NCBI GenBank assembly: GCA_964435715.1
Contig: CAYTAI010000005.1
Span: 10,190-52,418, forward strand
Origin: an uncultured Verrucomicrobiota bacterium
GTDB lineage: Bacteria; Verrucomicrobiota; Verrucomicrobiia; JAWXBN01
Direction: 5' to 3'
Length of the DNA: 42,229 nucleotides
The notes under the pieces are model-generated. The model did no database searches. It saw nothing but the letters and a program-made list of their open reading frames with translations, and had not been told where the DNA came from. A program made the translations under genes and the position numbers. This document shows positions 1 to 42,229 of this stretch, one piece after another (positions within the stretch are counted from its first letter, which is position 1; each line of letters starts with the position of its first letter).

Positions 1-51
1 ACCAAAAAGTCGCACTTCTTCGACGTGACGACCGAGCAGGTCATTAAATAA
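1..51 (+). CDS. 3' end of an upstream gene (partial, product unknown)
   Basis: The frame is open from the window edge (...[16 protein letters not shown]) and ends at TAA 49-51. It is too short to identify. Confidence 0.3.
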
Positions 52-58
52 TTTATTT

Positions 59-781
59 ATGAATCGCCCTGACAACCGCGCGGTCGACCAGTTGCGTCCC
101 TTGACGGCACAAACGGGGATCGCTCCCCATGCCACAGGCTCCGTGCTCGTGGGGTTCGGGGATACCCGTGTCATTTGCGCGGTGAGTGTGGAGGAGTCTG
201 TCCCGCGCTGGATGAAAGAACAGGGCGTCACCGGCGGCTGGGTCACGGCGGAATACTCCATGCTCCCGTACTCGACCCTGGGTCGCAAGCCGCGCGACAT
301 TTCCAAAGGAAAAATCGACGGGCGCTCGCAGGAGATTCAGCGTTTAGTGGGGCGTTCACTCCGGGCGGTCATTGATCTGGAGAAACTCGGCAGCCGCACC
401 CTCTGGATTGATTGTGATGTGCTCCAGGCGGACGGGGGAACCCGCACCGCTTCGATCACGGGAGCTATGATCGCTTTGTCACTGGCGGTGAAAAAACTTC
501 AAACCGCGGGGAAACTCACCGAGTCTCCGGTCAAACAATTTGTTTCCGCCATCAGCGTCGGCATTTTTGAAGGTGTGCCGGTTCTGGATTTAAACTACAT
601 CGAAGACAGCAAGGCCAGTGTCGATATGAATGTCGTCATGACCGAAAAAGGCGAATTTGTCGAAATCCAGAGCTCGGGTGAAGAGTCCACTTTCAGCGAA
701 TCCGAAATGGCGCAAATGCTTTCCCTCGCCAAAAAAGGCATCCACGAGCTGACGGCTTTTCAAAAAAGCATTCAAGCCTGA
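59..781 (+). CDS. rph: Ribonuclease PH
   Basis: 240 aa. Full-length resemblance to RNase PH: RxDGRxxDQLRP-like N-terminus ([12 protein letters not shown]), [43 protein letters not shown]. Confidence 0.93.
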
Positions 782-1560
782 GGATTTTTCCTCTTTAAGA
801 TGGAGCGGGGTTGTGGCACGACGATATAACCTTCGCGCAAATTGCCATAGACACGGGGCTTGTGATACCAGGCATGCAACGCAGTGTAAGCACAGATGAA
901 TGAGTCGAGTGTGTCCTCATGCGTTTTCAGGGATTTTCCGCGCAAATTGCGCAGGGGAGTGGACAGGATTTTTTCTGGAAAAAGAGCAGGGGGTGTGGCG
1001 TGGGCTAACGAGCAAATTGCTTTTCGAAACCTCTCAAATTCACCCAGGATAAAACGGCGTGAACGCGTCGGTCGTGACTTGTACTCGAAAATCAGCGGCA
1101 GATCGAAGAGGGCGACATTGGCGGCATGGGGAAAGACCTCGATGACCCGGCGCAATTTGCGCGGGCGGTGCTGCTTCCACTCCGGATCAGCGGAGAATCC
1201 CAACGGCTCGAGACTTTCCAGAATGACCTCCGCGCGCAATTTGCCACCGCCCCAGCGGCAGAGACGCTCACGATTCGACGGATGGGCACCGGCATGATAT
1301 TTCCGAAAGTCTTTATTCAAAAGCTTTTCGGCGGTTCGCGAACCCGATTGGTTCGGCACAACCAGCGGCGCGTCAATGGCGACGATACCCTGCTCCCCCC
1401 GCGCAAATTGCGCCCGGAGATAATCCGCTATTTCGTCATTACTGCCCATACGCCCCTCATACGCGGTGCAAATAGCCCCGCGTCCATCCCATTCCAGCAC
1501 ACAAATGGCAGAGGGATTCCTCAATGACCAAGCCAGGTCAAGGCCGATGAATTTCATCAT
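772..1560 (-). CDS. DUF429-family protein (predicted RNase H-fold nuclease)
   Basis: 262 aa. The N-terminus FIGLDLAW...ICVL and the later [12 protein letters not shown] are typical of DUF429 as I remember it. Convergent 10-nt overlap with the rph 3' end. Confidence 0.5.
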
Positions 1561-1601
1561 AAGAGTTGAAATCTAGACTGAAATCAGTTTATATTCAAAT
1601 C

Positions 1602-1838
1602 ATGAATACTGTATCTATCAGTGAGGCAAAACGAAGTTTGGGTCGTCTGGCTGACAGGGCGATCAAGGGGAAACCCTCTTTGATTATCCGAGGAACTAAA
1701 CTTTTGGTGCTCCAAACGTATGACATGCCTGAGCCTTTTGAGAAACATCCGGTTGGATACTATGGTGATTACGATGAAGATGAGATTACTCTAGAGAGTC
1801 GATTGGCTAAAAAATCGCCTCGAGGTATCATTAAATGA
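1602..1838 (+). CDS. Type II antitoxin, Phd/YefM-like
   Basis: I place the start at ATG 1602; the ORF-track start at 1566 is TTG. MNTVSISEAKRSLGRLADRAIKGKPSLIIRG matches the Phd/YefM N-terminal pattern. ATGA overlap with the downstream toxin gene. Confidence 0.7.
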   Translation: MNTVSISEAKRSLGRLADRAIKGKPSLIIRGTKLLVLQTYDMPEPFEKHPVGYYGDYDEDEITLESRLAKKSPRGIIK

Positions 1839-2164
1839 ATCAGTGGGATGTTTTTCTTTATCCATTCGAAAAAGAGCAACCTCATCCCGTGGTGATTATT
1901 AGCAATGAGGAGAGGTGTATGAATAAGGATTTGTTATGGGTCAATGGATTGCTCTGCACTACAGTCCGTTTGACTCGCCCGCTCAAAAACAGGGAAGTCA
2001 TGCTGGATGAATCGGATGGACTTGATTGGGCCACTGCCGTCCGTTGTGATTTTATCTATTCAATTGAAAAAGCATCTTTAAAAAATAAACGGGGGATCGT
2101 TTCATCCCCGCGACAAAAAATAATCAGTCGCAAACTTGTCGAGGTCTTTCGCTTAAAAATCTAA
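1835..2164 (+). CDS. Type II toxin, PemK/MazF-like
   Basis: 109 aa. The pattern WDVFLYPF...PHPVVIISNEE...VNGLLCTT...DWATAVRCDFIYSIEK fits the MazF/PemK SH3-like fold consensus. Translationally coupled to the antitoxin (4-nt overlap). Confidence 0.65.
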   Translation: MNQWDVFLYPFEKEQPHPVVIISNEERCMNKDLLWVNGLLCTTVRLTRPLKNREVMLDESDGLDWATAVRCDFIYSIEKASLKNKRGIVSSPRQKIISRKLVEVFRLKI

Positions 2165-3246
2165 TACGCTCCACCGGCGGCGGCACACTCAAAGATGAGG
2201 GGGATGATGCCGGTGGTCGTCTGGTATTGAGCATGGAGGGCGGTGATGAATTCCTTGGCTGCACTTTTTTCGACGAGATTGATGGTGGCTCCGCCGAATC
2301 CGCCGCCGCTCAAGCGGGCACCGAGACAGCCGGGCAATTTGCGCGCATGGTCGACGAGGATGTCGAGTTCGCGACAGCTGTTCTCAAAATATTCAACACT
2401 GCTTTCATGTGACTCGAACATCGCCTTTCCGAGCGGAGCCATTTGCCCGGCGCGGAGTTGCTCAACGACGGACAGGACGCGGGCATTCTCACCCACGACA
2501 TGCAGGGCGCGTTTAAATGCCAGGGCGCTTGGATCGGGCAATTTGCTCTGGAGTGTGGCCATATCCACATCACGCAGGGCTTTGACTCCGAGAGTCGCCG
2601 CTGCCGCCTCGCAACTGGTGCGGCGTTCATTGTATTCGCCCGCGACCAGAGCATGTTTGACATTCGAGTGGGCGATGACAAAGCAAGTATCCGTGCCGAG
2701 GGGAATATTCTCCACGCGCAAATGGCGGCAGTCGATAAAGACGGCATGATTTTTTTTGCCGTAGAGCGAACTGATCTGATCCAGCAGTCCGCACTGGACA
2801 CCGACAAAATGATTTTCCGCCGCTTGGCAGACCTTGGCGATTTCGAGGCGTTCCATCCGGAAATCAAAAAGTTTTTGAAGGAAAAGGGCTGTGGCGACCT
2901 CGAGTGCCGCCGAGCTGCTCAAGCCCGCGCCCACAGGCAAATTGCTCCGGATGGACATTTCAAATCCGCCGAGCCGGACTCCTCTTTTCAATAACTCATC
3001 GGCTACCCCGAGCGGATAATTCACCCACGCGATTCCCCCCGTGCGGGGATGGATTTCCTTGAGTGTGGTTTGAAATGTCTGTGCAAATTGCTCCGCGTGG
3101 AGGATGATTTTGTTATCAAGCCGGGATTGACCGCGGACAGTGGTGCCTTTGTCCACGGCAATCGACAGGACATAACCTTCGTTGTAATCCGTGTGATTGC
3201 CGAGGAGCTCAGCCCTTCCGGGTGCATGGGCAAATGCGGATTTCAT
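2161..3246 (-). CDS. galK: Galactokinase (GHMP kinase)
   Basis: 361 aa. It has the galactokinase signature APGRAELLGNHTDYNEGYVL and the GHMP ATP motif PVGAGLSSSAALEVA. Confidence 0.9.
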   Translation of the reverse strand: MKSAFAHAPGRAELLGNHTDYNEGYVLSIAVDKGTTVRGQSRLDNKIILHAEQFAQTFQTTLKEIHPRTGGIAWVNYPLGVADELLKRGVRLGGFEMSIRSNLPVGAGLSSSAALEVATALFLQKLFDFRMERLEIAKVCQAAENHFVGVQCGLLDQISSLYGKKNHAVFIDCRHLRVENIPLGTDTCFVIAHSNVKHALVAGEYNERRTSCEAAAATLGVKALRDVDMATLQSKLPDPSALAFKRALHVVGENARVLSVVEQLRAGQMAPLGKAMFESHESSVEYFENSCRELDILVDHARKLPGCLGARLSGGGFGGATINLVEKSAAKEFITALHAQYQTTTGIIPLIFECAAAGGAY

Positions 3247-3281
3247 ACAGGGCGGAAGTTTCTCAAGCGTCGTGGCGCTGT

Positions 3282-4085
3282 TTATTTTTTGTCCGGTGCA
3301 GGAGCCGGGGCGGCGGGTGCTTTGAAAGGAATCAGGACAATCTCCAGACGGCGGTTGATCGCGCGGTTGGCATCACTGTTATTCGGGACGATGGGTTTGG
3401 TGTCCGCGAGTCCCATCGCCTGGAGGCGGTTGCCGGGAATGCCTTGATCCTCAAGATAACGGACGGCTTCTGCGGCGCGGGATGCGGAGAGTTCCCAGTT
3501 CGACGCAAAACGTCCACCGGGTCGGACCGGAATATTGTCGGTATGCCCCTCGATTCTCGCCGCACGGTCGGGAAAACGTTTGAGGGCGAGGGCGATCTTG
3601 TCGAGGATTTCCTTGGCTTTGGGTCCGATGCCTTGGCGACCAGACTCAATGGGGATACGGTCAGTGATTTTGATGACCAGCTGGTCCCCCGCCTCACTGA
3701 CAGTGACATCCTGTGAATCGATCTGGCTGCGGAGATCATCGCGCAAACCGCCGCCGGCTTTCTGGAGTTTTTCCTTTTCGAGCGCAATTTGCTGCATCTT
3801 CGTTTTTGTATCGGTGAGATTCTGGGTGAGCATGTTCAGCTCGGCATTTTTAGCTTCGAGCTCGGCATTCTTGCGGACGACTTCTCTTTGGACAGACTCG
3901 ACTTCGGAGTTGCGTTTATCGACTTCCGCTGTCAGGATCCGGACTTCTTCTTTCATTTTATTCATCTGCTCGTGGTAGGCCGCCCGCCCGCCCAGCAGAT
4001 AGACGGATAAAATGCCTGTGAAAAGGGCGAATGCCCCGAGGAAAACAGCCCCAAAGAGGGGAACCCTGATCTTGTGAAAATCCAT
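3282..4085 (-). CDS. OmpA/MotB-family protein with N-terminal TM helix and coiled coil
   Basis: C-terminal OmpA-like peptidoglycan-binding domain: IEGHTDNIPV...SNWELSASRAAEAVRYL...NRRLEIVL. I place the start at the internal ATG 4085 (MDFHKIRVPLFGAVFLGAF... is the TM helix), not at the ORF-track start 4334. Confidence 0.8.
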   Translation of the reverse strand: MDFHKIRVPLFGAVFLGAFALFTGILSVYLLGGRAAYHEQMNKMKEEVRILTAEVDKRNSEVESVQREVVRKNAELEAKNAELNMLTQNLTDTKTKMQQIALEKEKLQKAGGGLRDDLRSQIDSQDVTVSEAGDQLVIKITDRIPIESGRQGIGPKAKEILDKIALALKRFPDRAARIEGHTDNIPVRPGGRFASNWELSASRAAEAVRYLEDQGIPGNRLQAMGLADTKPIVPNNSDANRAINRRLEIVLIPFKAPAAPAPAPDKK

Positions 4086-4201
4086 AATATTCTTTGAACT
4101 AATAGCAAAACCGCATGGGTTCAAGATTAAAAGTCGGGCAAAAAATACTTGTTTTTCCAAGCTTGATTGACTTTTGAAAAGATCAGGATTGAATTTGTCG
4201 C

Positions 4202-5488
4202 ATGAGGATGAAAAATCTTTATTTACAGGGGATATGGATATTTTTGAGTATGGGATTCGCTGTGGGAATCCTCTTTGCCCGAGAGGGGCAGGGGATTCCT
4301 CCGGTAAAAGTTCAATCGGTGACAGGGGAACCAACCATTCAACGGGGAGACAAGAGGATGATCCCGCGTGCAGGGGATCCTCTGGAAAAGGGAGATTTGA
4401 TCGAAAGCGGCCCGGGAGCGACTGTCGAAATCCGGGGGGATAAAGGGTTTCTGACCCGGTTGGGGGCGAGAAGTCAGGCTCTTTTTGATATGGAAGGTGC
4501 TTATCTGATGTGCAAGACAGGGATATTTTTGATTGAATCAGTCAATCCGGATCAAACATTGAAAGTGGAAATGCCCCGCGGCATTTTGCAGGTCAAAAAA
4601 GCAACTGTGCTCTTGGAAATCTTTGAGGATGGAGGTTACGAGGTGACTGTATTGGGAGCAGCAGATTATGTCCAGGTCGATGCGCGTTTCGGGTCGAAGG
4701 ATTACATGACTCTTTTGACCACGGGGCAAATTGCACAATTCGAGGCCGGGGAAAATTATTCGGTGCAAATCGGTTCACGCGACGTGCCGGAGCTTTGGAA
4801 AAATCATGCGCTTGGAGAGGTCATGGGTGCCGCACAAAGCGATGTCATCGCTCTTTACACGGCACAGAATCCCGGCAAAAGCGGGGTCGAAACGGTGGAC
4901 GGAATCCGCATCTTTTCTGACAAGCCGCAAGGTGAAATCAAAGGCATTATCCTGCACTTTGGTGGTGATTCCGAATGGATCGAGGGCTGGTATAGCGGAT
5001 GGTTCAAGGAGTTCCCACGCAAAGGAGTCATGATGATTATTCCCGAGCTGCCTCATTTCGGGCGGAGACAATCCGGTGTCGGCCACGCGCCGGGATTCAA
5101 TCAGGATTTAACCAAGGCCATCAAAAAGTATTTGGAACTGCATGGTCTGACAAAATATGCTATGGTACTGAGTTGTGGTTCGCTGGGGGCTCCGACCATG
5201 CATGCGATTTTTCAGTCAAAGGAATTGCCCAATCCCATCGTTGGTGCGGCGATCCATAGCGGCGGGAATTTTTTCAAGCCCGGTGAGGTGCAACACCTCT
5301 TGATTGCTTCTCCGAAACCAAGAGTGCAGCCCCAACAAACGGTCAAAACCATTCCGGTTGTCATCGAAGGGTTTCAGAAACAAGGCGAGGTGACCACCTA
5401 CGTGGACTCGCATATCTCGTGGCATCATGTCTTTCAAGATCAAATGCTTGCATGGCTTCAAAAGGAAAAAGTTTTCGGCGCGCTCTGA
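4202..5488 (+). CDS. Secreted/membrane-anchored protein with FecR-like N-terminal domain, C-terminal part unknown
   Basis: 428 aa. Hydrophobic N-terminus. AGDPLEKGDLIESGPGATVEIRGDKGFLTRLGARSQALFD resembles the FecR sensor domain. I do not recognise the rest. Confidence 0.4.
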   Translation: MRMKNLYLQGIWIFLSMGFAVGILFAREGQGIPPVKVQSVTGEPTIQRGDKRMIPRAGDPLEKGDLIESGPGATVEIRGDKGFLTRLGARSQALFDMEGAYLMCKTGIFLIESVNPDQTLKVEMPRGILQVKKATVLLEIFEDGGYEVTVLGAADYVQVDARFGSKDYMTLLTTGQIAQFEAGENYSVQIGSRDVPELWKNHALGEVMGAAQSDVIALYTAQNPGKSGVETVDGIRIFSDKPQGEIKGIILHFGGDSEWIEGWYSGWFKEFPRKGVMMIIPELPHFGRRQSGVGHAPGFNQDLTKAIKKYLELHGLTKYAMVLSCGSLGAPTMHAIFQSKELPNPIVGAAIHSGGNFFKPGEVQHLLIASPKPRVQPQQTVKTIPVVIEGFQKQGEVTTYVDSHISWHHVFQDQMLAWLQKEKVFGAL

Positions 5489-5542
5489 GATTTTTTCGGT
5501 CTGATACCATTCAGGGGAAAAGCAAATCCTGCAAGCGAAGGA

Positions 5543-6781
5543 TTGCATGGGTGGCGGGAATGTCCTATAAGTAACAGAACTGTGTCAAAGAAAATTCAAA
5601 GAATCAGTCCGGTTGCCCGTCACGTGCAAAATATTCCACGTTCGGGGATTCGTGATTTTTTTGAAATTGTCTCGACGATGCAGGATGTGATTTCCCTCGG
5701 GATCGGAGAGCCGGATTTTGTCACGCCGTGGCATATTCGTGAATCCGCGATTTACGCGCTTGAAAGAGGGCGCACGAGCTACACATCAAATCTGGGCTTG
5801 CTCAAATTGCGCCGCGAGATCACCCGTTATGTGGGGCAAAATTTCCAAGTGTCCTACAATCCCGGAACCGAGGTGATAGTCACGGTCGGTGTTTCCGAAG
5901 CAATGGACATTGCCATCCGCGCGCTGACTGATCCGGGAGACGAGATCATTTATCACGAGCCCTGTTATGTGTCATACAGTCCGACAATCCGGCTGGCTCA
6001 TGGGATTCCGGTTCCTGTTCCCACGACCGCAGCGGAAGGTTGGTCGGTGACTGCGGATAAAATCGCCCGGGCAATCACGCCCAAATCCAAGATTTTGATT
6101 TTGAATTTTCCGACCAATCCGACGGGTGGCACGATGGAGCTTTCCGAGCTCGAAAAAATCGCGGCTCTCTGCCGGGAGCATGATCTCATCTGTCTCTCGG
6201 ACGAGATATATTCGGAGCTCACCTACGAGGGGCAACACGTCTCCATTTCTTCCCTGCCGGGCATGAAAGATAGAACTGTTTTCCTCCACGGATTTTCAAA
6301 AGCCTTTGCCATGACGGGATTCCGGATCGGATACGCCTGTGCCCCGCCTGAAATCACAGAGGCGATGATGCGCGTGCATCAGTACTCGATGCTTTGCGCG
6401 CCCATTATCAGTCAAGAGGCGGCCTTTGAGGCTCTGGTCAATGGGGCGGACAATGTTGCCCGGATGCGGGACGATTATCATGCGCGCCGGGATTTTATTG
6501 TGAACTCTTTTAACTCCATGGGGATGAAATGCATGATGCCGCGGGGCGCTTTTTATGCTTTCCCCTGGATCGGATTGACCGGGCTGAAATCACATGATTT
6601 TGCCATCAATCTCTTGAAAACGCAGAAAGTCGCTGTCGTGCCCGGCAACGCCTTTGGTGAGGGGGGCGAAGGATTCGTCCGCTGCTCCTACTCCACTGCG
6701 CTTGACAAGATTGAGCTGGCTGTTGAAAGGCTCGGGCGCTTTCTGGAAGCATATCGAAAACACTCCCATTCCGCGGCCTGA
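5543..6781 (+). CDS. Class I/II PLP-dependent aminotransferase (aspartate/aromatic type)
   Basis: 412 aa. GIRDFF...ISLGIGEPDF, NPTG, and the Schiff-base lysine context FSKAFAMTGFRIGY. GTG 5582 is a possible alternative start. Confidence 0.85.
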   Translation: MHGWRECPISNRTVSKKIQRISPVARHVQNIPRSGIRDFFEIVSTMQDVISLGIGEPDFVTPWHIRESAIYALERGRTSYTSNLGLLKLRREITRYVGQNFQVSYNPGTEVIVTVGVSEAMDIAIRALTDPGDEIIYHEPCYVSYSPTIRLAHGIPVPVPTTAAEGWSVTADKIARAITPKSKILILNFPTNPTGGTMELSELEKIAALCREHDLICLSDEIYSELTYEGQHVSISSLPGMKDRTVFLHGFSKAFAMTGFRIGYACAPPEITEAMMRVHQYSMLCAPIISQEAAFEALVNGADNVARMRDDYHARRDFIVNSFNSMGMKCMMPRGAFYAFPWIGLTGLKSHDFAINLLKTQKVAVVPGNAFGEGGEGFVRCSYSTALDKIELAVERLGRFLEAYRKHSHSAA

Positions 6782-6796
6782 CCTCCCCCCTTTTTC

Positions 6797-7654
6797 ATGA
6801 TTGATCCTCTTATTCTAAATTCATCCGAGGGAGTCCTCGACTACGCCCGTCAAACGTGTCGGGAGCTTTTTAATGCTGAAATTTCTCCCACGGTCGTGGA
6901 TACATTTTCTTTCGTGTCGGATATGTTCGCCGGAAAAGGAAAGCGTTTTCAAGCGATTGATTTGAAGTTTCATGATCTTGAGCATAGTCTGCGCGCGGCG
7001 GCGGCGATGATTTGTCTGATGCGCGGCATCAACCTCCATCACAATGTCAAAAATATCATCACGAAAGAGGTTTTTGAGACAGGGGTGATGGCGGTTCTCT
7101 TTCATGATTCCGGGTATCTGCGGCCGCGGGGGAAAAAAGACGGCTCCGGGGCAGTCTATACCAGTATCCATGTCGAACGCAGTTGCCGCATCATAGCGGA
7201 TTATTTTCAAGAGACCGGATTACCCCACAAAACACAGTGTGCCGCGAGTAATATGATTCTTTGCACGGGATTGAACCTGGATACAGGCATTATCCCGTTT
7301 CAGTCCGAACCGGAGAAAATGGCGGGGTTCGCCCTCGGCACGGGCGATTTGCTCGGGCAAATGTCCGATCCCGATTATATCCGCAAGTTGCCTTTTCTCT
7401 TCGAGGAATTCGACGAGGCGCACCGTTACGACCCGGATGATGACGTCACGCCGTCATTTGCCAGTGTCAACCACATGATCTCCAATACACCGAAGTTTTA
7501 CCGGGATTACGTCCTGAAAATTTTTGATGCCCAGCTCGGGGGTGTTTATCGCTACCTGAATGAGCCCTGTCCCGGCGGGTCAAATGCTTATATCCTCGCC
7601 ATTGAAAAAAATATTTCAGCGATTGAAACTCTTTTGTCGAACCCGGATCAATGA
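6797..7654 (+). CDS. HD-domain-like metal-dependent phosphohydrolase (tentative)
   Basis: 285 aa. FHDLEHSL followed by VLFHDSGYL matches the H...HD...D spacing of HD-superfamily proteins. No further identification. Confidence 0.45.
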   Translation: MIDPLILNSSEGVLDYARQTCRELFNAEISPTVVDTFSFVSDMFAGKGKRFQAIDLKFHDLEHSLRAAAAMICLMRGINLHHNVKNIITKEVFETGVMAVLFHDSGYLRPRGKKDGSGAVYTSIHVERSCRIIADYFQETGLPHKTQCAASNMILCTGLNLDTGIIPFQSEPEKMAGFALGTGDLLGQMSDPDYIRKLPFLFEEFDEAHRYDPDDDVTPSFASVNHMISNTPKFYRDYVLKIFDAQLGGVYRYLNEPCPGGSNAYILAIEKNISAIETLLSNPDQ

Positions 7655-7695
7655 GTTTTCCGTGTTGAGTTTGACGGGATTTGAAGCAGTTTAAA

Positions 7696-8448
7696 ATGAT
7701 GAATAAAATTTACTCCCGCCGTGACATTATTAAATGGGGAATCCTTGCCGGTGTGGCTGCTGGATTAAAAGTATCCCCGGTGAACGCGCAGACACCGCCC
7801 CCGCTCCCGGATATCTATCTCCAGAAATACCCTTTTTCATTGCCGCCATTGGGTTATTCATTTGAAGCACTCGTCCCCATGATTGACGCAGAGACGATGC
7901 GGATACATTATGAATTGCATCATGGCGCCTATGTGAAAAACCTGAATGATGCGGTCGCCTCCGATCCGCTTTTGCAGCAAAAGACTCTGGGAAACATTCT
8001 CTCCCGGCTGGACGAGGTTCCCGGGCCCATCCGCGCGAAAATCCGCAATAATGGCGGCGGTCATCTCAATCACTCTCTTTTCTGGCCATCCATGAAAAAG
8101 GGGGCTCGCTGGAATCCACGGGGCGAATTTGCCCAAAAAGCAACCTCATCATTCGGTTCCAAAGAAGAGTTTCTCAAGCAATTTGCCGCGTCGGCGATGA
8201 GTGTCTTTGGCAGTGGTTGGGCATGGGTGATTGACAATCCGGAAACGGGCAAGTTGACCTTGGAAACTTCCGCCAATCAGGACAGTCCTTGGATGCGGGG
8301 TGTCAAGCCGCTGCTCGGGATTGACGTGTGGGAACACGCCTACTATCTCAAGTACCAGAATCGCCGCGCCGACTATGTCAAAGCCTTCGAGCAAATCATT
8401 GATTGGCAAACTGTCGAGCACCGTTTCAATCAAGAGTCAAAAGTTTAG
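7696..8448 (+). CDS. Fe/Mn superoxide dismutase, exported (Tat-like signal)
   Basis: LPPLGYSFEALVPMIDAETMRIHYELHHGAYV and DVWEHAYYLKYQNRRADYV are canonical SOD_Fe motifs. The N-terminus SRRDIIKWGILAGVAAG looks like a twin-arginine signal. Start taken at ATG 7696. Confidence 0.9.
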   Translation: MMNKIYSRRDIIKWGILAGVAAGLKVSPVNAQTPPPLPDIYLQKYPFSLPPLGYSFEALVPMIDAETMRIHYELHHGAYVKNLNDAVASDPLLQQKTLGNILSRLDEVPGPIRAKIRNNGGGHLNHSLFWPSMKKGARWNPRGEFAQKATSSFGSKEEFLKQFAASAMSVFGSGWAWVIDNPETGKLTLETSANQDSPWMRGVKPLLGIDVWEHAYYLKYQNRRADYVKAFEQIIDWQTVEHRFNQESKV

Positions 8449-8843
8449 TCCGCATTCACCGCCAATTCCCGCAGGTAAGAGAAAGTGTAGAGCCCTGTGT
8501 CATGCCCGTCCCCCCATACGGGCTGGAGGGCGTAACCCCCCACGAGATTGTATTTGACCAGGGACTTTCTCTTTTCCGGGTCGCCTTCTTTTGTCACAGC
8601 CTTGTAGAGATTCCCGAGCAAATCGCGTTCACCCAGACATGACGCACACGGACAGGCGGCGCGCAATTTGCCCAGATCGAAATATGACTCGAGGCCATCG
8701 TCCCAAGCGATGGCCAGTTCGTCCGCGATTTGCTGGATATTCAGGGGTTTCATGCCGCGGACATCATACCCAGAGTCCGGCATAATTGTCAAAAGGCTCT
8801 CGCGGGCTGGTATATCAAACTCATTTTTTGACTTGCTATACAT
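8445..8843 (-). CDS. DUF971-family protein (gamma-butyrobetaine hydroxylase-like N-terminal domain)
   Basis: 132 aa. LAIAWDDG...LRAACPCASC...LQPVWGDGHDTGLYTFSYLR matches DUF971 as I remember it. The start codon is uncertain. Confidence 0.55.
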   Translation of the reverse strand: MYSKSKNEFDIPARESLLTIMPDSGYDVRGMKPLNIQQIADELAIAWDDGLESYFDLGKLRAACPCASCLGERDLLGNLYKAVTKEGDPEKRKSLVKYNLVGGYALQPVWGDGHDTGLYTFSYLRELAVNAD

Positions 8844-8867
8844 GTATATCAGATATAACCTTTGAGG

Positions 8868-9074
8868 ATGTTAGCCATACGACTCGATGCAAAAACCGAA
8901 AAACGTCTTGATAATCTGGCTAAAAAAACAGGGCGGACCAAGACCTTTTATGCACGTGAGGCGATTCTTGAGCACATTGAGGATATGGAGGATGTCTATC
9001 TCGCGGCTGAACGCTTGAAGCATCCGGTCAAGACTTACTCAGCAGAGGACGTGAAACGTGAGCTGGGTCTATAG
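8868..9074 (+). CDS. Ribbon-helix-helix (CopG/RelB-like) antitoxin
   Basis: MLAIRLDAKTEKRLDNLAKKTGRTKTFYAREAILEHIED is a typical RHH N-terminus. It overlaps the downstream RelE/ParE-type toxin gene. Confidence 0.7.
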   Translation: MLAIRLDAKTEKRLDNLAKKTGRTKTFYAREAILEHIEDMEDVYLAAERLKHPVKTYSAEDVKRELGL

Positions 9075-9324
9075 ATTCGACGCGCGTGCCTTGAAAGAGC
9101 TCAAAAAGCTGGGACATAAAGCCCAGCGTGATATTATCGCCTATCTTGACGAACGAATCGCGGGCAGCTCTGATCCACGACGATTCGGAAAAGGGCTCAA
9201 GGCAGAGTTGGCCGGATTGTGGCGTTACCGTGTGGGTGATTACCGGTTGCTCTGTCAAATCAATGACCACGAGCTTTTGATATTGGTCGTCGCTGTCGGA
9301 CACCGGAAAATCGTTTACAGATAA
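9058..9324 (+). CDS. RelE/ParE-superfamily toxin
   Basis: 88 aa, GTG start. Pattern: FDARALKELKKL...LKAELAGLWRYRVGDYRLLCQINDHELLILVVAVGHRKIVY. The WRYRVGDYR and HR...Y motifs are characteristic of RelE/StbE. Confidence 0.8.
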   Translation: MSWVYRFDARALKELKKLGHKAQRDIIAYLDERIAGSSDPRRFGKGLKAELAGLWRYRVGDYRLLCQINDHELLILVVAVGHRKIVYR

Positions 9325-9460
9325 TGGTGCTTATAGCCGGCGGGTAAATCAGTTTATCTGCCCTCCCACCGACTGAATACGGTTCTCCATTTTCTCGAGC
9401 CAGACATACTCAAATTGTTGACAGGCTCTTCCGTTTTTTGCACCTGACCACTCTTAATGG

Positions 9461-9988
9461 TCAGAAATCCTGGCGGGAATGCTCCTGATGCTGGAGAGGA
9501 ATTTTGGTTTTATGAATGTCGAGGAGCGGCCCCAGCTCGTAAACATTGGTATAGCCATAATTATACAGCACGTTGTAGGTATGAATATTCAATGAAGTGG
9601 ATGGCTTTTTGGACGCAAAAGCCCGGGGCTCGTTTTCAAAGTTGTTATTGCAATAGATGAGCACCCGCGTGTCCTTGGAGGGAATAATTTGGGCGAGCTC
9701 GTCCGCGGTCATGTCCGGCAAGCTCAGATTGATGGCGCCTTTGACATGGAGCATATCGTATTTTTGCCGGCTCCGTGCATCCAGAATCACCGTCTCAGGG
9801 TCACGCGCCATTTTAATAAACTCTTTTTCCGAGACGCGTTTTTGCGCGCGGAGCGATTGGACTTTAGCCGCACTCTCGAGGAATCCGGCATAGTCGATTT
9901 TGGGATTGGGGATTTCCTGCGCGCCCGAAATGAATGGGTTCATTGAAACGCACAGAGCCGATATGAGGAGGAGTGTTTTTATTTTCAT
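9461..9988 (-). CDS. Exported single-domain rhodanese-like sulfurtransferase
   Basis: Start at ATG 9988 gives a signal peptide (MKIKTLLLISALCVSMNPFISGAQE). Rhodanese core: VILDARSRQKYDMLHVKGAINL, with the active-site loop IYCNNN. The ORF-track extension to 10828 is spurious. Confidence 0.75.
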   Translation of the reverse strand: MKIKTLLLISALCVSMNPFISGAQEIPNPKIDYAGFLESAAKVQSLRAQKRVSEKEFIKMARDPETVILDARSRQKYDMLHVKGAINLSLPDMTADELAQIIPSKDTRVLIYCNNNFENEPRAFASKKPSTSLNIHTYNVLYNYGYTNVYELGPLLDIHKTKIPLQHQEHSRQDF

Positions 9989-10114
9989 GAGGACAATCAT
10001 CCCCTGAATGCTCCGGCATTGTGTCAGGGTGTCGTAAAAAGCTTGTAAAAGAATTGTAATAAAGCGAAAAAAAATTCTCTTATAAAAGTCTCTTGTTTGG
10101 TCTAAGATGGAATC

Positions 10115-10747
10115 ATGAAAATGGATCACGCGGGCAAAGTCATTATTCCCCAGGGCGCAACCTACTGGCAGGAACGTTATGATTTGAAAGAAGACCAGTG
10201 GGACAAGGGCGAGGCATCTCCCGCGCTCGTGGACTTTCTCGCGCAGCTCGCTCCGGAGCTGAAAACAGGGCGGGTCATCCAGCCGGGTTGCGGCCGCGGA
10301 TATGATCTCGTGCAATTTGCGCGGGCGGGCTTTCAAGGTGTCGGCATTGACATTGCCCCGAGCGCGGTGCGGGACGCGGGCAAATTGCACGGGCAATTTG
10401 TGCAGGAAGGAAGGCTTCATTTTTACTGCGAGGATTTTTTCAGCACGGCACAAACCCGCTGGGCGGGACAGTGCGACTGGTATTTCGAACACACATTTTT
10501 CTGTGCGATTGAGCCCCGTCTGCGCGGTCAGTATGTGAGCAATTTGCTCGGCGTGCTCAAGCCGGGGGGATATTTTCTCGCGGTTTTCTATAACATCCAA
10601 CCCGAGGAAGGTCCCCCTTTTGGAACTTGCCGTGAAGAGCTTGAAGAAAGATTCCTGCCCCATTTTGAACTCCTCAAAGATTATATTCCCCGTTCCTGGC
10701 CGAACCGCACGGGGCTCGAAATCCTCTGGTGGATGCGCCGTAAATAA
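10115..10747 (+). CDS. SAM-dependent methyltransferase, thiopurine S-methyltransferase (TPMT)-like
   Basis: 210 aa. YWQERYDLKEDQWD is the TPMT-type W-rich N-terminus. The SAM motif I is VIQPGCGRGYD, followed by VGIDIAPSAV. Confidence 0.7.
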   Translation: MKMDHAGKVIIPQGATYWQERYDLKEDQWDKGEASPALVDFLAQLAPELKTGRVIQPGCGRGYDLVQFARAGFQGVGIDIAPSAVRDAGKLHGQFVQEGRLHFYCEDFFSTAQTRWAGQCDWYFEHTFFCAIEPRLRGQYVSNLLGVLKPGGYFLAVFYNIQPEEGPPFGTCREELEERFLPHFELLKDYIPRSWPNRTGLEILWWMRRK

Positions 10748-10854
10748 TTGATTCTGAGCAATTTGCTTTTCCAGACAAAGCCGCCCCAAAAAACATTGAA
10801 AAAAATTCAACGAATCCGATAGGGTCACTGTCTATATTATTGGTTAGGTTTAGT

Positions 10855-10921
10855 GGGTGTTGCACCGTTTTTTGGGATGCCCCAATCCCTTAGCTTCTTT
10901 GGTGCAACACCCATTTTTTTT
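10855..10921 (+). terminator. Rho-independent terminator-like hairpin downstream of the methyltransferase gene
   Basis: Perfect 12-bp inverted repeat: GGGTGTTGCACC (10855-10866) and GGTGCAACACCC (10901-10912). It is followed by a run of eight T (10914-10921). The 34-nt loop contains a small nested TGGGAT/ATCCCT(imperfect) element. Confidence 0.6.
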
Positions 10922-10971
10922 GCCCTCGCACTTTGGTCTCTCAGAAAGTTGAGTCAGCGTGTCTTTAAAAT

Positions 10972-11508
10972 TCAGAATGGATTTTTCATGTCCGGGGGGA
11001 GGTCAACGTCGAAGGCGGTGATGATCCGGGCGATCATGGTGTAGAATCCGGTCAGGACAACGATCTCAATGATTCCCTGCACGCCGATTTTGGCGGTTAA
11101 CTTTTTCTGGAGCGGGGCGGGAATGGATTTGCCCGCGAGGGCAAATTGCGCGGCGCGGAGCGCGGGGGTCAGCGGGGAGCGCGGCGGGAGCGATTTGCCC
11201 CGGCGAATGACCTCGATGAGGCTCTCGGGAACACCATTGTCCCGCGCATGCTGCACATGATGATCCCATTCATACGCCACCTGGAGCTTCTGCGAGGACA
11301 GCAGGATCACCGCCTCGCGGATGTCGCCGGGCAATTTGCTCTCAAAGCGCAGGAATGTTCCCAGCCGGCTGACGGATTCCGCCAAGTCCGGATGATTGAG
11401 CAACGTGCGATACATGCCGTCCACGCGGCCCCGCTTTTTCATCAGGGCGGCGAGGAGTTTGCGCGCTTTGGGATTCGCGGATTGTGTGGGGTCGGGCAGT
11501 TTTGCCAT
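10972..11508 (-). CDS. Carboxymuconolactone decarboxylase (AhpD-like) family protein
   Basis: Start taken at ATG 11508 (MAKLPDP...). MYRTLLNHPDLAESV...REAVILLSSQKLQVAYEWDHHVQHA fits the CMD/AhpD-like pattern. Confidence 0.65.
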   Translation of the reverse strand: MAKLPDPTQSANPKARKLLAALMKKRGRVDGMYRTLLNHPDLAESVSRLGTFLRFESKLPGDIREAVILLSSQKLQVAYEWDHHVQHARDNGVPESLIEVIRRGKSLPPRSPLTPALRAAQFALAGKSIPAPLQKKLTAKIGVQGIIEIVVLTGFYTMIARIITAFDVDLPPDMKNPF

Positions 11509-11536
11509 GACGGGAGGAGGTCGGTTGATTGTTTTT

Positions 11537-13255
11537 CTAATCGTGATCGGTCCATTCCTTTGCGGACTGGGCAAAGGGCGCGACGGGCGTTTTAAAATCG
11601 CGTCCGCAACGGATGTCCAGCAGCACCGGGCCATCATGGTCGCGCGCCTGCTCGAATGCCGTAATGAGAGAGCCGGGTTCCGTCACCGTGATGCCGTGAA
11701 GGCCCAGGGAACGCGCGAACCCCGCCCAGTCGTGGGTGGGATTCTCCGTCAGGCGCGTGGGGGTCGGCCCCATGGTTTTGGCGCGGAGATAGACATTGCC
11801 CAGCGCGCTGTTATTGATCAGCACAAAGATGACTTTCACGCCGAAGCGCGCGGCGGTTTGAATCTCGATGCCGTGCATGAGCATGCATCCGTCGCCCGTG
11901 ACGACCACATGGGGTTTGTCCGGCTGGGCGAGCTTGGCACCGATGGCGGCGGGAATCGCCCAGCCCATCGGCCCGAGATTGGTCGCGGAGATGTATTCAC
12001 GCGGGGCGTAGGACTCCCAGTAATGCCCTGCAAAAGCGCGGTGCGCGCCCGAGTCCACGAGCATGACGGTATTCCTCGGCATGACCTTGCGGAGATCGGC
12101 GATGACCCGCGCCGGATGAATCGGGTTCGCGTCGCTGGCCATATTCTCCGCGTCGTAAAGGCGCGGCCCCGAGGCGCGAATCCGTGCCATCCACGCCTCA
12201 CGATCCGCGGCTCCTGCGGCGAGGGCGGCGGCGGCAGAATCATCAGCGCCGACAAAGCGGAGGAATTCCCCACAGTCGCCCACGACGGGAAGCTCCGTGT
12301 GGTAAGTGCGCCCGATGCTCAAGGCGTCATTATCGACATGAATCAAAGCTTTGGACGGGCGGAATTTCCCGCTCCAAAAAAGCGTGTCACGCTGGTTCAG
12401 TCCGGAGCCCAGCACGATGAGGGTTTCCACCTCATCGGAAAGAATCGTCTCGATGGCGTGACGGGTTCCACTGTAACCAAATATTCCCAGAGCCAGGGGA
12501 TGATCCTCGGGAAAAACGCCTTTGGCGCGGAGGGTCGTCGCCACGGGAATCCGGAATCTCTCCGCGAAAGCCAGCAGGCCGCCGGAGGCTTCGGATTTCT
12601 CAATGCCCGCACCCGCCAGAATGACCACCTTGCGCGTTTGCCCGAGAACCGGCGCAAATTGCTTCGCCGCCTGAATGTCCAAGAGCCGCGGGGTCGCCAA
12701 TGAGGCGGGCAGTTTCCCATAGACGAAGTCCACATCGGCATTCTGAATATTTTTCGGCAGCACCAGATGAACCGGCTTGTGCGGGGTGGAGAGCATCCGG
12801 GTCATGAGCCGGTGGAGATCGAATTTCAGGAGGCGAATGTCATCGACGCAGAGTTCATCGGCTGTGACCGTGCGAAGAATGTCCACATCGTCGTAGGAGG
12901 CCGCACTGGAGTCTTGGAATCCGCCGCGCCCATCCCAGTCGGTGGGCACCTGCCCGCTCATCAGGAGCAGGGGAAATTCATCCGTCAGCGCGGTCGCCAG
13001 AGCGGTGACGGCATTTGTGATGCCCGGCCCGCCGATGCAGAAACACACGCCGAATTTTCCACTGCCACGGGCGTAACCATCCGCCATGTAAGCCGCCCCG
13101 GACTCATGCGCCGCGACAATCGGGGCAACCCCCGGCACCCGGTCGAATGCGGACAGGAATGGGTCGATCAACCCGCCCGGAACCATGAAAATGTGTGTGA
13201 TCCCCTCGGTTTTGACAGCTTGAACGATGTAATCGGTTGTTTTCATGAAATACAC
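11537..13255 (-). CDS. Thiamine-pyrophosphate-dependent enzyme (acetolactate synthase large-subunit-like)
   Basis: 572 aa. N-terminal TPP-pyrimidine domain: GITHIFMVPGG...HESGAAYMADGYAR. C-terminal TPP-binding motif: GDGCMLMHGIEIQTAARFGVKVIFVLINNSALG. Substrate not assignable. Confidence 0.85.
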   Translation of the reverse strand: MYFMKTTDYIVQAVKTEGITHIFMVPGGLIDPFLSAFDRVPGVAPIVAAHESGAAYMADGYARGSGKFGVCFCIGGPGITNAVTALATALTDEFPLLLMSGQVPTDWDGRGGFQDSSAASYDDVDILRTVTADELCVDDIRLLKFDLHRLMTRMLSTPHKPVHLVLPKNIQNADVDFVYGKLPASLATPRLLDIQAAKQFAPVLGQTRKVVILAGAGIEKSEASGGLLAFAERFRIPVATTLRAKGVFPEDHPLALGIFGYSGTRHAIETILSDEVETLIVLGSGLNQRDTLFWSGKFRPSKALIHVDNDALSIGRTYHTELPVVGDCGEFLRFVGADDSAAAALAAGAADREAWMARIRASGPRLYDAENMASDANPIHPARVIADLRKVMPRNTVMLVDSGAHRAFAGHYWESYAPREYISATNLGPMGWAIPAAIGAKLAQPDKPHVVVTGDGCMLMHGIEIQTAARFGVKVIFVLINNSALGNVYLRAKTMGPTPTRLTENPTHDWAGFARSLGLHGITVTEPGSLITAFEQARDHDGPVLLDIRCGRDFKTPVAPFAQSAKEWTDHD

Positions 13256-13343
13256 TCCTCAAAATGGGTTTTTTGCCGGGCGCAAATTGCGCGGGCATCA
13301 TGTGACGCGGGAGATTTTCTGTCGAGAGGATAATCTAAAAAAA

Positions 13344-13811
13344 TCAGCAACAACCCGTTGACGGAGAGCAGCAGGATTCATCTTCGGTGGCTTCACCGCC
13401 CACGCCGCATTTGTCTTTTGCCAGACAGTCGGTGTGCTTTGTCACGAGGGTCATGACTAATATACCGTTTTCCACATGGATCGTTTCCAGTGGAAACAGA
13501 CTGACATTCGTGTCTTCGTATTCGATCTCCACATTGATATCCAAGCTTGGAAAAAGTTTTTTAGATAAATCCAGAATGACGGATAATTTATCAGTATCCA
13601 AACGGTGATCTATGTCGCCGGCCACCCAGACTTGGAGCACACACGCCTCTAAAGTGCGCTCTGTCCCGCCGCAATCAATAAAGTCCTTGCGGACACGACC
13701 CACCTCCGTGACATGAAAATGGGCGGGGACGGATTTCCCCCCGGGGAGACGGATGGCGATATTTTTTGCGGGGGATTCTGCAAGTATTGTGATAAGATCA
13801 TTGAGTTTCAT
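13344..13811 (-). CDS. DUF6428-family protein with C-terminal Cys-rich tail
   Basis: Start at ATG 13811 (MKLNDLITIL...). VPAHFHVTEVGRV...LQVW matches the family I remember as DUF6428, which is often found in ars loci. The tail is ...EDESCCSPSTGCC. Confidence 0.5.
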   Translation of the reverse strand: MKLNDLITILAESPAKNIAIRLPGGKSVPAHFHVTEVGRVRKDFIDCGGTERTLEACVLQVWVAGDIDHRLDTDKLSVILDLSKKLFPSLDINVEIEYEDTNVSLFPLETIHVENGILVMTLVTKHTDCLAKDKCGVGGEATEDESCCSPSTGCC

Positions 13812-13907
13812 GATTCCTTGTTTACGGGCAGACAAACTCACATACAACGGAAAATATGTGACGATTTAATGTTTGGCAAAGGGAATGGAAATATCTTAAA
13901 TCATCAT

Positions 13908-14873
13908 ATGATCACGGCATGGGAGGTCTTTCAGGCATCAGCGGCTCTGCTCGCAGTCTACGGGGTGGCGATTTTTCTGCGTTGGAAAAACATTCTCAAA
14001 TCCGAGCACGAGGCTTTTTTGAGCGGGCTCCTGATGAATGTTTGTATTCCGGCGGCTGTTTTTTCCGGGCTGGCACGCCAAGAGATCGCCTGGCATCTTT
14101 TTTTTGGTCCGCTGGTGATGTACAGCTCGGAAATCTTTGCCGGACTTTTGGCTTTTATTGTGGGATCTTTTCTCCTCAGACTCAAGCCGCCCCAGCTCGG
14201 ATCCCTTATTCTTTGCAGTGCATTTGGCTCGGCGACAACCGTGGGCATGGCGTTTATCGAAGAGCTGTATCAAGGGCATTGGCTGGCTTTTACCGAGGCG
14301 ATTATCACGGCTCAAATCGGTGTGGCGGCATTGATATTCTTGCTGGGAGCACCCGTCGCGATTATTTTTGGAGGTCAAGGGGAGGGACGCGAAAAAATCA
14401 AAACGGAGATTATGAAATTCTTGCGTTCCCCGATCTTTATCGCGCTGATTGCCGGAATCCTCTGGAGCGCATTGAGATTGCCGGATGCCTCCGATAAATA
14501 CATGGGACCGGTCTTCCAGTTTCTCGGGCTTTTGCAAGGTGCCATCGCGCTGCTCGCCGGACTGGCTGTAGGACTGATGATTCGTCCGGTCAAAATCCGT
14601 TCAGTCGCCGGGCTCGTCCTTGCTGTCGTCATGATCAAGCTGGTCCTGGCTCCGCTATTCACAGCGGGCGCGAGCACAATACTGGGCTTTGAGCCGATGT
14701 GGAGGGGGGTTCTGGTCTTGATATCTGCCATGCCTTCGGCGGTGATTGCCGCGCTTTTTGCGCGGAAATACGGGTGTGACGCATCGCTTGCGTCGACACT
14801 GGTGATTGCCACAACGATTGTCTCTGTGCTGACACTCCCCGTCGTTTATTCCCTGTCAATCAAAGGCTTTTGA
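13908..14873 (+). CDS. AEC (auxin efflux carrier) family permease
   Basis: Start at ATG 13908 gives 321 aa. It is polytopic and hydrophobic throughout (about 10 TM segments). SGLLMNVCIPAAVF near the N-terminus is typical of AEC/membrane transport family proteins. Confidence 0.65.
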   Translation: MITAWEVFQASAALLAVYGVAIFLRWKNILKSEHEAFLSGLLMNVCIPAAVFSGLARQEIAWHLFFGPLVMYSSEIFAGLLAFIVGSFLLRLKPPQLGSLILCSAFGSATTVGMAFIEELYQGHWLAFTEAIITAQIGVAALIFLLGAPVAIIFGGQGEGREKIKTEIMKFLRSPIFIALIAGILWSALRLPDASDKYMGPVFQFLGLLQGAIALLAGLAVGLMIRPVKIRSVAGLVLAVVMIKLVLAPLFTAGASTILGFEPMWRGVLVLISAMPSAVIAALFARKYGCDASLASTLVIATTIVSVLTLPVVYSLSIKGF

Positions 14874-14908
14874 TGTTTGGCAATGGCTGTGTGATGGATT
14901 TTTTCTCA

Positions 14909-15277
14909 TCAGGCGGCGGCTTGACCGGACAATTCAGCCATATGACGACCGACGGAGAAAGCGTTATGAAAAAGCCCGTTTTCATAATCCATTTTTAACC
15001 GGCGGTAATTTTCGTGCCTGTAGAAACAATTCTCAGTGCTGAATCCGACGACATCGAATGTGGCTGGAATATTGGCCACGTTGAAAAGAGCACATTCCCC
15101 GTCCTCAAAAAGAACAAAAACCCCTGTTTTTCCGAGGAACTCCGTAATGTCAAAACACAAACCAATGATGCCCGCCTCCCAATGTTGATAGGAGACTTTG
15201 AGTTTTACAATCGTGCCCACAGGCAGCGGTCGTGAGGGTATTTCCAGTCTTGTCGGTGTTTGCATGTCGATAATCAA
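14909..15277 (-). CDS. Hypothetical protein
   Basis: 122-aa ORF with no competing ORF of similar quality. I recognise no family. Confidence 0.4.
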   Translation of the reverse strand: MIIDMQTPTRLEIPSRPLPVGTIVKLKVSYQHWEAGIIGLCFDITEFLGKTGVFVLFEDGECALFNVANIPATFDVVGFSTENCFYRHENYRRLKMDYENGLFHNAFSVGRHMAELSGQAAA

Positions 15278-15466
15278 CCATGCTTGCGTGTCAACAGAGT
15301 GTCGACTCCTTGACAGTCCTGTGAAAAGCGTCGCGGATGACGCGCCGGCGCGATCCTTTTTTTCTTTTCACAGAGTGAATTGATTCTCTATATTAAGAAA
15401 ATCCAATATTAACCGTATTGAATCAAAACAGGTGAAACCCTTTCACAGGGATGAATAGACTGCTCA

Positions 15467-16354
15467 GTGAATACGATCAGACAGATTTTGACAAATGCAT
15501 CCCACGTCCTTCGTGGTGCGGTCAAGGGCTGGATGCAGCACAATACCCAGAGGGAAGCCGCAGCCATCGCCTTTTATGCCATCTTCTCAATCATCCCGCT
15601 GATGATGATCGGGGCGCGGATTGCCAGTTTCTTCATCGGCCGGGATATGGCGAGCACGGAGGTGATCCGTGTGGTCTCGGATTACGTGGGAGACCGCGCA
15701 TCATTGATCGTCGAGAATATCCTCAATCAAAGGGTGCTCAGCAATAAACCACGGCTGGAAATCTGGATTGCCATAGGGGTCATCATCTGGTCGTCCACCC
15801 AGGTTTTTGCCGAGTTGCGTTATGCCTTGAACCGGATTTGGGAGATTCCTTCGGAGTCCTTTCGTGTTGAGCTGTTACGCTACCTGAAAGGGCACCTGCT
15901 GGCATTACTCATCGTGGTTGCCATCGGTCTGGTGCTGCCCGTCTTTCTGCTCTTGAGCACTTTTGTCTCCACAGCTCTGGCATTTATCGAGACGACTTCC
16001 CCCTACCACACCACATTCTGGATTTTCTGGAATGAACTGGTCAGTCTTTTGGTGGCGGGACTGATTTTTTTCTTATTCATGAAATTCCTGCCCGCGTCAA
16101 AAATGAAATCCTCCGACATGATTCCCGGCTCTATTACAGCGGCGCTGATATTCACCGCGTCGAAATCCATCATTGGTCAATATCTCAGTCATAGTTTTGT
16201 CGCGACGCTTTACAGTACCACCAGCTCGATTGTTTTTATTTTTATCTGGGTCTATCTGGCGACCATGATATTCTTGTTTGGCGCGGAGATTTCGAGGTCT
16301 TATGCCCTTCAGTTTGGCTCAATGTCCCCCAAAGCGAAACCCACTTCCACATGA
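15467..16354 (+). CDS. YihY/BrkB (virulence factor BrkB / 'RNase BN-like') family membrane protein
   Basis: 295 aa, GTG start. REAAAIAFYAIFSIIPLMMI is the family-typical N-terminal segment. Six or so TM helices. Confidence 0.75.
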   Translation: MNTIRQILTNASHVLRGAVKGWMQHNTQREAAAIAFYAIFSIIPLMMIGARIASFFIGRDMASTEVIRVVSDYVGDRASLIVENILNQRVLSNKPRLEIWIAIGVIIWSSTQVFAELRYALNRIWEIPSESFRVELLRYLKGHLLALLIVVAIGLVLPVFLLLSTFVSTALAFIETTSPYHTTFWIFWNELVSLLVAGLIFFLFMKFLPASKMKSSDMIPGSITAALIFTASKSIIGQYLSHSFVATLYSTTSSIVFIFIWVYLATMIFLFGAEISRSYALQFGSMSPKAKPTST

Positions 16355-16749
16355 TATCCGAATCCCCCCCGCATCCATTTTTGGCGCGCACACTTTTTGG
16401 AGGAGGTCTTTTCCTTTTGATTTGTGCCGGGTTGATTTATGCCACGATCAACGAGGAAGCGTTGAAATCCGCCTGGCCGGCCTTTGTCTTTGGCAGTGCC
16501 CTGATTTTTTTCGGAGTCATGCAGGTGCAAAAGAAACCGTGGGCGATCAAGATGTCCATTTACACCCTGCTCCTTGCGATGTTCGCATTTTTCATCAGGG
16601 GCTTTACAAATCTTTTGCAAGTCACACAAGGCAGTCCGGACAAATTGCCCTTGTCACTTTGGGGATGGTTCAGTTGCGCCGGCATGATCCTCACGCTTTT
16701 CATCCTCTTCCGCCAGCTCAAGGTCAAAGCCCCCCCGTCCAAACGCTAG
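16351..16749 (+). CDS. Hypothetical small membrane protein
   Basis: 132 aa with four hydrophobic segments. ATGA overlap with the yihY-like gene suggests co-translation. Confidence 0.5.
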   Translation: MISESPPHPFLARTLFGGGLFLLICAGLIYATINEEALKSAWPAFVFGSALIFFGVMQVQKKPWAIKMSIYTLLLAMFAFFIRGFTNLLQVTQGSPDKLPLSLWGWFSCAGMILTLFILFRQLKVKAPPSKR

Positions 16750-16759
16750 AAAACCGATA

Positions 16760-17353
16760 TTACTGGAAAACAACAATCAGTTCGGTGACCACAGGTTTAG
16801 CACCGAGCAGTTTTGCATCTGTGGAGAGTAAATCCCGTTCGCCGGAGAGTTCCGGATCATATTGCTCCACGGAGGGATAAAAGCGCACTCCGGCGACCCC
16901 ATTGAGTTTTCCCCCTTCAAAATTCGCCCACCCGCCGTAGTCCCAGTCGAATCCACTCAACTTGAATGGTGCCCCATTGGCTTGTCCCACCTCTTCTATA
17001 CTGGCTCCCAGTTTTAGACCGTTATCGAACTTCCATGCTTTACCGATAATGATGACGGTCGTGACCATTTTTTCACCCGTCTCCGGTTCCCACATGACCT
17101 GCAGTTCCTTGTCCGTGCCCTTGAAAATCCAAGCTCCGGGCGAAACACTGCCCTCCGGCCCGGGCAATTCCCCGTCGATGACATTTTCTTTTCCGTAAGC
17201 CGTTTGCAGGTTTTCGAGGGTCGCACCTTTTTCGATGGCTCCGACCCGCACCCCGGGGATCACGGTCAAATCATCGGCACTCACGGGGGTGGCGGCAGGG
17301 AGTGGCGCGATACGCAAAATCAAAAGCAGGATGACTGTGATCAATAATTTCAT
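16760..17353 (-). CDS. Hypothetical exported protein
   Basis: 197 aa with a clear signal peptide ([21 protein letters not shown]). I recognise no family. Confidence 0.5.
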
Positions 17354-17444
17354 TGCCCGGTTTCATAACATGGAGCCACCCAAAACTCAACAGAACAAAA
17401 TGATTTGCTGGCATGACACACAGAAACAATTTATAGATACCCCC

Positions 17445-17954
17445 ATGAAATCCTCAGCCTTGCCGAAGCTCCCCCGCAAACCGCTCGTCGGAATCATCAT
17501 GGGCAGCCAATCCGATTGGGACACCATGCAACACACCTCCGCCATTCTCAAAGAATTCAAGGTGCCGCATGTTGTGAATATTGTCAGTGCTCACCGCACC
17601 CCAAAACGCCTCTTTGAATATGCATCATCCGCCGAGTCCCGGGGACTGTCCGTGATTATTGCCGGAGCTGGCGGTGCCGCCCACTTGCCTGGCATGGCGG
17701 CGAGCCTGACCCCCTTGCCCGTGCTCGGGGTTCCTGTGGAGAGCAAAACGCTCAAAGGGCTGGACTCCCTCCTGTCCATCGCGCAAATGCCTGCCGGCGT
17801 GCCGGTCGGCACATTGGCAGTGGGGAAAGCCGGGGCGACGAATGCCGGGCTCCTCGCCGTCTCCATCCTCTCGGTCAAATACCCGTCCTTGAGCAAATTG
17901 CTCCGGGACTTTCGCACGGGACAGACCGCCTCGGTGAAGAAAAAGCCGTTTTGA
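17445..17954 (+). CDS. purE: N5-carboxyaminoimidazole ribonucleotide mutase
   Basis: Start at ATG 17445 gives 169 aa. [27 protein letters not shown] and PVLGVPV are canonical PurE motifs. Confidence 0.92.
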
Positions 17955-17992
17955 ATCCTTCGAGCTAAATTTTTTTTGATTTATGACTCCCG

Positions 17993-20248
17993 TCACCCTT
18001 GAGTGGCGCGGAGGTCGAGTGTGTAAGGTGCCTTTTTGTGGCTCTGGAAAGTCCGGGGTTGGACGGCTGTGCCTTGTTTTGCGGGGTGATGCACGATTCT
18101 TTCGAGCACACGGGCACGGGCTTCTTGCTGATTGCGGGGGAGCCCGTCATATTTTCCTGATTTGGGTTTCCAATTCAAATAATCAAAGGCGTGGGTGATT
18201 TTGCCGGATTGACGGTCGATAATCTCGAAAGAAAGCGGGGAATGTGCTTTGACTTGTGGCTGCAGGGAGTGGAGCAGATCAAAGAGGCGGTAACGAACGG
18301 CGCACACCGCCTCGTGATCGTCTTGTATGACCAGGGGAGCGCGGTATCCATTCACCGAGAGGGTGGGGAACTCAAATGGTTTGAGCGTCTTGATCAGGAT
18401 CTCGATCCGGTCGGTGGAGGCGTCCACCGTGCGTGCGACAGTGCCCGCGGCTGTGGGCTGCTCTCCCAGCACCGGCCAGGGTTCGACAGCCTGCCGCAAA
18501 ATGATTTCCGCATCGGCAGTCGTGATTTTTTCAATGACCGGATAACGGAAGTCGATGATTTCATCAAAAAGGGTTTCATCCACGTTGAACCCGTGTTCAT
18601 TCACAAAAGCAATGACTGCACGGAGATCACGCTTCAGGAAATAGGGCAGGGCAAACTCGTCATGGAGTCTGTGCTCAAAATCAATCAACGGGTGTGTATA
18701 TGGTTTTTGAAGAAAACAAGCCGCCAAGAGCCGTGGCAAGAGGTTTGCTGCCAGAAAAAGTTCACGCGATGGCAGCATCTCAAAAGCGCGGAACTCCACG
18801 AGCCCCAGCTGCCCATTGGGCATGAAAGGATTATAAAATTTATCAACGCTGATCTCCGCCCGGTGCGTGTTGCCATTCCAGTCCAGGAGCAAATTGCGCA
18901 GGATGCTGTCGAGTTTTTCGGGATCAGCGGGTGATGCCATTGATTCAATCGCCTTGAGCGAAATCTCCAGCTCGTAGATCAAGTCGTAAAAACTCTCGTC
19001 CACGCGGGGTCCCTGGCAGGACGGCCCGACAAAAAGCCCCGTAAAGACATAAGACAATGAGGGATGATTTTGAAAAAAGCGGATAAAAGAGGGCAAAAGC
19101 TTCGGCTGTTTGATAAAAGCATTTTCCTCGAGGGATGGCCCCCCGAGGATGATGTGGGAGCCGCCGCCTGTGGCGACTTTGCGCCCGCTAAATTGGTATT
19201 TGTATGATTGCAGACCGGCCTGCTCCGCGCAATGAAAGAGCAATTTGCTGAACCGGTCGAGCTCATCCCAGCTCCGTGCCGGCGGAATATTGATCTCGAG
19301 GACGCCGGGGTCGGGAATCACCGTGACCCGCTCGATCTCACCGGAGGATGGGGGGGGATATCCCTGAAAAATGAAAGGAGGACATTTGAGTGCTGTCGTG
19401 GCGGCATTGACTGCGGCGGTCAAGTCCAGGAATGCGGAGAGAGTTTTGACCGGGGGAAGGAAAATGCACAAGTCCCCGTCCCGGTTATACTCCACAACCA
19501 ATGCTGTCCGGACCGCTTCTTGGGGCAATTTGACCAGCGGCAAACGCAATCCTGCCGGACTGTCCCCTGGCACCATGACAATGCCCCCGCTGTAGTCAAA
19601 ATCCCATTTTTGCGAACGCCACTTTCCCGCTTCGAAGTCCAGCGGCAAGACCCAAGCGGCCGGTTCGCACATCGCATCCCATTTGAGTGCGGATGCGGAC
19701 TTTTCCAGCTCGGGGATGACAAAGGTTTTTTTGCTCCTGTCGAAAAAAGGAAGAGGCACTTTTTCGCCTTTCATTTTTAAGAAATACATTTGCCCCTCGA
19801 CATCTTCAAAAGCGGGTTGTGCCATTTTTTCATCGAGCCCGAGTGAACGGGCAATTTGCCGCGCCAGGGACTCTGGCAATGCAGGATCCGTTTTGGCGGT
19901 TACTCTCGATTCATCGAGTTTGAAGCGACCGAGGCCGCTCCATAAAGGTTGTCCGTTTTTGTAGTAATAAACGCCGAGACTCCAGCGGGGAAGGGGTTCG
20001 CCCGGATAATGTTTTCCGACGGTTTGCATGATGAGCGAGCCCGGAAAAGCCTTTTCTGCGAGGCTGCGGACCAGTGCCCGTCCGAACCGGATTTTTTCTG
20101 GACCCAGAGCGGCTGTATTCCACTCCGCCGCCTGATTGTCCTGGGGGACGAAGGTGGGTTCTCCCCCTTGGGTGAGGATGATTCCCGAGCGCTCAAAGAC
20201 CGCGTCGGCGGCCTGTCCTAAAGAATGAATGTGTTCTGATTTCGTCAT
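17993..20248 (-). CDS. DUF2126-family protein (C-terminal module of large transglutaminase-family proteins)
   Basis: 751 aa. LTQGGEPTFVPQDNQAAEWNTAALGPEK...GKHYPGEPLPRWSLGVYY matches the start of the DUF2126 region as I remember it. ATGA overlap with the upstream transglutaminase gene. Confidence 0.7.
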   Translation of the reverse strand: MTKSEHIHSLGQAADAVFERSGIILTQGGEPTFVPQDNQAAEWNTAALGPEKIRFGRALVRSLAEKAFPGSLIMQTVGKHYPGEPLPRWSLGVYYYKNGQPLWSGLGRFKLDESRVTAKTDPALPESLARQIARSLGLDEKMAQPAFEDVEGQMYFLKMKGEKVPLPFFDRSKKTFVIPELEKSASALKWDAMCEPAAWVLPLDFEAGKWRSQKWDFDYSGGIVMVPGDSPAGLRLPLVKLPQEAVRTALVVEYNRDGDLCIFLPPVKTLSAFLDLTAAVNAATTALKCPPFIFQGYPPPSSGEIERVTVIPDPGVLEINIPPARSWDELDRFSKLLFHCAEQAGLQSYKYQFSGRKVATGGGSHIILGGPSLEENAFIKQPKLLPSFIRFFQNHPSLSYVFTGLFVGPSCQGPRVDESFYDLIYELEISLKAIESMASPADPEKLDSILRNLLLDWNGNTHRAEISVDKFYNPFMPNGQLGLVEFRAFEMLPSRELFLAANLLPRLLAACFLQKPYTHPLIDFEHRLHDEFALPYFLKRDLRAVIAFVNEHGFNVDETLFDEIIDFRYPVIEKITTADAEIILRQAVEPWPVLGEQPTAAGTVARTVDASTDRIEILIKTLKPFEFPTLSVNGYRAPLVIQDDHEAVCAVRYRLFDLLHSLQPQVKAHSPLSFEIIDRQSGKITHAFDYLNWKPKSGKYDGLPRNQQEARARVLERIVHHPAKQGTAVQPRTFQSHKKAPYTLDLRATQG

Positions 20249-21120
20249 GAGATTTTTTTCACTTTCACATCGATTTCCATATTTGAAAAAAGATCCCGGG
20301 CTCCGCTGAAACTCCCGCTGATGGGCGGTGCTTGAAAAGGTTCCCTGGAGACGGCGACACGCACGTGATAATCATCCGCCAACCTCCCGCAAGTCGGGTC
20401 AAATCCTTTCCACCCCGCGCCCGGGAGATAAATCTCCGTCCATGCATGTGTCGCCCCGGCGGCAGCTTCCTGACTCGCCTCGTCATTGCCGCACAAATAG
20501 CCGCTGACAAAACGTGCCGCGCAACCCATGGACTTCGCCGCCTCCATCAGGAGCAGTGCAAAATCCCGGCAGGAACCGCTCCGCGCCCGCAAGGTTTCCG
20601 CCGGTGATTGGACTCCCGGAGTTTCCCGCCGGGAGTATGAAAAAAACAAGGGCACTGATTGATTGAGGGCGATAAAAAAATCCAGCGTGCCCGCGGTGCC
20701 ATGAATATCCAAAAATGGGGAAATCCATGCAGAGACAGAAGGGGCATCCCCGGGAAATGACCACAAAAGAAAGGGCGCGATGTCCCGCATTTCAATCTCC
20801 GAGTATTTCATTGGCAAACGCAGGGCGTGGGGCTCGAGGGCAAAATCCAAGGGGGTCGGATTGGATTGCCCGGCCTCGGCGGTGCTTTCGATGACCAATT
20901 CATCGGACGGTTCGGTAAACTCCACCAGGGCGACACAATTATTGAACACATCGTGCGCCCAGCGGATTTTGTGGGAGGGTGAGACACTGAGTCCGGAGGA
21001 GCGGATTTTCAAGTCGTGACCTTCCATCGGCCGGATCAAAGCACGGTGGACGCCGAAACGAACCGGTTCGCGGTAGGTATAACGTGTTTTGTGGTAAATG
21101 CTCAGAATCATAATATTCAA
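20245..21120 (-). CDS. Transglutaminase-family protein (Bact_transglu_N + transglutaminase core)
   Basis: 291 aa. N-terminal IYHKTRYTYREPV. Catalytic-Cys context GSCRDFALLLMEAAKSMGCAARFVSGY, then HAWTEIYLPGAGWKGFDPT. Confidence 0.85.
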   Translation of the reverse strand: MNIMILSIYHKTRYTYREPVRFGVHRALIRPMEGHDLKIRSSGLSVSPSHKIRWAHDVFNNCVALVEFTEPSDELVIESTAEAGQSNPTPLDFALEPHALRLPMKYSEIEMRDIAPFLLWSFPGDAPSVSAWISPFLDIHGTAGTLDFFIALNQSVPLFFSYSRRETPGVQSPAETLRARSGSCRDFALLLMEAAKSMGCAARFVSGYLCGNDEASQEAAAGATHAWTEIYLPGAGWKGFDPTCGRLADDYHVRVAVSREPFQAPPISGSFSGARDLFSNMEIDVKVKKIS

Positions 21121-22028
21121 CCCATGCGATCTTGCTCTGTTAATGGCGACTCTTCGCGGAGAACAGTCACGGTGACCTTGAGTTTTTGACTCGGGGAGCC
21201 TTTGAAAACGCCTTTCATGGGGGGGACATCACCATAATCCCGGCCGCTGCCGATGACGATATGTCTCTCTCCCTGGATCATATTATTCGTCGGGTCGATG
21301 CCCACCCAGTGTCCATTGGGCGCATAGACCTCCACCCAGGCATGACTGGCGGTGGCTCCGACGAGTGCGGGCTCTACCCGGTCAGAGACGGGACTGTCAT
21401 CATGTGTTTCCGTCTCGATGTAACCGCTGACATAACGGGCGGGGATACCCGCGTACCGCAAGACTGAGATCATAAAATGAGCAAAATCCTGGCAGACACC
21501 CTCTTTGCGGAGGAGGAAATCTTGAACCGTTGTCGTTGCATCGGTCGCTCCTGGCTTGTACTTGAATGTCTTGAAAATATATTCATTCAGGGATTTCACA
21601 GCCGGTCCGAATGCCTCAGTGGGATGAAAAAAACGTTTCGCCAATTCAGCGGTTTCAGGGGTGAACTGGATATAACGCGATGTCCCGAGGAAGTCGTGCA
21701 AGATCCTTTGGTTTTGGCGTTGCAGATGGCGTGATTCATTGACGGACAAGATCAATCCGCTGAGAGGATCGGCATAAGCGAGTGTCTCCACGTCGCAGGA
21801 TGATGAGACCACGAGATGATTGTGACGGAAGGGCACGGAAACGACCTCCACATAGTTCTCAAAATAATCGGTGTAACTGTCCACGGGCACAAACGGGGTG
21901 ATGTGCGTGGAAAAGCGGGAGACTTTTTGGTGACGCGAATCGCGCGGCCTCAACCGCATCTCGCTGAAAGATTCCGAGGCGGGCTGGGGGTAACTGTATT
22001 CGGTGGTATGTTCGATGTGGAAAAACAT
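21117..22028 (-). CDS. Transglutaminase-family protein (Bact_transglu_N + transglutaminase core)
   Basis: 303 aa. FHIEHTTEYSYPQP, then GVCQDFAHFMISVLRYAGIPARYVSGY, then HAWVEVYAPNGHWVGIDPTN. Confidence 0.85.
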   Translation of the reverse strand: MFFHIEHTTEYSYPQPASESFSEMRLRPRDSRHQKVSRFSTHITPFVPVDSYTDYFENYVEVVSVPFRHNHLVVSSSCDVETLAYADPLSGLILSVNESRHLQRQNQRILHDFLGTSRYIQFTPETAELAKRFFHPTEAFGPAVKSLNEYIFKTFKYKPGATDATTTVQDFLLRKEGVCQDFAHFMISVLRYAGIPARYVSGYIETETHDDSPVSDRVEPALVGATASHAWVEVYAPNGHWVGIDPTNNMIQGERHIVIGSGRDYGDVPPMKGVFKGSPSQKLKVTVTVLREESPLTEQDRMG

Positions 22029-22032
22029 TTTG

Positions 22033-24567
22033 CTAGTGGATGACGTTAAAGGCTTGGTGATGGAGATAATAATCCGAGATCACCACCGCGAGTTGTGTGG
22101 TGTCGGAGGATAACTCGTCGAGGAGCTTGGTCACGGACAGGGGTTTGGGGCTGTTGATGCCAGGAAAATACTCATCGAGCTCGGCAAAGCCCACGCGCGC
22201 TTTGAGTTTCTGGCAGACTTTCAGCGGGGTATTGATTTCATCATGGCGGTTTTTGCCGAAAACGCTTTTGAGCCCGTATTCAATCTGCTCAAGGCAGAAA
22301 AAGACCGATCGCGGCACATCCGCGTCCTGGAGCAAAAGACGGGCGGCGCGCTCGACAGTCGGCCGGGTCTGATACAAACTGCGGTAAGCGTAGAGACTCG
22401 AGAGCATCCGGAGAAGAGTCTCCACACCCGGATCCGGGCGGGTCGAGGATTCCTCACTGTTTTTTTTGCCCATGATCTGGCGCATGACCAGCAGCGTCGT
22501 CATGGAGCGCTCGATAAAAATGCCCATCTGGAGAAAATGCCAGGCATCATTGTGCAGCATGGTCTTGCCCGCGCAGCCTGTCATCGCATCAAATTGATTG
22601 AGGATGCGGTCCTGCAAATCCTGCACCCGGATCATGTCCAGCGAGGAGACCTGTCCGCCCCAGACCTGCGCTTCATCCATGTATTGATCGAGGTCTTGGA
22701 TGATCGACCACAGCTCGGGGGTCACGGCCTCGCGGGTGCTCAAGGCGTTGTTGCGGACGTACTGGATGCAATTGGCCACCGATGAGGCATTCGACTGATC
22801 CAACAGGATGTAGTGTGCCAGGATATTGCGCCGGATGAATTTCTGTTTTTTGAAAAAATTCGTCGAGTGTCCCGTGGCGGTGGCGACAGCTTCCCACAGG
22901 GGAGCCCACTCCTGGGGATTGCGCCGCGCCTGCTCATCGGATTGGATATCCAGAATCACGCGCAAAATGCGCGAGATATTCTCCGCTCTTTCGACGTAAC
23001 GCCCGATCCAGTAGAGATTTTCCGCGATGCGGCTGCCCAGGCGCATGCGGCGTTGAGGAATGGAAAATGAAACGGCAGGCTCTTCGGAGGCTTTTTCATT
23101 TCCCTTGAGCACCCATGTGTCCTTGATCCCGCCGCCCAGCCCGGTTGAAATCACATTCGACCCGTCTTCAATCGCGTACCGTGTCAGAGCGCAAACCGGT
23201 TGGCGGTCAGCCGGGCGTCCTCCAAAAGTGAATATTCTCAAACCACAATGACGTTCATCGAGGGACTCTCCCACCACGGAAGGCAATTTGCTGTTGGCGC
23301 AGCGGTTCTCCGCGACAAAATCCTGCGGGCGCGTCAAGACCATCTCTGTGACCCGGGCAATTTGCTCCGGGGTCAGCGTGGCGCAATCCCATTTATTGGG
23401 CAATGACTCGGACTCGACGGCGCGGAAAATAATGTATTGATCAATATCGGAGAGGATGGCTTCGCACCGGTCATGATCAGCGAGCCAGAAGCGTTTGACC
23501 GACGGAATCAAAAGGCTTTCGCCGAGGTAAAATTTCGCCATCTGCGGCAGAAAAGCCATGAGGGCGCGGTTGTCGCCCACGCCGGTGCCCGCAGCGTTGA
23601 CGATCGAGACAGTCCCTTTGCGGACACAAGTCATGAGCCCGGGCACACCGACAGTGCTGTCCTCGCGGAAGGACACCGGATCCAGGAGGCAGTCATCCAT
23701 GCGGCAATAAATGACATCGATGGGCTCGAGTCCGCTGATGGTTTTGAAGTAAACCCGGTCATTGAGCACGATCAAATCCCCTCCGCGCACCAGCGGCATG
23801 CCCATTTGACGCGCGAGAAAAGTGTTTTCATAATGGGACTCGTCGTAGACGCCCGCCGAGATCATCACCACACGGGGTTCACCGAGACTGCTGACGGCGA
23901 AAGAGCGCACATGCTCGAGGAGCTCGGTGGGAAAAGAATTCAGCGAGGCGATGTCCGCCAGATCCATCAGATCCGAGCAGGTCTGACGCAGGACATGCCG
24001 GGCTTGGATGGCGTAGCTCATGCCCGTGGGGTTTGAAACGGAATCTTCAATGACGACCCATTGACCCTGCGGGGTGCGGGCAAAGTCAATGCCTGCGATA
24101 TGGACATAAATATCCCGGGGGACTTGCACCCCCACAGCCGCCCGTTGATACCGGGGGTCATCATAAATGATCTGGAAAGGCACGATCCCGCTCCTCAAAA
24201 TCTCCTGGGCATCATAGATATCGCGGAAAAAGGCATTCCAAATATTGATGCGCTGTGTCGCCGCTTTCTGAAGGAATTGCCATTCATCCGCGGAGATGAC
24301 CCGTGGAAACGGATCAAAAGGAACGACATGATCGGGATCATTTTTTGCCGTGTAGAGAAGCGATGTCACCCCGAGCTCTTCCATGAGCTTTTGAGCTTGT
24401 CCGGAGACCCGGGCGGCATAACCGGCCTGGACTTGCAAGGCACCATAGGTCTGGTCATAGACCTGCCGGGTGGCACCTTCAGACAGGGTGATCTCGTCCA
24501 GCCCGGTGGTTTTGTGAATCCGGCCGGGGGTCGACTTGTTTTTGGGGAGTGTGATTTCTTGGGTCAT
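22033..24567 (-). CDS. Fusion protein: circularly permuted type-2 ATP-grasp domain + alpha-E domain
   Basis: 844 aa. The N-terminal half is paralogous to the 481-aa ATP-grasp ORF upstream (PRDIYVHIAGIDFARTPQGQWVVIEDSVSNPTGMSY versus [36 protein letters not shown]). The C-terminal half is paralogous to the alpha-E ORF (RIAENLYWIGRYVERAENISRIL versus RVAECLFWMSRYVERAEEIARIV). Confidence 0.85.
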   Translation of the reverse strand: MTQEITLPKNKSTPGRIHKTTGLDEITLSEGATRQVYDQTYGALQVQAGYAARVSGQAQKLMEELGVTSLLYTAKNDPDHVVPFDPFPRVISADEWQFLQKAATQRINIWNAFFRDIYDAQEILRSGIVPFQIIYDDPRYQRAAVGVQVPRDIYVHIAGIDFARTPQGQWVVIEDSVSNPTGMSYAIQARHVLRQTCSDLMDLADIASLNSFPTELLEHVRSFAVSSLGEPRVVMISAGVYDESHYENTFLARQMGMPLVRGGDLIVLNDRVYFKTISGLEPIDVIYCRMDDCLLDPVSFREDSTVGVPGLMTCVRKGTVSIVNAAGTGVGDNRALMAFLPQMAKFYLGESLLIPSVKRFWLADHDRCEAILSDIDQYIIFRAVESESLPNKWDCATLTPEQIARVTEMVLTRPQDFVAENRCANSKLPSVVGESLDERHCGLRIFTFGGRPADRQPVCALTRYAIEDGSNVISTGLGGGIKDTWVLKGNEKASEEPAVSFSIPQRRMRLGSRIAENLYWIGRYVERAENISRILRVILDIQSDEQARRNPQEWAPLWEAVATATGHSTNFFKKQKFIRRNILAHYILLDQSNASSVANCIQYVRNNALSTREAVTPELWSIIQDLDQYMDEAQVWGGQVSSLDMIRVQDLQDRILNQFDAMTGCAGKTMLHNDAWHFLQMGIFIERSMTTLLVMRQIMGKKNSEESSTRPDPGVETLLRMLSSLYAYRSLYQTRPTVERAARLLLQDADVPRSVFFCLEQIEYGLKSVFGKNRHDEINTPLKVCQKLKARVGFAELDEYFPGINSPKPLSVTKLLDELSSDTTQLAVVISDYYLHHQAFNVIH

Positions 24568-24631
24568 GGTAGAGAGACATTATCTTCACCGCAAAAAACC
24601 AGCCTGACAAGAGTCCTGTGCTGGAATCTTA

Positions 24632-25654
24632 TTATTGTTGCTGCTGCTCGATGGATTGCCGGGGGGGCATGATCCCCCGGGAATCCTGGACAAAACGCGG
24701 CTGGCTGTAGGTGATGTAACAGTCGTACATCCCCGCCCCGATCTCATTGAGTCCGGTTTGAATCAAATCCACAACACGGTGCAATCCCTGGCTGAAAAGG
24801 TCGTCCACCTCGCTGAAACTCAAATCAGCCATCATCCGCCCGCTGATTTTCTCGGGTTGATTGCGGAAACTCCACTCCCCCGCACCGGACAAACGCCGCA
24901 GCGCCCAGTCCACACGCCGGACACAATGCAGCACTGAACGCGGAAAACTATTGGACAAGAGCAGGAGCTCGGCGACCTTTTGAGGGACGACCTCGGCCTT
25001 GTAAAGGCGTTGGTAGGCTTGTGAAGCGCTGCGGTTCCGTAAAATGGCATTCCACTGCACGATCATCCGGCTGGAATCTTTTGCTTTGTGGGTGAGCAGG
25101 TGGAATTTATCATCGAGCACACGCGAGGTTTTGTCCGCCCGCTCGATATACCGCCCGATCTGGATGAACTCCCACCCGTCACTGTGATCGATTGTCGAGT
25201 CGGTCACCCCGCGGAAACCATTTGTAAATCTCACGATCTCACGGAAAAAGCCGTAAGGATTGCGTTCAAAAAGGTGGCGGGACTGTTTCGAGGTCAGCCA
25301 GAGGTAAAAACGATTCATCTCTTCCCACATTTCCTCGGAGATTTGCTCGCGAACCGTCCGGGTATTCTCACGGGCGGCAGCCACACAACTGACGATGGAA
25401 TTCGCATTATCCCGCGAGAAAACAAGATACTCGGTCACCCCTTCCTGGTCCGGGTCAAACCCCAATTTTTTGAACCCCGCTTTTTCCCCGAGACAATCAA
25501 TCAAGGGCATCCAGTTGTCGACAATCTCCCGGGATTGGGACAGGGGGATGTCCAGCATCAGCTGGGTATTGACCTCGACGATCCGGGCGATTTCCTCCGC
25601 CCGCTCGACATAGCGGCTCATCCAAAAAAGACATTCGGCGACGCGGCTGAGCAT
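24632..25654 (-). CDS. Alpha-E domain protein (DUF403/COG2307-like)
   Basis: 340 aa. LSRVAECLFWMSRYVERAE at the N-terminus and a second FIQIGRYIERADKTSRVL repeat are the hallmark of alpha-E proteins. There is a 1-nt spacer to the upstream ATP-grasp gene. Confidence 0.8.
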   Translation of the reverse strand: MLSRVAECLFWMSRYVERAEEIARIVEVNTQLMLDIPLSQSREIVDNWMPLIDCLGEKAGFKKLGFDPDQEGVTEYLVFSRDNANSIVSCVAAARENTRTVREQISEEMWEEMNRFYLWLTSKQSRHLFERNPYGFFREIVRFTNGFRGVTDSTIDHSDGWEFIQIGRYIERADKTSRVLDDKFHLLTHKAKDSSRMIVQWNAILRNRSASQAYQRLYKAEVVPQKVAELLLLSNSFPRSVLHCVRRVDWALRRLSGAGEWSFRNQPEKISGRMMADLSFSEVDDLFSQGLHRVVDLIQTGLNEIGAGMYDCYITYSQPRFVQDSRGIMPPRQSIEQQQQ

Positions 25655-25655
25655 A

Positions 25656-27101
25656 TTACCGGTCTCCTTCCAGCACCCATGTGTCTTTACTGCCGCCGCC
25701 CTGGGAGGAGTTCACCACCAGCGAGCCTTTTTTGAGTGCGACGCGCGTGAGCCCTCCGGGAATGATCGTGACCTTTTCCCCGTAAAGGATGTAGGGGCGC
25801 AAATCAATATGCCGTCCTTCAAATGAGCCGTCACAATAACAACCCAGCCGGGACAATGCGATGGTGGGTTGTGCGATGTAATTGCGCGGGCTCGCCTTGA
25901 TGAGTTTCCGGAATTTCTCGACTTCAGCCTTGGTGGCATGGGGTCCGACGAGCATCCCGTAGCCGCCGCTTTCATTGGCGGCTTTGACCACCAGCCGTGG
26001 CAAATTGTCCATGATGTATTTCATGTCTTTTTCTTCACTGGCGAGATAGGTTTCCACATTGGGCAGGATCGGGTCTTGACTCAGATAATATTTAATCATT
26101 TGCGGCACATAATAATAAATGACCTTGTCGTCGGCGATGCCGGTGCCGATGGAGTTCGCCAGGCTGACATTGCCCGCCCGGTAGGCGCCGACCAGTCCGG
26201 GCACACCGAGCATGGAGTCCTTGCGAAAGACTTTCGGGTCCAGAAAGTCGTCGTCCACGCGCCGGTAAATGACATCCACATGCTGCAGCCCCTTGGTCGT
26301 ACGCATGTAGACATGGTCGTCCTGGACAAAAAGATCACGGCCTTCCACTATCTCGATGCCCATTTGCCGCGCGAGAAAGGAGTGTTCGAAATAAGCGCTG
26401 TTGTATATCCCGGGGGTCAGCACAACGACATTCGGGTCGGGACGCTGGTGCGGTGAAATGTATTGGAGCAGCTTGAGCAATTCTTGCGGATAACTCTCCA
26501 CAGGCCGCACCGGGTAATGCTCGAAGAGGGCCGGAAAAATGTTTTTGAGCGTGTGCCGGTTCTCCAGCAGGTAGGAGACACCGCTGGGTGTGCGTCCGTT
26601 GTCTTCGAGGACAAGATATTGTCCGTCTTTGTCACGGATCAAATCTGTCCCGCAGATGTGGATGTAGATATTGCGGGGGACATTGAATCTCATGAATTCC
26701 GGACGGAAATGTTTCGCCTGCCGGATATGATACTCGGGGATGACCTTGTCTTTGATGATTTTTTGCCCGTGATATATGTCGTGCAGAAAAAGATTGAGTG
26801 CGGTGATGCGTTGAATCAGCCCTTTTTCAATTTTCTCCCACTCCTTATTCGGAATGATCCGCGGCATCAGGTCAAATGGAAAAATCCGCTCCGTCCCCTG
26901 CTTGTCGGAATACACGGTGAATGTCACCCCCTGATTGAGAAAAAAATTATCCGCGAGTTGCCGCCTCTGGTCGAATTCCTCCCGCGTCATGCGGTTGAAC
27001 CGGTTCACCAGCTTTTTGTAATGGGGACGGGGCTGCCCCTTGTGATCAAAAGCTTCATCAAAAAAACCTTCTGTCTGATATTTTTCAAACGCATTTTTCA
27101 T
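25656..27101 (-). CDS. Circularly permuted type-2 ATP-grasp protein (COG2308-like)
   Basis: Start at ATG 27101 (MKNAFEKYQ...) gives 481 aa, the usual size for this family. Motifs as listed for the fusion paralog, plus GGYGMLVGP and [27 protein letters not shown]. The ORF-track N-terminal extension to 27236 is probably not translated. Confidence 0.8.
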
Positions 27102-27278
27102 GGGCAAAAAAATTTCTCCGGATGAGCCTATGGCAAATCGGTCTCCCCGTGAAGAGCAAATCACATGCCACCTGGACGGTGATAATCGCCTTTGCCTCGG
27201 GCACAGCATCAGAGTCCGCAAACAAATGATGTGCATGTCATGCCCGATACGCTATAAAACACAAAAAAGAAAAACTTT

Positions 27279-27674
27279 ATGATCAACATCTTATTTGTCG
27301 GATTGGGCGGGGGAATCGGTTCGATCTGTCGTTATCTCCTCTCGGAATGGGCGAACCAACACTCGTGGGGCAAAAATTTCCCTATCGGCATTATATTGGT
27401 GAATTTGATTGGATGCCTCTTGATTGGCGGCGTTGCTGCGTTCCTTCAAAAAGATGTCATGATCGACCACTACATGACCCCTCATATCCGCGGACTATTT
27501 ATCATCGGTTTTTTGGGGGGATTCACCACTTTCTCCAGCTTCAGCCTGGATGCTCTGACTCTTTTTCAGAGGGGCGAACCCGGCAAAGCTTTTCTCTATG
27601 TGACCCTCAGTATTATGATCTCGCTCATGGCGGTGGTTGCCGGGTTTTACGCTGTGGAGAAATTCATCAAATAG
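27279..27674 (+). CDS. crcB: Fluoride channel CrcB/FluC
   Basis: 131 aa, four TM segments. VGLGGGIGSICRY and GFLGGFTTFSSF are canonical CrcB motifs. Confidence 0.9.
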   Translation: MINILFVGLGGGIGSICRYLLSEWANQHSWGKNFPIGIILVNLIGCLLIGGVAAFLQKDVMIDHYMTPHIRGLFIIGFLGGFTTFSSFSLDALTLFQRGEPGKAFLYVTLSIMISLMAVVAGFYAVEKFIK

Positions 27675-27747
27675 CTTTTGTCGCCCGTCCTCGATATTGA
27701 AAAAGTATTGGTGTCCTGCCGGATATTGGATTACTTTATTTTCTTCC

Positions 27748-28284
27748 ATGAGCGACACCCCTCCTTTCCAGACTGTGACGGTCGAAACCTTTTCCCCGCG
27801 CAATCTCCCCTCCCTGCAATTCCTCGATGTCCGCACACCAGCTGAATTTCGCTCCGTCCACGCGCAATTTGCTCGGCTGATTCCGCTCGACGAGCTTGAT
27901 GTCAATGCCCTCTACGAAAAAACAGGCTTTAAACAGGAGCAACCCCTCTACATCCTGTGCCAGTCGGGGCGACGGGCCGCGACAGCCGCCGAAAAACTCC
28001 ATGCCGCCGGGATCACAAATTGCATCGTTGTCGAGGGGGGGACAAATGCCTGGGTCGAAGCGGGACTCCCGGTGGAACGCGCCCCGGGCGGAGCGATCTC
28101 CATCGAGCGCCAGGTGCGGATCGCCGCTGGCACCTTGGTCGTCACGGGCATTTTGCTCGGGTGGTTTGTCAGTCCGTGGTTTTTCCTGCTCAGCGGTTTT
28201 GTCGGCGCAGGACTGGTCTTTGCCGGCGTGACCGACTGGTGCGGCATGGCTCTCCTTCTCGCGAAAATGCCGTGGAATAAATAA
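27748..28284 (+). CDS. Rhodanese domain fused to YgaP-like (DUF2892) membrane domain
   Basis: Start at ATG 27748 gives 178 aa. Rhodanese part: FLDVRTPAEF...YILCQSGRRA...GGTNAW. C-terminal part: two TM helices and ...GVTDWCGMALLLAKMPWN, typical of DUF2892. Confidence 0.75.
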   Translation: MSDTPPFQTVTVETFSPRNLPSLQFLDVRTPAEFRSVHAQFARLIPLDELDVNALYEKTGFKQEQPLYILCQSGRRAATAAEKLHAAGITNCIVVEGGTNAWVEAGLPVERAPGGAISIERQVRIAAGTLVVTGILLGWFVSPWFFLLSGFVGAGLVFAGVTDWCGMALLLAKMPWNK

Positions 28285-28315
28285 TCCCGGACATCCCACT
28301 CCCCCCGGGATTATT
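28280..28315. terminator. 11-bp-stem hairpin at the end of the rhodanese/YgaP gene
   Basis: AATAATCCCGG (28280-28290) and CCGGGATTATT (28305-28315) flank a 14-nt loop, and the hairpin overlaps the stop codon. It lies between convergent genes. There is no strong U-tract, so the terminator role is inferred. Confidence 0.45.
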
Positions 28316-28331
28316 CTGCGCGTGCACCCCG

Positions 28332-28414
28332 ATGGAGGGTCGAACTCCTGTGAGACCATAGACTAAAAGAGAGACTGGGGCAGGACACGGTCTCGTAGGA
28401 ACTCGACCCTCCAT
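28332..28414. other. Long imperfect hairpin (about 24 paired positions, 31-nt loop) between convergent genes
   Basis: ATGGAGGGTCGA (28332-28343) pairs perfectly with TCGACCCTCCAT (28403-28414). After a 2x2 internal loop the stem continues as TCCT/AGGA, two G-T wobbles, and GAGACC/GGTCTC. It could be a terminator, a small RNA or a REP/MITE-like element. Confidence 0.5.
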
Positions 28415-28436
28415 TGTGTTTGAGAGACAATGACTC

Positions 28437-29822
28437 TTACTCCCCGGTATTTTGACCAAAAAGCTCTTCCCGGATTTGTTTGGGATGTTTTTCGATGGGA
28501 GCCAGCTCGGGGATGTCTTCACCGTCTTTGGTGATCCCGAGTTCCTTGAAGCGTCGGACGCTGGGGTAATAGCTCCGCTCCAGTGAACCCACCGCGTCAT
28601 TGTATTTTCCGACGGCTTGACCGAGTTCCTTGCCCACGTCGGCAAAATGTTTGGTCAACGTTCCGATGCGCGCATAGAGTTCCTGACCCAACTGGGAAAT
28701 GGCGCGCGCATTTTCCGCGATTTTCTCTTGGCGCCAGCCGTAATGAACCGCTTTCAAAAGTGCGATCAATGTCGTCGGCGTGGCGAGGATGACTTTATTC
28801 TCCAGCGCACCACTCTCCAGTAGCTGCGGGTCTTGCTCCAGCGCCGCACTGAAATAGGATTCGCCGGGTAGGAAAAGCACGACAAATTCCGGACTCGGTG
28901 CAAATTGCTCGAAATAAGCTTTGCTCCCGAGCTGGCGCATGTGGGTGCGAATCTGCTCTGCGTGCTCGCGGAGTTTGCCCAACCGCAGGTTTTCGTCCTT
29001 GGCCTCGACCGCATCGAGATAGGCGGCCAGCGGGGTTTTTGCGTCCACGATGATATTCCGGCCATTGGGCAGGCGGACGATCATATCCGGGCGGAGCCGA
29101 CCCTCGTCGGTGGTCACATTCTCCTGAGTCTGGAAATCACAATACTCGACCATGCCCGCGACCTCGACGACACGTTTGAGCTGGAGTTCGCCCCAGCGTC
29201 CGCGCACATCGGGTTTGCGCAGGGCGGTGACGAGATTCCCAGTTTGCTCGTGGAGTTTGCTCTGTGTGTCGGCGAGTTGGGCAACCTGCTGGCGGAGTCC
29301 TTCGTAAGCGCCAACGCGCTCTTTTTCGAGAGCCTGAATTTTTTCGTCGAATTTCGACAAGGTTTCCCGCACGGGTGTGACCATCTGGGCAATGGCTTGC
29401 TGACGTTTCTCAAGATCACCTTTGGCGGATTCACGGAAACTCTCCATCGTTTGTTTGGCGAGATCGAGAAAGGACTGGTTGTTTTTTTGAAGAGCCTCGG
29501 AGGACAATGCCTTGAAAGCGTCGGACAATTTGCTCTGGGCTTCATTCAGCAGAGCCATTTGCTCCACGACACGCCGCCTTTCATTTTCCAGATCGGCTCC
29601 CATCTGCGCCATTTGCTCCCGGGCCGAGGCAAGTTGCGCGGCGGTCTGGCTGTGCGCGGCTTTCTCCGCGGCAAATTGCTCCTGCTCCCGCGCAATTTGC
29701 GCGGCCTTTTCCCGGAGCTCCGCCGCGAGCGAAGCAATTTGCGCCTGAGCACGCCCGCGCAAAAAGCCCCACGCCAGAGCCACTCCAACCAAAAACGCAA
29801 TGATGACCGGGATATATTCCAT
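28437..29822 (-). CDS. rmuC: DNA recombination protein RmuC
   Basis: 461 aa. N-terminal TM helix, long Ala/Gln/Glu coiled coil, then the RmuC nuclease-like core: RPDMIVRLPNGRNIIVDAKTPLAAY...FVVLFLPGESYFSAAL...ILATPTTLIALLKAV. Confidence 0.88.
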   Translation of the reverse strand: MEYIPVIIAFLVGVALAWGFLRGRAQAQIASLAAELREKAAQIAREQEQFAAEKAAHSQTAAQLASAREQMAQMGADLENERRRVVEQMALLNEAQSKLSDAFKALSSEALQKNNQSFLDLAKQTMESFRESAKGDLEKRQQAIAQMVTPVRETLSKFDEKIQALEKERVGAYEGLRQQVAQLADTQSKLHEQTGNLVTALRKPDVRGRWGELQLKRVVEVAGMVEYCDFQTQENVTTDEGRLRPDMIVRLPNGRNIIVDAKTPLAAYLDAVEAKDENLRLGKLREHAEQIRTHMRQLGSKAYFEQFAPSPEFVVLFLPGESYFSAALEQDPQLLESGALENKVILATPTTLIALLKAVHYGWRQEKIAENARAISQLGQELYARIGTLTKHFADVGKELGQAVGKYNDAVGSLERSYYPSVRRFKELGITKDGEDIPELAPIEKHPKQIREELFGQNTGE

Positions 29823-30007
29823 TTCACCCCCACTCTAACCAATCCCCCGCGCAATTTGCCAGCCCCGATTTTTTCCGGCATGCGTTTCATTACACAAGAA
29901 TAACTACAGACAGCATTGTATTACGGGGCAAGACTCAGACAGAACAAGACACACATTTGTGTAGAGCAATAAGCTTGCATGCAGAATGCTTCAACATATT
30001 TGTTCGA

Positions 30008-30724
30008 TTACGAGGTTTCACTGTTTGAACACTCTGTTGCTGATGAGTTTTGCACTACAGGCTGTGAACTAATTAAATAATCCTGTCGCTGAAGATAAGA
30101 TTTGATGTTATACAAAGTTTTGGATAGAATCTCAATAGTTTGTATTTGAGCAAGTTCCAAGTCGGACGGAGAGGCATTTCTCCCAACATCAGCAAACGAT
30201 TTAACTCCGTGGGCAAGATCATTACGCGCATTTTTTACTGTCTGAAGCATCCAGTATTTACCCTCTGGCGCAGCAAAGCCAAAACGATTCGCAGTCGATC
30301 TAATCATCCTTGCATCCAAATTGCCCCCAAAAGTTTCAGTACATTCAAATGTTTCATGAACGATATCCCGCGCAAGCGAGAAAAGCTTTGGGAGCAACTT
30401 GTCTATGTCGCGCCTCTTGAAATTTTTTAAAATCTCCCGACGCAACTCCTCTCGACAGCGATCATAACTTGCCTGCTTTTCTTTTAACTCATCAAAAATA
30501 GCTTCAATTGCATTTCGCATTGTAGATTCGACTAAGTTGTAAAGAAGCAAATAACATGTGGCTTTAAATGTCTTAAGCAACTCCTCATCTTCGTGATTTG
30601 AGCAACCACCAGTATCATCCTTTACTTGCAAAGCAACCTCCTTCTTTGCCAGACGAAGAACGAACCGAAAGAAACCTTCAACTTCTTTTGATCGAGTTTC
30701 AAAATCGATGATTACAGAATTCAT
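30008..30724 (-). CDS. HEPN-domain protein (MAE_28990/MAE_18760-like predicted RNase)
   Basis: 238 aa, all-helical flavour. Rx4H motif R167-N-D-L-A-H172 (KNARNDLAHG, encoded at 30209-30226). YLLLYNLVESTMRNAIEAIF resembles that HEPN family as I remember it. ATGA overlap with the DUF262 gene. Confidence 0.65.
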   Translation of the reverse strand: MNSVIIDFETRSKEVEGFFRFVLRLAKKEVALQVKDDTGGCSNHEDEELLKTFKATCYLLLYNLVESTMRNAIEAIFDELKEKQASYDRCREELRREILKNFKRRDIDKLLPKLFSLARDIVHETFECTETFGGNLDARMIRSTANRFGFAAPEGKYWMLQTVKNARNDLAHGVKSFADVGRNASPSDLELAQIQTIEILSKTLYNIKSYLQRQDYLISSQPVVQNSSATECSNSETS

Positions 30725-31809
30725 GAGACAGTTCCTAGAAGGCGATCACGAACATACTCAATACGAAGCTTAACGCGTGGCTTCGAATTGCTAGAATCCG
30801 ATGTTGTTAATTCGCGAAACTCATCACTCTCTGACCAATCTTCCGTGGAGGGAGGTATCAAATTAGGATTCTCTCGCAATGCCAACGCAACACCCACAGA
30901 AATCGCTTCGTAACGAACACGTTTTGCTGTTCGAAAATTTCGACGACGGAATCCTTTATTAGGAAAATATTTTTCAACGAATTGCAACATGCTGTCATAC
31001 TCTTTCCACATAGCTTTTTCATCGAAACCGTTGTTTTTTTCCTTTACATATAAATCAAGAAATTCTTTTACGCTCTTGTCAAAATCCAAATAACGCTCTG
31101 CATATGCAAAGAATCGGAGAGCAAACTCTTCGCGCTCTCTTCGTTTGATGTATGAAGGGGAAAGAGGCGCGAGCTTATGTAATAACGGATGTGCCGCGCA
31201 TTTTTCAATGAAAGTTACGAATGGTCCACGCATGATTCCACGACGTTGTTCCATATCTCGGAGCGGATCGCTTCCTGTGTTGATTCTCTCAAATAAATCG
31301 CGCCGCGTTTCTTCGTCCGCTTCGTCCGAAAGAGCTATGATTCGAATTGTGGTTCGATTAAACTTTCTTTGTCGAACAAGCGGTAGCTGATCAAATGTAG
31401 GGCCATTTAGTAAAGGCAGTTTTTCAAGACCACCAAGAACCATTCTTCCAGAAGAAAATTCCGTTAGTGTTCGAATACGTTGCGAACCATCCACAATTTC
31501 AAGCCTGCCCTCTTCATCTTCGACCTCCGCCAAAAACAAAAACGGAATTGGTAATCCAATCAACACTGACTCAATAAACTTCGACTTTCTCTTTTCATCC
31601 CATGTATGATCGCGTTGATAATCTGGAATATAAAATTCCGCTTTACTTTCTGCTATATTTTGTTCTTCGCCTTCCCCCATATATTTTGAAACTATAACCT
31701 CAATGGGATATTCGATTATATTGTAATCAACTACTTTCCTATGCTCTTCAATTTGAGCTTCAGCCTCTTCAGTATTGAGTTGAGGCAAGTTAGGTTGTTG
31801 TGCGGGCAT
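30721..31809 (-). CDS. DUF262 (ParB/Srx-fold, GmrSD N-terminal-like) domain protein lacking a DUF1524 nuclease domain
   Basis: 362 aa. IPDYQRDHTWDEKRKSKFIESVLIGLPIPFLFL (the DUF262 'YQR..W' motif), then EIVDGSQRIRTL (the DGQQR-type motif). I recognise no His-Me/HNH motif in the C-terminal helical part. Confidence 0.75.
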   Translation of the reverse strand: MPAQQPNLPQLNTEEAEAQIEEHRKVVDYNIIEYPIEVIVSKYMGEGEEQNIAESKAEFYIPDYQRDHTWDEKRKSKFIESVLIGLPIPFLFLAEVEDEEGRLEIVDGSQRIRTLTEFSSGRMVLGGLEKLPLLNGPTFDQLPLVRQRKFNRTTIRIIALSDEADEETRRDLFERINTGSDPLRDMEQRRGIMRGPFVTFIEKCAAHPLLHKLAPLSPSYIKRREREEFALRFFAYAERYLDFDKSVKEFLDLYVKEKNNGFDEKAMWKEYDSMLQFVEKYFPNKGFRRRNFRTAKRVRYEAISVGVALALRENPNLIPPSTEDWSESDEFRELTTSDSSNSKPRVKLRIEYVRDRLLGTVS

Positions 31810-31811
31810 TG

Positions 31812-32918
31812 TTATCCTTTCAACTTCAGTTGTTCGAGATGTAATTGAATTGTTTTGCCAACCACTTCACCCAATCGAACAGGCACGGCATTGCCTATCA
31901 TTCGTCCGATAGTTTTGAAGCTGAAGTCCTCGCCGTCTCTGACAAATTTGTAATTTTTGGGGAAAGATTGAAGAATCGCACCTTCACGCAGGGAGATGGC
32001 GCGGTTTTGCTCAGGATGACCGAAACGTCCGTTACCATAGCCATAGAATTGGGTGGTAATAGTTGGAGAGGGTTTGTCCCATTCCATGCGCGCATAAACA
32101 CCTGAGTAACTTTTACCTGACTTTTTCTTGTGACACTCGGCAACCAACCTCTCTGGCCAATCGCGCCATGTGCCACCAGGTCGAGAATGGCGAATTCGTC
32201 GGAGATTTAGAGGAGAAAGTGCACTGGTGCGATGCATTGGGTCATGAGGATGAGTTTCTCCGGATTCAAGTGGCGGTAACGAGCGCAAGGCATCGGCAAC
32301 GTTACGATATTTATTAGGTTTATGCGTGGGCGGAATCAATTCAATCGGGCCAAGTCGCGAAGCAATGACCACGACACGGCTACGGTGTTGGGGGATGCCG
32401 TAATCTGGGCAATAAATCACCCTTTGACCAGCATCCTTATTAAAATAAAAACCCTCATTGGTGAGCGTCGCGAGAAAAGAAGCGAAGACAGGGTAGCGTT
32501 GAAGCTCGGGAACGTTCTCCATCGAAACGATATCTGGCTGAAGTTCTCTCACAAGTCGGGAAAAATGGTTGAGCAGCGTCCACTTGGGATCATTCTCGTT
32601 GTCGAGCCCCTGAGTATACTTGGAGAACGTCTGACAAGGAGCACAACCAACCAAAACTTTGATACAACCCACGGGATAGTGCGTGGCAAGCTCGTCTCCA
32701 GGGAGTTCGGTCACGCTTTTTTGAAAAAACTGAGCGGGTTGATTGTTGTGCTCATAGGGAAACTGACAGGCGGGATCAATGTCGTAACCGGCAGCGACTT
32801 CAATTCCGGCATCAAGCAATCCATGTGTTAGGCCGCCAGCACCACAAAAAAGATCGACAGCAACGGCTTTCACCTTGCTAGGTTTGTGCATGAATGATTT
32901 CCCTCGGGCGTATTTCAT
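31812..32918 (-). CDS. DNA (cytosine-5)-methyltransferase
   Basis: 368 aa. Motif I DLFCGAGGL, motif IV GCAPCQTFS (catalytic Cys), motif VI SMENVPEL, motif VIII QHRSRVVVIA, motif IX REGAILQSFP, motif X GNAVPV. Alternative start at ATG 32891. There is a 2-nt spacer to the DUF262 gene. Confidence 0.92.
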   Translation of the reverse strand: MKYARGKSFMHKPSKVKAVAVDLFCGAGGLTHGLLDAGIEVAAGYDIDPACQFPYEHNNQPAQFFQKSVTELPGDELATHYPVGCIKVLVGCAPCQTFSKYTQGLDNENDPKWTLLNHFSRLVRELQPDIVSMENVPELQRYPVFASFLATLTNEGFYFNKDAGQRVIYCPDYGIPQHRSRVVVIASRLGPIELIPPTHKPNKYRNVADALRSLPPLESGETHPHDPMHRTSALSPLNLRRIRHSRPGGTWRDWPERLVAECHKKKSGKSYSGVYARMEWDKPSPTITTQFYGYGNGRFGHPEQNRAISLREGAILQSFPKNYKFVRDGEDFSFKTIGRMIGNAVPVRLGEVVGKTIQLHLEQLKLKG

Positions 32919-33145
32919 AAGTTGTTTTTAAATGGTTATGCAACTCCAAAGCTGTTCTACCGTCAAAGTCCATAGTCATACAACGACTCGGTTTTACATG
33001 AGTGAATAAAAACAGTAAAGTCTGAAGAAACAGCAAAACACCAAACGATTCACTGGGTGCAGGAGTCCATTTTGACATAGCTAAGCTGGGGCGTTGGATA
33101 AAAATTGAACTTGCAAGGCTGGATTCAGGGCGTACGTTATTGCGT

Positions 33146-33388
33146 ATGAAAACGATTTCATCGACATTGGCGCGGACGAACCTCTACAGGGTCATTGATT
33201 CGACACTCGAAGCTCATGAGCCGATCCAGATCACGGGCAAGCGCGGCAATGCCATATTGATTTCCGAAGCGGATTGGAGGGCGATTCAAGAGACTTTACA
33301 TTTGGTCAGTATCCCCGGCATGCGCGATTCGATCCTCGCTGGCATGGCTGAACCAGTCGAGAAGTGCGGCAAGAAGATTGATCTATGA
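33146..33388 (+). CDS. yefM: Phd/YefM-family antitoxin
   Basis: Start at ATG 33146 gives 80 aa. ISSTLARTNLYRVIDSTLEAHEPIQITGKRGNAILISEADWRAIQETLHL is a close fit to YefM. ATGA overlap with the toxin gene. Confidence 0.85.
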   Translation: MKTISSTLARTNLYRVIDSTLEAHEPIQITGKRGNAILISEADWRAIQETLHLVSIPGMRDSILAGMAEPVEKCGKKIDL

Positions 33389-33648
33389 GTTACGAGCTGG
33401 TTTATGCCCGACAAGCCAGGAAGGATGCCAAGAAGCTCAAGGGTACTCCGCTTGCAAAGAGGGCAAAGGAACTGCTTGAGATAATTCAAGAGAATCCATT
33501 TGCCGATCCGCCTCCATTTGAAGTGCTGGTCGGTGATTTGAAGGGGGCATACTCGAGACGGATCAATATTCAGCACAGATTGGTTTACGAGGTTTTTGCT
33601 GATAAAAAAATGGTAAAAGTCCTTCGGCTGTGGACACACTATGAATAA
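33385..33648 (+). CDS. yoeB: Txe/YoeB-family toxin (ribosome-dependent mRNA interferase)
   Basis: 87 aa. ARKDAKKL...NPFADPPPFEVLVGDLKGAYSRRINIQHRLVYEV...VKVLRLWTHYE carries the YoeB hallmarks (YSRRIN..HRLVY, C-terminal W.HY). Confidence 0.88.
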   Translation: MSYELVYARQARKDAKKLKGTPLAKRAKELLEIIQENPFADPPPFEVLVGDLKGAYSRRINIQHRLVYEVFADKKMVKVLRLWTHYE

Positions 33649-33690
33649 GAAACCCAATAAGCCGCATCGTGTGCGCGTCCCGGAAAGAGC

Positions 33691-33709
33691 AAGCGGCAGG
33701 ATGCCGCTT
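33691..33709 (+). terminator. Small GC-rich hairpin downstream of yoeB
   Basis: AAGCGGCA-GGA-TGCCGCTT: an 8-bp stem with a 3-nt loop, 43 nt after the yoeB stop. There is no U-tract, so its function is inferred. Confidence 0.35.
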
Positions 33710-33740
33710 CCACCTTGTGGACAAGTTAGCGGTTGATTTT

Positions 33741-33954
33741 CTCTCTGTGTTCATCTGTTCGAATCTGTAAAATCTTTGGATGGTATGTTTGATCAACCGG
33801 CTGGAAGCATGCTTCTACTTTTGGGAGCATCTTGTGCATGCTCACCAGAAAAAGCGGACGCCTCGGAGATGCGCCCCTACCAAAATCCGTGTTCATCCGT
33901 GTCATTCGCGGTTAAATAATCTCTGTGTTCTCCGTGCCTCCGTGGTTCGATTCC
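33741..33954. repeat. Cluster of degenerate short repeats (CTCTGTGTTC / GTGTTCATC cores) in the non-coding right border of the island
   Basis: CTCTGTGTTC occurs at 33743-33752 and 33921-33930. GTGTTCATC occurs at 33747-33755 and 33890-33898. Between them lie a 12-bp palindrome GAAGCATGCTTC (about 33805-33816) and a GAGCAT...ATGCTC hairpin. Confidence 0.5.
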
Positions 33955-34004
33955 CTTTGCGGAACCTTGCGGGAAATGACTTCTTTTGTTTTCTTTCGTG
34001 CTTT

Positions 34005-34655
34005 TCAGGACGCGCTGAGCCTTGAGACCGCGCGGTCAGCGGTGGCGGCGGTGGCGGAGGCATCGCTGAGTGTCATGCACAGATCTTTGATCAAACCATC
34101 TTTGAGCCCGTAAATCCAACCGTGCAGGGTGAGCTCCTGCCCGCGCATCCACGCATCCTGCACCGAGGTCGTCTCGCTGAGGTTGACGACCTGCTCGATG
34201 ACATTGAGCTCGCAAAGAAGGTTCATCCGCTGCGTCTGCGTCCCGCAATCCGACAGGAGCCGGTGGTGTTTGTGGCGGACGTCATTGATGTGGCGGAGCC
34301 AGTTGTCACTCAAGCCCACGCGGTCACCGCGCCCGACGATGTGAACCCCGCTGCATCCGTAGTGTCCGCAGACGATGATGTGTTTGACCTTGAGCAGGTC
34401 CACGGCAAATTGCACCACCGAGAGGCAATTCAAATCCGAGTGGCACACGACATTGGCGATATTGCGGTGGACGAAAAGTTCGCCCGGCAGCAGTCCGACG
34501 ATTTCATTTGCCGGCACACGGCTGTCGGCGCATCCGATCCAGAGGTATTCGGGCAATTGCTGCCGCGAGAGCTGCTCGAAAAAATCCGGCTGCTCACGGG
34601 TGATGGCCTCCGCCCATTGGCGGTTTTTTTCAAATAGATGATTCAGTCCACTCAT
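34005..34655 (-). CDS. Beta-class carbonic anhydrase
   Basis: 216 aa. PEYLWIGCADSRVPANEI (Zn-ligand Cys plus the Asp/Arg dyad) and IIVCGHYGCSGV (His/Cys Zn ligands) are canonical Can/CynT motifs. Confidence 0.9.
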   Translation of the reverse strand: MSGLNHLFEKNRQWAEAITREQPDFFEQLSRQQLPEYLWIGCADSRVPANEIVGLLPGELFVHRNIANVVCHSDLNCLSVVQFAVDLLKVKHIIVCGHYGCSGVHIVGRGDRVGLSDNWLRHINDVRHKHHRLLSDCGTQTQRMNLLCELNVIEQVVNLSETTSVQDAWMRGQELTLHGWIYGLKDGLIKDLCMTLSDASATAATADRAVSRLSAS

Positions 34656-34827
34656 AAAATTTCCAAGACCGGGTTTGTCGTGTGATGTCCGGAGATGAAT
34701 GAACCGGAAAAAGCAACGGACAAAAAGAAGTTTTTTATCAAGTTTTCGGGAGCTCGGGTTTTCCCTGAAGATTTTTCATTCGTCAACGGGGAGCGACCCG
34801 CTTTATCATTCACTGCAAAATAATCTT

Positions 34828-35613
34828 ATGACGATATTTTATATTAATCCTGAGAATGAACCTGTCGCGCTGGATGAAAAGAATATTCACTCCTTTGTCG
34901 AGCAAGGTCTTTTGCGGGATGAAACTTATGTCTGGACGGAAGGTCTGCCGGACTGGATATTATTCGGGCAATTCAAAGACGAGCATCTCGTTGCTCCGAC
35001 CCGGGATCAGTTTGAGTTTGAAGAAGCCAGTCCGGTCTGGGAAATCCTCAATCACGAGACTTTCCTCATCAAAAAAGCATTGAACACCCCGGAGTACACA
35101 GCCGACTTTGACATTTTCGAGCCGGAGATGGGTGCGCTGATTCTGGAGTGCCGGGAGAGACCGGTGTCCATCAAGGACGCCAAACACAGCGAAGGATTCA
35201 ATATTGTCCTGACCCTGCCCCACAGCGGCCATCAGGTTGCCCGACTCAATGGGAGGTTCCCGCGCACCTTTGGATTGTCGCGCGGCAAAGTCAGTATTTA
35301 TGATGATGAGGATGAGCTCATCGGTGTGCTTAAAAAAGGGAATTGCCGCCCGGATCTGGTGACGCTCCACTCGCCGGACGGGCAAAACAGGCTGGTCTCC
35401 GTCAGGGGTTCACTCAAAGACTGGGATTTTCAGATTGTGGGCGCGGGATTCTCGCCGATGACGACCTCCCGGAATTGGGATGGCGAGGGCAAGGAGCTCA
35501 TCACGGAGGACGGCAATTTCGCCATCGTTTTTCCCTCGACCATGCCGCACAACGACCCTGTCCGCGAGATGACGCTGATCACCATGCTCAGTCTCAATCG
35601 ATTGTTTTTGTAG
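34828..35613 (+). CDS. GYF_2 (DUF4339) domain protein with uncharacterised beta-rich C-terminal domain
   Basis: Start at ATG 34828 gives 261 aa. IFYINPENEPVALDEKNIHSFVEQGLLRDETYVWTEGLPDWILFGQF fits the GYF_2 pattern. The C-terminal part may be tubby/LURP-like, but that is weak recollection only. Confidence 0.5.
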   Translation: MTIFYINPENEPVALDEKNIHSFVEQGLLRDETYVWTEGLPDWILFGQFKDEHLVAPTRDQFEFEEASPVWEILNHETFLIKKALNTPEYTADFDIFEPEMGALILECRERPVSIKDAKHSEGFNIVLTLPHSGHQVARLNGRFPRTFGLSRGKVSIYDDEDELIGVLKKGNCRPDLVTLHSPDGQNRLVSVRGSLKDWDFQIVGAGFSPMTTSRNWDGEGKELITEDGNFAIVFPSTMPHNDPVREMTLITMLSLNRLFL

Positions 35614-36769
35614 TGTTGCGACGGAGCTGCTGCTTGAGTTGTTTTGCCGCCACCGCGTAACCCCCCGAGCCGCCGTCGATAAAATGGATGTGATGCCCGT
35701 CCTTGATGTCCTGGACAAAACACGTCATCAGTGACTCCTCCGACTCGTGTAACCCAAAGCAAATTGCCCCGCCGCGATGCAGCCCGTCCAGAAAGTCCCG
35801 GATCCGGGCGGCTTGTTTTTCCGAACAATCAATGGTCATCCGCAGCATGTCGTCAAATTTCCGGTAGTCGGAATGGGTTCGCATCGAGGCTTTGTAATGG
35901 GCGGTGTCAAAAAGGGGGTTCGGCACCTTGTGCTTGAAAAGCAGCACGGCGGCAAGGATTTCATACAGCCGGTATAAATAGCCGGGCGACCAGCGGGAGG
36001 TGGTGTAACGCTTTTCATCCGTCACGCATTCCCCGGCGGTTTTGTAGGTCATCAGCTCGGTATTCACAGGGTTGGCATGATTGATATCCCCGTCATAGAG
36101 CCCGTTGAGAAAATCGAGGATGTCCTGATAGGTGCGATCCGTATTTTGACCTTGTGCGACGACGAGCAGGGAGAGCACACGCCCGCGTTTATTCGGGATA
36201 TTCTTCCAGCGACAGGAGAGCCCTTTGAGCTCGACAAATCCGGGGGGCAGAGCCGGGCATTGATATTTTTCGCCGCCGGTCTTGATCATTTTTTCGGCGT
36301 GCGTGAGTCCGCCGCCGCGGAAGACGGCGATACATTTTCCCGTTGCCAGCTCGTGTTTGGCGACCTCAATCGGATTCCCCGAGTCCCTTGTTTCGGCGAC
36401 GGAAATCCGCCCGGTCCTCAGGGCGAGTCCAAATTGCTCGGTTGCCAGCCGTTGCAAATTGCCCAGAGTCGCGTCGACAGCATCCCGTTTTTGCGGGGGA
36501 ACGAGCATCGTCGCCCCGTCCCCGCCAAAGACGTAGGGGAAATCCTCCTCCAAAACATTCCTGACCACGGCGATCGAGGCGGCGCCGATGGTATTGACAT
36601 CCTTGTAACGGCCGGACTCTATCGCTTGGGTCGAGCCTTTCACATCGGTGATGTAAACCCACCAATCTGCCGGGATTGTCGCAAAATGACTGTCGGCGGT
36701 GATTTCCCGGAAATCCGAAAAACTTTTGAGATCGTGGTAAAACCGGGATGAGTCCATGACTGGCTGCAA
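35594..36769 (-). CDS. DUF3095-family protein (nucleotide-cyclase-like fold predicted)
   Basis: 391 aa. FYHDLKSFSDFREITADSHFATIPADWWVYITDVKGSTQAIESGRYKDVNTIGAASIAVVRN...FGGDGATMLVP matches DUF3095 as I remember it. Its 3' end overlaps the convergent GYF gene by 20 nt. Confidence 0.6.
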   Translation of the reverse strand: MQPVMDSSRFYHDLKSFSDFREITADSHFATIPADWWVYITDVKGSTQAIESGRYKDVNTIGAASIAVVRNVLEEDFPYVFGGDGATMLVPPQKRDAVDATLGNLQRLATEQFGLALRTGRISVAETRDSGNPIEVAKHELATGKCIAVFRGGGLTHAEKMIKTGGEKYQCPALPPGFVELKGLSCRWKNIPNKRGRVLSLLVVAQGQNTDRTYQDILDFLNGLYDGDINHANPVNTELMTYKTAGECVTDEKRYTTSRWSPGYLYRLYEILAAVLLFKHKVPNPLFDTAHYKASMRTHSDYRKFDDMLRMTIDCSEKQAARIRDFLDGLHRGGAICFGLHESEESLMTCFVQDIKDGHHIHFIDGGSGGYAVAAKQLKQQLRRNTTKTID

Positions 36770-36845
36770 CCTATCACAGTCCCCCGGGATTACAAAAAAT
36801 TTCTGCTTCGCTTGGGGGCGATTTTTCGGTTAGGGTGGGCGGGTT

Positions 36846-37406
36846 GTGAAAAATATTGTTCTCATCGGATTCATGGGTTCGGGAAAATCCACGGTCGGAC
36901 GCCGGGTCGCGCAGCGCTTGGGCTGGGATTTTATTGACACGGATCATTGGATCGAGGCCCGGGAGGGAATGCCTGTGAGCAAAATTTTTGAAACGAAAGG
37001 GGAGTCCGGTTTCCGCGATTTGGAGACCCGGGTGCTGGCTGAGGCTCTGGCGCATCCCCACGCGGTCGTGTCCACCGGGGGCGGGGCAATCTTGAACCCG
37101 GACAATTTGCGCGCGATTCTGGAGCGGAGCCATGCGGTGTGCCTGTGGATGACACCCGAGGAAGCCTACGCGCGAACCCGGCATCACACGCACCGCCCGC
37201 TCTTGCAGACGGCTGATCCCCTGGCGCGCATCCGCGAGATCATGGAGCAACGCGAGCCGCTCTATCGCCAAGCCCATTACATTATTGATACGACAGGCCG
37301 CGGAATCCCCGACATCTGTGAGTCCATCTTGCGTTACGTCCAGCATCGTGATACGGAGAATGCGGCGACACCGGAGCCTTTGCCCGCGCCGGACAAAAAC
37401 GGATAA
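36846..37406 (+). CDS. aroK: Shikimate kinase
   Basis: 186 aa, GTG start. Walker A is LIGFMGSGKSTVGR. Then DTD, FRDLE and STGGGA motifs. Confidence 0.9.
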   Translation: MKNIVLIGFMGSGKSTVGRRVAQRLGWDFIDTDHWIEAREGMPVSKIFETKGESGFRDLETRVLAEALAHPHAVVSTGGGAILNPDNLRAILERSHAVCLWMTPEEAYARTRHHTHRPLLQTADPLARIREIMEQREPLYRQAHYIIDTTGRGIPDICESILRYVQHRDTENAATPEPLPAPDKNG

Positions 37407-37432
37407 CTTTTTTTAAAAACAGAATACAAGCC

Positions 37433-38842
37433 ATGCCAGAATCCTTGCCCACTGCCGATGCTGCCGCTCCCGCGTATGATCCCGGCGCCGTCGCTGCAAA
37501 GCAGCTCCATGACGAGGTCGTCCGCACCCGCCGCCGCCGGCTCCTGCCGCGTGCCTTGGTGGTGGGAATCCTCGCGGGCTTGCTGGGTGTGGCTTTCCGT
37601 GTGGCGCTGGAATGGAGCGGTCGCGCGCGGGGCAAATCGCTCGCGTGGCTCCAGGAAACTCTCGGTGTCTGGGGCATGGCAGTGCCCGTTCTCTTCTGTG
37701 CGGTGGCGTGCGGGGTCGCGGTGTATCTGGTGAAACGATTTGCTCCGGAGGCAGCGGGCAGCGGCATCCCGCATGTCAAAGCCGTCATTACCGGGCTGCG
37801 CCCGATGCGCTGGATTCGCACGACTTTGGTGAAGTTTTTCGGCGGGCTCCTCGCCATCGGCTCCGGCATGGCTCTCGGGCGCGAGGGACCGACCGTGCAA
37901 ATGGGCGCGGCGATGGGGCAGCTCACCGGCGAGAAAAGCGGCAGTGGCGGGATGGAGCGTCAAACCCTTGTCTCCTCCGGCGCGGCGGCGGGATTGACCG
38001 CCGCATTCAATGCGCCCTTTGCAGGCATCCTTTTTGTCATCGAGGAGCTCCACGGCAAGATCACGCCAAATACTTTTTTCGGTGCCTTCATCGCGTGTAT
38101 CGCGGCGGACACGGTGATGCGTTTGATCCTCGGACAGACACCGTATTTCGGGATGATGAGTTTCGAGTTGTTGCCCTTGGGCGTTTTGCCCGCCTTCATA
38201 TTGCTCGGAGTTTTGGCGGGGTGGGGCGGTGTTTTGTTTAACAAATTGCTCGTCCGCTCAATGGATTTTTTTGCGAAGGCACGCCATTTGCCCGCGTGGT
38301 GGGGCGGGGCGGCGGTGGGCGCGGGCATCGGGTTGACGGGATGGTTCCTCCCGGAGACATTGGGCGATGGACAGGATTTGTGGCAGGGGATGTTCGCGAT
38401 TGAATACTCCTTTGCAGCGATTGGATTTTTATTTGTCCTGCGTTTTGTCATGAGCATTCTGTGTTACGGCACGGGTGCTCCGGGCGGGATATTTGCCCCG
38501 ATCCTGGTGCTGGGAGGATTCATGGGTCTCGCCACGGGAATGCTGGTGCAGATTTTCTGGCCGGGAGCCGGGGTGCATCCCGCTCTTTTTGCGGTGGCGG
38601 GCATGGGCGCATTTCTCGTCGGCAGTGTGCGCGCACCGCTGACGGCGATCATGCTTATCGTGGAGATGAGCGGGGATTACAATCTCATCCTGCCCCTGCT
38701 GGTCGCCTGTCTCTCGGCGTATGCCGCCGCGGAAGCAACGGGGGACAAAGCCATTTACGAGGCTCTGCTGGAGCGTGACATCAAACGCAGTGCCGCGGCG
38801 CAAGAGTCCGCTGCGGTGCTGCCGGCAGGGGAAAAGCAATGA
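37433..38842 (+). CDS. clcA: ClC-family H+/Cl- exchange transporter
   Basis: 469 aa. Selectivity-filter motifs GSGIPHV, GREGPTVQ (gating Glu) and GGIFAPIL, plus NAPFAGILFVIEEL. Confidence 0.88.
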   Translation: MPESLPTADAAAPAYDPGAVAAKQLHDEVVRTRRRRLLPRALVVGILAGLLGVAFRVALEWSGRARGKSLAWLQETLGVWGMAVPVLFCAVACGVAVYLVKRFAPEAAGSGIPHVKAVITGLRPMRWIRTTLVKFFGGLLAIGSGMALGREGPTVQMGAAMGQLTGEKSGSGGMERQTLVSSGAAAGLTAAFNAPFAGILFVIEELHGKITPNTFFGAFIACIAADTVMRLILGQTPYFGMMSFELLPLGVLPAFILLGVLAGWGGVLFNKLLVRSMDFFAKARHLPAWWGGAAVGAGIGLTGWFLPETLGDGQDLWQGMFAIEYSFAAIGFLFVLRFVMSILCYGTGAPGGIFAPILVLGGFMGLATGMLVQIFWPGAGVHPALFAVAGMGAFLVGSVRAPLTAIMLIVEMSGDYNLILPLLVACLSAYAAAEATGDKAIYEALLERDIKRSAAAQESAAVLPAGEKQ

Positions 38843-39945
38843 CCCGGCGCAAATTGCTCGGCCTGGTGGAGCAAATTGTCTCCCTGCCGACGGCTCCCTA
38901 CCATGAGACGGCGGTGAAAGAGTGCTTACAGGCGTGGGCGCGCAAATTGCGCGTGGACATGAAAGAGGACAAGTATGGCAATTTGCTCGTGCGATACCGT
39001 CATTCCGCGGCGCGCAAGCGGGTGGCTTTTGCCGCGCACACCGATCATCCGGGGTTTGAAATCACCGGCTGGCGCTCGCCGCAAATTGCCCGGGCGGTCT
39101 TTCTCGGCGGGGTCTCCCGCGGGTATTTCAGAAAAGGAACCGCCGTGATCCTTTTCTCCCGTGCGGGCGCGAAACTCGCGCGCGCGCAAATTGCGCGGGT
39201 GGTGGATTGGGAAAAAAAGGTGGTGGAGCTGCGCGTGACGGGGCGGACGGATGTCCCGCGCGGGCAAGCCGTTTTTGGTATGTGGGATTTACCGCCCTTT
39301 GTCCGGCGGGGCAATTTGCTCCATGCGCGTGTGTGTGACGATCTCATGGGGGTGGCGGCTCTCTGCGCGTTGCTCGAGCAACTTGCCCGGGGGCGGGTTC
39401 GCGCGGATGTCACAGCGGTTTTCACGCGGGCGGAGGAGGTGGGGTTTGCCGGTGCCCTGGGTCTGACCCGGAGCAAATTGCTCCCGACGGGGGTTACGGT
39501 CATTTCCATCGAGAATAGTCAAGCATTGCCAGACACTCCGGTCGGGGGAGGGGCTGTGGTGCGTGTGGGCGACCGCAGCAGTGTCTTTGATCCCGGGGTG
39601 ACTGCGGAGTTAACCGCTCTTGCCGGGCAAATGTCTGCGAAAAATAAAAAGTTTTTTTACCAGAGGCGTTTAATGCACGGGGGGAGCTGTGAGGGGACTG
39701 TTTACCAGATGTCCGGTTATAGGACGGGGGCATTGTGCCTGCCGATGGGGAATTATCATAATATGTCAAAAAAGAGTAAAATCGCCTGTGAATACGTGGA
39801 TTTACGCGATTTAGAGGGGTTAATCGCGCTCATGTCAGGCTATGCCAGGGCTGTTGGCACGCAAGTTGCGGGACAAAAATTGAAAAAAAGGCTGGATGAA
39901 ATCTGGGCTTCCGGTAAGAGGAAATTGCTCAATCCCAAGAATTAA
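38839..39945 (+). CDS. M42/M28-like metallopeptidase family protein (tentative)
   Basis: 368 aa. LPTAPYHETAV...DKYGNLLV...RVAFAAHTDHPGFEI resembles the N-terminal part of M42 (FrvX-type) aminopeptidases. ATGA overlap with the ClC gene. Confidence 0.45.
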   Translation: MTRRKLLGLVEQIVSLPTAPYHETAVKECLQAWARKLRVDMKEDKYGNLLVRYRHSAARKRVAFAAHTDHPGFEITGWRSPQIARAVFLGGVSRGYFRKGTAVILFSRAGAKLARAQIARVVDWEKKVVELRVTGRTDVPRGQAVFGMWDLPPFVRRGNLLHARVCDDLMGVAALCALLEQLARGRVRADVTAVFTRAEEVGFAGALGLTRSKLLPTGVTVISIENSQALPDTPVGGGAVVRVGDRSSVFDPGVTAELTALAGQMSAKNKKFFYQRRLMHGGSCEGTVYQMSGYRTGALCLPMGNYHNMSKKSKIACEYVDLRDLEGLIALMSGYARAVGTQVAGQKLKKRLDEIWASGKRKLLNPKN

Positions 39946-40004
39946 CGTTTGACTTCTTACTTTGCAATTAGTAGAAAGTCGCGAATTATCTAACCAAAAT
40001 ACTG

Positions 40005-42229
40005 ATGAACAAAATCGTTATCCTCATTTTCGCAGTTGTCATGGCCTTGCCACTCCGGGCTCAGGATCAGACTTCCACCACCTCAGGACAAGGCGCGGCG
40101 ACCGGACCATTGGTTCGTGAAATCGAAGTCCAATACGCCGGTCCGCAGACGGTGACCCGGAATGTGATTCTCTCGAATATGAGGACGACGGTGGGACAGG
40201 CTTTCAGTCAGGCGGCGATTGAGGAGGATGTCCGCAATCTTTACGCGACGGGGTTTTTCACAAATTTGCGTATCTATGATGAGCCGCTCATGGACGGGGT
40301 GAAAGTCGTGGTCATCGTGCAAGGCAAACCCTTGATCCGCGAAATCAAAGTCCAGGGGATCAAGTCGCTCAAAGAAAATGCGATCCGGAAACAAATCAAA
40401 GCCAAGCCGGGGAGTGTCATTGACGAGAAACAAATTGCGGATGATGCCTCCAAAATCGTCGAGCTTTACGAGAAAAAAGGCTTCCCGAATGTGGGGGTCA
40501 CATACAAAATCGACACGGACGAGCAATTCGGGCGTTCCACCATCACTTATAATATTGATGAGGGCGGCAAGTTTATCATCAAAAATATCAAATTCACCGG
40601 GCTCAAGCAGCTCAACGAAAAGCAACTCCGCAAGGAAATGAAAACCAAGAAAGACAATTGGTTGTCATTTTTGATGGGCACGGGAAAGCTCAAGAAAGAA
40701 CAATTTGAAGCGGATTTGGACAAGCTCAAAGTCTATGCCCAGAACCAGGGATTCATCGATTTTGAAATCAAGGATGTCCAGTATGATTATCTCAAAGACG
40801 GCGAGATGAATGTGGTGCTCGATATTTTCGAAGGGATCAAGTACAAGGTCAACTCGGTTCAAATCGAGGGGAATGAAATTTACACGACCGAGCAGTTGAT
40901 GTCCAAAGTGACCATGCCCGCCGGCGCGACATTCTCCCCCAAAGGCAATGAAGAAAATGTCAAAGCCATCCAAGATGTTTACGGGCTGCAAGGTTACATC
41001 GATACACGCGTGATCCCCGAGGTCGAGGCGAATATCCAGTCCGGCATGATGGATGTCATATACAAAATCAAGGAAGGCCCGCAGTCCTATGTCCAAAAGG
41101 TCAAGATCGAGGGAAACACGGTGACCAAGGACAAAGTCATTCGCCGCGAGCTCGCTGTCAAACCCGGCGACATTTATGACACGGTCAGTGTCGATGCCAG
41201 CAAGGCACGTCTTCAAAATCTCGGTTATTTCTCTAAAGTGGAAACTTATCCGGAGGATACCAGTGTCCCGACCCGCAAAGATCTCGTGGTGAAAGTCGAA
41301 GAGCAGAGAACCGGCTCCCTGACATTTGGTGCGGGATTCAGCTCCATCGACTCGATTCTGGGGTTTGCAGAGGTTGCACAGGGGAACTTTGACATTGCCA
41401 ACTGGCCGAAATTCACCGGCGGCGGTCAAAAAGCCCGTGCCCGTATCCAGTACGGTGCGGAACGCCAGGACTACACTGTTTCATTTGTGGAACCCTGGTT
41501 TCTGGACAAAAAACTCGCGCTCAGTGTCGATGCATGGTATCGCACCGCGAGTTTCTACAGCTCCCTCTATGACCAGAGCAATATTGGTTTTGCGACACGT
41601 TTGGAAAAACCCTGGGGTCAGTTTTGGCGCACGGGTGTGGGATATCGACTCGAGGAAATCGGCATTTATAATGTGGACCCGAGCGCATCCCAGATCATTC
41701 AAGCCGAAGCCGGCAACCAGCTGAAAAGCTCGGTGAATGCGAATGCCGTGTTTGATTCCCGTGACAATGTCTTCCTTACACGCAGGGGAAATCGCACCGA
41801 GTTCTTTGGGGAATTAGCCGGCGGACCTTTGGGCGGGGACGTGCAAATCTACAAAATGTCCGTGGAAAGCACACAATACTTTGAAGTTTTCAAAGACAAC
41901 ATTGTCATTTTCAGTGCAGGCGCGGGTGCCGCTGATGTCTGGGGGGATGGCACACGGGTTCCCATTTTCGACCGTTATTTCCTGGGCGGTGCCAATAACC
42001 TTCGCGGTTTCAAATTTCGTGCAGTCAGCCCTTATGACTCGGCTGGTGAGCCGATCGGTGGTTTGACCTTCCACAATCACACAGCGGAATACACCTTCCC
42101 GATCATCGACCGTGTCCGCGGCGCGGTCTTTTATGATGGCGGTTTTGTCAATGCCAAGTCATGGGATTTCAGTCTGGACGATTACAATGCCGACGTCGGT
42201 GTCGGATTGCGCTTGAATCTCCCCATTGG
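40005..42229 (+). CDS. bamA: Outer-membrane protein assembly factor BamA (partial, runs off window end)
   Basis: Not in the ORF track because it has no stop in the window. My translation from ATG 40005: MNKIVILIFAVVMALPLRAQD (signal), then repeated POTRA-like units (IREIKVQGIKSLKENAIRKQI..., IKNIKFTGLKQLNEKQLRKEM..., VNSVQIEGNEIYTTEQL...). Next comes the Omp85 barrel (RTGSLTFGAGFSS...), and the window ends in ...FYDGGFVNA...VGVGLRLNLPI. Confidence 0.88.
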   Translation, partial: MNKIVILIFAVVMALPLRAQDQTSTTSGQGAATGPLVREIEVQYAGPQTVTRNVILSNMRTTVGQAFSQAAIEEDVRNLYATGFFTNLRIYDEPLMDGVKVVVIVQGKPLIREIKVQGIKSLKENAIRKQIKAKPGSVIDEKQIADDASKIVELYEKKGFPNVGVTYKIDTDEQFGRSTITYNIDEGGKFIIKNIKFTGLKQLNEKQLRKEMKTKKDNWLSFLMGTGKLKKEQFEADLDKLKVYAQNQGFIDFEIKDVQYDYLKDGEMNVVLDIFEGIKYKVNSVQIEGNEIYTTEQLMSKVTMPAGATFSPKGNEENVKAIQDVYGLQGYIDTRVIPEVEANIQSGMMDVIYKIKEGPQSYVQKVKIEGNTVTKDKVIRRELAVKPGDIYDTVSVDASKARLQNLGYFSKVETYPEDTSVPTRKDLVVKVEEQRTGSLTFGAGFSSIDSILGFAEVAQGNFDIANWPKFTGGGQKARARIQYGAERQDYTVSFVEPWFLDKKLALSVDAWYRTASFYSSLYDQSNIGFATRLEKPWGQFWRTGVGYRLEEIGIYNVDPSASQIIQAEAGNQLKSSVNANAVFDSRDNVFLTRRGNRTEFFGELAGGPLGGDVQIYKMSVESTQYFEVFKDNIVIFSAGAGAADVWGDGTRVPIFDRYFLGGANNLRGFKFRAVSPYDSAGEPIGGLTFHNHTAEYTFPIIDRVRGAVFYDGGFVNAKSWDFSLDDYNADVGVGLRLNLPI

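Follow-up and report, generated by a model that had tools for sequence, protein, structure and literature searches.

Why does one nine-base palindrome, GCAAWTTGC, recur so often in the DNA of an uncultured Verrucomicrobiota bacterium? The whole stretch analyzed here (the window, 42,229 nucleotides) holds 44 exact sites, 23 with A and 21 with T at the center of the + strand, the first at 837-845 and the last at 39473-39481 (Table 1). A one-sided 8-mer core is found at 13 additional sites. GCAAWTTGC is the commonest 9-mer of the window, and the runners-up, with 18 copies or fewer, are all overlaps of the motif. Dinucleotide-preserving shuffles of the window give a mean of 1.06 copies and a maximum of 4, and Markov models of order 0 to 4 predict 0.3-1.4; orders above 4 are contaminated by sub-words of the motif itself. 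Enrichment over the low-order models is about 40-fold. This recount bears out the initial annotation, which had described a hyper-abundant motif with the same number and split of copies, about a dozen extra 8-mer cores, and a chance expectation far below the count.

Table 1. Motif sites and motif-free features of the window (strand in brackets for the gene that holds a site)
Feature	Position	Strand	Context
GCAAATTGC	837..845		DUF429 gene (772-1560, -), read GNLR
GCAAATTGC	942..950		DUF429 gene, read RNLR; common to L328, center base switched
GCAAATTGC	1012..1020		DUF429 gene, rare frame 0, read AIC
GCAATTTGC	1152..1160		DUF429 gene, read RKLR; common to L328
GCAATTTGC	1236..1244		DUF429 gene, read GKLR; common to L327 and L328
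GCAAATTGC	1403..1411		DUF429 gene, read AQFA; common to L327
GCAATTTGC	2334..2342		galactokinase (2161-3246, -), read RKLP; common to L327
GCAATTTGC	2538..2546		galactokinase, read SKLP
GCAAATTGC	2937..2945		galactokinase, read SNLP; outgroups conserved ST[LIV]P
GCAAATTGC	3083..3091		galactokinase, read EQFA; common to L328
GCAATTTGC	3784..3792		OmpA/MotB-like gene (3282-4334, -), read QQIA; common to L328
GCAAATTGC	4726..4734		428-aa gene of unknown family (4202-5488, +), read GQIA
GCAATTTGC	8178..8186		superoxide dismutase (7681-8448, +), read KQFA
GCAATTTGC	8663..8671		GBBH-like_N gene (8445-8843, -), read GKLR; common to L327
GCAATTTGC	10312..10320		rhodanese-domain gene (9461-10828, -), read RKLH
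GCAAATTGC	10380..10388		rhodanese-domain gene, read VQFA
GCAATTTGC	10539..10547		rhodanese-domain gene, read EQIA
GCAATTTGC	10758..10766		near 5' end of longest rhodanese ORF, read KQIA
GCAAATTGC	11141..11149		CMD-like 221-aa gene (10972-11637, -), read AQFA
GCAATTTGC	11331..11339		CMD-like gene, read SKLP
GCAAATTGC	12654..12662		acetolactate-synthase-like TPP enzyme (11537-13255, -), read KQFA
GCAAATTGC	13282..13290		intergenic; TPP-enzyme start codon 27 nt downstream
GCAAATTGC	17893..17901		outside supported genes; 92 nt past DUF2126 gene 3' end
GCAAATTGC	18889..18897		DUF2126 gene (17993-20248, -), read RNLL
GCAATTTGC	19240..19248		DUF2126 gene, read SKLL
GCAATTTGC	19851..19859		DUF2126 gene, read RQIA
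GCAATTTGC	23283..23291		circularly permuted ATP-grasp/alpha-E gene (22033-24567, -), read SKLP
GCAATTTGC	23357..23365		circularly permuted ATP-grasp/alpha-E gene, read EQIA
GCAATTTGC	27864..27872		putative ORF 27736-28359 (-), no family match
GCAAATTGC	28900..28908		RmuC (28437-29822, -), read EQFA, as in 4/4 clade taxa; outgroups conserved [ED]QFQ
GCAAATTGC	29671..29679		RmuC, read EQFA
GCAATTTGC	29692..29700		RmuC, read AQIA; common to L331
GCAATTTGC	29734..29742		RmuC, read AQIA; common to L331 and L333
GCAATTTGC	29851..29859		intergenic; RmuC start codon 29 nt downstream
acquired defense island	30008..32918	-	motif-free, low GC3 (0.33-0.46)
HEPN	30008-30724	-	part of motif-free defense island
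GmrSD_N/DUF262	30721-31809	-	part of motif-free defense island
C5 cytosine methylase	31812-32918	-	part of motif-free defense island
GCAAATTGC	34405..34413		carbonic anhydrase (34005-34655, -), read VQFA
GCAAATTGC	35759..35767		DUF3095 gene (35594-36769, -), frame 0, read AIC
GCAAATTGC	36454..36462		DUF3095 gene, read GNLQ
GCAAATTGC	38849..38857		M42-type peptidase (38839-39945, +), read RKLL
GCAAATTGC	38942..38950		M42 peptidase, read RKLR; common to L084
GCAATTTGC	38978..38986		M42 peptidase, read GNLL; 15 nt identical in 4/4 clade taxa
GCAAATTGC	39081..39089		M42 peptidase, read PQIA; L084: GCAAATGGC
GCAAATTGC	39186..39194		M42 peptidase, read AQIA; common to L084; L081 and L086: GCAAATTGT
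GCAATTTGC	39311..39319		M42 peptidase, read GNLL; L084: GTAATTTGC
GCAAATTGC	39473..39481		M42 peptidase, read SKLL; common to L084
BamA	39975..42229	+	runs past window end; 78-88% identity to clade orthologues

About 90% of the sites lie within ordinary genes, on both coding strands and in two reading frames: across all genes, xGC-AAW-TTG-Cxx occurs 18 times, xxG-CAA-WTT-GCx 19 times, and GCA-AWT-TGC, which requires a Cys codon, only twice. Density is about 1.1/kb within genes versus about 0.7/kb between them. The six peptide readings that had been given for the M42 peptidase gene proved correct. Three positions had been called intergenic, and this holds for 13282 and 29851, which together with 17893 are the clearly nongenic sites; the third, 10758, falls inside the longest ORF of its gene and may occupy a leader position if the true rhodanese start lies further downstream.

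A mundane answer would be that the motif is not special at all and either reflects base, codon, or peptide composition or marks the conserved center of some longer mobile repeat (MITE, REP). Some copies do resemble one another over stretches of up to about 27 nt (70-85% identity), and the peptides compatible with the motif are themselves enriched about six-fold. Yet codon-order shuffling leaves 0.5 of the 41 genic copies, and resampling of synonymous codons with the proteins kept leaves 3.3. Farther than about 6 nt from the core, similarity falls to background, and no longer repeat unit holding the motif was found, as expected of the independent short motif that had been proposed in place of a MITE. 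The peptide excess arises because clade-specific replacements create the motif. Together with the shuffles, the Markov models, and the placement in genes, these results refute a compositional or repeat origin, to which we give hardly any credence.

What the coding sequence records instead is pressure at the level of DNA, as the initial annotation had argued. The motif fills nearly every codon context able to hold it: it is present in 39-41 of the 53 compatible peptide contexts, including 19 of 21 xQ[IF]A and 20 of 26 [SRGC][KN]L[LPHQR] contexts. It has also overwritten amino acids conserved outside the clade. The EQFQ of RmuC (conserved [ED]QFQ in outgroups) reads EQFA in each of the four clade taxa, and the STLP of GalK (conserved ST[LIV]P) is SNLP in the clade; both replacements complete the motif. 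Weakly constrained protein positions are preferred, with outgroup conservation of 0.57 for motif-encoded columns versus 0.72 (P = 1e-8), and the most conserved genes sampled (e.g., BamA, RNase PH) are motif-free. BamA exemplifies a gene that is under strong constraint and lacks the motif, with no copy in any of four taxa (the window and three orthologues). RNase PH, OmpH, and the aminotransferase have none either.

The invariant core belongs to a degenerate palindromic consensus of 13-19 bp, cccG[not T]-GCAAWTTGC-[not A]Cggg, with G at -2 in 76% of sites, C at +2 in 75%, T seldom at -1, and A seldom at +1. Flanks that extend the symmetry had been noted before; this is true of the consensus and not of individual sites, where complementarity does not exceed marginal base frequencies and no hairpin covariation is detected. 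The motif is a signal in duplex DNA, not a peptide or RNA signal, a hairpin, or a mobile repeat. Such symmetry and independent half-site preferences would suit an abundant nucleoid-associated or chromosome-organizing protein whose dimer reads GCAA/TTGC half-sites across a narrow AAWTT minor groove, with selection for chromosome architecture. The A-tract-like invariant center between GC clamps fits this picture, as do the clumping of sites (variance-to-mean ratio of 1.63 in 1-kb bins, P about 0.009) and their conservation between orthologues described below. Operator-like arrays of TAGCAAWTTGCTA on a phage contig make it plausible that palindrome-reading proteins exist, and Xu et al. proposed a nucleoid role for the cyanobacterial palindrome HIP1 from its periodic distribution (PMC5861425). 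We nevertheless regard an architectural role as unlikely, because it leaves unexplained both the overwriting of conserved residues and the prolonged absence of the motif from acquired DNA. Moreover, known architectural sites (parS, matS, SlmA or Noc sites) number tens to hundreds per genome, far sparser than about one per kilobase, and nucleoid proteins that bind at that density are loosely specific.

Conservation in related genomes had been proposed as a check at the outset. The motif is the top 9-mer in six lineages (the window and five relatives) of a small group of little-known Verrucomicrobia with GC contents of 0.485-0.575, at 29-76 times the order-3 Markov expectation. This clade carries it throughout its resident DNA and densely in every lineage, with 151 sites in 194 kb and 0.5-1.3 copies per kb. 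The next-nearest relatives, L329 and L330, have no copies in 21 kb each, and the motif is not present in 80 other Verrucomicrobiota loci examined. Literature searches turned up no prior description, in keeping with the earlier impression. Within the clade, the acquired defense island of the window serves as a negative control, indicating that newly gained DNA is without the motif; no copy occurs in the Dcm-EcoRII insertion of L084 either. This contrast between resident and acquired DNA could point to a Chi-like or defense-related self marker, with a recombination or defense nuclease that spares, or is modulated by, site-bearing DNA and degrades foreign DNA without the site; HIP1 located within homology arms has been proposed to exert a Chi-like effect (bioRxiv 10.1101/2024.09.10.611283). 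The palindromy of the motif and its lack of A/T center bias argue otherwise, and no candidate nuclease was linked to it in the sampled DNA. Chi sites are asymmetric, replication-oriented, and over-represented only a few-fold, and we consider a marker of this kind improbable.

Motif sites are kept between orthologues in 46 of 119 ordered comparisons versus 7.3 expected, a retention roughly six times that of other 9-mers; at one DUF429 site (942..950), L328 keeps the motif with its central W switched between A and T. Sites are also gained and lost despite this high retention. Homologous positions in relatives are often one transition away (GCAAATTGT, GTAATTTGC, ACAATTTGC), and the single motif-affecting SNP between populations 99.8% identical is C2<>T. 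Counts of the one-base variants in 148 kb of clade DNA differ strongly, with excesses of ACAAWTTGC (G1>A, 25 versus 4.1 expected), GCCAWTTGC (A3>C, 24 versus 4.2), and GCGAWTTGC (A3>G, 21 versus 4.1) and background levels at positions 2 and 4. These excesses could as easily be a repair or methylation footprint. On such an account, a clade-specific methyltransferase would recognize the palindrome or its inner core, associated mismatch repair would convert near-matches, and the motif would need no function of its own; HIP sequences have reportedly been explained in this way by Elhai's ratchet model. Palindromy is typical of Type II methyltransferase sites, and saturation of permissive contexts and absence from acquired DNA fit equally well. 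Variants of HIP are found together with their cognate methylases, and departures from HIP1 concentrate at its end positions (PMC4390886). Orthologous retention, too, could come from repeated regeneration by directional repair without selection for function; for HIP1, site conservation has been argued to mean selection and not replenishment (PMC5861425), and the same six-fold excess is seen here. We judge a repair footprint somewhat unlikely. No cognate enzyme was found in the clade DNA sampled, where the only methylases, that of the window and the Dcm beside EcoRII in L084, both belong to acquired islands that have low GC3 and no motif, and neither is clade-wide. Very-short-patch repair acts on CCWGG, and its enrichment of that site in E. 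coli is a small multiple of expectation, far short of 30-76 fold. It would also be unusual for a Type II enzyme to recognize nine bases with a degenerate, AT-rich center.

The answer we favor, tentatively and with a little less than even confidence, is that GCAAWTTGC is a genomic self-signature of the HIP1/USS/DUS type, recognized by a symmetric protein during DNA uptake or recombination. The proposed likeness in density, about one copy per kb, is supported. The DNA-level pressure, the retention between orthologues, and the absence from acquired islands and the most conserved genes are typical of HIP1 and of USS/DUS alike. HIP1 is likewise a palindrome, and its orthologous sites are conserved (PMC5861425). 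For uptake sequences, the patterns seen in the proteome, in conservation, and in new genes are the same (PMC2817400). However, proven USS and DUS are asymmetric and often form inverted pairs in terminators, whereas GCAAWTTGC is palindromic and not enriched between genes. HIP1 abundance correlates with DNA-uptake machinery (bioRxiv 10.64898/2026.06.24.733823), and methylated HIP1 raises natural-transformation efficiency (bioRxiv 10.1101/2024.09.10.611283). The 194 kb of clade DNA, a small sample, showed neither a competence gene nor a receptor nor a conserved orphan methyltransferase.

Under the self-signature reading, the clade would encode a homodimeric reader, most likely active in uptake or homologous recombination of conspecific DNA and possibly reading the site only when methylated. 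Uptake or recombination would then favor fragments bearing the site, molecular drive would spread mutations that create a site and selection would maintain them, and foreign DNA, lacking the site on arrival, would acquire it only slowly. If the motif is an uptake tag, CCCGCGCAAATTGCGCGGG should be preferred over a scrambled control in uptake or transformation. This clade has altered even its protein sequences to fit GCAAWTTGC.

We consider GCAAWTTGC very probably a real signature of the HIP/USS type. An exact search of the window confirmed the count and placement made in the initial annotation, with 44 copies, 23 carrying A and 21 carrying T at the centre. The claimed excess over lower-order composition also holds: Markov models of orders 0-4 predict 0.3-1.4 copies in the window, and shuffles that preserve dinucleotides average 1.06 copies and never exceed 4. 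Models of orders 5-7 come near the observed count only because they are built on sub-words that stem from the motif itself, and they are invalid as a null for 42 kb. The motif, enriched ~40-fold, is the top 9-mer of the window by a wide margin, and the runners-up among 9- to 12-mers are its overlaps or extensions; 13 additional sites keep the core but just one of the two outer G/C bases. When the window is divided into 1-kb bins, the sites are clumped (variance-to-mean ratio 1.63, P ~0.009). A compositional by-product is excluded as the origin of the motif. An RNA-level explanation was rejected as well, since a tRNA search of the window found none and an Rfam search returned no match.

With either base accepted at the W centre, the motif reads identically on both strands. 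Alignment of the 44 sites (numbered G1 to C9, with flanks as negative and positive positions) places G at -2 in 34 and C at +2 in 33, with T avoided at -1 and A avoided at +1; positions -3 to -5 are C-rich, and the opposite side is G-rich in mirror image. The flank pattern is alike in four lineages of differing base composition, and these preferences therefore yield a consensus of about cccG[not T]-GCAAWTTGC-[not A]Cggg, which spans 13-19 bp and whose flank information fades within ~6 nt. The earlier observation that the flanks extend the symmetry stands for the consensus and is not supported within single sites, where left-right complementarity does not rise above what marginal frequencies predict. 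The symmetry thus belongs to whatever recognises the motif, and selection for a hairpin or cruciform is rejected on the same ground and because a 1-nt loop is impossible. A repeat finder run on the window returned only families of 18-32 nt (66-90% identity) that have the motif at their centre, and nothing longer that contains it. REP/BIME, MITE and Correia-type elements are likewise high-copy and contain palindromes, but they are extragenic units of 20 to 300 bp or longer that depend on transposases for their mobility. A mobile repeat of the MITE or REP type is excluded by the 9-bp core, the genic location of ~90% of the copies and the absent longer unit, which leaves an independent short motif, as originally proposed.

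The genes of the window are ordinary housekeeping genes, among them those for RNase PH, galactokinase (GalK), SOD, an aminotransferase, RmuC, ClcA, an M42-type peptidase and BamA. Just four or five of the 44 sites are extragenic, motif density is lower in intergenic than in genic DNA, and no terminator pairs occur among the extragenic sites of the window. More than one reading frame is used, as had been noticed at first reading: 18 sites lie in the frame xGC-AAW-TTG-Cxx, which encodes [R/G/S]-[K/N]-L-x, 19 in xxG-CAA-WTT-GCx, which encodes x-Q-[I/F]-A, and only 2 in the Cys-requiring frame. Site loads are highest in the genes for M42 (7) and DUF429 (6), followed by GalK, RmuC and a rhodanese-domain gene (4 each); no site falls in RNase PH, the aminotransferase, ClcA or BamA. 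The DUF429 family is predicted to consist of RNase H-fold nucleases, and the pairing of that prediction with the heavy motif load may well be coincidence.

Pressure acts on the DNA and is near saturation. With the proteins fixed and synonymous codons redrawn from window usage, 3.3 ± 1.9 of the 41 genic copies remain, and shuffling of codon order leaves 0.5. The motif is used in 39-41 of the 53 peptide contexts able to encode it (19 of 21 for xQ[IF]A and 20 of 26 for [SRGC][KN]L[LPHQR]), and these results bear out the proposal that it is upheld at the DNA level and not by protein. Comparison with outgroups further indicates that the motif has rewritten proteins. One RmuC site reads EQFA in 4 of 4 clade lineages and a conserved [ED]QFQ in nine outgroups, a GalK site reads SNLP in the clade as against ST[LIV]P in outgroups, and the AQIA sites of M42 stand in place of unrelated outgroup residues. 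The frequency of the encoded peptides is at least doubled by the motif. Outgroup conservation is lower in the columns that the motif encodes than in the remaining ones (0.57 vs 0.72, Mann-Whitney P = 1e-8), and the most conserved of the sampled proteins, BamA, RNase PH and OmpH, are motif-free in every lineage.

Homologues of RNase PH place the window in the Verrucomicrobiota, with best matches of 59-71% identity among the matches listed, and none of the 80 Verrucomicrobiota loci among those matches (Akkermansia, Rubritalea, Chthoniobacterales and Limisphaerales included) is enriched in the motif. These distant matches, which do not include the clade itself, serve as a negative set; closer relatives were found via the protein homologues of M42, GalK and RmuC and their contigs. 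In every one of them the motif is again the top 9-mer, so that its conservation in related genomes extends to all six lineages, the window included. Loci of this clade were reached through GalK at an identity of at least 76%, RmuC at an identity of at least 83%, or M42 at 57-61% identity in a syntenic locus with BamA at 78-88%. The sample consists of genome fragments totalling ~194 kb from the six lineages (GC 0.485-0.575) and holds 151 sites, which amounts to 0.5-1.3 motifs per kb and an enrichment of 29-76 fold over the order-3 Markov expectation. The next-nearest relatives, L329 (GCA_034440535.1, GalK 56% identical) and L330 (GalK 59% identical), have 0 copies in 21 kb each; set against the dense clade, these zeros therefore mark a sharp phylogenetic boundary of the trait. 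HIP1 is at background in the clade loci, with 0-1 copies per locus. In clade locus L328, the second-commonest 9-mer, GCCCTACAC, was rejected as a rival motif, being part of a local repeat only and not present in the window. Searches of viral contigs with a two-copy motif pattern gave matches at about the chance expectation, and those of metagenome contigs with a three-copy pattern were dominated by CRISPR arrays, satellites and tandem repeats, with dispersed-looking copies in L310 and L314 alone.

Some clade sequences carry cyanobacterial names. The NCBI records concerned, assemblies GCA_030285465.1 (L084) and GCA_030163865.1 (L085) and a protein, P0121, are labelled Kamptonema cortianum, Oscillatoria laete-virens and Oscillatoria amoena. 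The assemblies include contigs of 110-162 kb that gene content and synteny assign to the verrucomicrobial clade; their RNase PH is 87.5% and their BamA 88% identical to those of the window, and HIP1 is almost nil. The contigs are probably co-culture contamination or mislabelling, and their occurrence suggests that the clade lives alongside filamentous cyanobacteria.

Codon alignments of 17 orthologous families show a motif site kept in the orthologue in 46 of 119 ordered comparisons, which are not phylogenetically independent, against a gene-matched expectation of 7.3. The excess is about six-fold, and other 9-mers are identical between orthologues at a rate of 6.8%. One M42 site has 15 nt identical in four lineages whose proteins are only ~60% identical, and at a DUF429 site the motif is kept as its centre swaps between A and T and the encoded residue changes. 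Many sites are lineage-specific, and the other lineages are typically 1-2 bases off at these places (GCAAATTGT, GTAATTTGC, GCAAATGGC). One motif copy shows a recent gain or loss at strict position 2, where L334 and L335 (populations 99.8% identical, each from its own sample) are set apart by one transition (CGCGCAAATTGCGCG vs CGCGTAAATTGCGCG).

One-base variants of the motif are unevenly represented in 148 kb of clade DNA. G1>A (equal to C9>T) was observed 25 times with 4.1 expected, A3>C 24 times with 4.2 expected, A3>G 21 times with 4.1 expected and W5>S 6 times with 0.9 expected, and positions 2 and 4 show about as many variants as expected. The pairs C2/G8 and A4/T6 are therefore strict, and positions 1, 3 and 5 are tolerant or mutation-prone. 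This pattern could reflect graded function, as in the one-mismatch variants of HIP1 (PMC5861425), and it could equally be the footprint of repair or methylation (PMC4390886). The second possibility speaks for the main rival explanation, a methylation-linked ratchet of biased repair that would maintain a motif with no function of its own, which we judge unlikely. In genomes of the HIP class, an enzyme that methylates the palindrome or its inner core is an expected trait, HIP variants co-occurring with cognate methylases (PMC4390886). No motif-specific methyltransferase was found in the 194 kb of clade fragments, where the only two methylases both sit in acquired, motif-free islands. The island of the window has a GC3 of 0.33-0.46 compared with ~0.6-0.7 elsewhere and ~0.65 in adjacent genes and so is clearly acquired, and its C5 methylase is rejected as a driver in view of the low-GC3, motif-free surroundings and the relatives that have no conserved copy. 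In L084, a Dcm-EcoRII pair has been inserted between ClcA and M42, which are adjacent genes in the window; the insert has a GC3 of ~0.42 and 0 motifs, and its flanking genes have 1 and 6 copies. Acquired DNA lacks the motif. Like CCWGG, of Dcm/very-short-patch repair in E. coli, GCAAWTTGC is a W-centred palindrome whose frequency could be lifted by directional repair of near-matches. The enrichment of CCWGG in E. coli is modest and tied to the Dcm/Vsr pair, whereas the clade motif is enriched 29-76 fold and no cognate enzyme pair was found in the sampled clade DNA.

The coordinates of individual features are collected in the table. The six co-oriented genes that form a low-density run in the window are a duplicated form of a conserved ATP-grasp/alpha-E/transglutaminase cassette. 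BamA and shikimate kinase were recognised solely through orthologues.

Features of the window and of other loci, with coordinates in the respective sequence
Feature	Locus	Coordinates	Strand	Description
DUF429 gene	Window	772-1560		Most motif-loaded gene, 6 sites in 789 bp; 3-4 per orthologue
Six-gene run	Window	17993-27236	-	DUF2126 (putative amidoligase), two transglutaminase-like, circularly permuted ATP-grasp fused to alpha-E, stand-alone alpha-E, second circularly permuted ATP-grasp; 5 motifs in 9.2 kb
Inverted repeat	Window	28332-28414		26-nt arms, 85% complementary, 31 nt apart; between ORF 27736-28359 and rmuC 3' end; may be a terminator or regulatory hairpin
Defence island	Window	30008-32918	-	HEPN (MAE_28990-like), GmrSD_N/DUF262, C5 cytosine DNA methylase; motif-free
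Segment next to island	Window	32919-34004		~1.1 kb, no convincing ORF
Listed ORF	Window	36774-37346	-	Spurious, antisense to shikimate kinase
Shikimate kinase	Window	36846-37406	+	Real gene
BamA	Window	39975-42229		Missing from ORF list; gene runs past window end
Listed ORFs	Window	40083-40625, 40665-41429	-	Antisense shadows of BamA
Segmental/tandem repeat	L328 (and L314)	2400-3300 (L328)		Local, ~220-340 bp, carries GCCCTACAC(A)
Population difference	L334, L335	9877		C2<>T
CRISPR array	L230	15-1491		37-nt repeat GTCTCCAATGCCTTTCGGCAAATTGCTTCGGGTCTTC, motif at centre
CRISPR array	L309	1-950		Same repeat
CRISPR arrays	L226, L253, L268			Same repeat
Operator-like clusters	L119 (phage contig, IMG/VR)	3317-3375, 4170-4264		Two clusters of three TAGCAAWTTGCTA-type sites, 25 bp spacing

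Like HIP1 (GCGATCGC) and the alternate cyanobacterial HIPs, GCAAWTTGC is a short palindrome in tens-fold excess at about one per gene. As with HIP1, it is common to a whole lineage and has coding and non-coding sites, orthologous conservation above background and enriched one-base variants (PMC5861425, PMC4390886). HIP1-type over-representation runs from 15 to 300 fold across a genome, and orthologous sites and near-variants of HIP1 are conserved (PMC5861425); the 29-76 fold enrichment in the 194 kb sample falls within that range, and in the clade the motif is retained in 46 of 119 comparisons against 7.3 expected. Unlike HIP1, the motif has a Verrucomicrobiota host, an odd length, a W centre, an AT-rich core and a 13-19 bp consensus, and the GATC/CGATCG methylase core is missing from it. 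Periodic spacing at 10-90 kb belongs to the HIP1 class, and within the 42-kb window the pattern seen is clumping on the 1-kb scale. GCAAWTTGC is HIP-like, but it is neither HIP1 nor a described HIP1 variant. The likeness in density to HIP1, USS and DUS that the initial annotation had drawn persists across the six lineages, at 0.5-1.3 per kb. With the USS of Pasteurellaceae and the DUS of Neisseriaceae, the motif shares a frequency of ~1 per kb, a strong core in a weaker extended consensus and occurrence in related species. It further shares with them the use of permissive frames, shifted peptide frequencies, a preference for weakly conserved genes and residues, and absence from recently acquired genes or genes without homologues (PMC2817400, PMC3630211). 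Uptake sequences alter peptide frequencies, occupy weakly conserved genes and residues and are missing where close homologues are lacking (PMC2817400), and the clade sites occupy resident, weakly conserved positions. In contrast, USS and DUS are asymmetric, often form inverted terminator pairs and have a proven uptake bias, whereas GCAAWTTGC is palindromic and not enriched in intergenic DNA. The motif lies outside both the narrow definition of HIP1 (an octamer of cyanobacteria, GC-rich and built on a methylase core) and the narrow definition of USS/DUS.

All of these properties match documented traits of uptake sequences and HIP1, and a self-DNA tag is therefore the reading that we favour, as a serious possibility that stops a little short of probable. 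A symmetric protein of an uptake or recombination pathway would read the tag as duplex DNA, molecular drive would spread it and selection would retain it. Methylated HIP1 raises natural transformation efficiency by 100-fold at most (bioRxiv 10.1101/2024.09.10.611283), and HIP1 abundance tracks the DNA-uptake machinery across cyanobacteria (bioRxiv 10.64898/2026.06.24.733823). Neither type IV pilus, ComEA, ComEC or DprA machinery nor a sequence-specific receptor was seen in the 194 kb of fragments. That the motif is a second, independent invention of a genome-wide palindromic self-tag, outside cyanobacteria, and a transformation signal in Verrucomicrobiota is possible but rather doubtful; if true, it would be the first palindromic uptake sequence and the Verrucomicrobiota would supply the third bacterial lineage with uptake specificity. 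Chi is also an over-represented short motif and is tied to recombination and the marking of self DNA. However, Chi is asymmetric, replication-oriented and enriched only a few-fold, whereas GCAAWTTGC is symmetric, enriched ~40-fold and divided between A (23) and T (21) at its centre, and a Chi-like or defence self marker is very unlikely. A dimeric DNA-binding protein that reads the palindrome is plausible in view of phage contig L119, which is unrelated to the clade and whose clusters look like repressor operators. An architectural role, in which the motif would be a binding site, seems to us quite improbable.

The CRISPR arrays with the motif in their repeat share a JGI project (Ga01631xx) with clade loci L328 and L335, and the 7.9 kb flanking the array in L309 holds a single further motif. 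HIP1 likewise lies inside a Synechocystis CRISPR repeat (PMC6604393). The presence of GCAAWTTGC in the repeat may be coincidence, the search having selected for repeated motifs.

The impression that this motif had not been described agrees with the searchable, incomplete literature, which gives no account of it or of any hyper-abundant Verrucomicrobiota palindrome; motif strings in the text occur only in primers and unrelated sequences. To our knowledge, hyper-abundant short motifs are rare, and the well-documented cases are limited to USS/DUS, in two proteobacterial families, and cyanobacterial HIP1, the function of which is debated after three decades. GCAAWTTGC is a very strong new case, with the same evolutionary signatures in an unrelated phylum and a different sequence, and it suggests that the phenomenon is broader than thought. 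Because relatives with GalK at 56-59% identity already stand at zero, a comparison of gene content across this boundary could identify the reader or writer protein. Motif-rich lineages adjoining motif-free close relatives provide a clean comparative contrast for phylogenetic profiling, and the protein, once found, could also inform the 30-year-old problem of HIP1. The motif is a sensitive binning marker for clade contigs and can also expose assemblies with wrong labels, as in the 'Kamptonema' and 'Oscillatoria' records, and reveal recently acquired DNA. If the motif promotes uptake or recombination, it could serve as a means of rendering the organisms of this clade genetically tractable.

Follow-up and report, generated by a model that had tools for sequence, protein, structure and literature searches.

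Why should one bacterial operon carry the same pair of domains twice, once as separate circularly permuted (CP) ATP-grasp and alpha-E genes and once as a fusion of the two? The question arises at positions 17993–27101 of the window, the whole 42-kb stretch of DNA that was analysed. The six co-directional ORFs that an earlier sequence-only reading had described there were borne out in order, length and spacing, all on the minus strand, and a Pfam search was unambiguous in upholding the domain assignments of all six. The features are as follows:

27155–27170, minus strand: sigma-54 (−24/−12) promoter-like element, TGGCATGTGATTTGCT, 54 nt upstream of the g1 ATG
25656–27101, minus strand: g1, standalone CP ATP-grasp, 481 aa (Pfam CP_ATPgrasp_2, PF14403, 1.8e-164)
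24632–25654, minus strand: g2, alpha-E protein, 340 aa (Pfam Alpha-E, PF04168, 5e-89)
24568–24631, minus strand: 64-nt g2/g3 spacer, weak hairpin and then a T run (by fold energy)
22033–24567, minus strand: g3, ATP-grasp::alpha-E fusion, 844 aa (CP_ATPgrasp_2, 2.8e-113; Alpha-E, 1.7e-68)
23098–24513, minus strand: g3 N-terminal half, degenerate ATP-grasp domain, about aa 19–490 (PF14403, 2.8e-113)
22063–23034, minus strand: g3 C-terminal half, alpha-E domain, about aa 512–835 (PF04168, 1.7e-68)
21117–22028, minus strand: g4, transglutaminase-like cysteine enzyme, 303 aa (Bact_transglu_N and Transglut_core)
20245–21120, minus strand: g5, transglutaminase-like cysteine enzyme, 291 aa (Bact_transglu_N and Transglut_core)
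17993–20248, minus strand: g6, DUF2126, 751 aa (Pfam PF09899, 1.3e-207)

Arrangement and putative promoter of the six genes

From g1 to g6, the genes are separated by 1 nt, 64 nt and 4 nt and then overlap twice by 4 nt, the second time at g5/g6. This tight spacing, with neighbours on the opposite strand at both ends (purE at 17235–17954 (+); crcB with a rhodanese/YgaP gene at 27279–28284 (+)), agrees with the earlier view of the six genes as a single unit. The hairpin in the g2/g3 spacer (−18 kcal/mol, z −1.68) is not significant, and the spacer is poorly conserved in a same-genus genome. The g1 frame could extend to 526 aa at most; two findings favour the 481-aa start, namely that the stop-to-stop frame of the same-genus orthologue is just 482 aa and that the promoter-like element lies inside the extension to 526 aa. 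For g5, an ATG at 21111 (288 aa, 5-nt gap) is an alternative to the TTG at 21120. The genome, which is 92% complete, holds two CP-ATP-grasp, two alpha-E, two Bact_transglu_N and one DUF2126 loci, all in this operon. No tag-peptide gene is encoded within the six-gene operon.

The element upstream of g1 is the sole exact match to TGGCAY-N5-TTGCW in the window, where 0.15 would be expected. Its same-genus counterpart, TGGCACGTGATTTGCT, forms a conserved island within an otherwise divergent upstream region, and rpoN is present in the genome. When 44 standalone ATP-grasp genes from across phyla were compared, 22 had a similar site upstream (shuffle mean, 0.77 regions), which is consistent with published induction under nitrogen limitation: the P. 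putida genes PP_2685–PP_2688, including a CP ATP-grasp gene, are 16- to 22-fold up on nitrate versus ammonium (PMC8050072). A Bradyrhizobium CP_ATPgrasp_1 gene also has a predicted RpoN site (PMC13207237). We infer that one sigma-54 promoter, probably activated by nitrogen limitation, drives all six genes.

The standalone and fused ATP-grasp genes

The first gene matches the solved structure 3N6X over its full length (E 5.5e-172) and retains all residues that never vary among 41 standalone homologues, including E166/N168/R170, D324–K326, K373 with G379–G382, and D433. On this conservation g1 is predicted to be an active ligase, and ATP turnover with phosphate release has been seen for a Yersinia orthologue (PMC6376114). 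Its predicted partner subunit, g2, carries two ER motifs (RYVERAE, 14–20; YIERAD, 169–174) and has an all-helical AlphaFold2 model (pLDDT 90.2), for which a Foldseek search found no resembling solved structure (best E 0.49).

The ATP-grasp half of g3 is a different matter. Relative to g1 it carries the substitutions N168S (S176), R170S (S178), K373F (F381), GGYG to SLPN (388–391), D433G (G442) and DDK to DNR. Compared as classes, E166, N168, R170, D324, K326, K373, G379–G382 and D433 are 100% conserved in 35 standalone domains and lost in 48 fused ones, and the standalone motifs LEDNxR, ADDK, VVK-x5-SGGYG and HxDLRP are gone from the fused clade. Thus two features that never vary among standalone copies, the Lys/Gly-rich loop and the ExN metal motif, are missing from g3. 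The catalytic roles of the lost residues are taken from the canonical ATP-grasp motifs (Lys plus Gly-rich loop, D...E-x-N) by analogy, a search for a remote sequence link from these proteins to a liganded ATP-grasp having found none. By that analogy, the ATP-grasp half of g3 is probably a pseudo-ligase, predicted not to bind or use ATP. Pocket residues still present include D161, E174, the R435 equivalent and the KDTW motif, and the retention of E174 and D161 means that residual nucleotide binding may remain. The alpha-E half keeps its ER motifs (RYVERAE, 523–529; FIERS, 684–688), and the fused class does not conserve the alpha-E invariants of the standalone type, R95/E96/R99/R178/W201.

How, then, did two copies come to lie in tandem? 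That paralogous genes sit side by side might suggest a recent local duplication followed by fusion, but this history is extremely improbable: g1 shares 68% identity with an Opitutaceae homologue and scores 576 bits against 3N6X, as against 35% identity and 299 bits with the ATP-grasp half of g3. The tree refutes it, since a single deep branch across phyla parts standalone from fused domains (SH-aLRT 99), with the Opitutaceae standalone copy, not g3, as the nearest neighbour of g1, and g3 within the fused clade. The split and fused versions are therefore paralogous, as the sequence-only reading had said, in separate clades of one tree; of the two outcomes it had left to a phylogeny, recent duplication fell and ancient paralogues stood. 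The same reading had taken the two copies to mean two sequential ATP-grasp ligations or a duplicated system with two substrates. Both copies are indeed far above the Pfam cut-off, g3 keeps many conserved pocket residues, and several lineages have the tandem A-E-AE order. Even so, two active ATP-grasps are unlikely, as the paralogues are ancient and as the Lys and Gly-rich loop, the Asn of ExN, R170, D433 and DDK are gone from g3 and 48 other fused copies while invariant in 35–41 standalone ones. According to the Pfam description of PF04174, inactive versions are often fused to alpha-E, which also counts against two active copies. The inference is thus unsupported, because the fused clade is old and has lost standalone-invariant residues as a class.

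Transglutaminases, DUF2126 and a possible second ligase

The triad of g4 (Cys179-His229-Asp245) is intact, in columns that are 100% conserved, and all 52 of the standalone transglutaminases adjoining fusion genes are g4-like. By sequence, then, g4 is the orthologue of the standalone transglutaminase of clusters ordered DT-AE-T (TG::DUF2126, fusion gene, transglutaminase). The triad of g5 (Cys184-His225-Asp241) is likewise intact. Where a TG domain is fused to DUF2126, it is of the g5 type (72 of 72), and the standalone g5-like genes lie directly upstream of a standalone DUF2126 gene in nine of nine cases; g5 and g6 are products of a gene fission of the TG::DUF2126 protein usual in most bacteria, with g5 as its N-terminal domain. 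This fission, the putative sigma-54 promoter and the absence from the genome of the A-E module's own (third) transglutaminase had all been missed by the sequence-only reading.

The last gene, g6, retains 125 of the 136 columns that show at least 95% conservation among 85 homologues, and carries residues unlike those of the family in 11 highly conserved columns, including D98N, E281N, R480Q and R714V. The best 43 Foldseek PDB matches of its AlphaFold2 model (pLDDT 89.5) all belong to the glutamine-synthetase superfamily, among them GmaS (9qur, prob 0.99), glutamine synthetases and YbdK (1r8g, prob 0.97), although, taken in absolute terms, these are weak matches (E about 1e-3, TM ≤0.36). The modelled fold suggests that g6 is a glutamine-synthetase-like carboxylate-amine ligase. 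Two ligation steps are plausible on this model, and the second ligase would more likely be DUF2126 than the fused ATP-grasp.

Possible functions and known relatives

The linkage of these genes recurs in relatives, which is what the earlier reading had proposed to check. Across the phylum, 28 of 201 genomes have DUF2126, and these carry the standalone ATP-grasp in 28 of 28 and the fused one in 27 of 28; in other phyla, where a DUF2126 cluster has no A/E nearby, 24 of 25 genomes encode a standalone ATP-grasp elsewhere (52 of 53 DUF2126 genomes overall). Among 46 fully flanked loci, 18 have the two modules next to each other, as do 12 of the 28 same-phylum genomes. Because DUF2126 genomes nearly always carry a standalone ATP-grasp and the modules are often adjacent, the operon merges two parts of one known system; it is a compact and unexceptional example of a system that is common in bacteria and predicted by comparative genomics (Iyer et al. 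2008/2009), one that probably makes and cuts amide bonds. The order A-E-AE-T-T|D was found only in its own genus, and one relative (G115) has the same order except that a third transglutaminase gene occupies the position of the g2/g3 spacer, between alpha-E and the fusion gene. The clusters of some relatives also have an ACT-domain gene and PFK embedded in them.

A model that we consider somewhat more probable than not is that of one self-contained cytoplasmic operon with all of the genome's CP-ATP-grasp, alpha-E, transglutaminase and DUF2126 components. Its sigma-54 promoter, probably under nitrogen limitation, would express all six genes. The g1 protein with its partner g2 would carry out an ATP-dependent amide ligation via an acyl-phosphate, and g6 a second, glutamine-synthetase-type ligation, probably gamma-glutamyl-like. 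The g3 protein, a non-catalytic paralogue of the g1+g2 pair, would probably work with the g4/g5/g6 module, as its scaffold or as a substrate-binding subunit. Finally, the amide or isopeptide bonds so formed would be hydrolysed or transferred by g4 and g5; in glutathionylspermidine synthetase/amidase, similarly, the amidase half undoes the work of the synthetase half. Against the model, published attempts with Anbu operon proteins gave no stable complexes and no peptidase activity (PMC6376114, PMC5666114).

As the earlier reading held, and we agree, the system is uncharacterised, and what it modifies could be conceived in two ways. One, proposed by Iyer 2009 and by Zhang and Aravind 2012, is Pup- or ubiquitin-like tagging, in which ligases add amino-acid or peptide tags to proteins and transglutaminase-like enzymes take them off. 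This published comparative-genomic prediction (PMC3495828; PMC5666114) suits a system that pairs ligases with papain-fold peptidases and whose related operons include the proteasome-like Anbu, but it seems rather unlikely here: no proteasome/Anbu homologue was found in the 92% complete genome, spacers of 1, 64 and 4 nt are too small for a tag gene, no Pup-like ORFs were found near Rv2566-type genes (Iyer et al. 2008, PMC2588565), and modified substrates have never been reported. A tentative reading, drawn by analogy and with a somewhat better chance, is small-molecule nitrogen metabolism, in which gamma-glutamyl-type amides of amines or amino acids would be made and hydrolysed for nitrogen scavenging or storage under limitation. 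PuuA/PuuD, GmaS and glutathionylspermidine synthetase/amidase offer analogues. The sigma-54 promoters conserved across phyla, the nitrogen-limitation induction in Pseudomonas, the best structural match of g6 (a gamma-glutamylmethylamide synthetase), the name deposited for the solved g1 homologue, and the ACT-domain gene and PFK inside relatives' clusters all point the same way, as does the correlation of domain abundances with urea-metabolism domains in marine metagenomes (PMC3597751). Weighing against it, the operon contains neither a transporter gene nor genes for downstream catabolism, the reading does not explain why alpha-E and a pseudo-ligase would be needed, and GABA-trehalose, the one product tested, was not formed in Rv2411c and Rv2567 lysates.

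Glutathionylspermidine synthetase/amidase and PafA/Dop resemble the proposed six-gene system only by functional analogy, as an ATP-dependent amide ligase with a bond-reversing enzyme; the ligase is glutamine-synthetase-like in PafA/Dop and an ATP-grasp in GspS, orthology is not detectable, a Pup-like gene is absent, and membership is not claimed. The match of g1 to 3N6X (Mfla_0391) is to a structural-genomics entry whose deposited name, 'putative glutathionylspermidine synthase', is a prediction. Closer is the Anbu-type operon of CP ATP-grasp (COG2308), alpha-E (COG2307), transglutaminase-like (COG1305) and Anbu genes (Valas and Bourne 2008; Iyer et al. 2009; PMC5666114, PMC6376114). Its first two genes are orthologues of g1 and g2 and it shares the sigma-54/nitrogen-limitation signature, whereas this genome has neither Anbu nor the module-specific third transglutaminase, which G115 retains. 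The Rv2566/Rv2567/Rv2569c-type cluster (PMC2588565), with its TG::DUF2126, ATP-grasp::alpha-E fusion and transglutaminase, is orthologous to g5+g6, g3 and g4, respectively. DT-AE-T is the commonest arrangement (23 of 46 fully flanked loci); here, by contrast, two overlapping genes encode the parts of the TG::DUF2126 protein, the genes run AE-T-T|D, and the cluster is joined with the standalone ATP-grasp/alpha-E pair in one operon. Composite A-E + DT-AE-T clusters occur in Halieaceae, Deltaproteobacteria, Spirochaetota, Verrucomicrobiota and others (eight loci and four genomes), and while gene order differs among them, they share the component set of an active ATP-grasp, alpha-E, a fused pseudo-ATP-grasp::alpha-E, two transglutaminases and DUF2126.

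Composition and boundaries of the operon

The six co-directional genes proposed by the sequence-only reading, with spacers of 1, 64 and 4 nt followed by two 4-nt overlaps, were recovered by ORF calls at 17993-27101 on the minus strand, and the lengths it gave (481, 340, 844, 303, 291 and 751 aa) agree with all six ORFs. Pfam searches likewise support each of its domain assignments, namely ATP-grasp, alpha-E, the fusion of these, two transglutaminases and DUF2126. None of the six has an NCBIfam model.

Genes of the operon, in order of transcription, with Pfam matches:
25656-27101 (-), g1, standalone circularly permuted (CP) ATP-grasp; CP_ATPgrasp_2/_1 (PF04174/PF14403), 1.8e-164
24632-25654 (-), g2, standalone alpha-E, directly downstream of g1 after the 1-nt spacer; Alpha-E (PF04168), 5e-89
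22033-24567 (-), g3, ATP-grasp::alpha-E fusion; CP_ATPgrasp, 2.8e-113, and Alpha-E, 1.7e-68
21117-22028 (-), g4, transglutaminase-like; Bact_transglu_N and Transglut_core
20245-21120 (-), g5, transglutaminase-like; Bact_transglu_N and Transglut_core
17993-20248 (-), g6, DUF2126; 1.3e-207

Opposite-strand genes flank the operon. The purE gene lies downstream in convergent orientation across a 38-nt gap, and upstream a crcB fluoride-channel gene with an overlapping rhodanese/YgaP membrane protein gene (27279-28284, +) runs divergently, having a 177-bp control region in common with the operon. Elsewhere in the window are genes for an M42-family aminopeptidase (38839-39945, +) and a class I/II aminotransferase (5543-6781, +). 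The start of g1 was placed to give 481 aa rather than the 526-aa frame, because the stop-to-stop frame of the same-genus orthologue is only 482 aa and because a promoter-like element lies inside the extension. For g5, an ATG at 21111 may be used instead of the TTG at 21120. Searches of the host genome (2.79 Mb in 92 contigs, 92% complete) gave no CP ATP-grasp, alpha-E, Bact_transglu_N or DUF2126 loci beyond those of the operon, which would thus be the organism's entire system.

The two ATP-grasp classes and their partner proteins

The earlier reading had left open whether the two ATP-grasp copies are a recent duplication or two ancient subtypes. A maximum-likelihood tree of ATP-grasp domains sampled across many phyla, 35 of them standalone (A) and 48 fused (AE), clearly favors the latter, as the two classes are separated by a single branch (SH-aLRT 99), with g1 inside the A clade and g3 inside the AE clade. 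Because the split falls on one branch, the duplication must be ancient, and a recent local duplication as the origin of g1 and g3 is ruled out by the tree. At 68% identity, g1 is far closer to an Opitutaceae homologue than to g3 (only 35%).

The g1 protein matches 3N6X, the solved structure of Mfla_0391, at E 5.5e-172 and keeps every column that is invariant in 41 standalone homologues, including LEDNxR (E166, N168, R170), ADDK (324-326), VVK-x5-SGGYG (K373, G379-382), HxDLRP (D433) and NSSQGGG (464-470); its nucleotide and metal motifs are thus intact. We take K-x5-SGGYG to be the phosphate-binding Lys and Gly-rich loop of ATP-grasp enzymes, and GTD...LEDN-x-x-PSG to be their D...E-x-N-x-x-PG metal-binding motif. 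This mapping is one that we infer, since no liganded homologue was alignable; PDB searches with the ATP-grasp found only 3N6X.

Across the AE class, the A-type invariant residues are lost. At these positions g3 carries S176, S178, N333/R334, F381, SLPN388-391 and G442, such that F381 and SLPN replace the K and GGYG of an active ATP-grasp and S176 replaces the N; D161 and E174 are still present. Judged from these substitutions, the ATP-grasp half of g3 is most likely a pseudo-ligase, which agrees with the Pfam text for PF04174, where inactive forms are reportedly often fused to alpha-E. The comparison argues for two catalytic domains only, out of three that look like ligases.

The alpha-E domains differ along the same lines. 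ER motifs are present in both g2 and g3, and R95, E96, R99, R178 and W201 are invariant in standalone alpha-E and unconserved in the fused forms. An AlphaFold2 model of g2 (ma02343d45731, window 24632-25654) is all-helical, with 17 helices and a pLDDT of 90.2. Foldseek found no counterpart for this model among solved structures (best match E 0.49, TM at most 0.27), and sequence and profile searches of the PDB with alpha-E returned nothing real.

Both transglutaminases carry a Cys-His-Asp triad (C179/H229/D245 in g4; C184/H225/D241 in g5) that is 100% conserved among 133 homologues, and the two proteins belong to separate orthogroups. All 72 transglutaminase (TG) domains fused to DUF2126 are g5-like, as all 52 standalone transglutaminases adjoining AE genes are g4-like, and each of nine standalone g5-like genes lies directly upstream of a standalone DUF2126 gene. 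Since g5 corresponds to the fused domain and its standalone forms always precede a standalone DUF2126 gene, the g5/g6 pair is a fission of the usual TG::DUF2126 protein of about 1100 aa, which is of the Rv2566 type (PMC2588565). The same fission occurs in G001 (same genus as the window's organism), in the compared genomes G002, G011, G115 and G156, and in Opitutaceae; in the tree of split and fused DUF2126 proteins, some of the rows labeled as split are contig-truncated.

The g6 protein keeps 125 of 136 columns of at least 95% conservation. Sequence and profile searches of the PDB with DUF2126 found nothing; in a Foldseek search with the g6 model (pLDDT 89.5), the best 43 PDB matches were all enzymes of the glutamine-synthetase superfamily, including gamma-glutamylmethylamide synthetase 9qur (probability 0.99), glutamine synthetases and YbdK (probability 0.97). 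The E-values of about 1e-3 and low TM scores of these matches are expected for a permuted, much larger protein.

Predicted promoter, gene order and distribution

A likely means of regulating the operon is a sigma-54 promoter. The sequence TGGCATGTGATTTGCT at 27155-27170 (-), 54 nt upstream of the g1 start codon (ATG), is the one place in the window where TGGCAY-N5-TTGCW is matched exactly (0.15 expected), and it has one mismatch to the strict consensus TGGCAC-N5-TTGCW. The host genome has rpoN (8e-59), and the box forms a conserved island between the window's own genome and that of G001 in an otherwise divergent upstream region. When regions within 250 nt upstream of genes were scanned across loci for sites with at most two mismatches and GG/GC fixed, 22 of 44 standalone ATP-grasp genes had such a site, and 14 of 44 had one with at most one mismatch. 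The corresponding shuffle means were 0.77 and 0.07 regions, the reverse strand gave 1/44, and other ORFs of the same loci gave 2.4%. Genes for the TG::DUF2126 fusion (DT) had such a site in 15 of 69 cases.

Published findings in other bacteria agree with such control. In P. putida, PP_2685 and PP_2688 were up 16- to 22-fold on nitrate vs ammonium (PMC8050072); Anbu is induced under nitrogen limitation (PMC5666114, PMC6376114); and a Bradyrhizobium CP_ATPgrasp_1 gene has a predicted RpoN site (PMC13207237). A generic scan of our sequence for sigma-70 promoters and terminators did no better than shuffles. A hairpin with a T-run in the 64-nt g2-g3 spacer was considered as an attenuator and rejected, as its z of -1.68 is not significant and it is poorly conserved.

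Conservation of the operon, which the earlier reading had singled out for checking, holds fully in G001, where the six-gene order is identical, and varies in other relatives. In G115, a same-class genome, the window's order occurs with a third transglutaminase between alpha-E and AE; this locus (L099, G115:C142:132000-147000; 2919-13213, -) has seven co-directional genes, namely A, E, T (293 aa), AE, T, T and a split DUF2126, where E is alpha-E and T transglutaminase. The window looks like this arrangement minus the third transglutaminase. In G156 and G159, A-E is divergent from AE-T-T-D (D being DUF2126), and A-E is unlinked from the remaining genes in G011 and probably also G002. The order in G026 and G006 is A-(ACT)-E-PFK-...-DT-AE-T.

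Several of these loci hold additional genes. In two same-class relatives, alpha-E is separated from TG::DUF2126 by a gene for a phosphofructokinase. A two-ACT-domain protein is encoded between the ATP-grasp and alpha-E genes in G006, and a 1124-aa ORF lacking a Pfam match occupies the corresponding position in G026; the extra genes of these two relatives were noted at 16319-17710 (-) of locus L013 and at 13298-14692 (-) and 15673-16548 (-) of locus L014. In the same-family G002, the AE fusion and the first of the transglutaminase genes are parted by an M17 leucyl aminopeptidase gene on the opposite strand (locus L017, 4189-5673, -). Two DUF2126 systems coexist in the complete genome G171 (locus L103, G171:C1:68000-80000): one is a fused DT-AE cluster, and the other has a split-type DUF2126 together with an unusually long AE protein (1155-aa frame, about 300 extra N-terminal residues).

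DUF2126 has more than 596 matches across many phyla. The 46 DUF2126 loci that have 8 kb or more on each side, drawn from many phyla, are arranged as DT-AE(-T) in 23, A/E with DT in nine, A/E with DT and AE in six, A/E with split T and D in three, and DT alone in five. An even sampling of the window's phylum (201 genomes) gave CP ATP-grasp in 50 and DUF2126 in 28; all 28 of the latter had a standalone A and 27 had AE, and in 12 of them A was next to AE or D. A-E alone was present in about 15 of the sampled genomes. In other phyla, 24 of 25 genomes whose DUF2126 cluster had no nearby A/E carried a standalone A elsewhere. In all, DUF2126 is thus accompanied by a standalone ATP-grasp in 52 of 53 genomes; the pattern is strong, though it is no formal test, as related genomes are not independent. 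The pairing of AE with DUF2126 has exceptions: in the same-class G018 (2.4 Mb), one locus (L102, G018:C31:21000-33000; 2449-8232, +) has A, a divergent alpha-E, an AE fusion and a transglutaminase, and no DUF2126 was found anywhere in that genome; G008, G028, G150 and G057 show the same pattern.

Proposed function and comparison with known systems

In the model that we consider most likely, all six genes would be expressed as a single sigma-54 transcript. The g1 and g2 proteins would form an active ATP-grasp/alpha-E ligase pair, g6 would act as a glutamine-synthetase-like second ligase, and g4 and g5 would be cysteine amidases or transamidases. As a non-catalytic paralogue of the ligase pair, g3 could serve as a scaffold or substrate-binding subunit. 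Together, the six proteins would make and undo amide or isopeptide bonds, on either a small molecule or a protein side chain, in the cytoplasm when nitrogen is limiting. Protein tagging for degradation is another conceivable role, one that is weakened in this organism since the spacers are too short to hold a tag peptide gene and no proteasome/Anbu homologue (no PF00227 match) was found in its 92% complete genome. As for small-molecule products, lysates with Rv2411c and Rv2567 made no GABA-trehalose, the one product tested (bioRxiv 10.64898/2026.04.15.718621).

The model of reversible amide bond formation can be carried further, into a possible but rather doubtful form. The DUF2126/fused-pseudo-ATP-grasp/transglutaminase module would be an obligate accessory of the standalone ATP-grasp/alpha-E core, its fused protein a dead-enzyme scaffold derived from that core, and the six proteins one sigma-54-dependent cycle, induced by nitrogen starvation, in which a gamma-glutamyl-type amide is built and trimmed. 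If so, the window's operon would be a complete minimal set, transferable to a host in one piece in order to find the product.

This is one of the more widely distributed gene clusters of bacteria for which no chemistry is known. The window's copy adds no new component, and its value lies in its compactness, as all parts sit in a single operon of 9 kb behind one predicted promoter and can conveniently be reconstituted as a unit. Because a DUF2126 module is practically never found without a standalone ATP-grasp, experiments restricted to the three-gene DT-AE-T cluster may lack a partner that is required. Three observations, all family-wide rather than specific to this locus, perhaps add to what is usually said of the system: fused ATP-grasps have lost the catalytic motifs as a class, DUF2126 depends almost absolutely on the standalone ATP-grasp, and no solved structure resembles alpha-E.

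The components of the system and their association were predicted in 2008-2009 (PMC2588565; Iyer et al. 2009, as cited in later papers). Of the Anbu-type operon (Iyer et al. 2009), g1 and the directly downstream g2 match the first components. The module-specific transglutaminase that follows alpha-E there is absent here, since the genome's only two Bact_transglu_N genes both belong to orthogroups of the DUF2126 module, and so is Anbu, a frequent but optional proteasome-like Ntn hydrolase. With the Rv2566/Rv2567/Rv2569c-type cluster, the window has in common DUF2126 (g6), an adjacent AE fusion (g3) and a standalone transglutaminase with its triad (g4); the difference is that the N-terminal TG domain, fused to DUF2126 in that cluster, is here a separate gene with a 4-nt overlap, g5 being its orthologue. 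The component set is common, and the exact gene order was seen only in the window's own genus.

Follow-up and report, generated by a model that had tools for sequence, protein, structure and literature searches.

Does a tightly packed cluster of DNA methyltransferase, DUF262 and HEPN genes represent a new kind of defence system, and how might its three products act together? Such a cluster lies on the minus strand of a 42,229-nt stretch of contig CAYTAI010000005.1 from an uncultured Verrucomicrobiota bacterium (hereafter, the window), where three ORFs encode a C5 DNA methyltransferase (MTase), a DUF262 protein and a HEPN protein of the MAE_28990 family (Table 1). The initial annotation had described the genes as one translational unit in an island lacking a classical restriction endonuclease. 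Direct reading of the sequence confirmed both junctions, and the absence of such an endonuclease holds, since no gene other than the trio was found between rmuC (28437-29822) on one side and a YefM/YoeB pair (33140-33648) on the other. No ATPase ORF was found within 29823-33139. The operon is divergent from yefM-yoeB, and its promoter can only be presumed, given that a consensus scan of the intervening region gave nothing above shuffled expectation. The trio forms a low-GC island in the window (0.41 versus ~0.53), and its flanking genes here are common to no other surveyed locus.

Table 1. Positions of the genes, junctions, domains and motifs of the trio in the window.
Feature	Position	Strand	Basis
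C5 cytosine DNA methyltransferase, 368 aa	31812..32918	-	ORF, Pfam and motifs
DUF262 protein, 362 aa, NsnA-like architecture, without nuclease domain	30721..31809	-	Pfam, PADLOC, AlphaFold, Foldseek
ParB/Srx-fold DUF262 NTPase domain, residues ~55-190	31240..31647	-	invariant motifs
All-helical C-terminal domain, residues ~196-358	30736..31224	-	DSSP on AlphaFold model and span of PADLOC NsnA match
HEPN protein, MAE_28990 family, 238 aa, predicted RNase effector	30008..30724	-	Pfam
HEPN Rx4H active-site motif, R167-N-D-L-A-H172	30209..30226	-	invariant in 25 aligned homologues
MTase stop / DUF262 start junction, ggaTAAcaATGccc, TAAcaATG, 2-nt spacer	31807..31814	-	read from sequence
DUF262 stop / HEPN start overlap, tctcATGAattc, ATGA, 4 nt	30721..30724	-	read from sequence; translational coupling
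Upstream intergenic region, presumed operon promoter region	32919..33139	-	sole non-coding stretch upstream of MTase

All three protein assignments of the initial annotation, namely a C5 MTase with its classic motifs, a DUF262 protein lacking DUF1524 and a HEPN protein with an R167-H172 motif, stood up to profile searches. The MTase matched Pfam DNA_methylase (6e-51) above the gathering threshold and NCBIfam dcm above its cutoff, and its best PADLOC matches were DrmMII (PDLC02651, 3.4e-100) and MTase_II (1e-86). Every catalytic motif was located (FCGAGG at residue 24, PCQ at 94, ENV at 134, QHRSR at 177 and GNAVPV at 342), and, with motifs I, IV, VI, VIII and X present, the protein is predicted to be active. 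The first 17 residues are poorly conserved (0.08 identity), and the true start may therefore be Met10 (ATG at 32891). A conserved "TRD" block is generic to the MTase clade, independent of partner type.

For the 238-aa protein, matches were obtained to Pfam HEPN_MAE_28990 (PF18737, 5.4e-28), above the gathering threshold, and to HEPN_RiboL-PSP (2.5e-6). The R and H of its active-site motif are kept at the aligned positions in every readable genome and viral locus. The AlphaFold model is all-alpha (pLDDT 71.9); a fold search with this model gave nothing significant, and no PADLOC family, the PD-T4-2_B and NsnC models included, matched the protein at E<=1. The HEPN call stands on the sequence profiles.

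The DUF262 protein matched Pfam GmrSD_N (DUF262; 2.1e-25, above the gathering threshold) over residues 55-190 only, with no Pfam match to DUF1524 or another nuclease family and nothing beyond residue 190. It carries YQRDHTW at residue 64 and DGSQR at 107, and across a 44-sequence alignment QR..W (Q65, R66, W70), DGSQR (107-111) and FxxxN (F173, N177), the motifs defined as NTP-binding in DUF262 proteins (PMC12065111), were invariant. In the AlphaFold model (pLDDT 84.1), DSSP assigned only helices to the C-terminal half, mostly at pLDDT above 88. Foldseek matched the model to ParB/Noc, BrxU and SspE and returned no nuclease fold. Among PADLOC profiles, NsnA (PDLC03877) scored 9e-53 over residues 60-355 and PD-T4-2_A (PDLC04027) 4.2e-28 over residues 62-351, corresponding to model positions 56-355 of 363. 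As modelled, the protein is similar to ParB/Noc clamps, which are NTP-gated, and to the sensor halves of BrxU and SspE, and residues ~196-358 are the counterpart of the ParBDB DNA-binding domain (described in PMC12065111) of NsnA, DndB, GmrSD and SspE.

The N-terminal region also matched a REBASE-derived REase_II model (3.6e-10), in line with a quite improbable alternative in which the DUF262 protein itself cuts or nicks unmethylated DNA and HEPN is an abortive-infection RNase that fires upon restriction failure. A true restriction-modification (R-M) system would then be backed up by suicide, as in the "RM+Abi" interpretation by Anantharaman, Makarova and Vassallo: the 2013 catalogue labels the partner "ParB nuclease" (PMC3710099), Makarova 2013 suggests that DNA modification systems have a programmed-cell-death module attached to them, and Vassallo et al. 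read PD-lambda-5 as a compacted RM+Abi system (PMC9519451). However, cleavage in GmrSD, BrxU, SspE and GrwA is the work of DUF1524, with DUF262 as the NTPase/sensor (PMC12065111, PMC12137116), the invariant motifs of the DUF262 protein are the NTP-binding ones, and Foldseek gave no metal-nuclease fold for its model.

We then surveyed relatives of the locus. Of ~185,000 species-representative genomes, 353 contain them, and others are found on 53 viral contigs, on plasmids and in an E. coli P2 prophage hotspot. Co-occurrence of the DUF262 and HEPN genes beyond chance, on which the proposal of the initial annotation depended, was evident: DUF262 directly precedes HEPN in 79/80 genome loci and 53/53 viral loci (132/133 in total). 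The gap between the two genes over 120 loci had a mode of -4 nt (41 loci) and a median of 1 nt, with 98% within ±30 nt. The two genes behave as one obligate unit. The complete trio is carried by plasmids, among others, and in E. coli it sits in the P2 prophage defence hotspot (PMC9519451) with a portal gene on one side and a replication endonuclease gene on the other; this version has a full-length MTase, for example in strains 181.1 and 1002W03. Carriage on phages, in prophage defence hotspots and on plasmids indicates that the module is horizontally mobile, and a defence role is supported by the prophage-hotspot, plasmid and low-GC-island context.

The MTase is frequently but not obligately linked to the pair. 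An orthologue (50-78% identity) adjoins it in 38 of the 60 genome loci that could be evaluated and in 48/53 viral contigs, in two gene orders, co-directional upstream or convergent downstream, and the linkage has thus survived rearrangement. At the remaining 22 of the 60 genome loci, no MTase lies within 7 kb. Twelve of these 22 (15 when contig-limited loci are counted), from 12-15 species, retain a full-length DUF262 with an intact DGxQR; these intact pairs have housekeeping-gene flanks and no alternative DNA MTase adjacent to them. A Microcoleus clade that has lost the MTase shows degenerated DGxQR and FxxxN motifs in DUF262, which is often truncated as well, but retains the HEPN R and H. 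This pattern fits a role of DUF262 as activator and not as antitoxin. Loss of the MTase was associated with decay of DUF262 (Fisher p = 3e-4, mostly from one cyanobacterial clade and with no correction for phylogeny).

These loci bear on the possibility that two independent modules travel together. The pair would then be a stand-alone PD-T4-2-type sensor/effector triggered by something other than a missing cognate methyl mark, such as a phage protein or, as is the case for GmrSD, hypermodified DNA of the phage, and the MTase a separate passenger, either an orphan/anti-restriction methylase that protects the mobile element or what is left of an R-M system after displacement of its nuclease. The intact MTase-less pairs in 12-15 species fit this explanation, as does the presence of DUF262 and HEPN with only 17/58 orthologues of the window MTase, whose clade is promiscuous. 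PD-T4-2 also functions without an MTase and was selected on T4. The DNA of T4 is hypermodified. Since cloning of its two genes is enough for PD-T4-2 to protect against T4, the pair can be triggered without reading a cognate methyl mark; together with the intact MTase-less pairs, this weakens an R-M-like reading of the locus. The DUF262 domains of GmrSD, BrxU and GrwAB, moreover, sense modified DNA (PMC12137116). Nevertheless, we regard independence of the modules as unlikely, as the same MTase clade is linked to the pair in both gene orders and in most of the viral contigs, the co-directional MTase stop lies 2-7 nt from the DUF262 start (median 7 nt to the expected start in co-directional loci elsewhere), the three proteins co-diverge (Spearman 0.65-0.74 between pairwise-identity matrices) and DUF262 tends to decay where the MTase has been lost.

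The partners of the MTase clade at other loci also were informative. A GHKL ATPase that matches REBASE-derived REase_II models (down to 1e-92) comes next in 27 MTase loci, and further partners are DISARM DrmA/DrmD (loci L162, L179 and L186), a Z1 protein, a ResIII plus endonuclease protein, and Vsr. In sequence space, the MTases interleave irrespective of their partners: that of the window is 74% identical to a ResIII-partnered MTase and 65-69% identical to GHKL-partnered ones. DUF262 and HEPN are thus one of several interchangeable effector modules. The clade serves as the modification arm of other restriction-type systems. The earlier suggestion that the pair takes the place of a restriction enzyme beside the MTase agrees with this distribution of REBASE-type restriction proteins, DISARM helicases and Vsr next to the same clade; judged from gene neighbourhoods, DUF262 and HEPN fill the slot held elsewhere by the restriction or effector module of an R-M-type methylase.

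Our preferred explanation, to which we give about an even chance, is that the locus is a self-contained, horizontally mobile, R-M-like defence module in which DUF262 detects unmethylated DNA and in response activates the HEPN RNase, a mechanism that we infer. The C5 MTase would mark the host's own DNA, and the DUF262 protein, as an NTP-dependent DNA sensor, would tell modified from unmodified methylase sites. Translational coupling would have DUF262 and HEPN made in fixed stoichiometry, probably as a complex. On meeting unmethylated incoming DNA, the sensor would switch on the HEPN RNase, which would cut phage transcripts, or host tRNA, rRNA or mRNA, and so stop the infection, probably with growth arrest. 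The steps we infer here are that the two proteins form a complex, that the methyl mark is read, that HEPN is activated and not inhibited, and that RNA is what it cuts. A narrower version, which we put forward tentatively and with the balance leaning against it, is an otherwise ordinary R-M cassette whose restriction arm has been replaced by an RNA-level effector, such that a ParB-like NTP-gated clamp reads the absence of m5C where the methylase would have marked the incoming DNA and allosterically activates the HEPN RNase.

It is also conceivable, but highly improbable, that the system is Type IV-like, with DUF262 recognising foreign methylated or hypermodified DNA and activating HEPN, and with an MTase that has another specificity, is irrelevant or is a decoy. 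Most characterised DUF262 proteins are modification-dependent (PMC12137116), and the DUF262 of Dazbog is thought to recognise methylated DNA. Against this, a modification-dependent sensor co-expressed with an active C5 MTase risks self-targeting, and the effector-slot pattern puts the pair where modification-blocked nucleases sit.

The preferred R-M-like explanation has a precedent in PD-T4-2 and PD-lambda-5 ("RM+Abi"), both of which protect E. coli (PMC9519451). Members of the DUF262-HEPN family are widespread, and we found no biochemical evidence in the literature for any of them. Since one version sits in an E. coli P2 prophage, the mechanism can be tested directly in a standard host. Should methylation gating hold true, an RNase effector would clearly be under the control of a DNA epigenetic mark, and DUF262 sensors (GmrSD, BrxU, SspE, Menshen, Dazbog, PD-T4-2) would be linked to restriction-modification logic. 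If the narrower RNA-level version is true, self would be told from non-self by an epigenetic mark on DNA, but the response would be RNA cleavage or abortive infection in place of DNA cutting, with one methylase backbone as the universal adaptor to which DNase, helicase and RNase effectors are fitted.

Comparison with known systems did not bear out the novelty implied by the initial annotation. A trio of MAE_28990 HEPN, ParB and DNA methylase is listed in Table 1 of Anantharaman et al. 2013 (Biol Direct 8:15; PMC3710099), from which Pfam PF18737 was derived, and the window has all three features: the same HEPN family with its Rx4-6H motif and, next to it, genes for a ParB-superfamily (DUF262) protein and a DNA methylase. 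That entry is a single table line without experiment or mechanism, and structurally we see no difference from the window. In Microcystis aeruginosa, the species that names the family, the trio is convergent (locus L045), and the window order is co-directional, as is typical of non-cyanobacteria. The NCBI PGAP pipeline already assigns names to all three genes.

The core of the locus corresponds to PD-T4-2 ("DUF262, HEPN"; Vassallo et al. 2022), a system of E. coli ECOR65 validated against T4 (PMC9519451). Both lack DUF1524, the window DUF262 fits PD-T4-2_A almost end to end, and HHpred on PD-T4-2B gave the same two HEPN families, RiboL-PSP and MAE_28990 (PMC9519451). PD-T4-2 differs in having no methyltransferase (the cloned region, 338141-339964, holds two CDS only), whereas the MTase is packed against the pair in the window, and in spanning only 1540 bp, from which it follows that its HEPN is shorter. 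A match to a named, characterised system, which would count against the initial annotation, exists in part: the DUF262 protein fits both PD-T4-2_A and NsnA, with the higher score on NsnA, but the HEPN protein has no PD-T4-2_B match and is alike at the Pfam level only. PD-lambda-5 ("ParB/HEPN, methyltransferase"), validated in E. coli with broad protection (PMC9519451), is likewise a single defence unit in which a DNA methyltransferase accompanies a ParB-fold domain and a weak HEPN-like region. Its ParB, however, is of the ParBc type, not DUF262, and is fused with HEPN, and its methylase is Dam-like (MethyltransfD12), not C5; PADLOC profiles detected no homology of the window proteins to it.

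Menshen (NsnABC), also often found beside methylases (PMC12065111), shares the NsnA architecture of ParB-DUF262 plus ParBDB, and NsnA is the best PADLOC match of the DUF262 protein, but in the window the NsnB ABC/OLD-type ATPase and NsnC (inactive PIN plus nuclease) are absent and HEPN comes next. GmrSD, BrxU and SspE share the N-terminal NTPase sensor domain and helical middle domain; there, a DUF1524 His-Me DNase is fused, in contrast to the separate, predicted HEPN RNase of the window. SspABCD-SspE, a host DNA-modification module with a DUF262 reader/effector, is the nearest mechanistic analogue, although the mark is a phosphorothioate there, or a hypermodified base for GmrSD, and would be m5C in the window. 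Type II R-M cassettes and class 2 DISARM draw on the same C5-MTase clade, to which the window MTase is 50-74% identical. Type II cassettes have a cognate DNA endonuclease in place of DUF262 and HEPN, and class 2 DISARM, with its DrmMII-type C5 MTase, has a DrmA/DrmB/DrmC(/D/E) core, helicase and PLD genes that are not in the window island. The window locus is a further member of a known family and not a new kind of system; what is new here is the comparative pattern, in which DUF262 and HEPN are obligately paired, the MTase is facultative and its promiscuous clade has swappable effectors.

The three open reading frames of the trio, encoding a C5 methyltransferase (MTase), a DUF262 protein and a HEPN protein, were found by ORF calling on the minus strand, and direct reading of the sequence gave the junctions TAAcaATG between the MTase and DUF262 genes and an ATGA overlap between the DUF262 and HEPN genes. 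A sequence scan recovered all of the motifs named in the initial annotation at their positions, and the Pfam assignments (see the table) agree with the three domain identities proposed there. Upon comparison with homologues, the HEPN R167-N-D-L-A-H172 motif was invariant across 25 aligned sequences, as were the QR..W, DGSQR and FxxxN motifs of the DUF262 protein across 44. Conservation was absent from the N-terminal 17 residues of the MTase, and translation therefore may start at Met10 instead. A 66-aa ORF without a Pfam match overlaps the MTase start region and is probably spurious. A promoter and terminator scan around the trio returned nothing exceeding shuffled expectation.

Features of the window and of surveyed loci (L-numbers denote loci of the surveys)
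Feature	Locus	Coordinates	Strand	Description
C5 MTase	window	31812..32918	-	368 aa; Pfam DNA_methylase, 6e-51
DUF262 protein	window	30721..31809	-	362 aa; Pfam GmrSD_N (DUF262), 2.1e-25, residues 55-190 only
HEPN protein	window	30008..30724	-	238 aa; Pfam HEPN_MAE_28990, 5.4e-28; weaker HEPN_RiboL-PSP match
rmuC	window	28437-29822		bounds the trio on one side
YefM/YoeB toxin-antitoxin pair	window	33140-33648	+	divergent from the MTase gene; carbonic anhydrase gene comes next
66-aa ORF	window	32878-33078	-	no Pfam match
GC-rich stretch	window	11001-13000		GC 0.615
GC-rich stretch	window	37001-38000		GC 0.645
Short DUF262 ORF	L034, L037, L047, L048, L054, L055, L059, L069, L075	~6350-6890		~177 aa, N-terminal domain only
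Partial HEPN fragment	L023	7824-8006		C-terminal
Partial HEPN fragment	L063	7718-7984		C-terminal
Split DUF262 gene	L031	3879-4061 and 6129-6995		apparent insertion of ~2 kb
MTase of Peduovirus P24B2	L081 (NC_049387)	1994-3041		N-terminal 234 aa annotated
GHKL partner	L143	1357-3021		HATPase_c_3
GHKL partner	L150	5046-7085		HATPase_c_3
GHKL partner	L176	5032-7029		HATPase_c_3

Given the proposal that the DUF262 protein carries no DUF1524 nuclease, we examined predicted structures. An AlphaFold model of the DUF262 protein, built from 44 homologues and with a pLDDT of 84.1, combines a ParB-like alpha/beta domain at the N-terminus with a C-terminal half that is all-helical and predicted with confidence. 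Foldseek matched this model in the PDB to Noc, ParB, KorB, sulfiredoxin, BrxU and SspE, with no nuclease fold among the matches, in agreement with the proposal; as modelled, the DUF262 protein hides no nuclease. Set beside this predicted fold, the alternative in which the DUF262 protein would itself cut DNA as the restriction component, and HEPN would be a backup acting by abortive infection, appears distinctly unlikely. PADLOC profiles for NsnA, the DUF262 protein of Menshen (9e-53), and for PD-T4-2_A (4.2e-28) cover the protein nearly end to end. Li et al., 2025 (PMC12065111), describe NsnA as ParB-DUF262 followed by a helical "ParBDB" domain that binds DNA. The HEPN model was all-alpha and of moderate confidence (pLDDT 71.9), and a Foldseek search of the PDB gave no match below E = 0.1, with a HEPN toxin at rank 26 (E = 1.4). 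Since the fold search was not significant, the HEPN identity, which the annotation had assigned correctly as far as profiles go, is a prediction from the MAE_28990 match and the invariant Rx4H residues.

A search with a HEPN profile returned relatives from 353 species-representative genomes; we inspected 80 loci. The pairing with DUF262 is obligate: the DUF262 gene lay directly upstream in 79 of the 80 genome loci, the one exception being at a contig end, and was present in all 53 loci on IMG/VR viral contigs. Across 120 loci, a median of 1 nt separated the stop of DUF262 from the start of HEPN, the commonest arrangement being the 4-nt overlap seen in the window. Linkage to the MTase is facultative: an orthologous C5 MTase (50-78% identity) adjoins in 38 of the 60 genome loci where its presence could be judged and in 48 of the 53 viral loci (most of the remainder run into the contig edge), but none was present within 7 kb in 22 of the 60. 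Two gene orders were observed, MTase>DUF262>HEPN in non-cyanobacteria, the window included, and DUF262>HEPN<MTase in cyanobacteria. PGAP names the products "DNA cytosine methyltransferase", "DUF262 domain-containing protein" and "MAE_28990/MAE_18760 family HEPN-like nuclease".

The trio is carried by one Klebsiella plasmid and one Rhodococcus megaplasmid. Of 5426 complete E. coli genomes, 7 have it within a P2-like prophage, flanked by the portal gene and the replication endonuclease gene, a position of P2 known as a defence hotspot (PMC9519451); one E. coli prophage copy lies at NZ_CP059907 503417-506317. The record of Peduovirus P24B2 annotates a shortened MTase; loss of the MTase in this phage was rejected, as E. 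coli 181.1 has the same DNA apart from a 1-nt indel, and there a full 348-aa MTase is annotated. The frameshift in the phage record probably arose in sequencing or annotation.

In the window, the trio has a GC content of 0.41 versus ~0.53 in the flanks, and its nearest homologues are found in Pedosphaera and other Verrucomicrobiota. The YefM/YoeB pair (Phd_YefM antitoxin, 1.1e-15; YoeB-like toxin, 2e-10; genes overlapping by 4 nt) lies within the same lower-GC stretch, but was rejected as part of the module and is regarded as a separate neighbor, as it is missing from all other loci. Since none of the flanking genes, this pair included, lies beside the trio in any other locus surveyed, we conclude that the three genes are a self-contained mobile module. 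A search of the island for tRNAs, att-like flanking repeats and Rfam families found none. We also noted two stretches elsewhere in the window with GC contents above the ~0.53 average and long overlapping ORFs on both strands.

The 22 MTase-less genome loci, mostly from Microcoleus, Lyngbya, Trichodesmium and Okeania, have housekeeping genes on their flanks and no adjoining alternative DNA MTase. DUF262 was full length with intact motifs in 12; in the other 10 it was truncated or disrupted, most often leaving the N-terminal ~178 residues. The truncated copies often have degenerate NTP-binding motifs (YGQR, YGQH, DGPR; FxxxQ), with R167 and H172 of HEPN retained. The presence of intact HEPN next to decayed DUF262 argues that DUF262 is an activator rather than a restrainer of HEPN. 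MTase loss was associated with DUF262 decay (Fisher p = 3e-4), a nominal value that comes largely from one clade and ignores kinship. The intact MTase-less loci, together with PD-T4-2, favor an alternative in which the MTase travels with the DUF262+HEPN pair as an independent module, which we consider somewhat unlikely overall.

Several further features were noted in these loci. A conserved short DUF262 ORF with a degenerate DGxQR motif (YGQR, YGQH or DGPR) and FxxxQ recurs in Microcoleus and relatives, adjoined by intact HEPN with RNDLAH and with no MTase nearby; it could reflect slow decay or be a derived two-gene variant without the DNA-binding domain. Two marine cyanobacterial loci without MTase carry a second, partial HEPN fragment just downstream of the full gene (query residues ~132-220, 38-48% identity), and in one Microcoleus genome the DUF262 gene is apparently split by an insertion.

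The strongest evidence for a restriction-modification-like logic came from a reverse survey, in which 80 metagenomic MTase orthologues (50-74% identity) were retrieved, 58 with enough downstream sequence. DUF262+HEPN was downstream in just 17 of the 58. The other MTases had different partners, directly downstream except where noted: a GHKL ATPase of 550-680 aa in 27 loci (E-values as low as 1e-92 against REBASE-derived "REase_II" models), Vsr in 6 (Pfam PF03852), DISARM DrmA/DrmD in 3 (PADLOC E = 0), a Z1-domain protein in 1 (Pfam Z1; PADLOC Helicase_II), and, upstream of the MTase in 1, a ResIII and endonuclease protein (Pfam ResIII and RE_endonuc). MTases of differing partners interleave in sequence comparison; the ResIII-linked enzyme shares 74% identity with the window MTase and GHKL-linked enzymes share 65-69%, with most trio-linked MTases further off. 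From these varied partners and interleaved sequences we conclude that the MTase is a general-purpose modification module of the restriction-modification type, and DUF262+HEPN one of several interchangeable effector modules. The GHKL partners (L142-L216) look like a MORC-like restriction component family with variable C-termini; the C-terminal region of the L142 protein matches PADLOC spbK (2e-16). Conserved target specificity was rejected as the explanation for conservation of MTase residues 226-325, as conservation is equal in GHKL-, DISARM- and Vsr-partnered MTases. This block takes in motif IX and framework elements alignable to DNMT1, and the motifs of DrmMII enzymes differ from it. Given that the block is generic to the clade, no MTase target sequence can be inferred from conservation.

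Together, we propose, at about even chances, a model in which the MTase would mark self DNA, and the DUF262 protein and HEPN, produced in a fixed ratio, would respond to DNA lacking the mark. The DUF262 protein would be an NTP-dependent sensor of unmethylated sites, and sensing would activate the HEPN RNase, halting infection at the RNA level. We infer complex formation between DUF262 and HEPN, reading of the mark, HEPN activation and the RNA target. A Type IV-like system dependent on foreign modification is highly improbable. The locus offers a testable hypothesis of an RNase gated by a methyl mark, which the E. coli prophage versions make tractable.

This arrangement has been described before. 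The MAE_28990 operon type, with HEPN, ParB and DNA methylase genes, is listed in Table 1 of Anantharaman et al., 2013 (PMC3710099), and fusions of COG1479/DUF262 to HEPN and other nucleases were reported by Makarova et al., 2013 (PMC3632139), who suggested that DNA modification systems have a module for programmed cell death attached. Vassallo et al., 2022 (PMC9519451), validated PD-T4-2 ("DUF262, HEPN") as a two-gene clone without an MTase; its deletion in the native strain restored T4 plaquing, and in HHpred its B protein matches both HEPN_MAE_28990 and HEPN_RiboL-PSP. The PD-T4-2A/B proteins correspond to RCO39066.1 and an unannotated CDS at QOYX01000002 338334-339873. PD-lambda-5 ("ParB/HEPN, methyltransferase"), whose MTase is Dam-like, was also validated by these authors, who described it as a compacted RM+Abi system. 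PD-T4-2 was placed among uncharacterised DUF262 systems without DUF1524 by Li et al., 2025 (PMC12065111), who ask whether ParB-DUF262 targets non-modified genomes where methylases adjoin. In the literature library searched, we came across no study on the mechanism of PD-T4-2 or MAE_28990. The window locus was rejected as a member of Menshen (no NsnB or NsnC), the GmrSD family (no DUF1524), classical Type II restriction-modification (no DNA endonuclease) and DISARM (no Drm core genes). By PADLOC profile, the DUF262 component relates the locus to PD-T4-2, but the locus fails the PD-T4-2_B profile and has an MTase. It shows each of the three features that the operon type of 2013 has. The initial interpretation is supported in part: it holds for the domains, the operon packing and the lack of a nuclease, and gains comparative support for DUF262+HEPN taking the place of a restriction enzyme, but it does not hold as a new arrangement. 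The locus is a new member of a kind that was catalogued before, and for the core of this kind a role in defence is validated.
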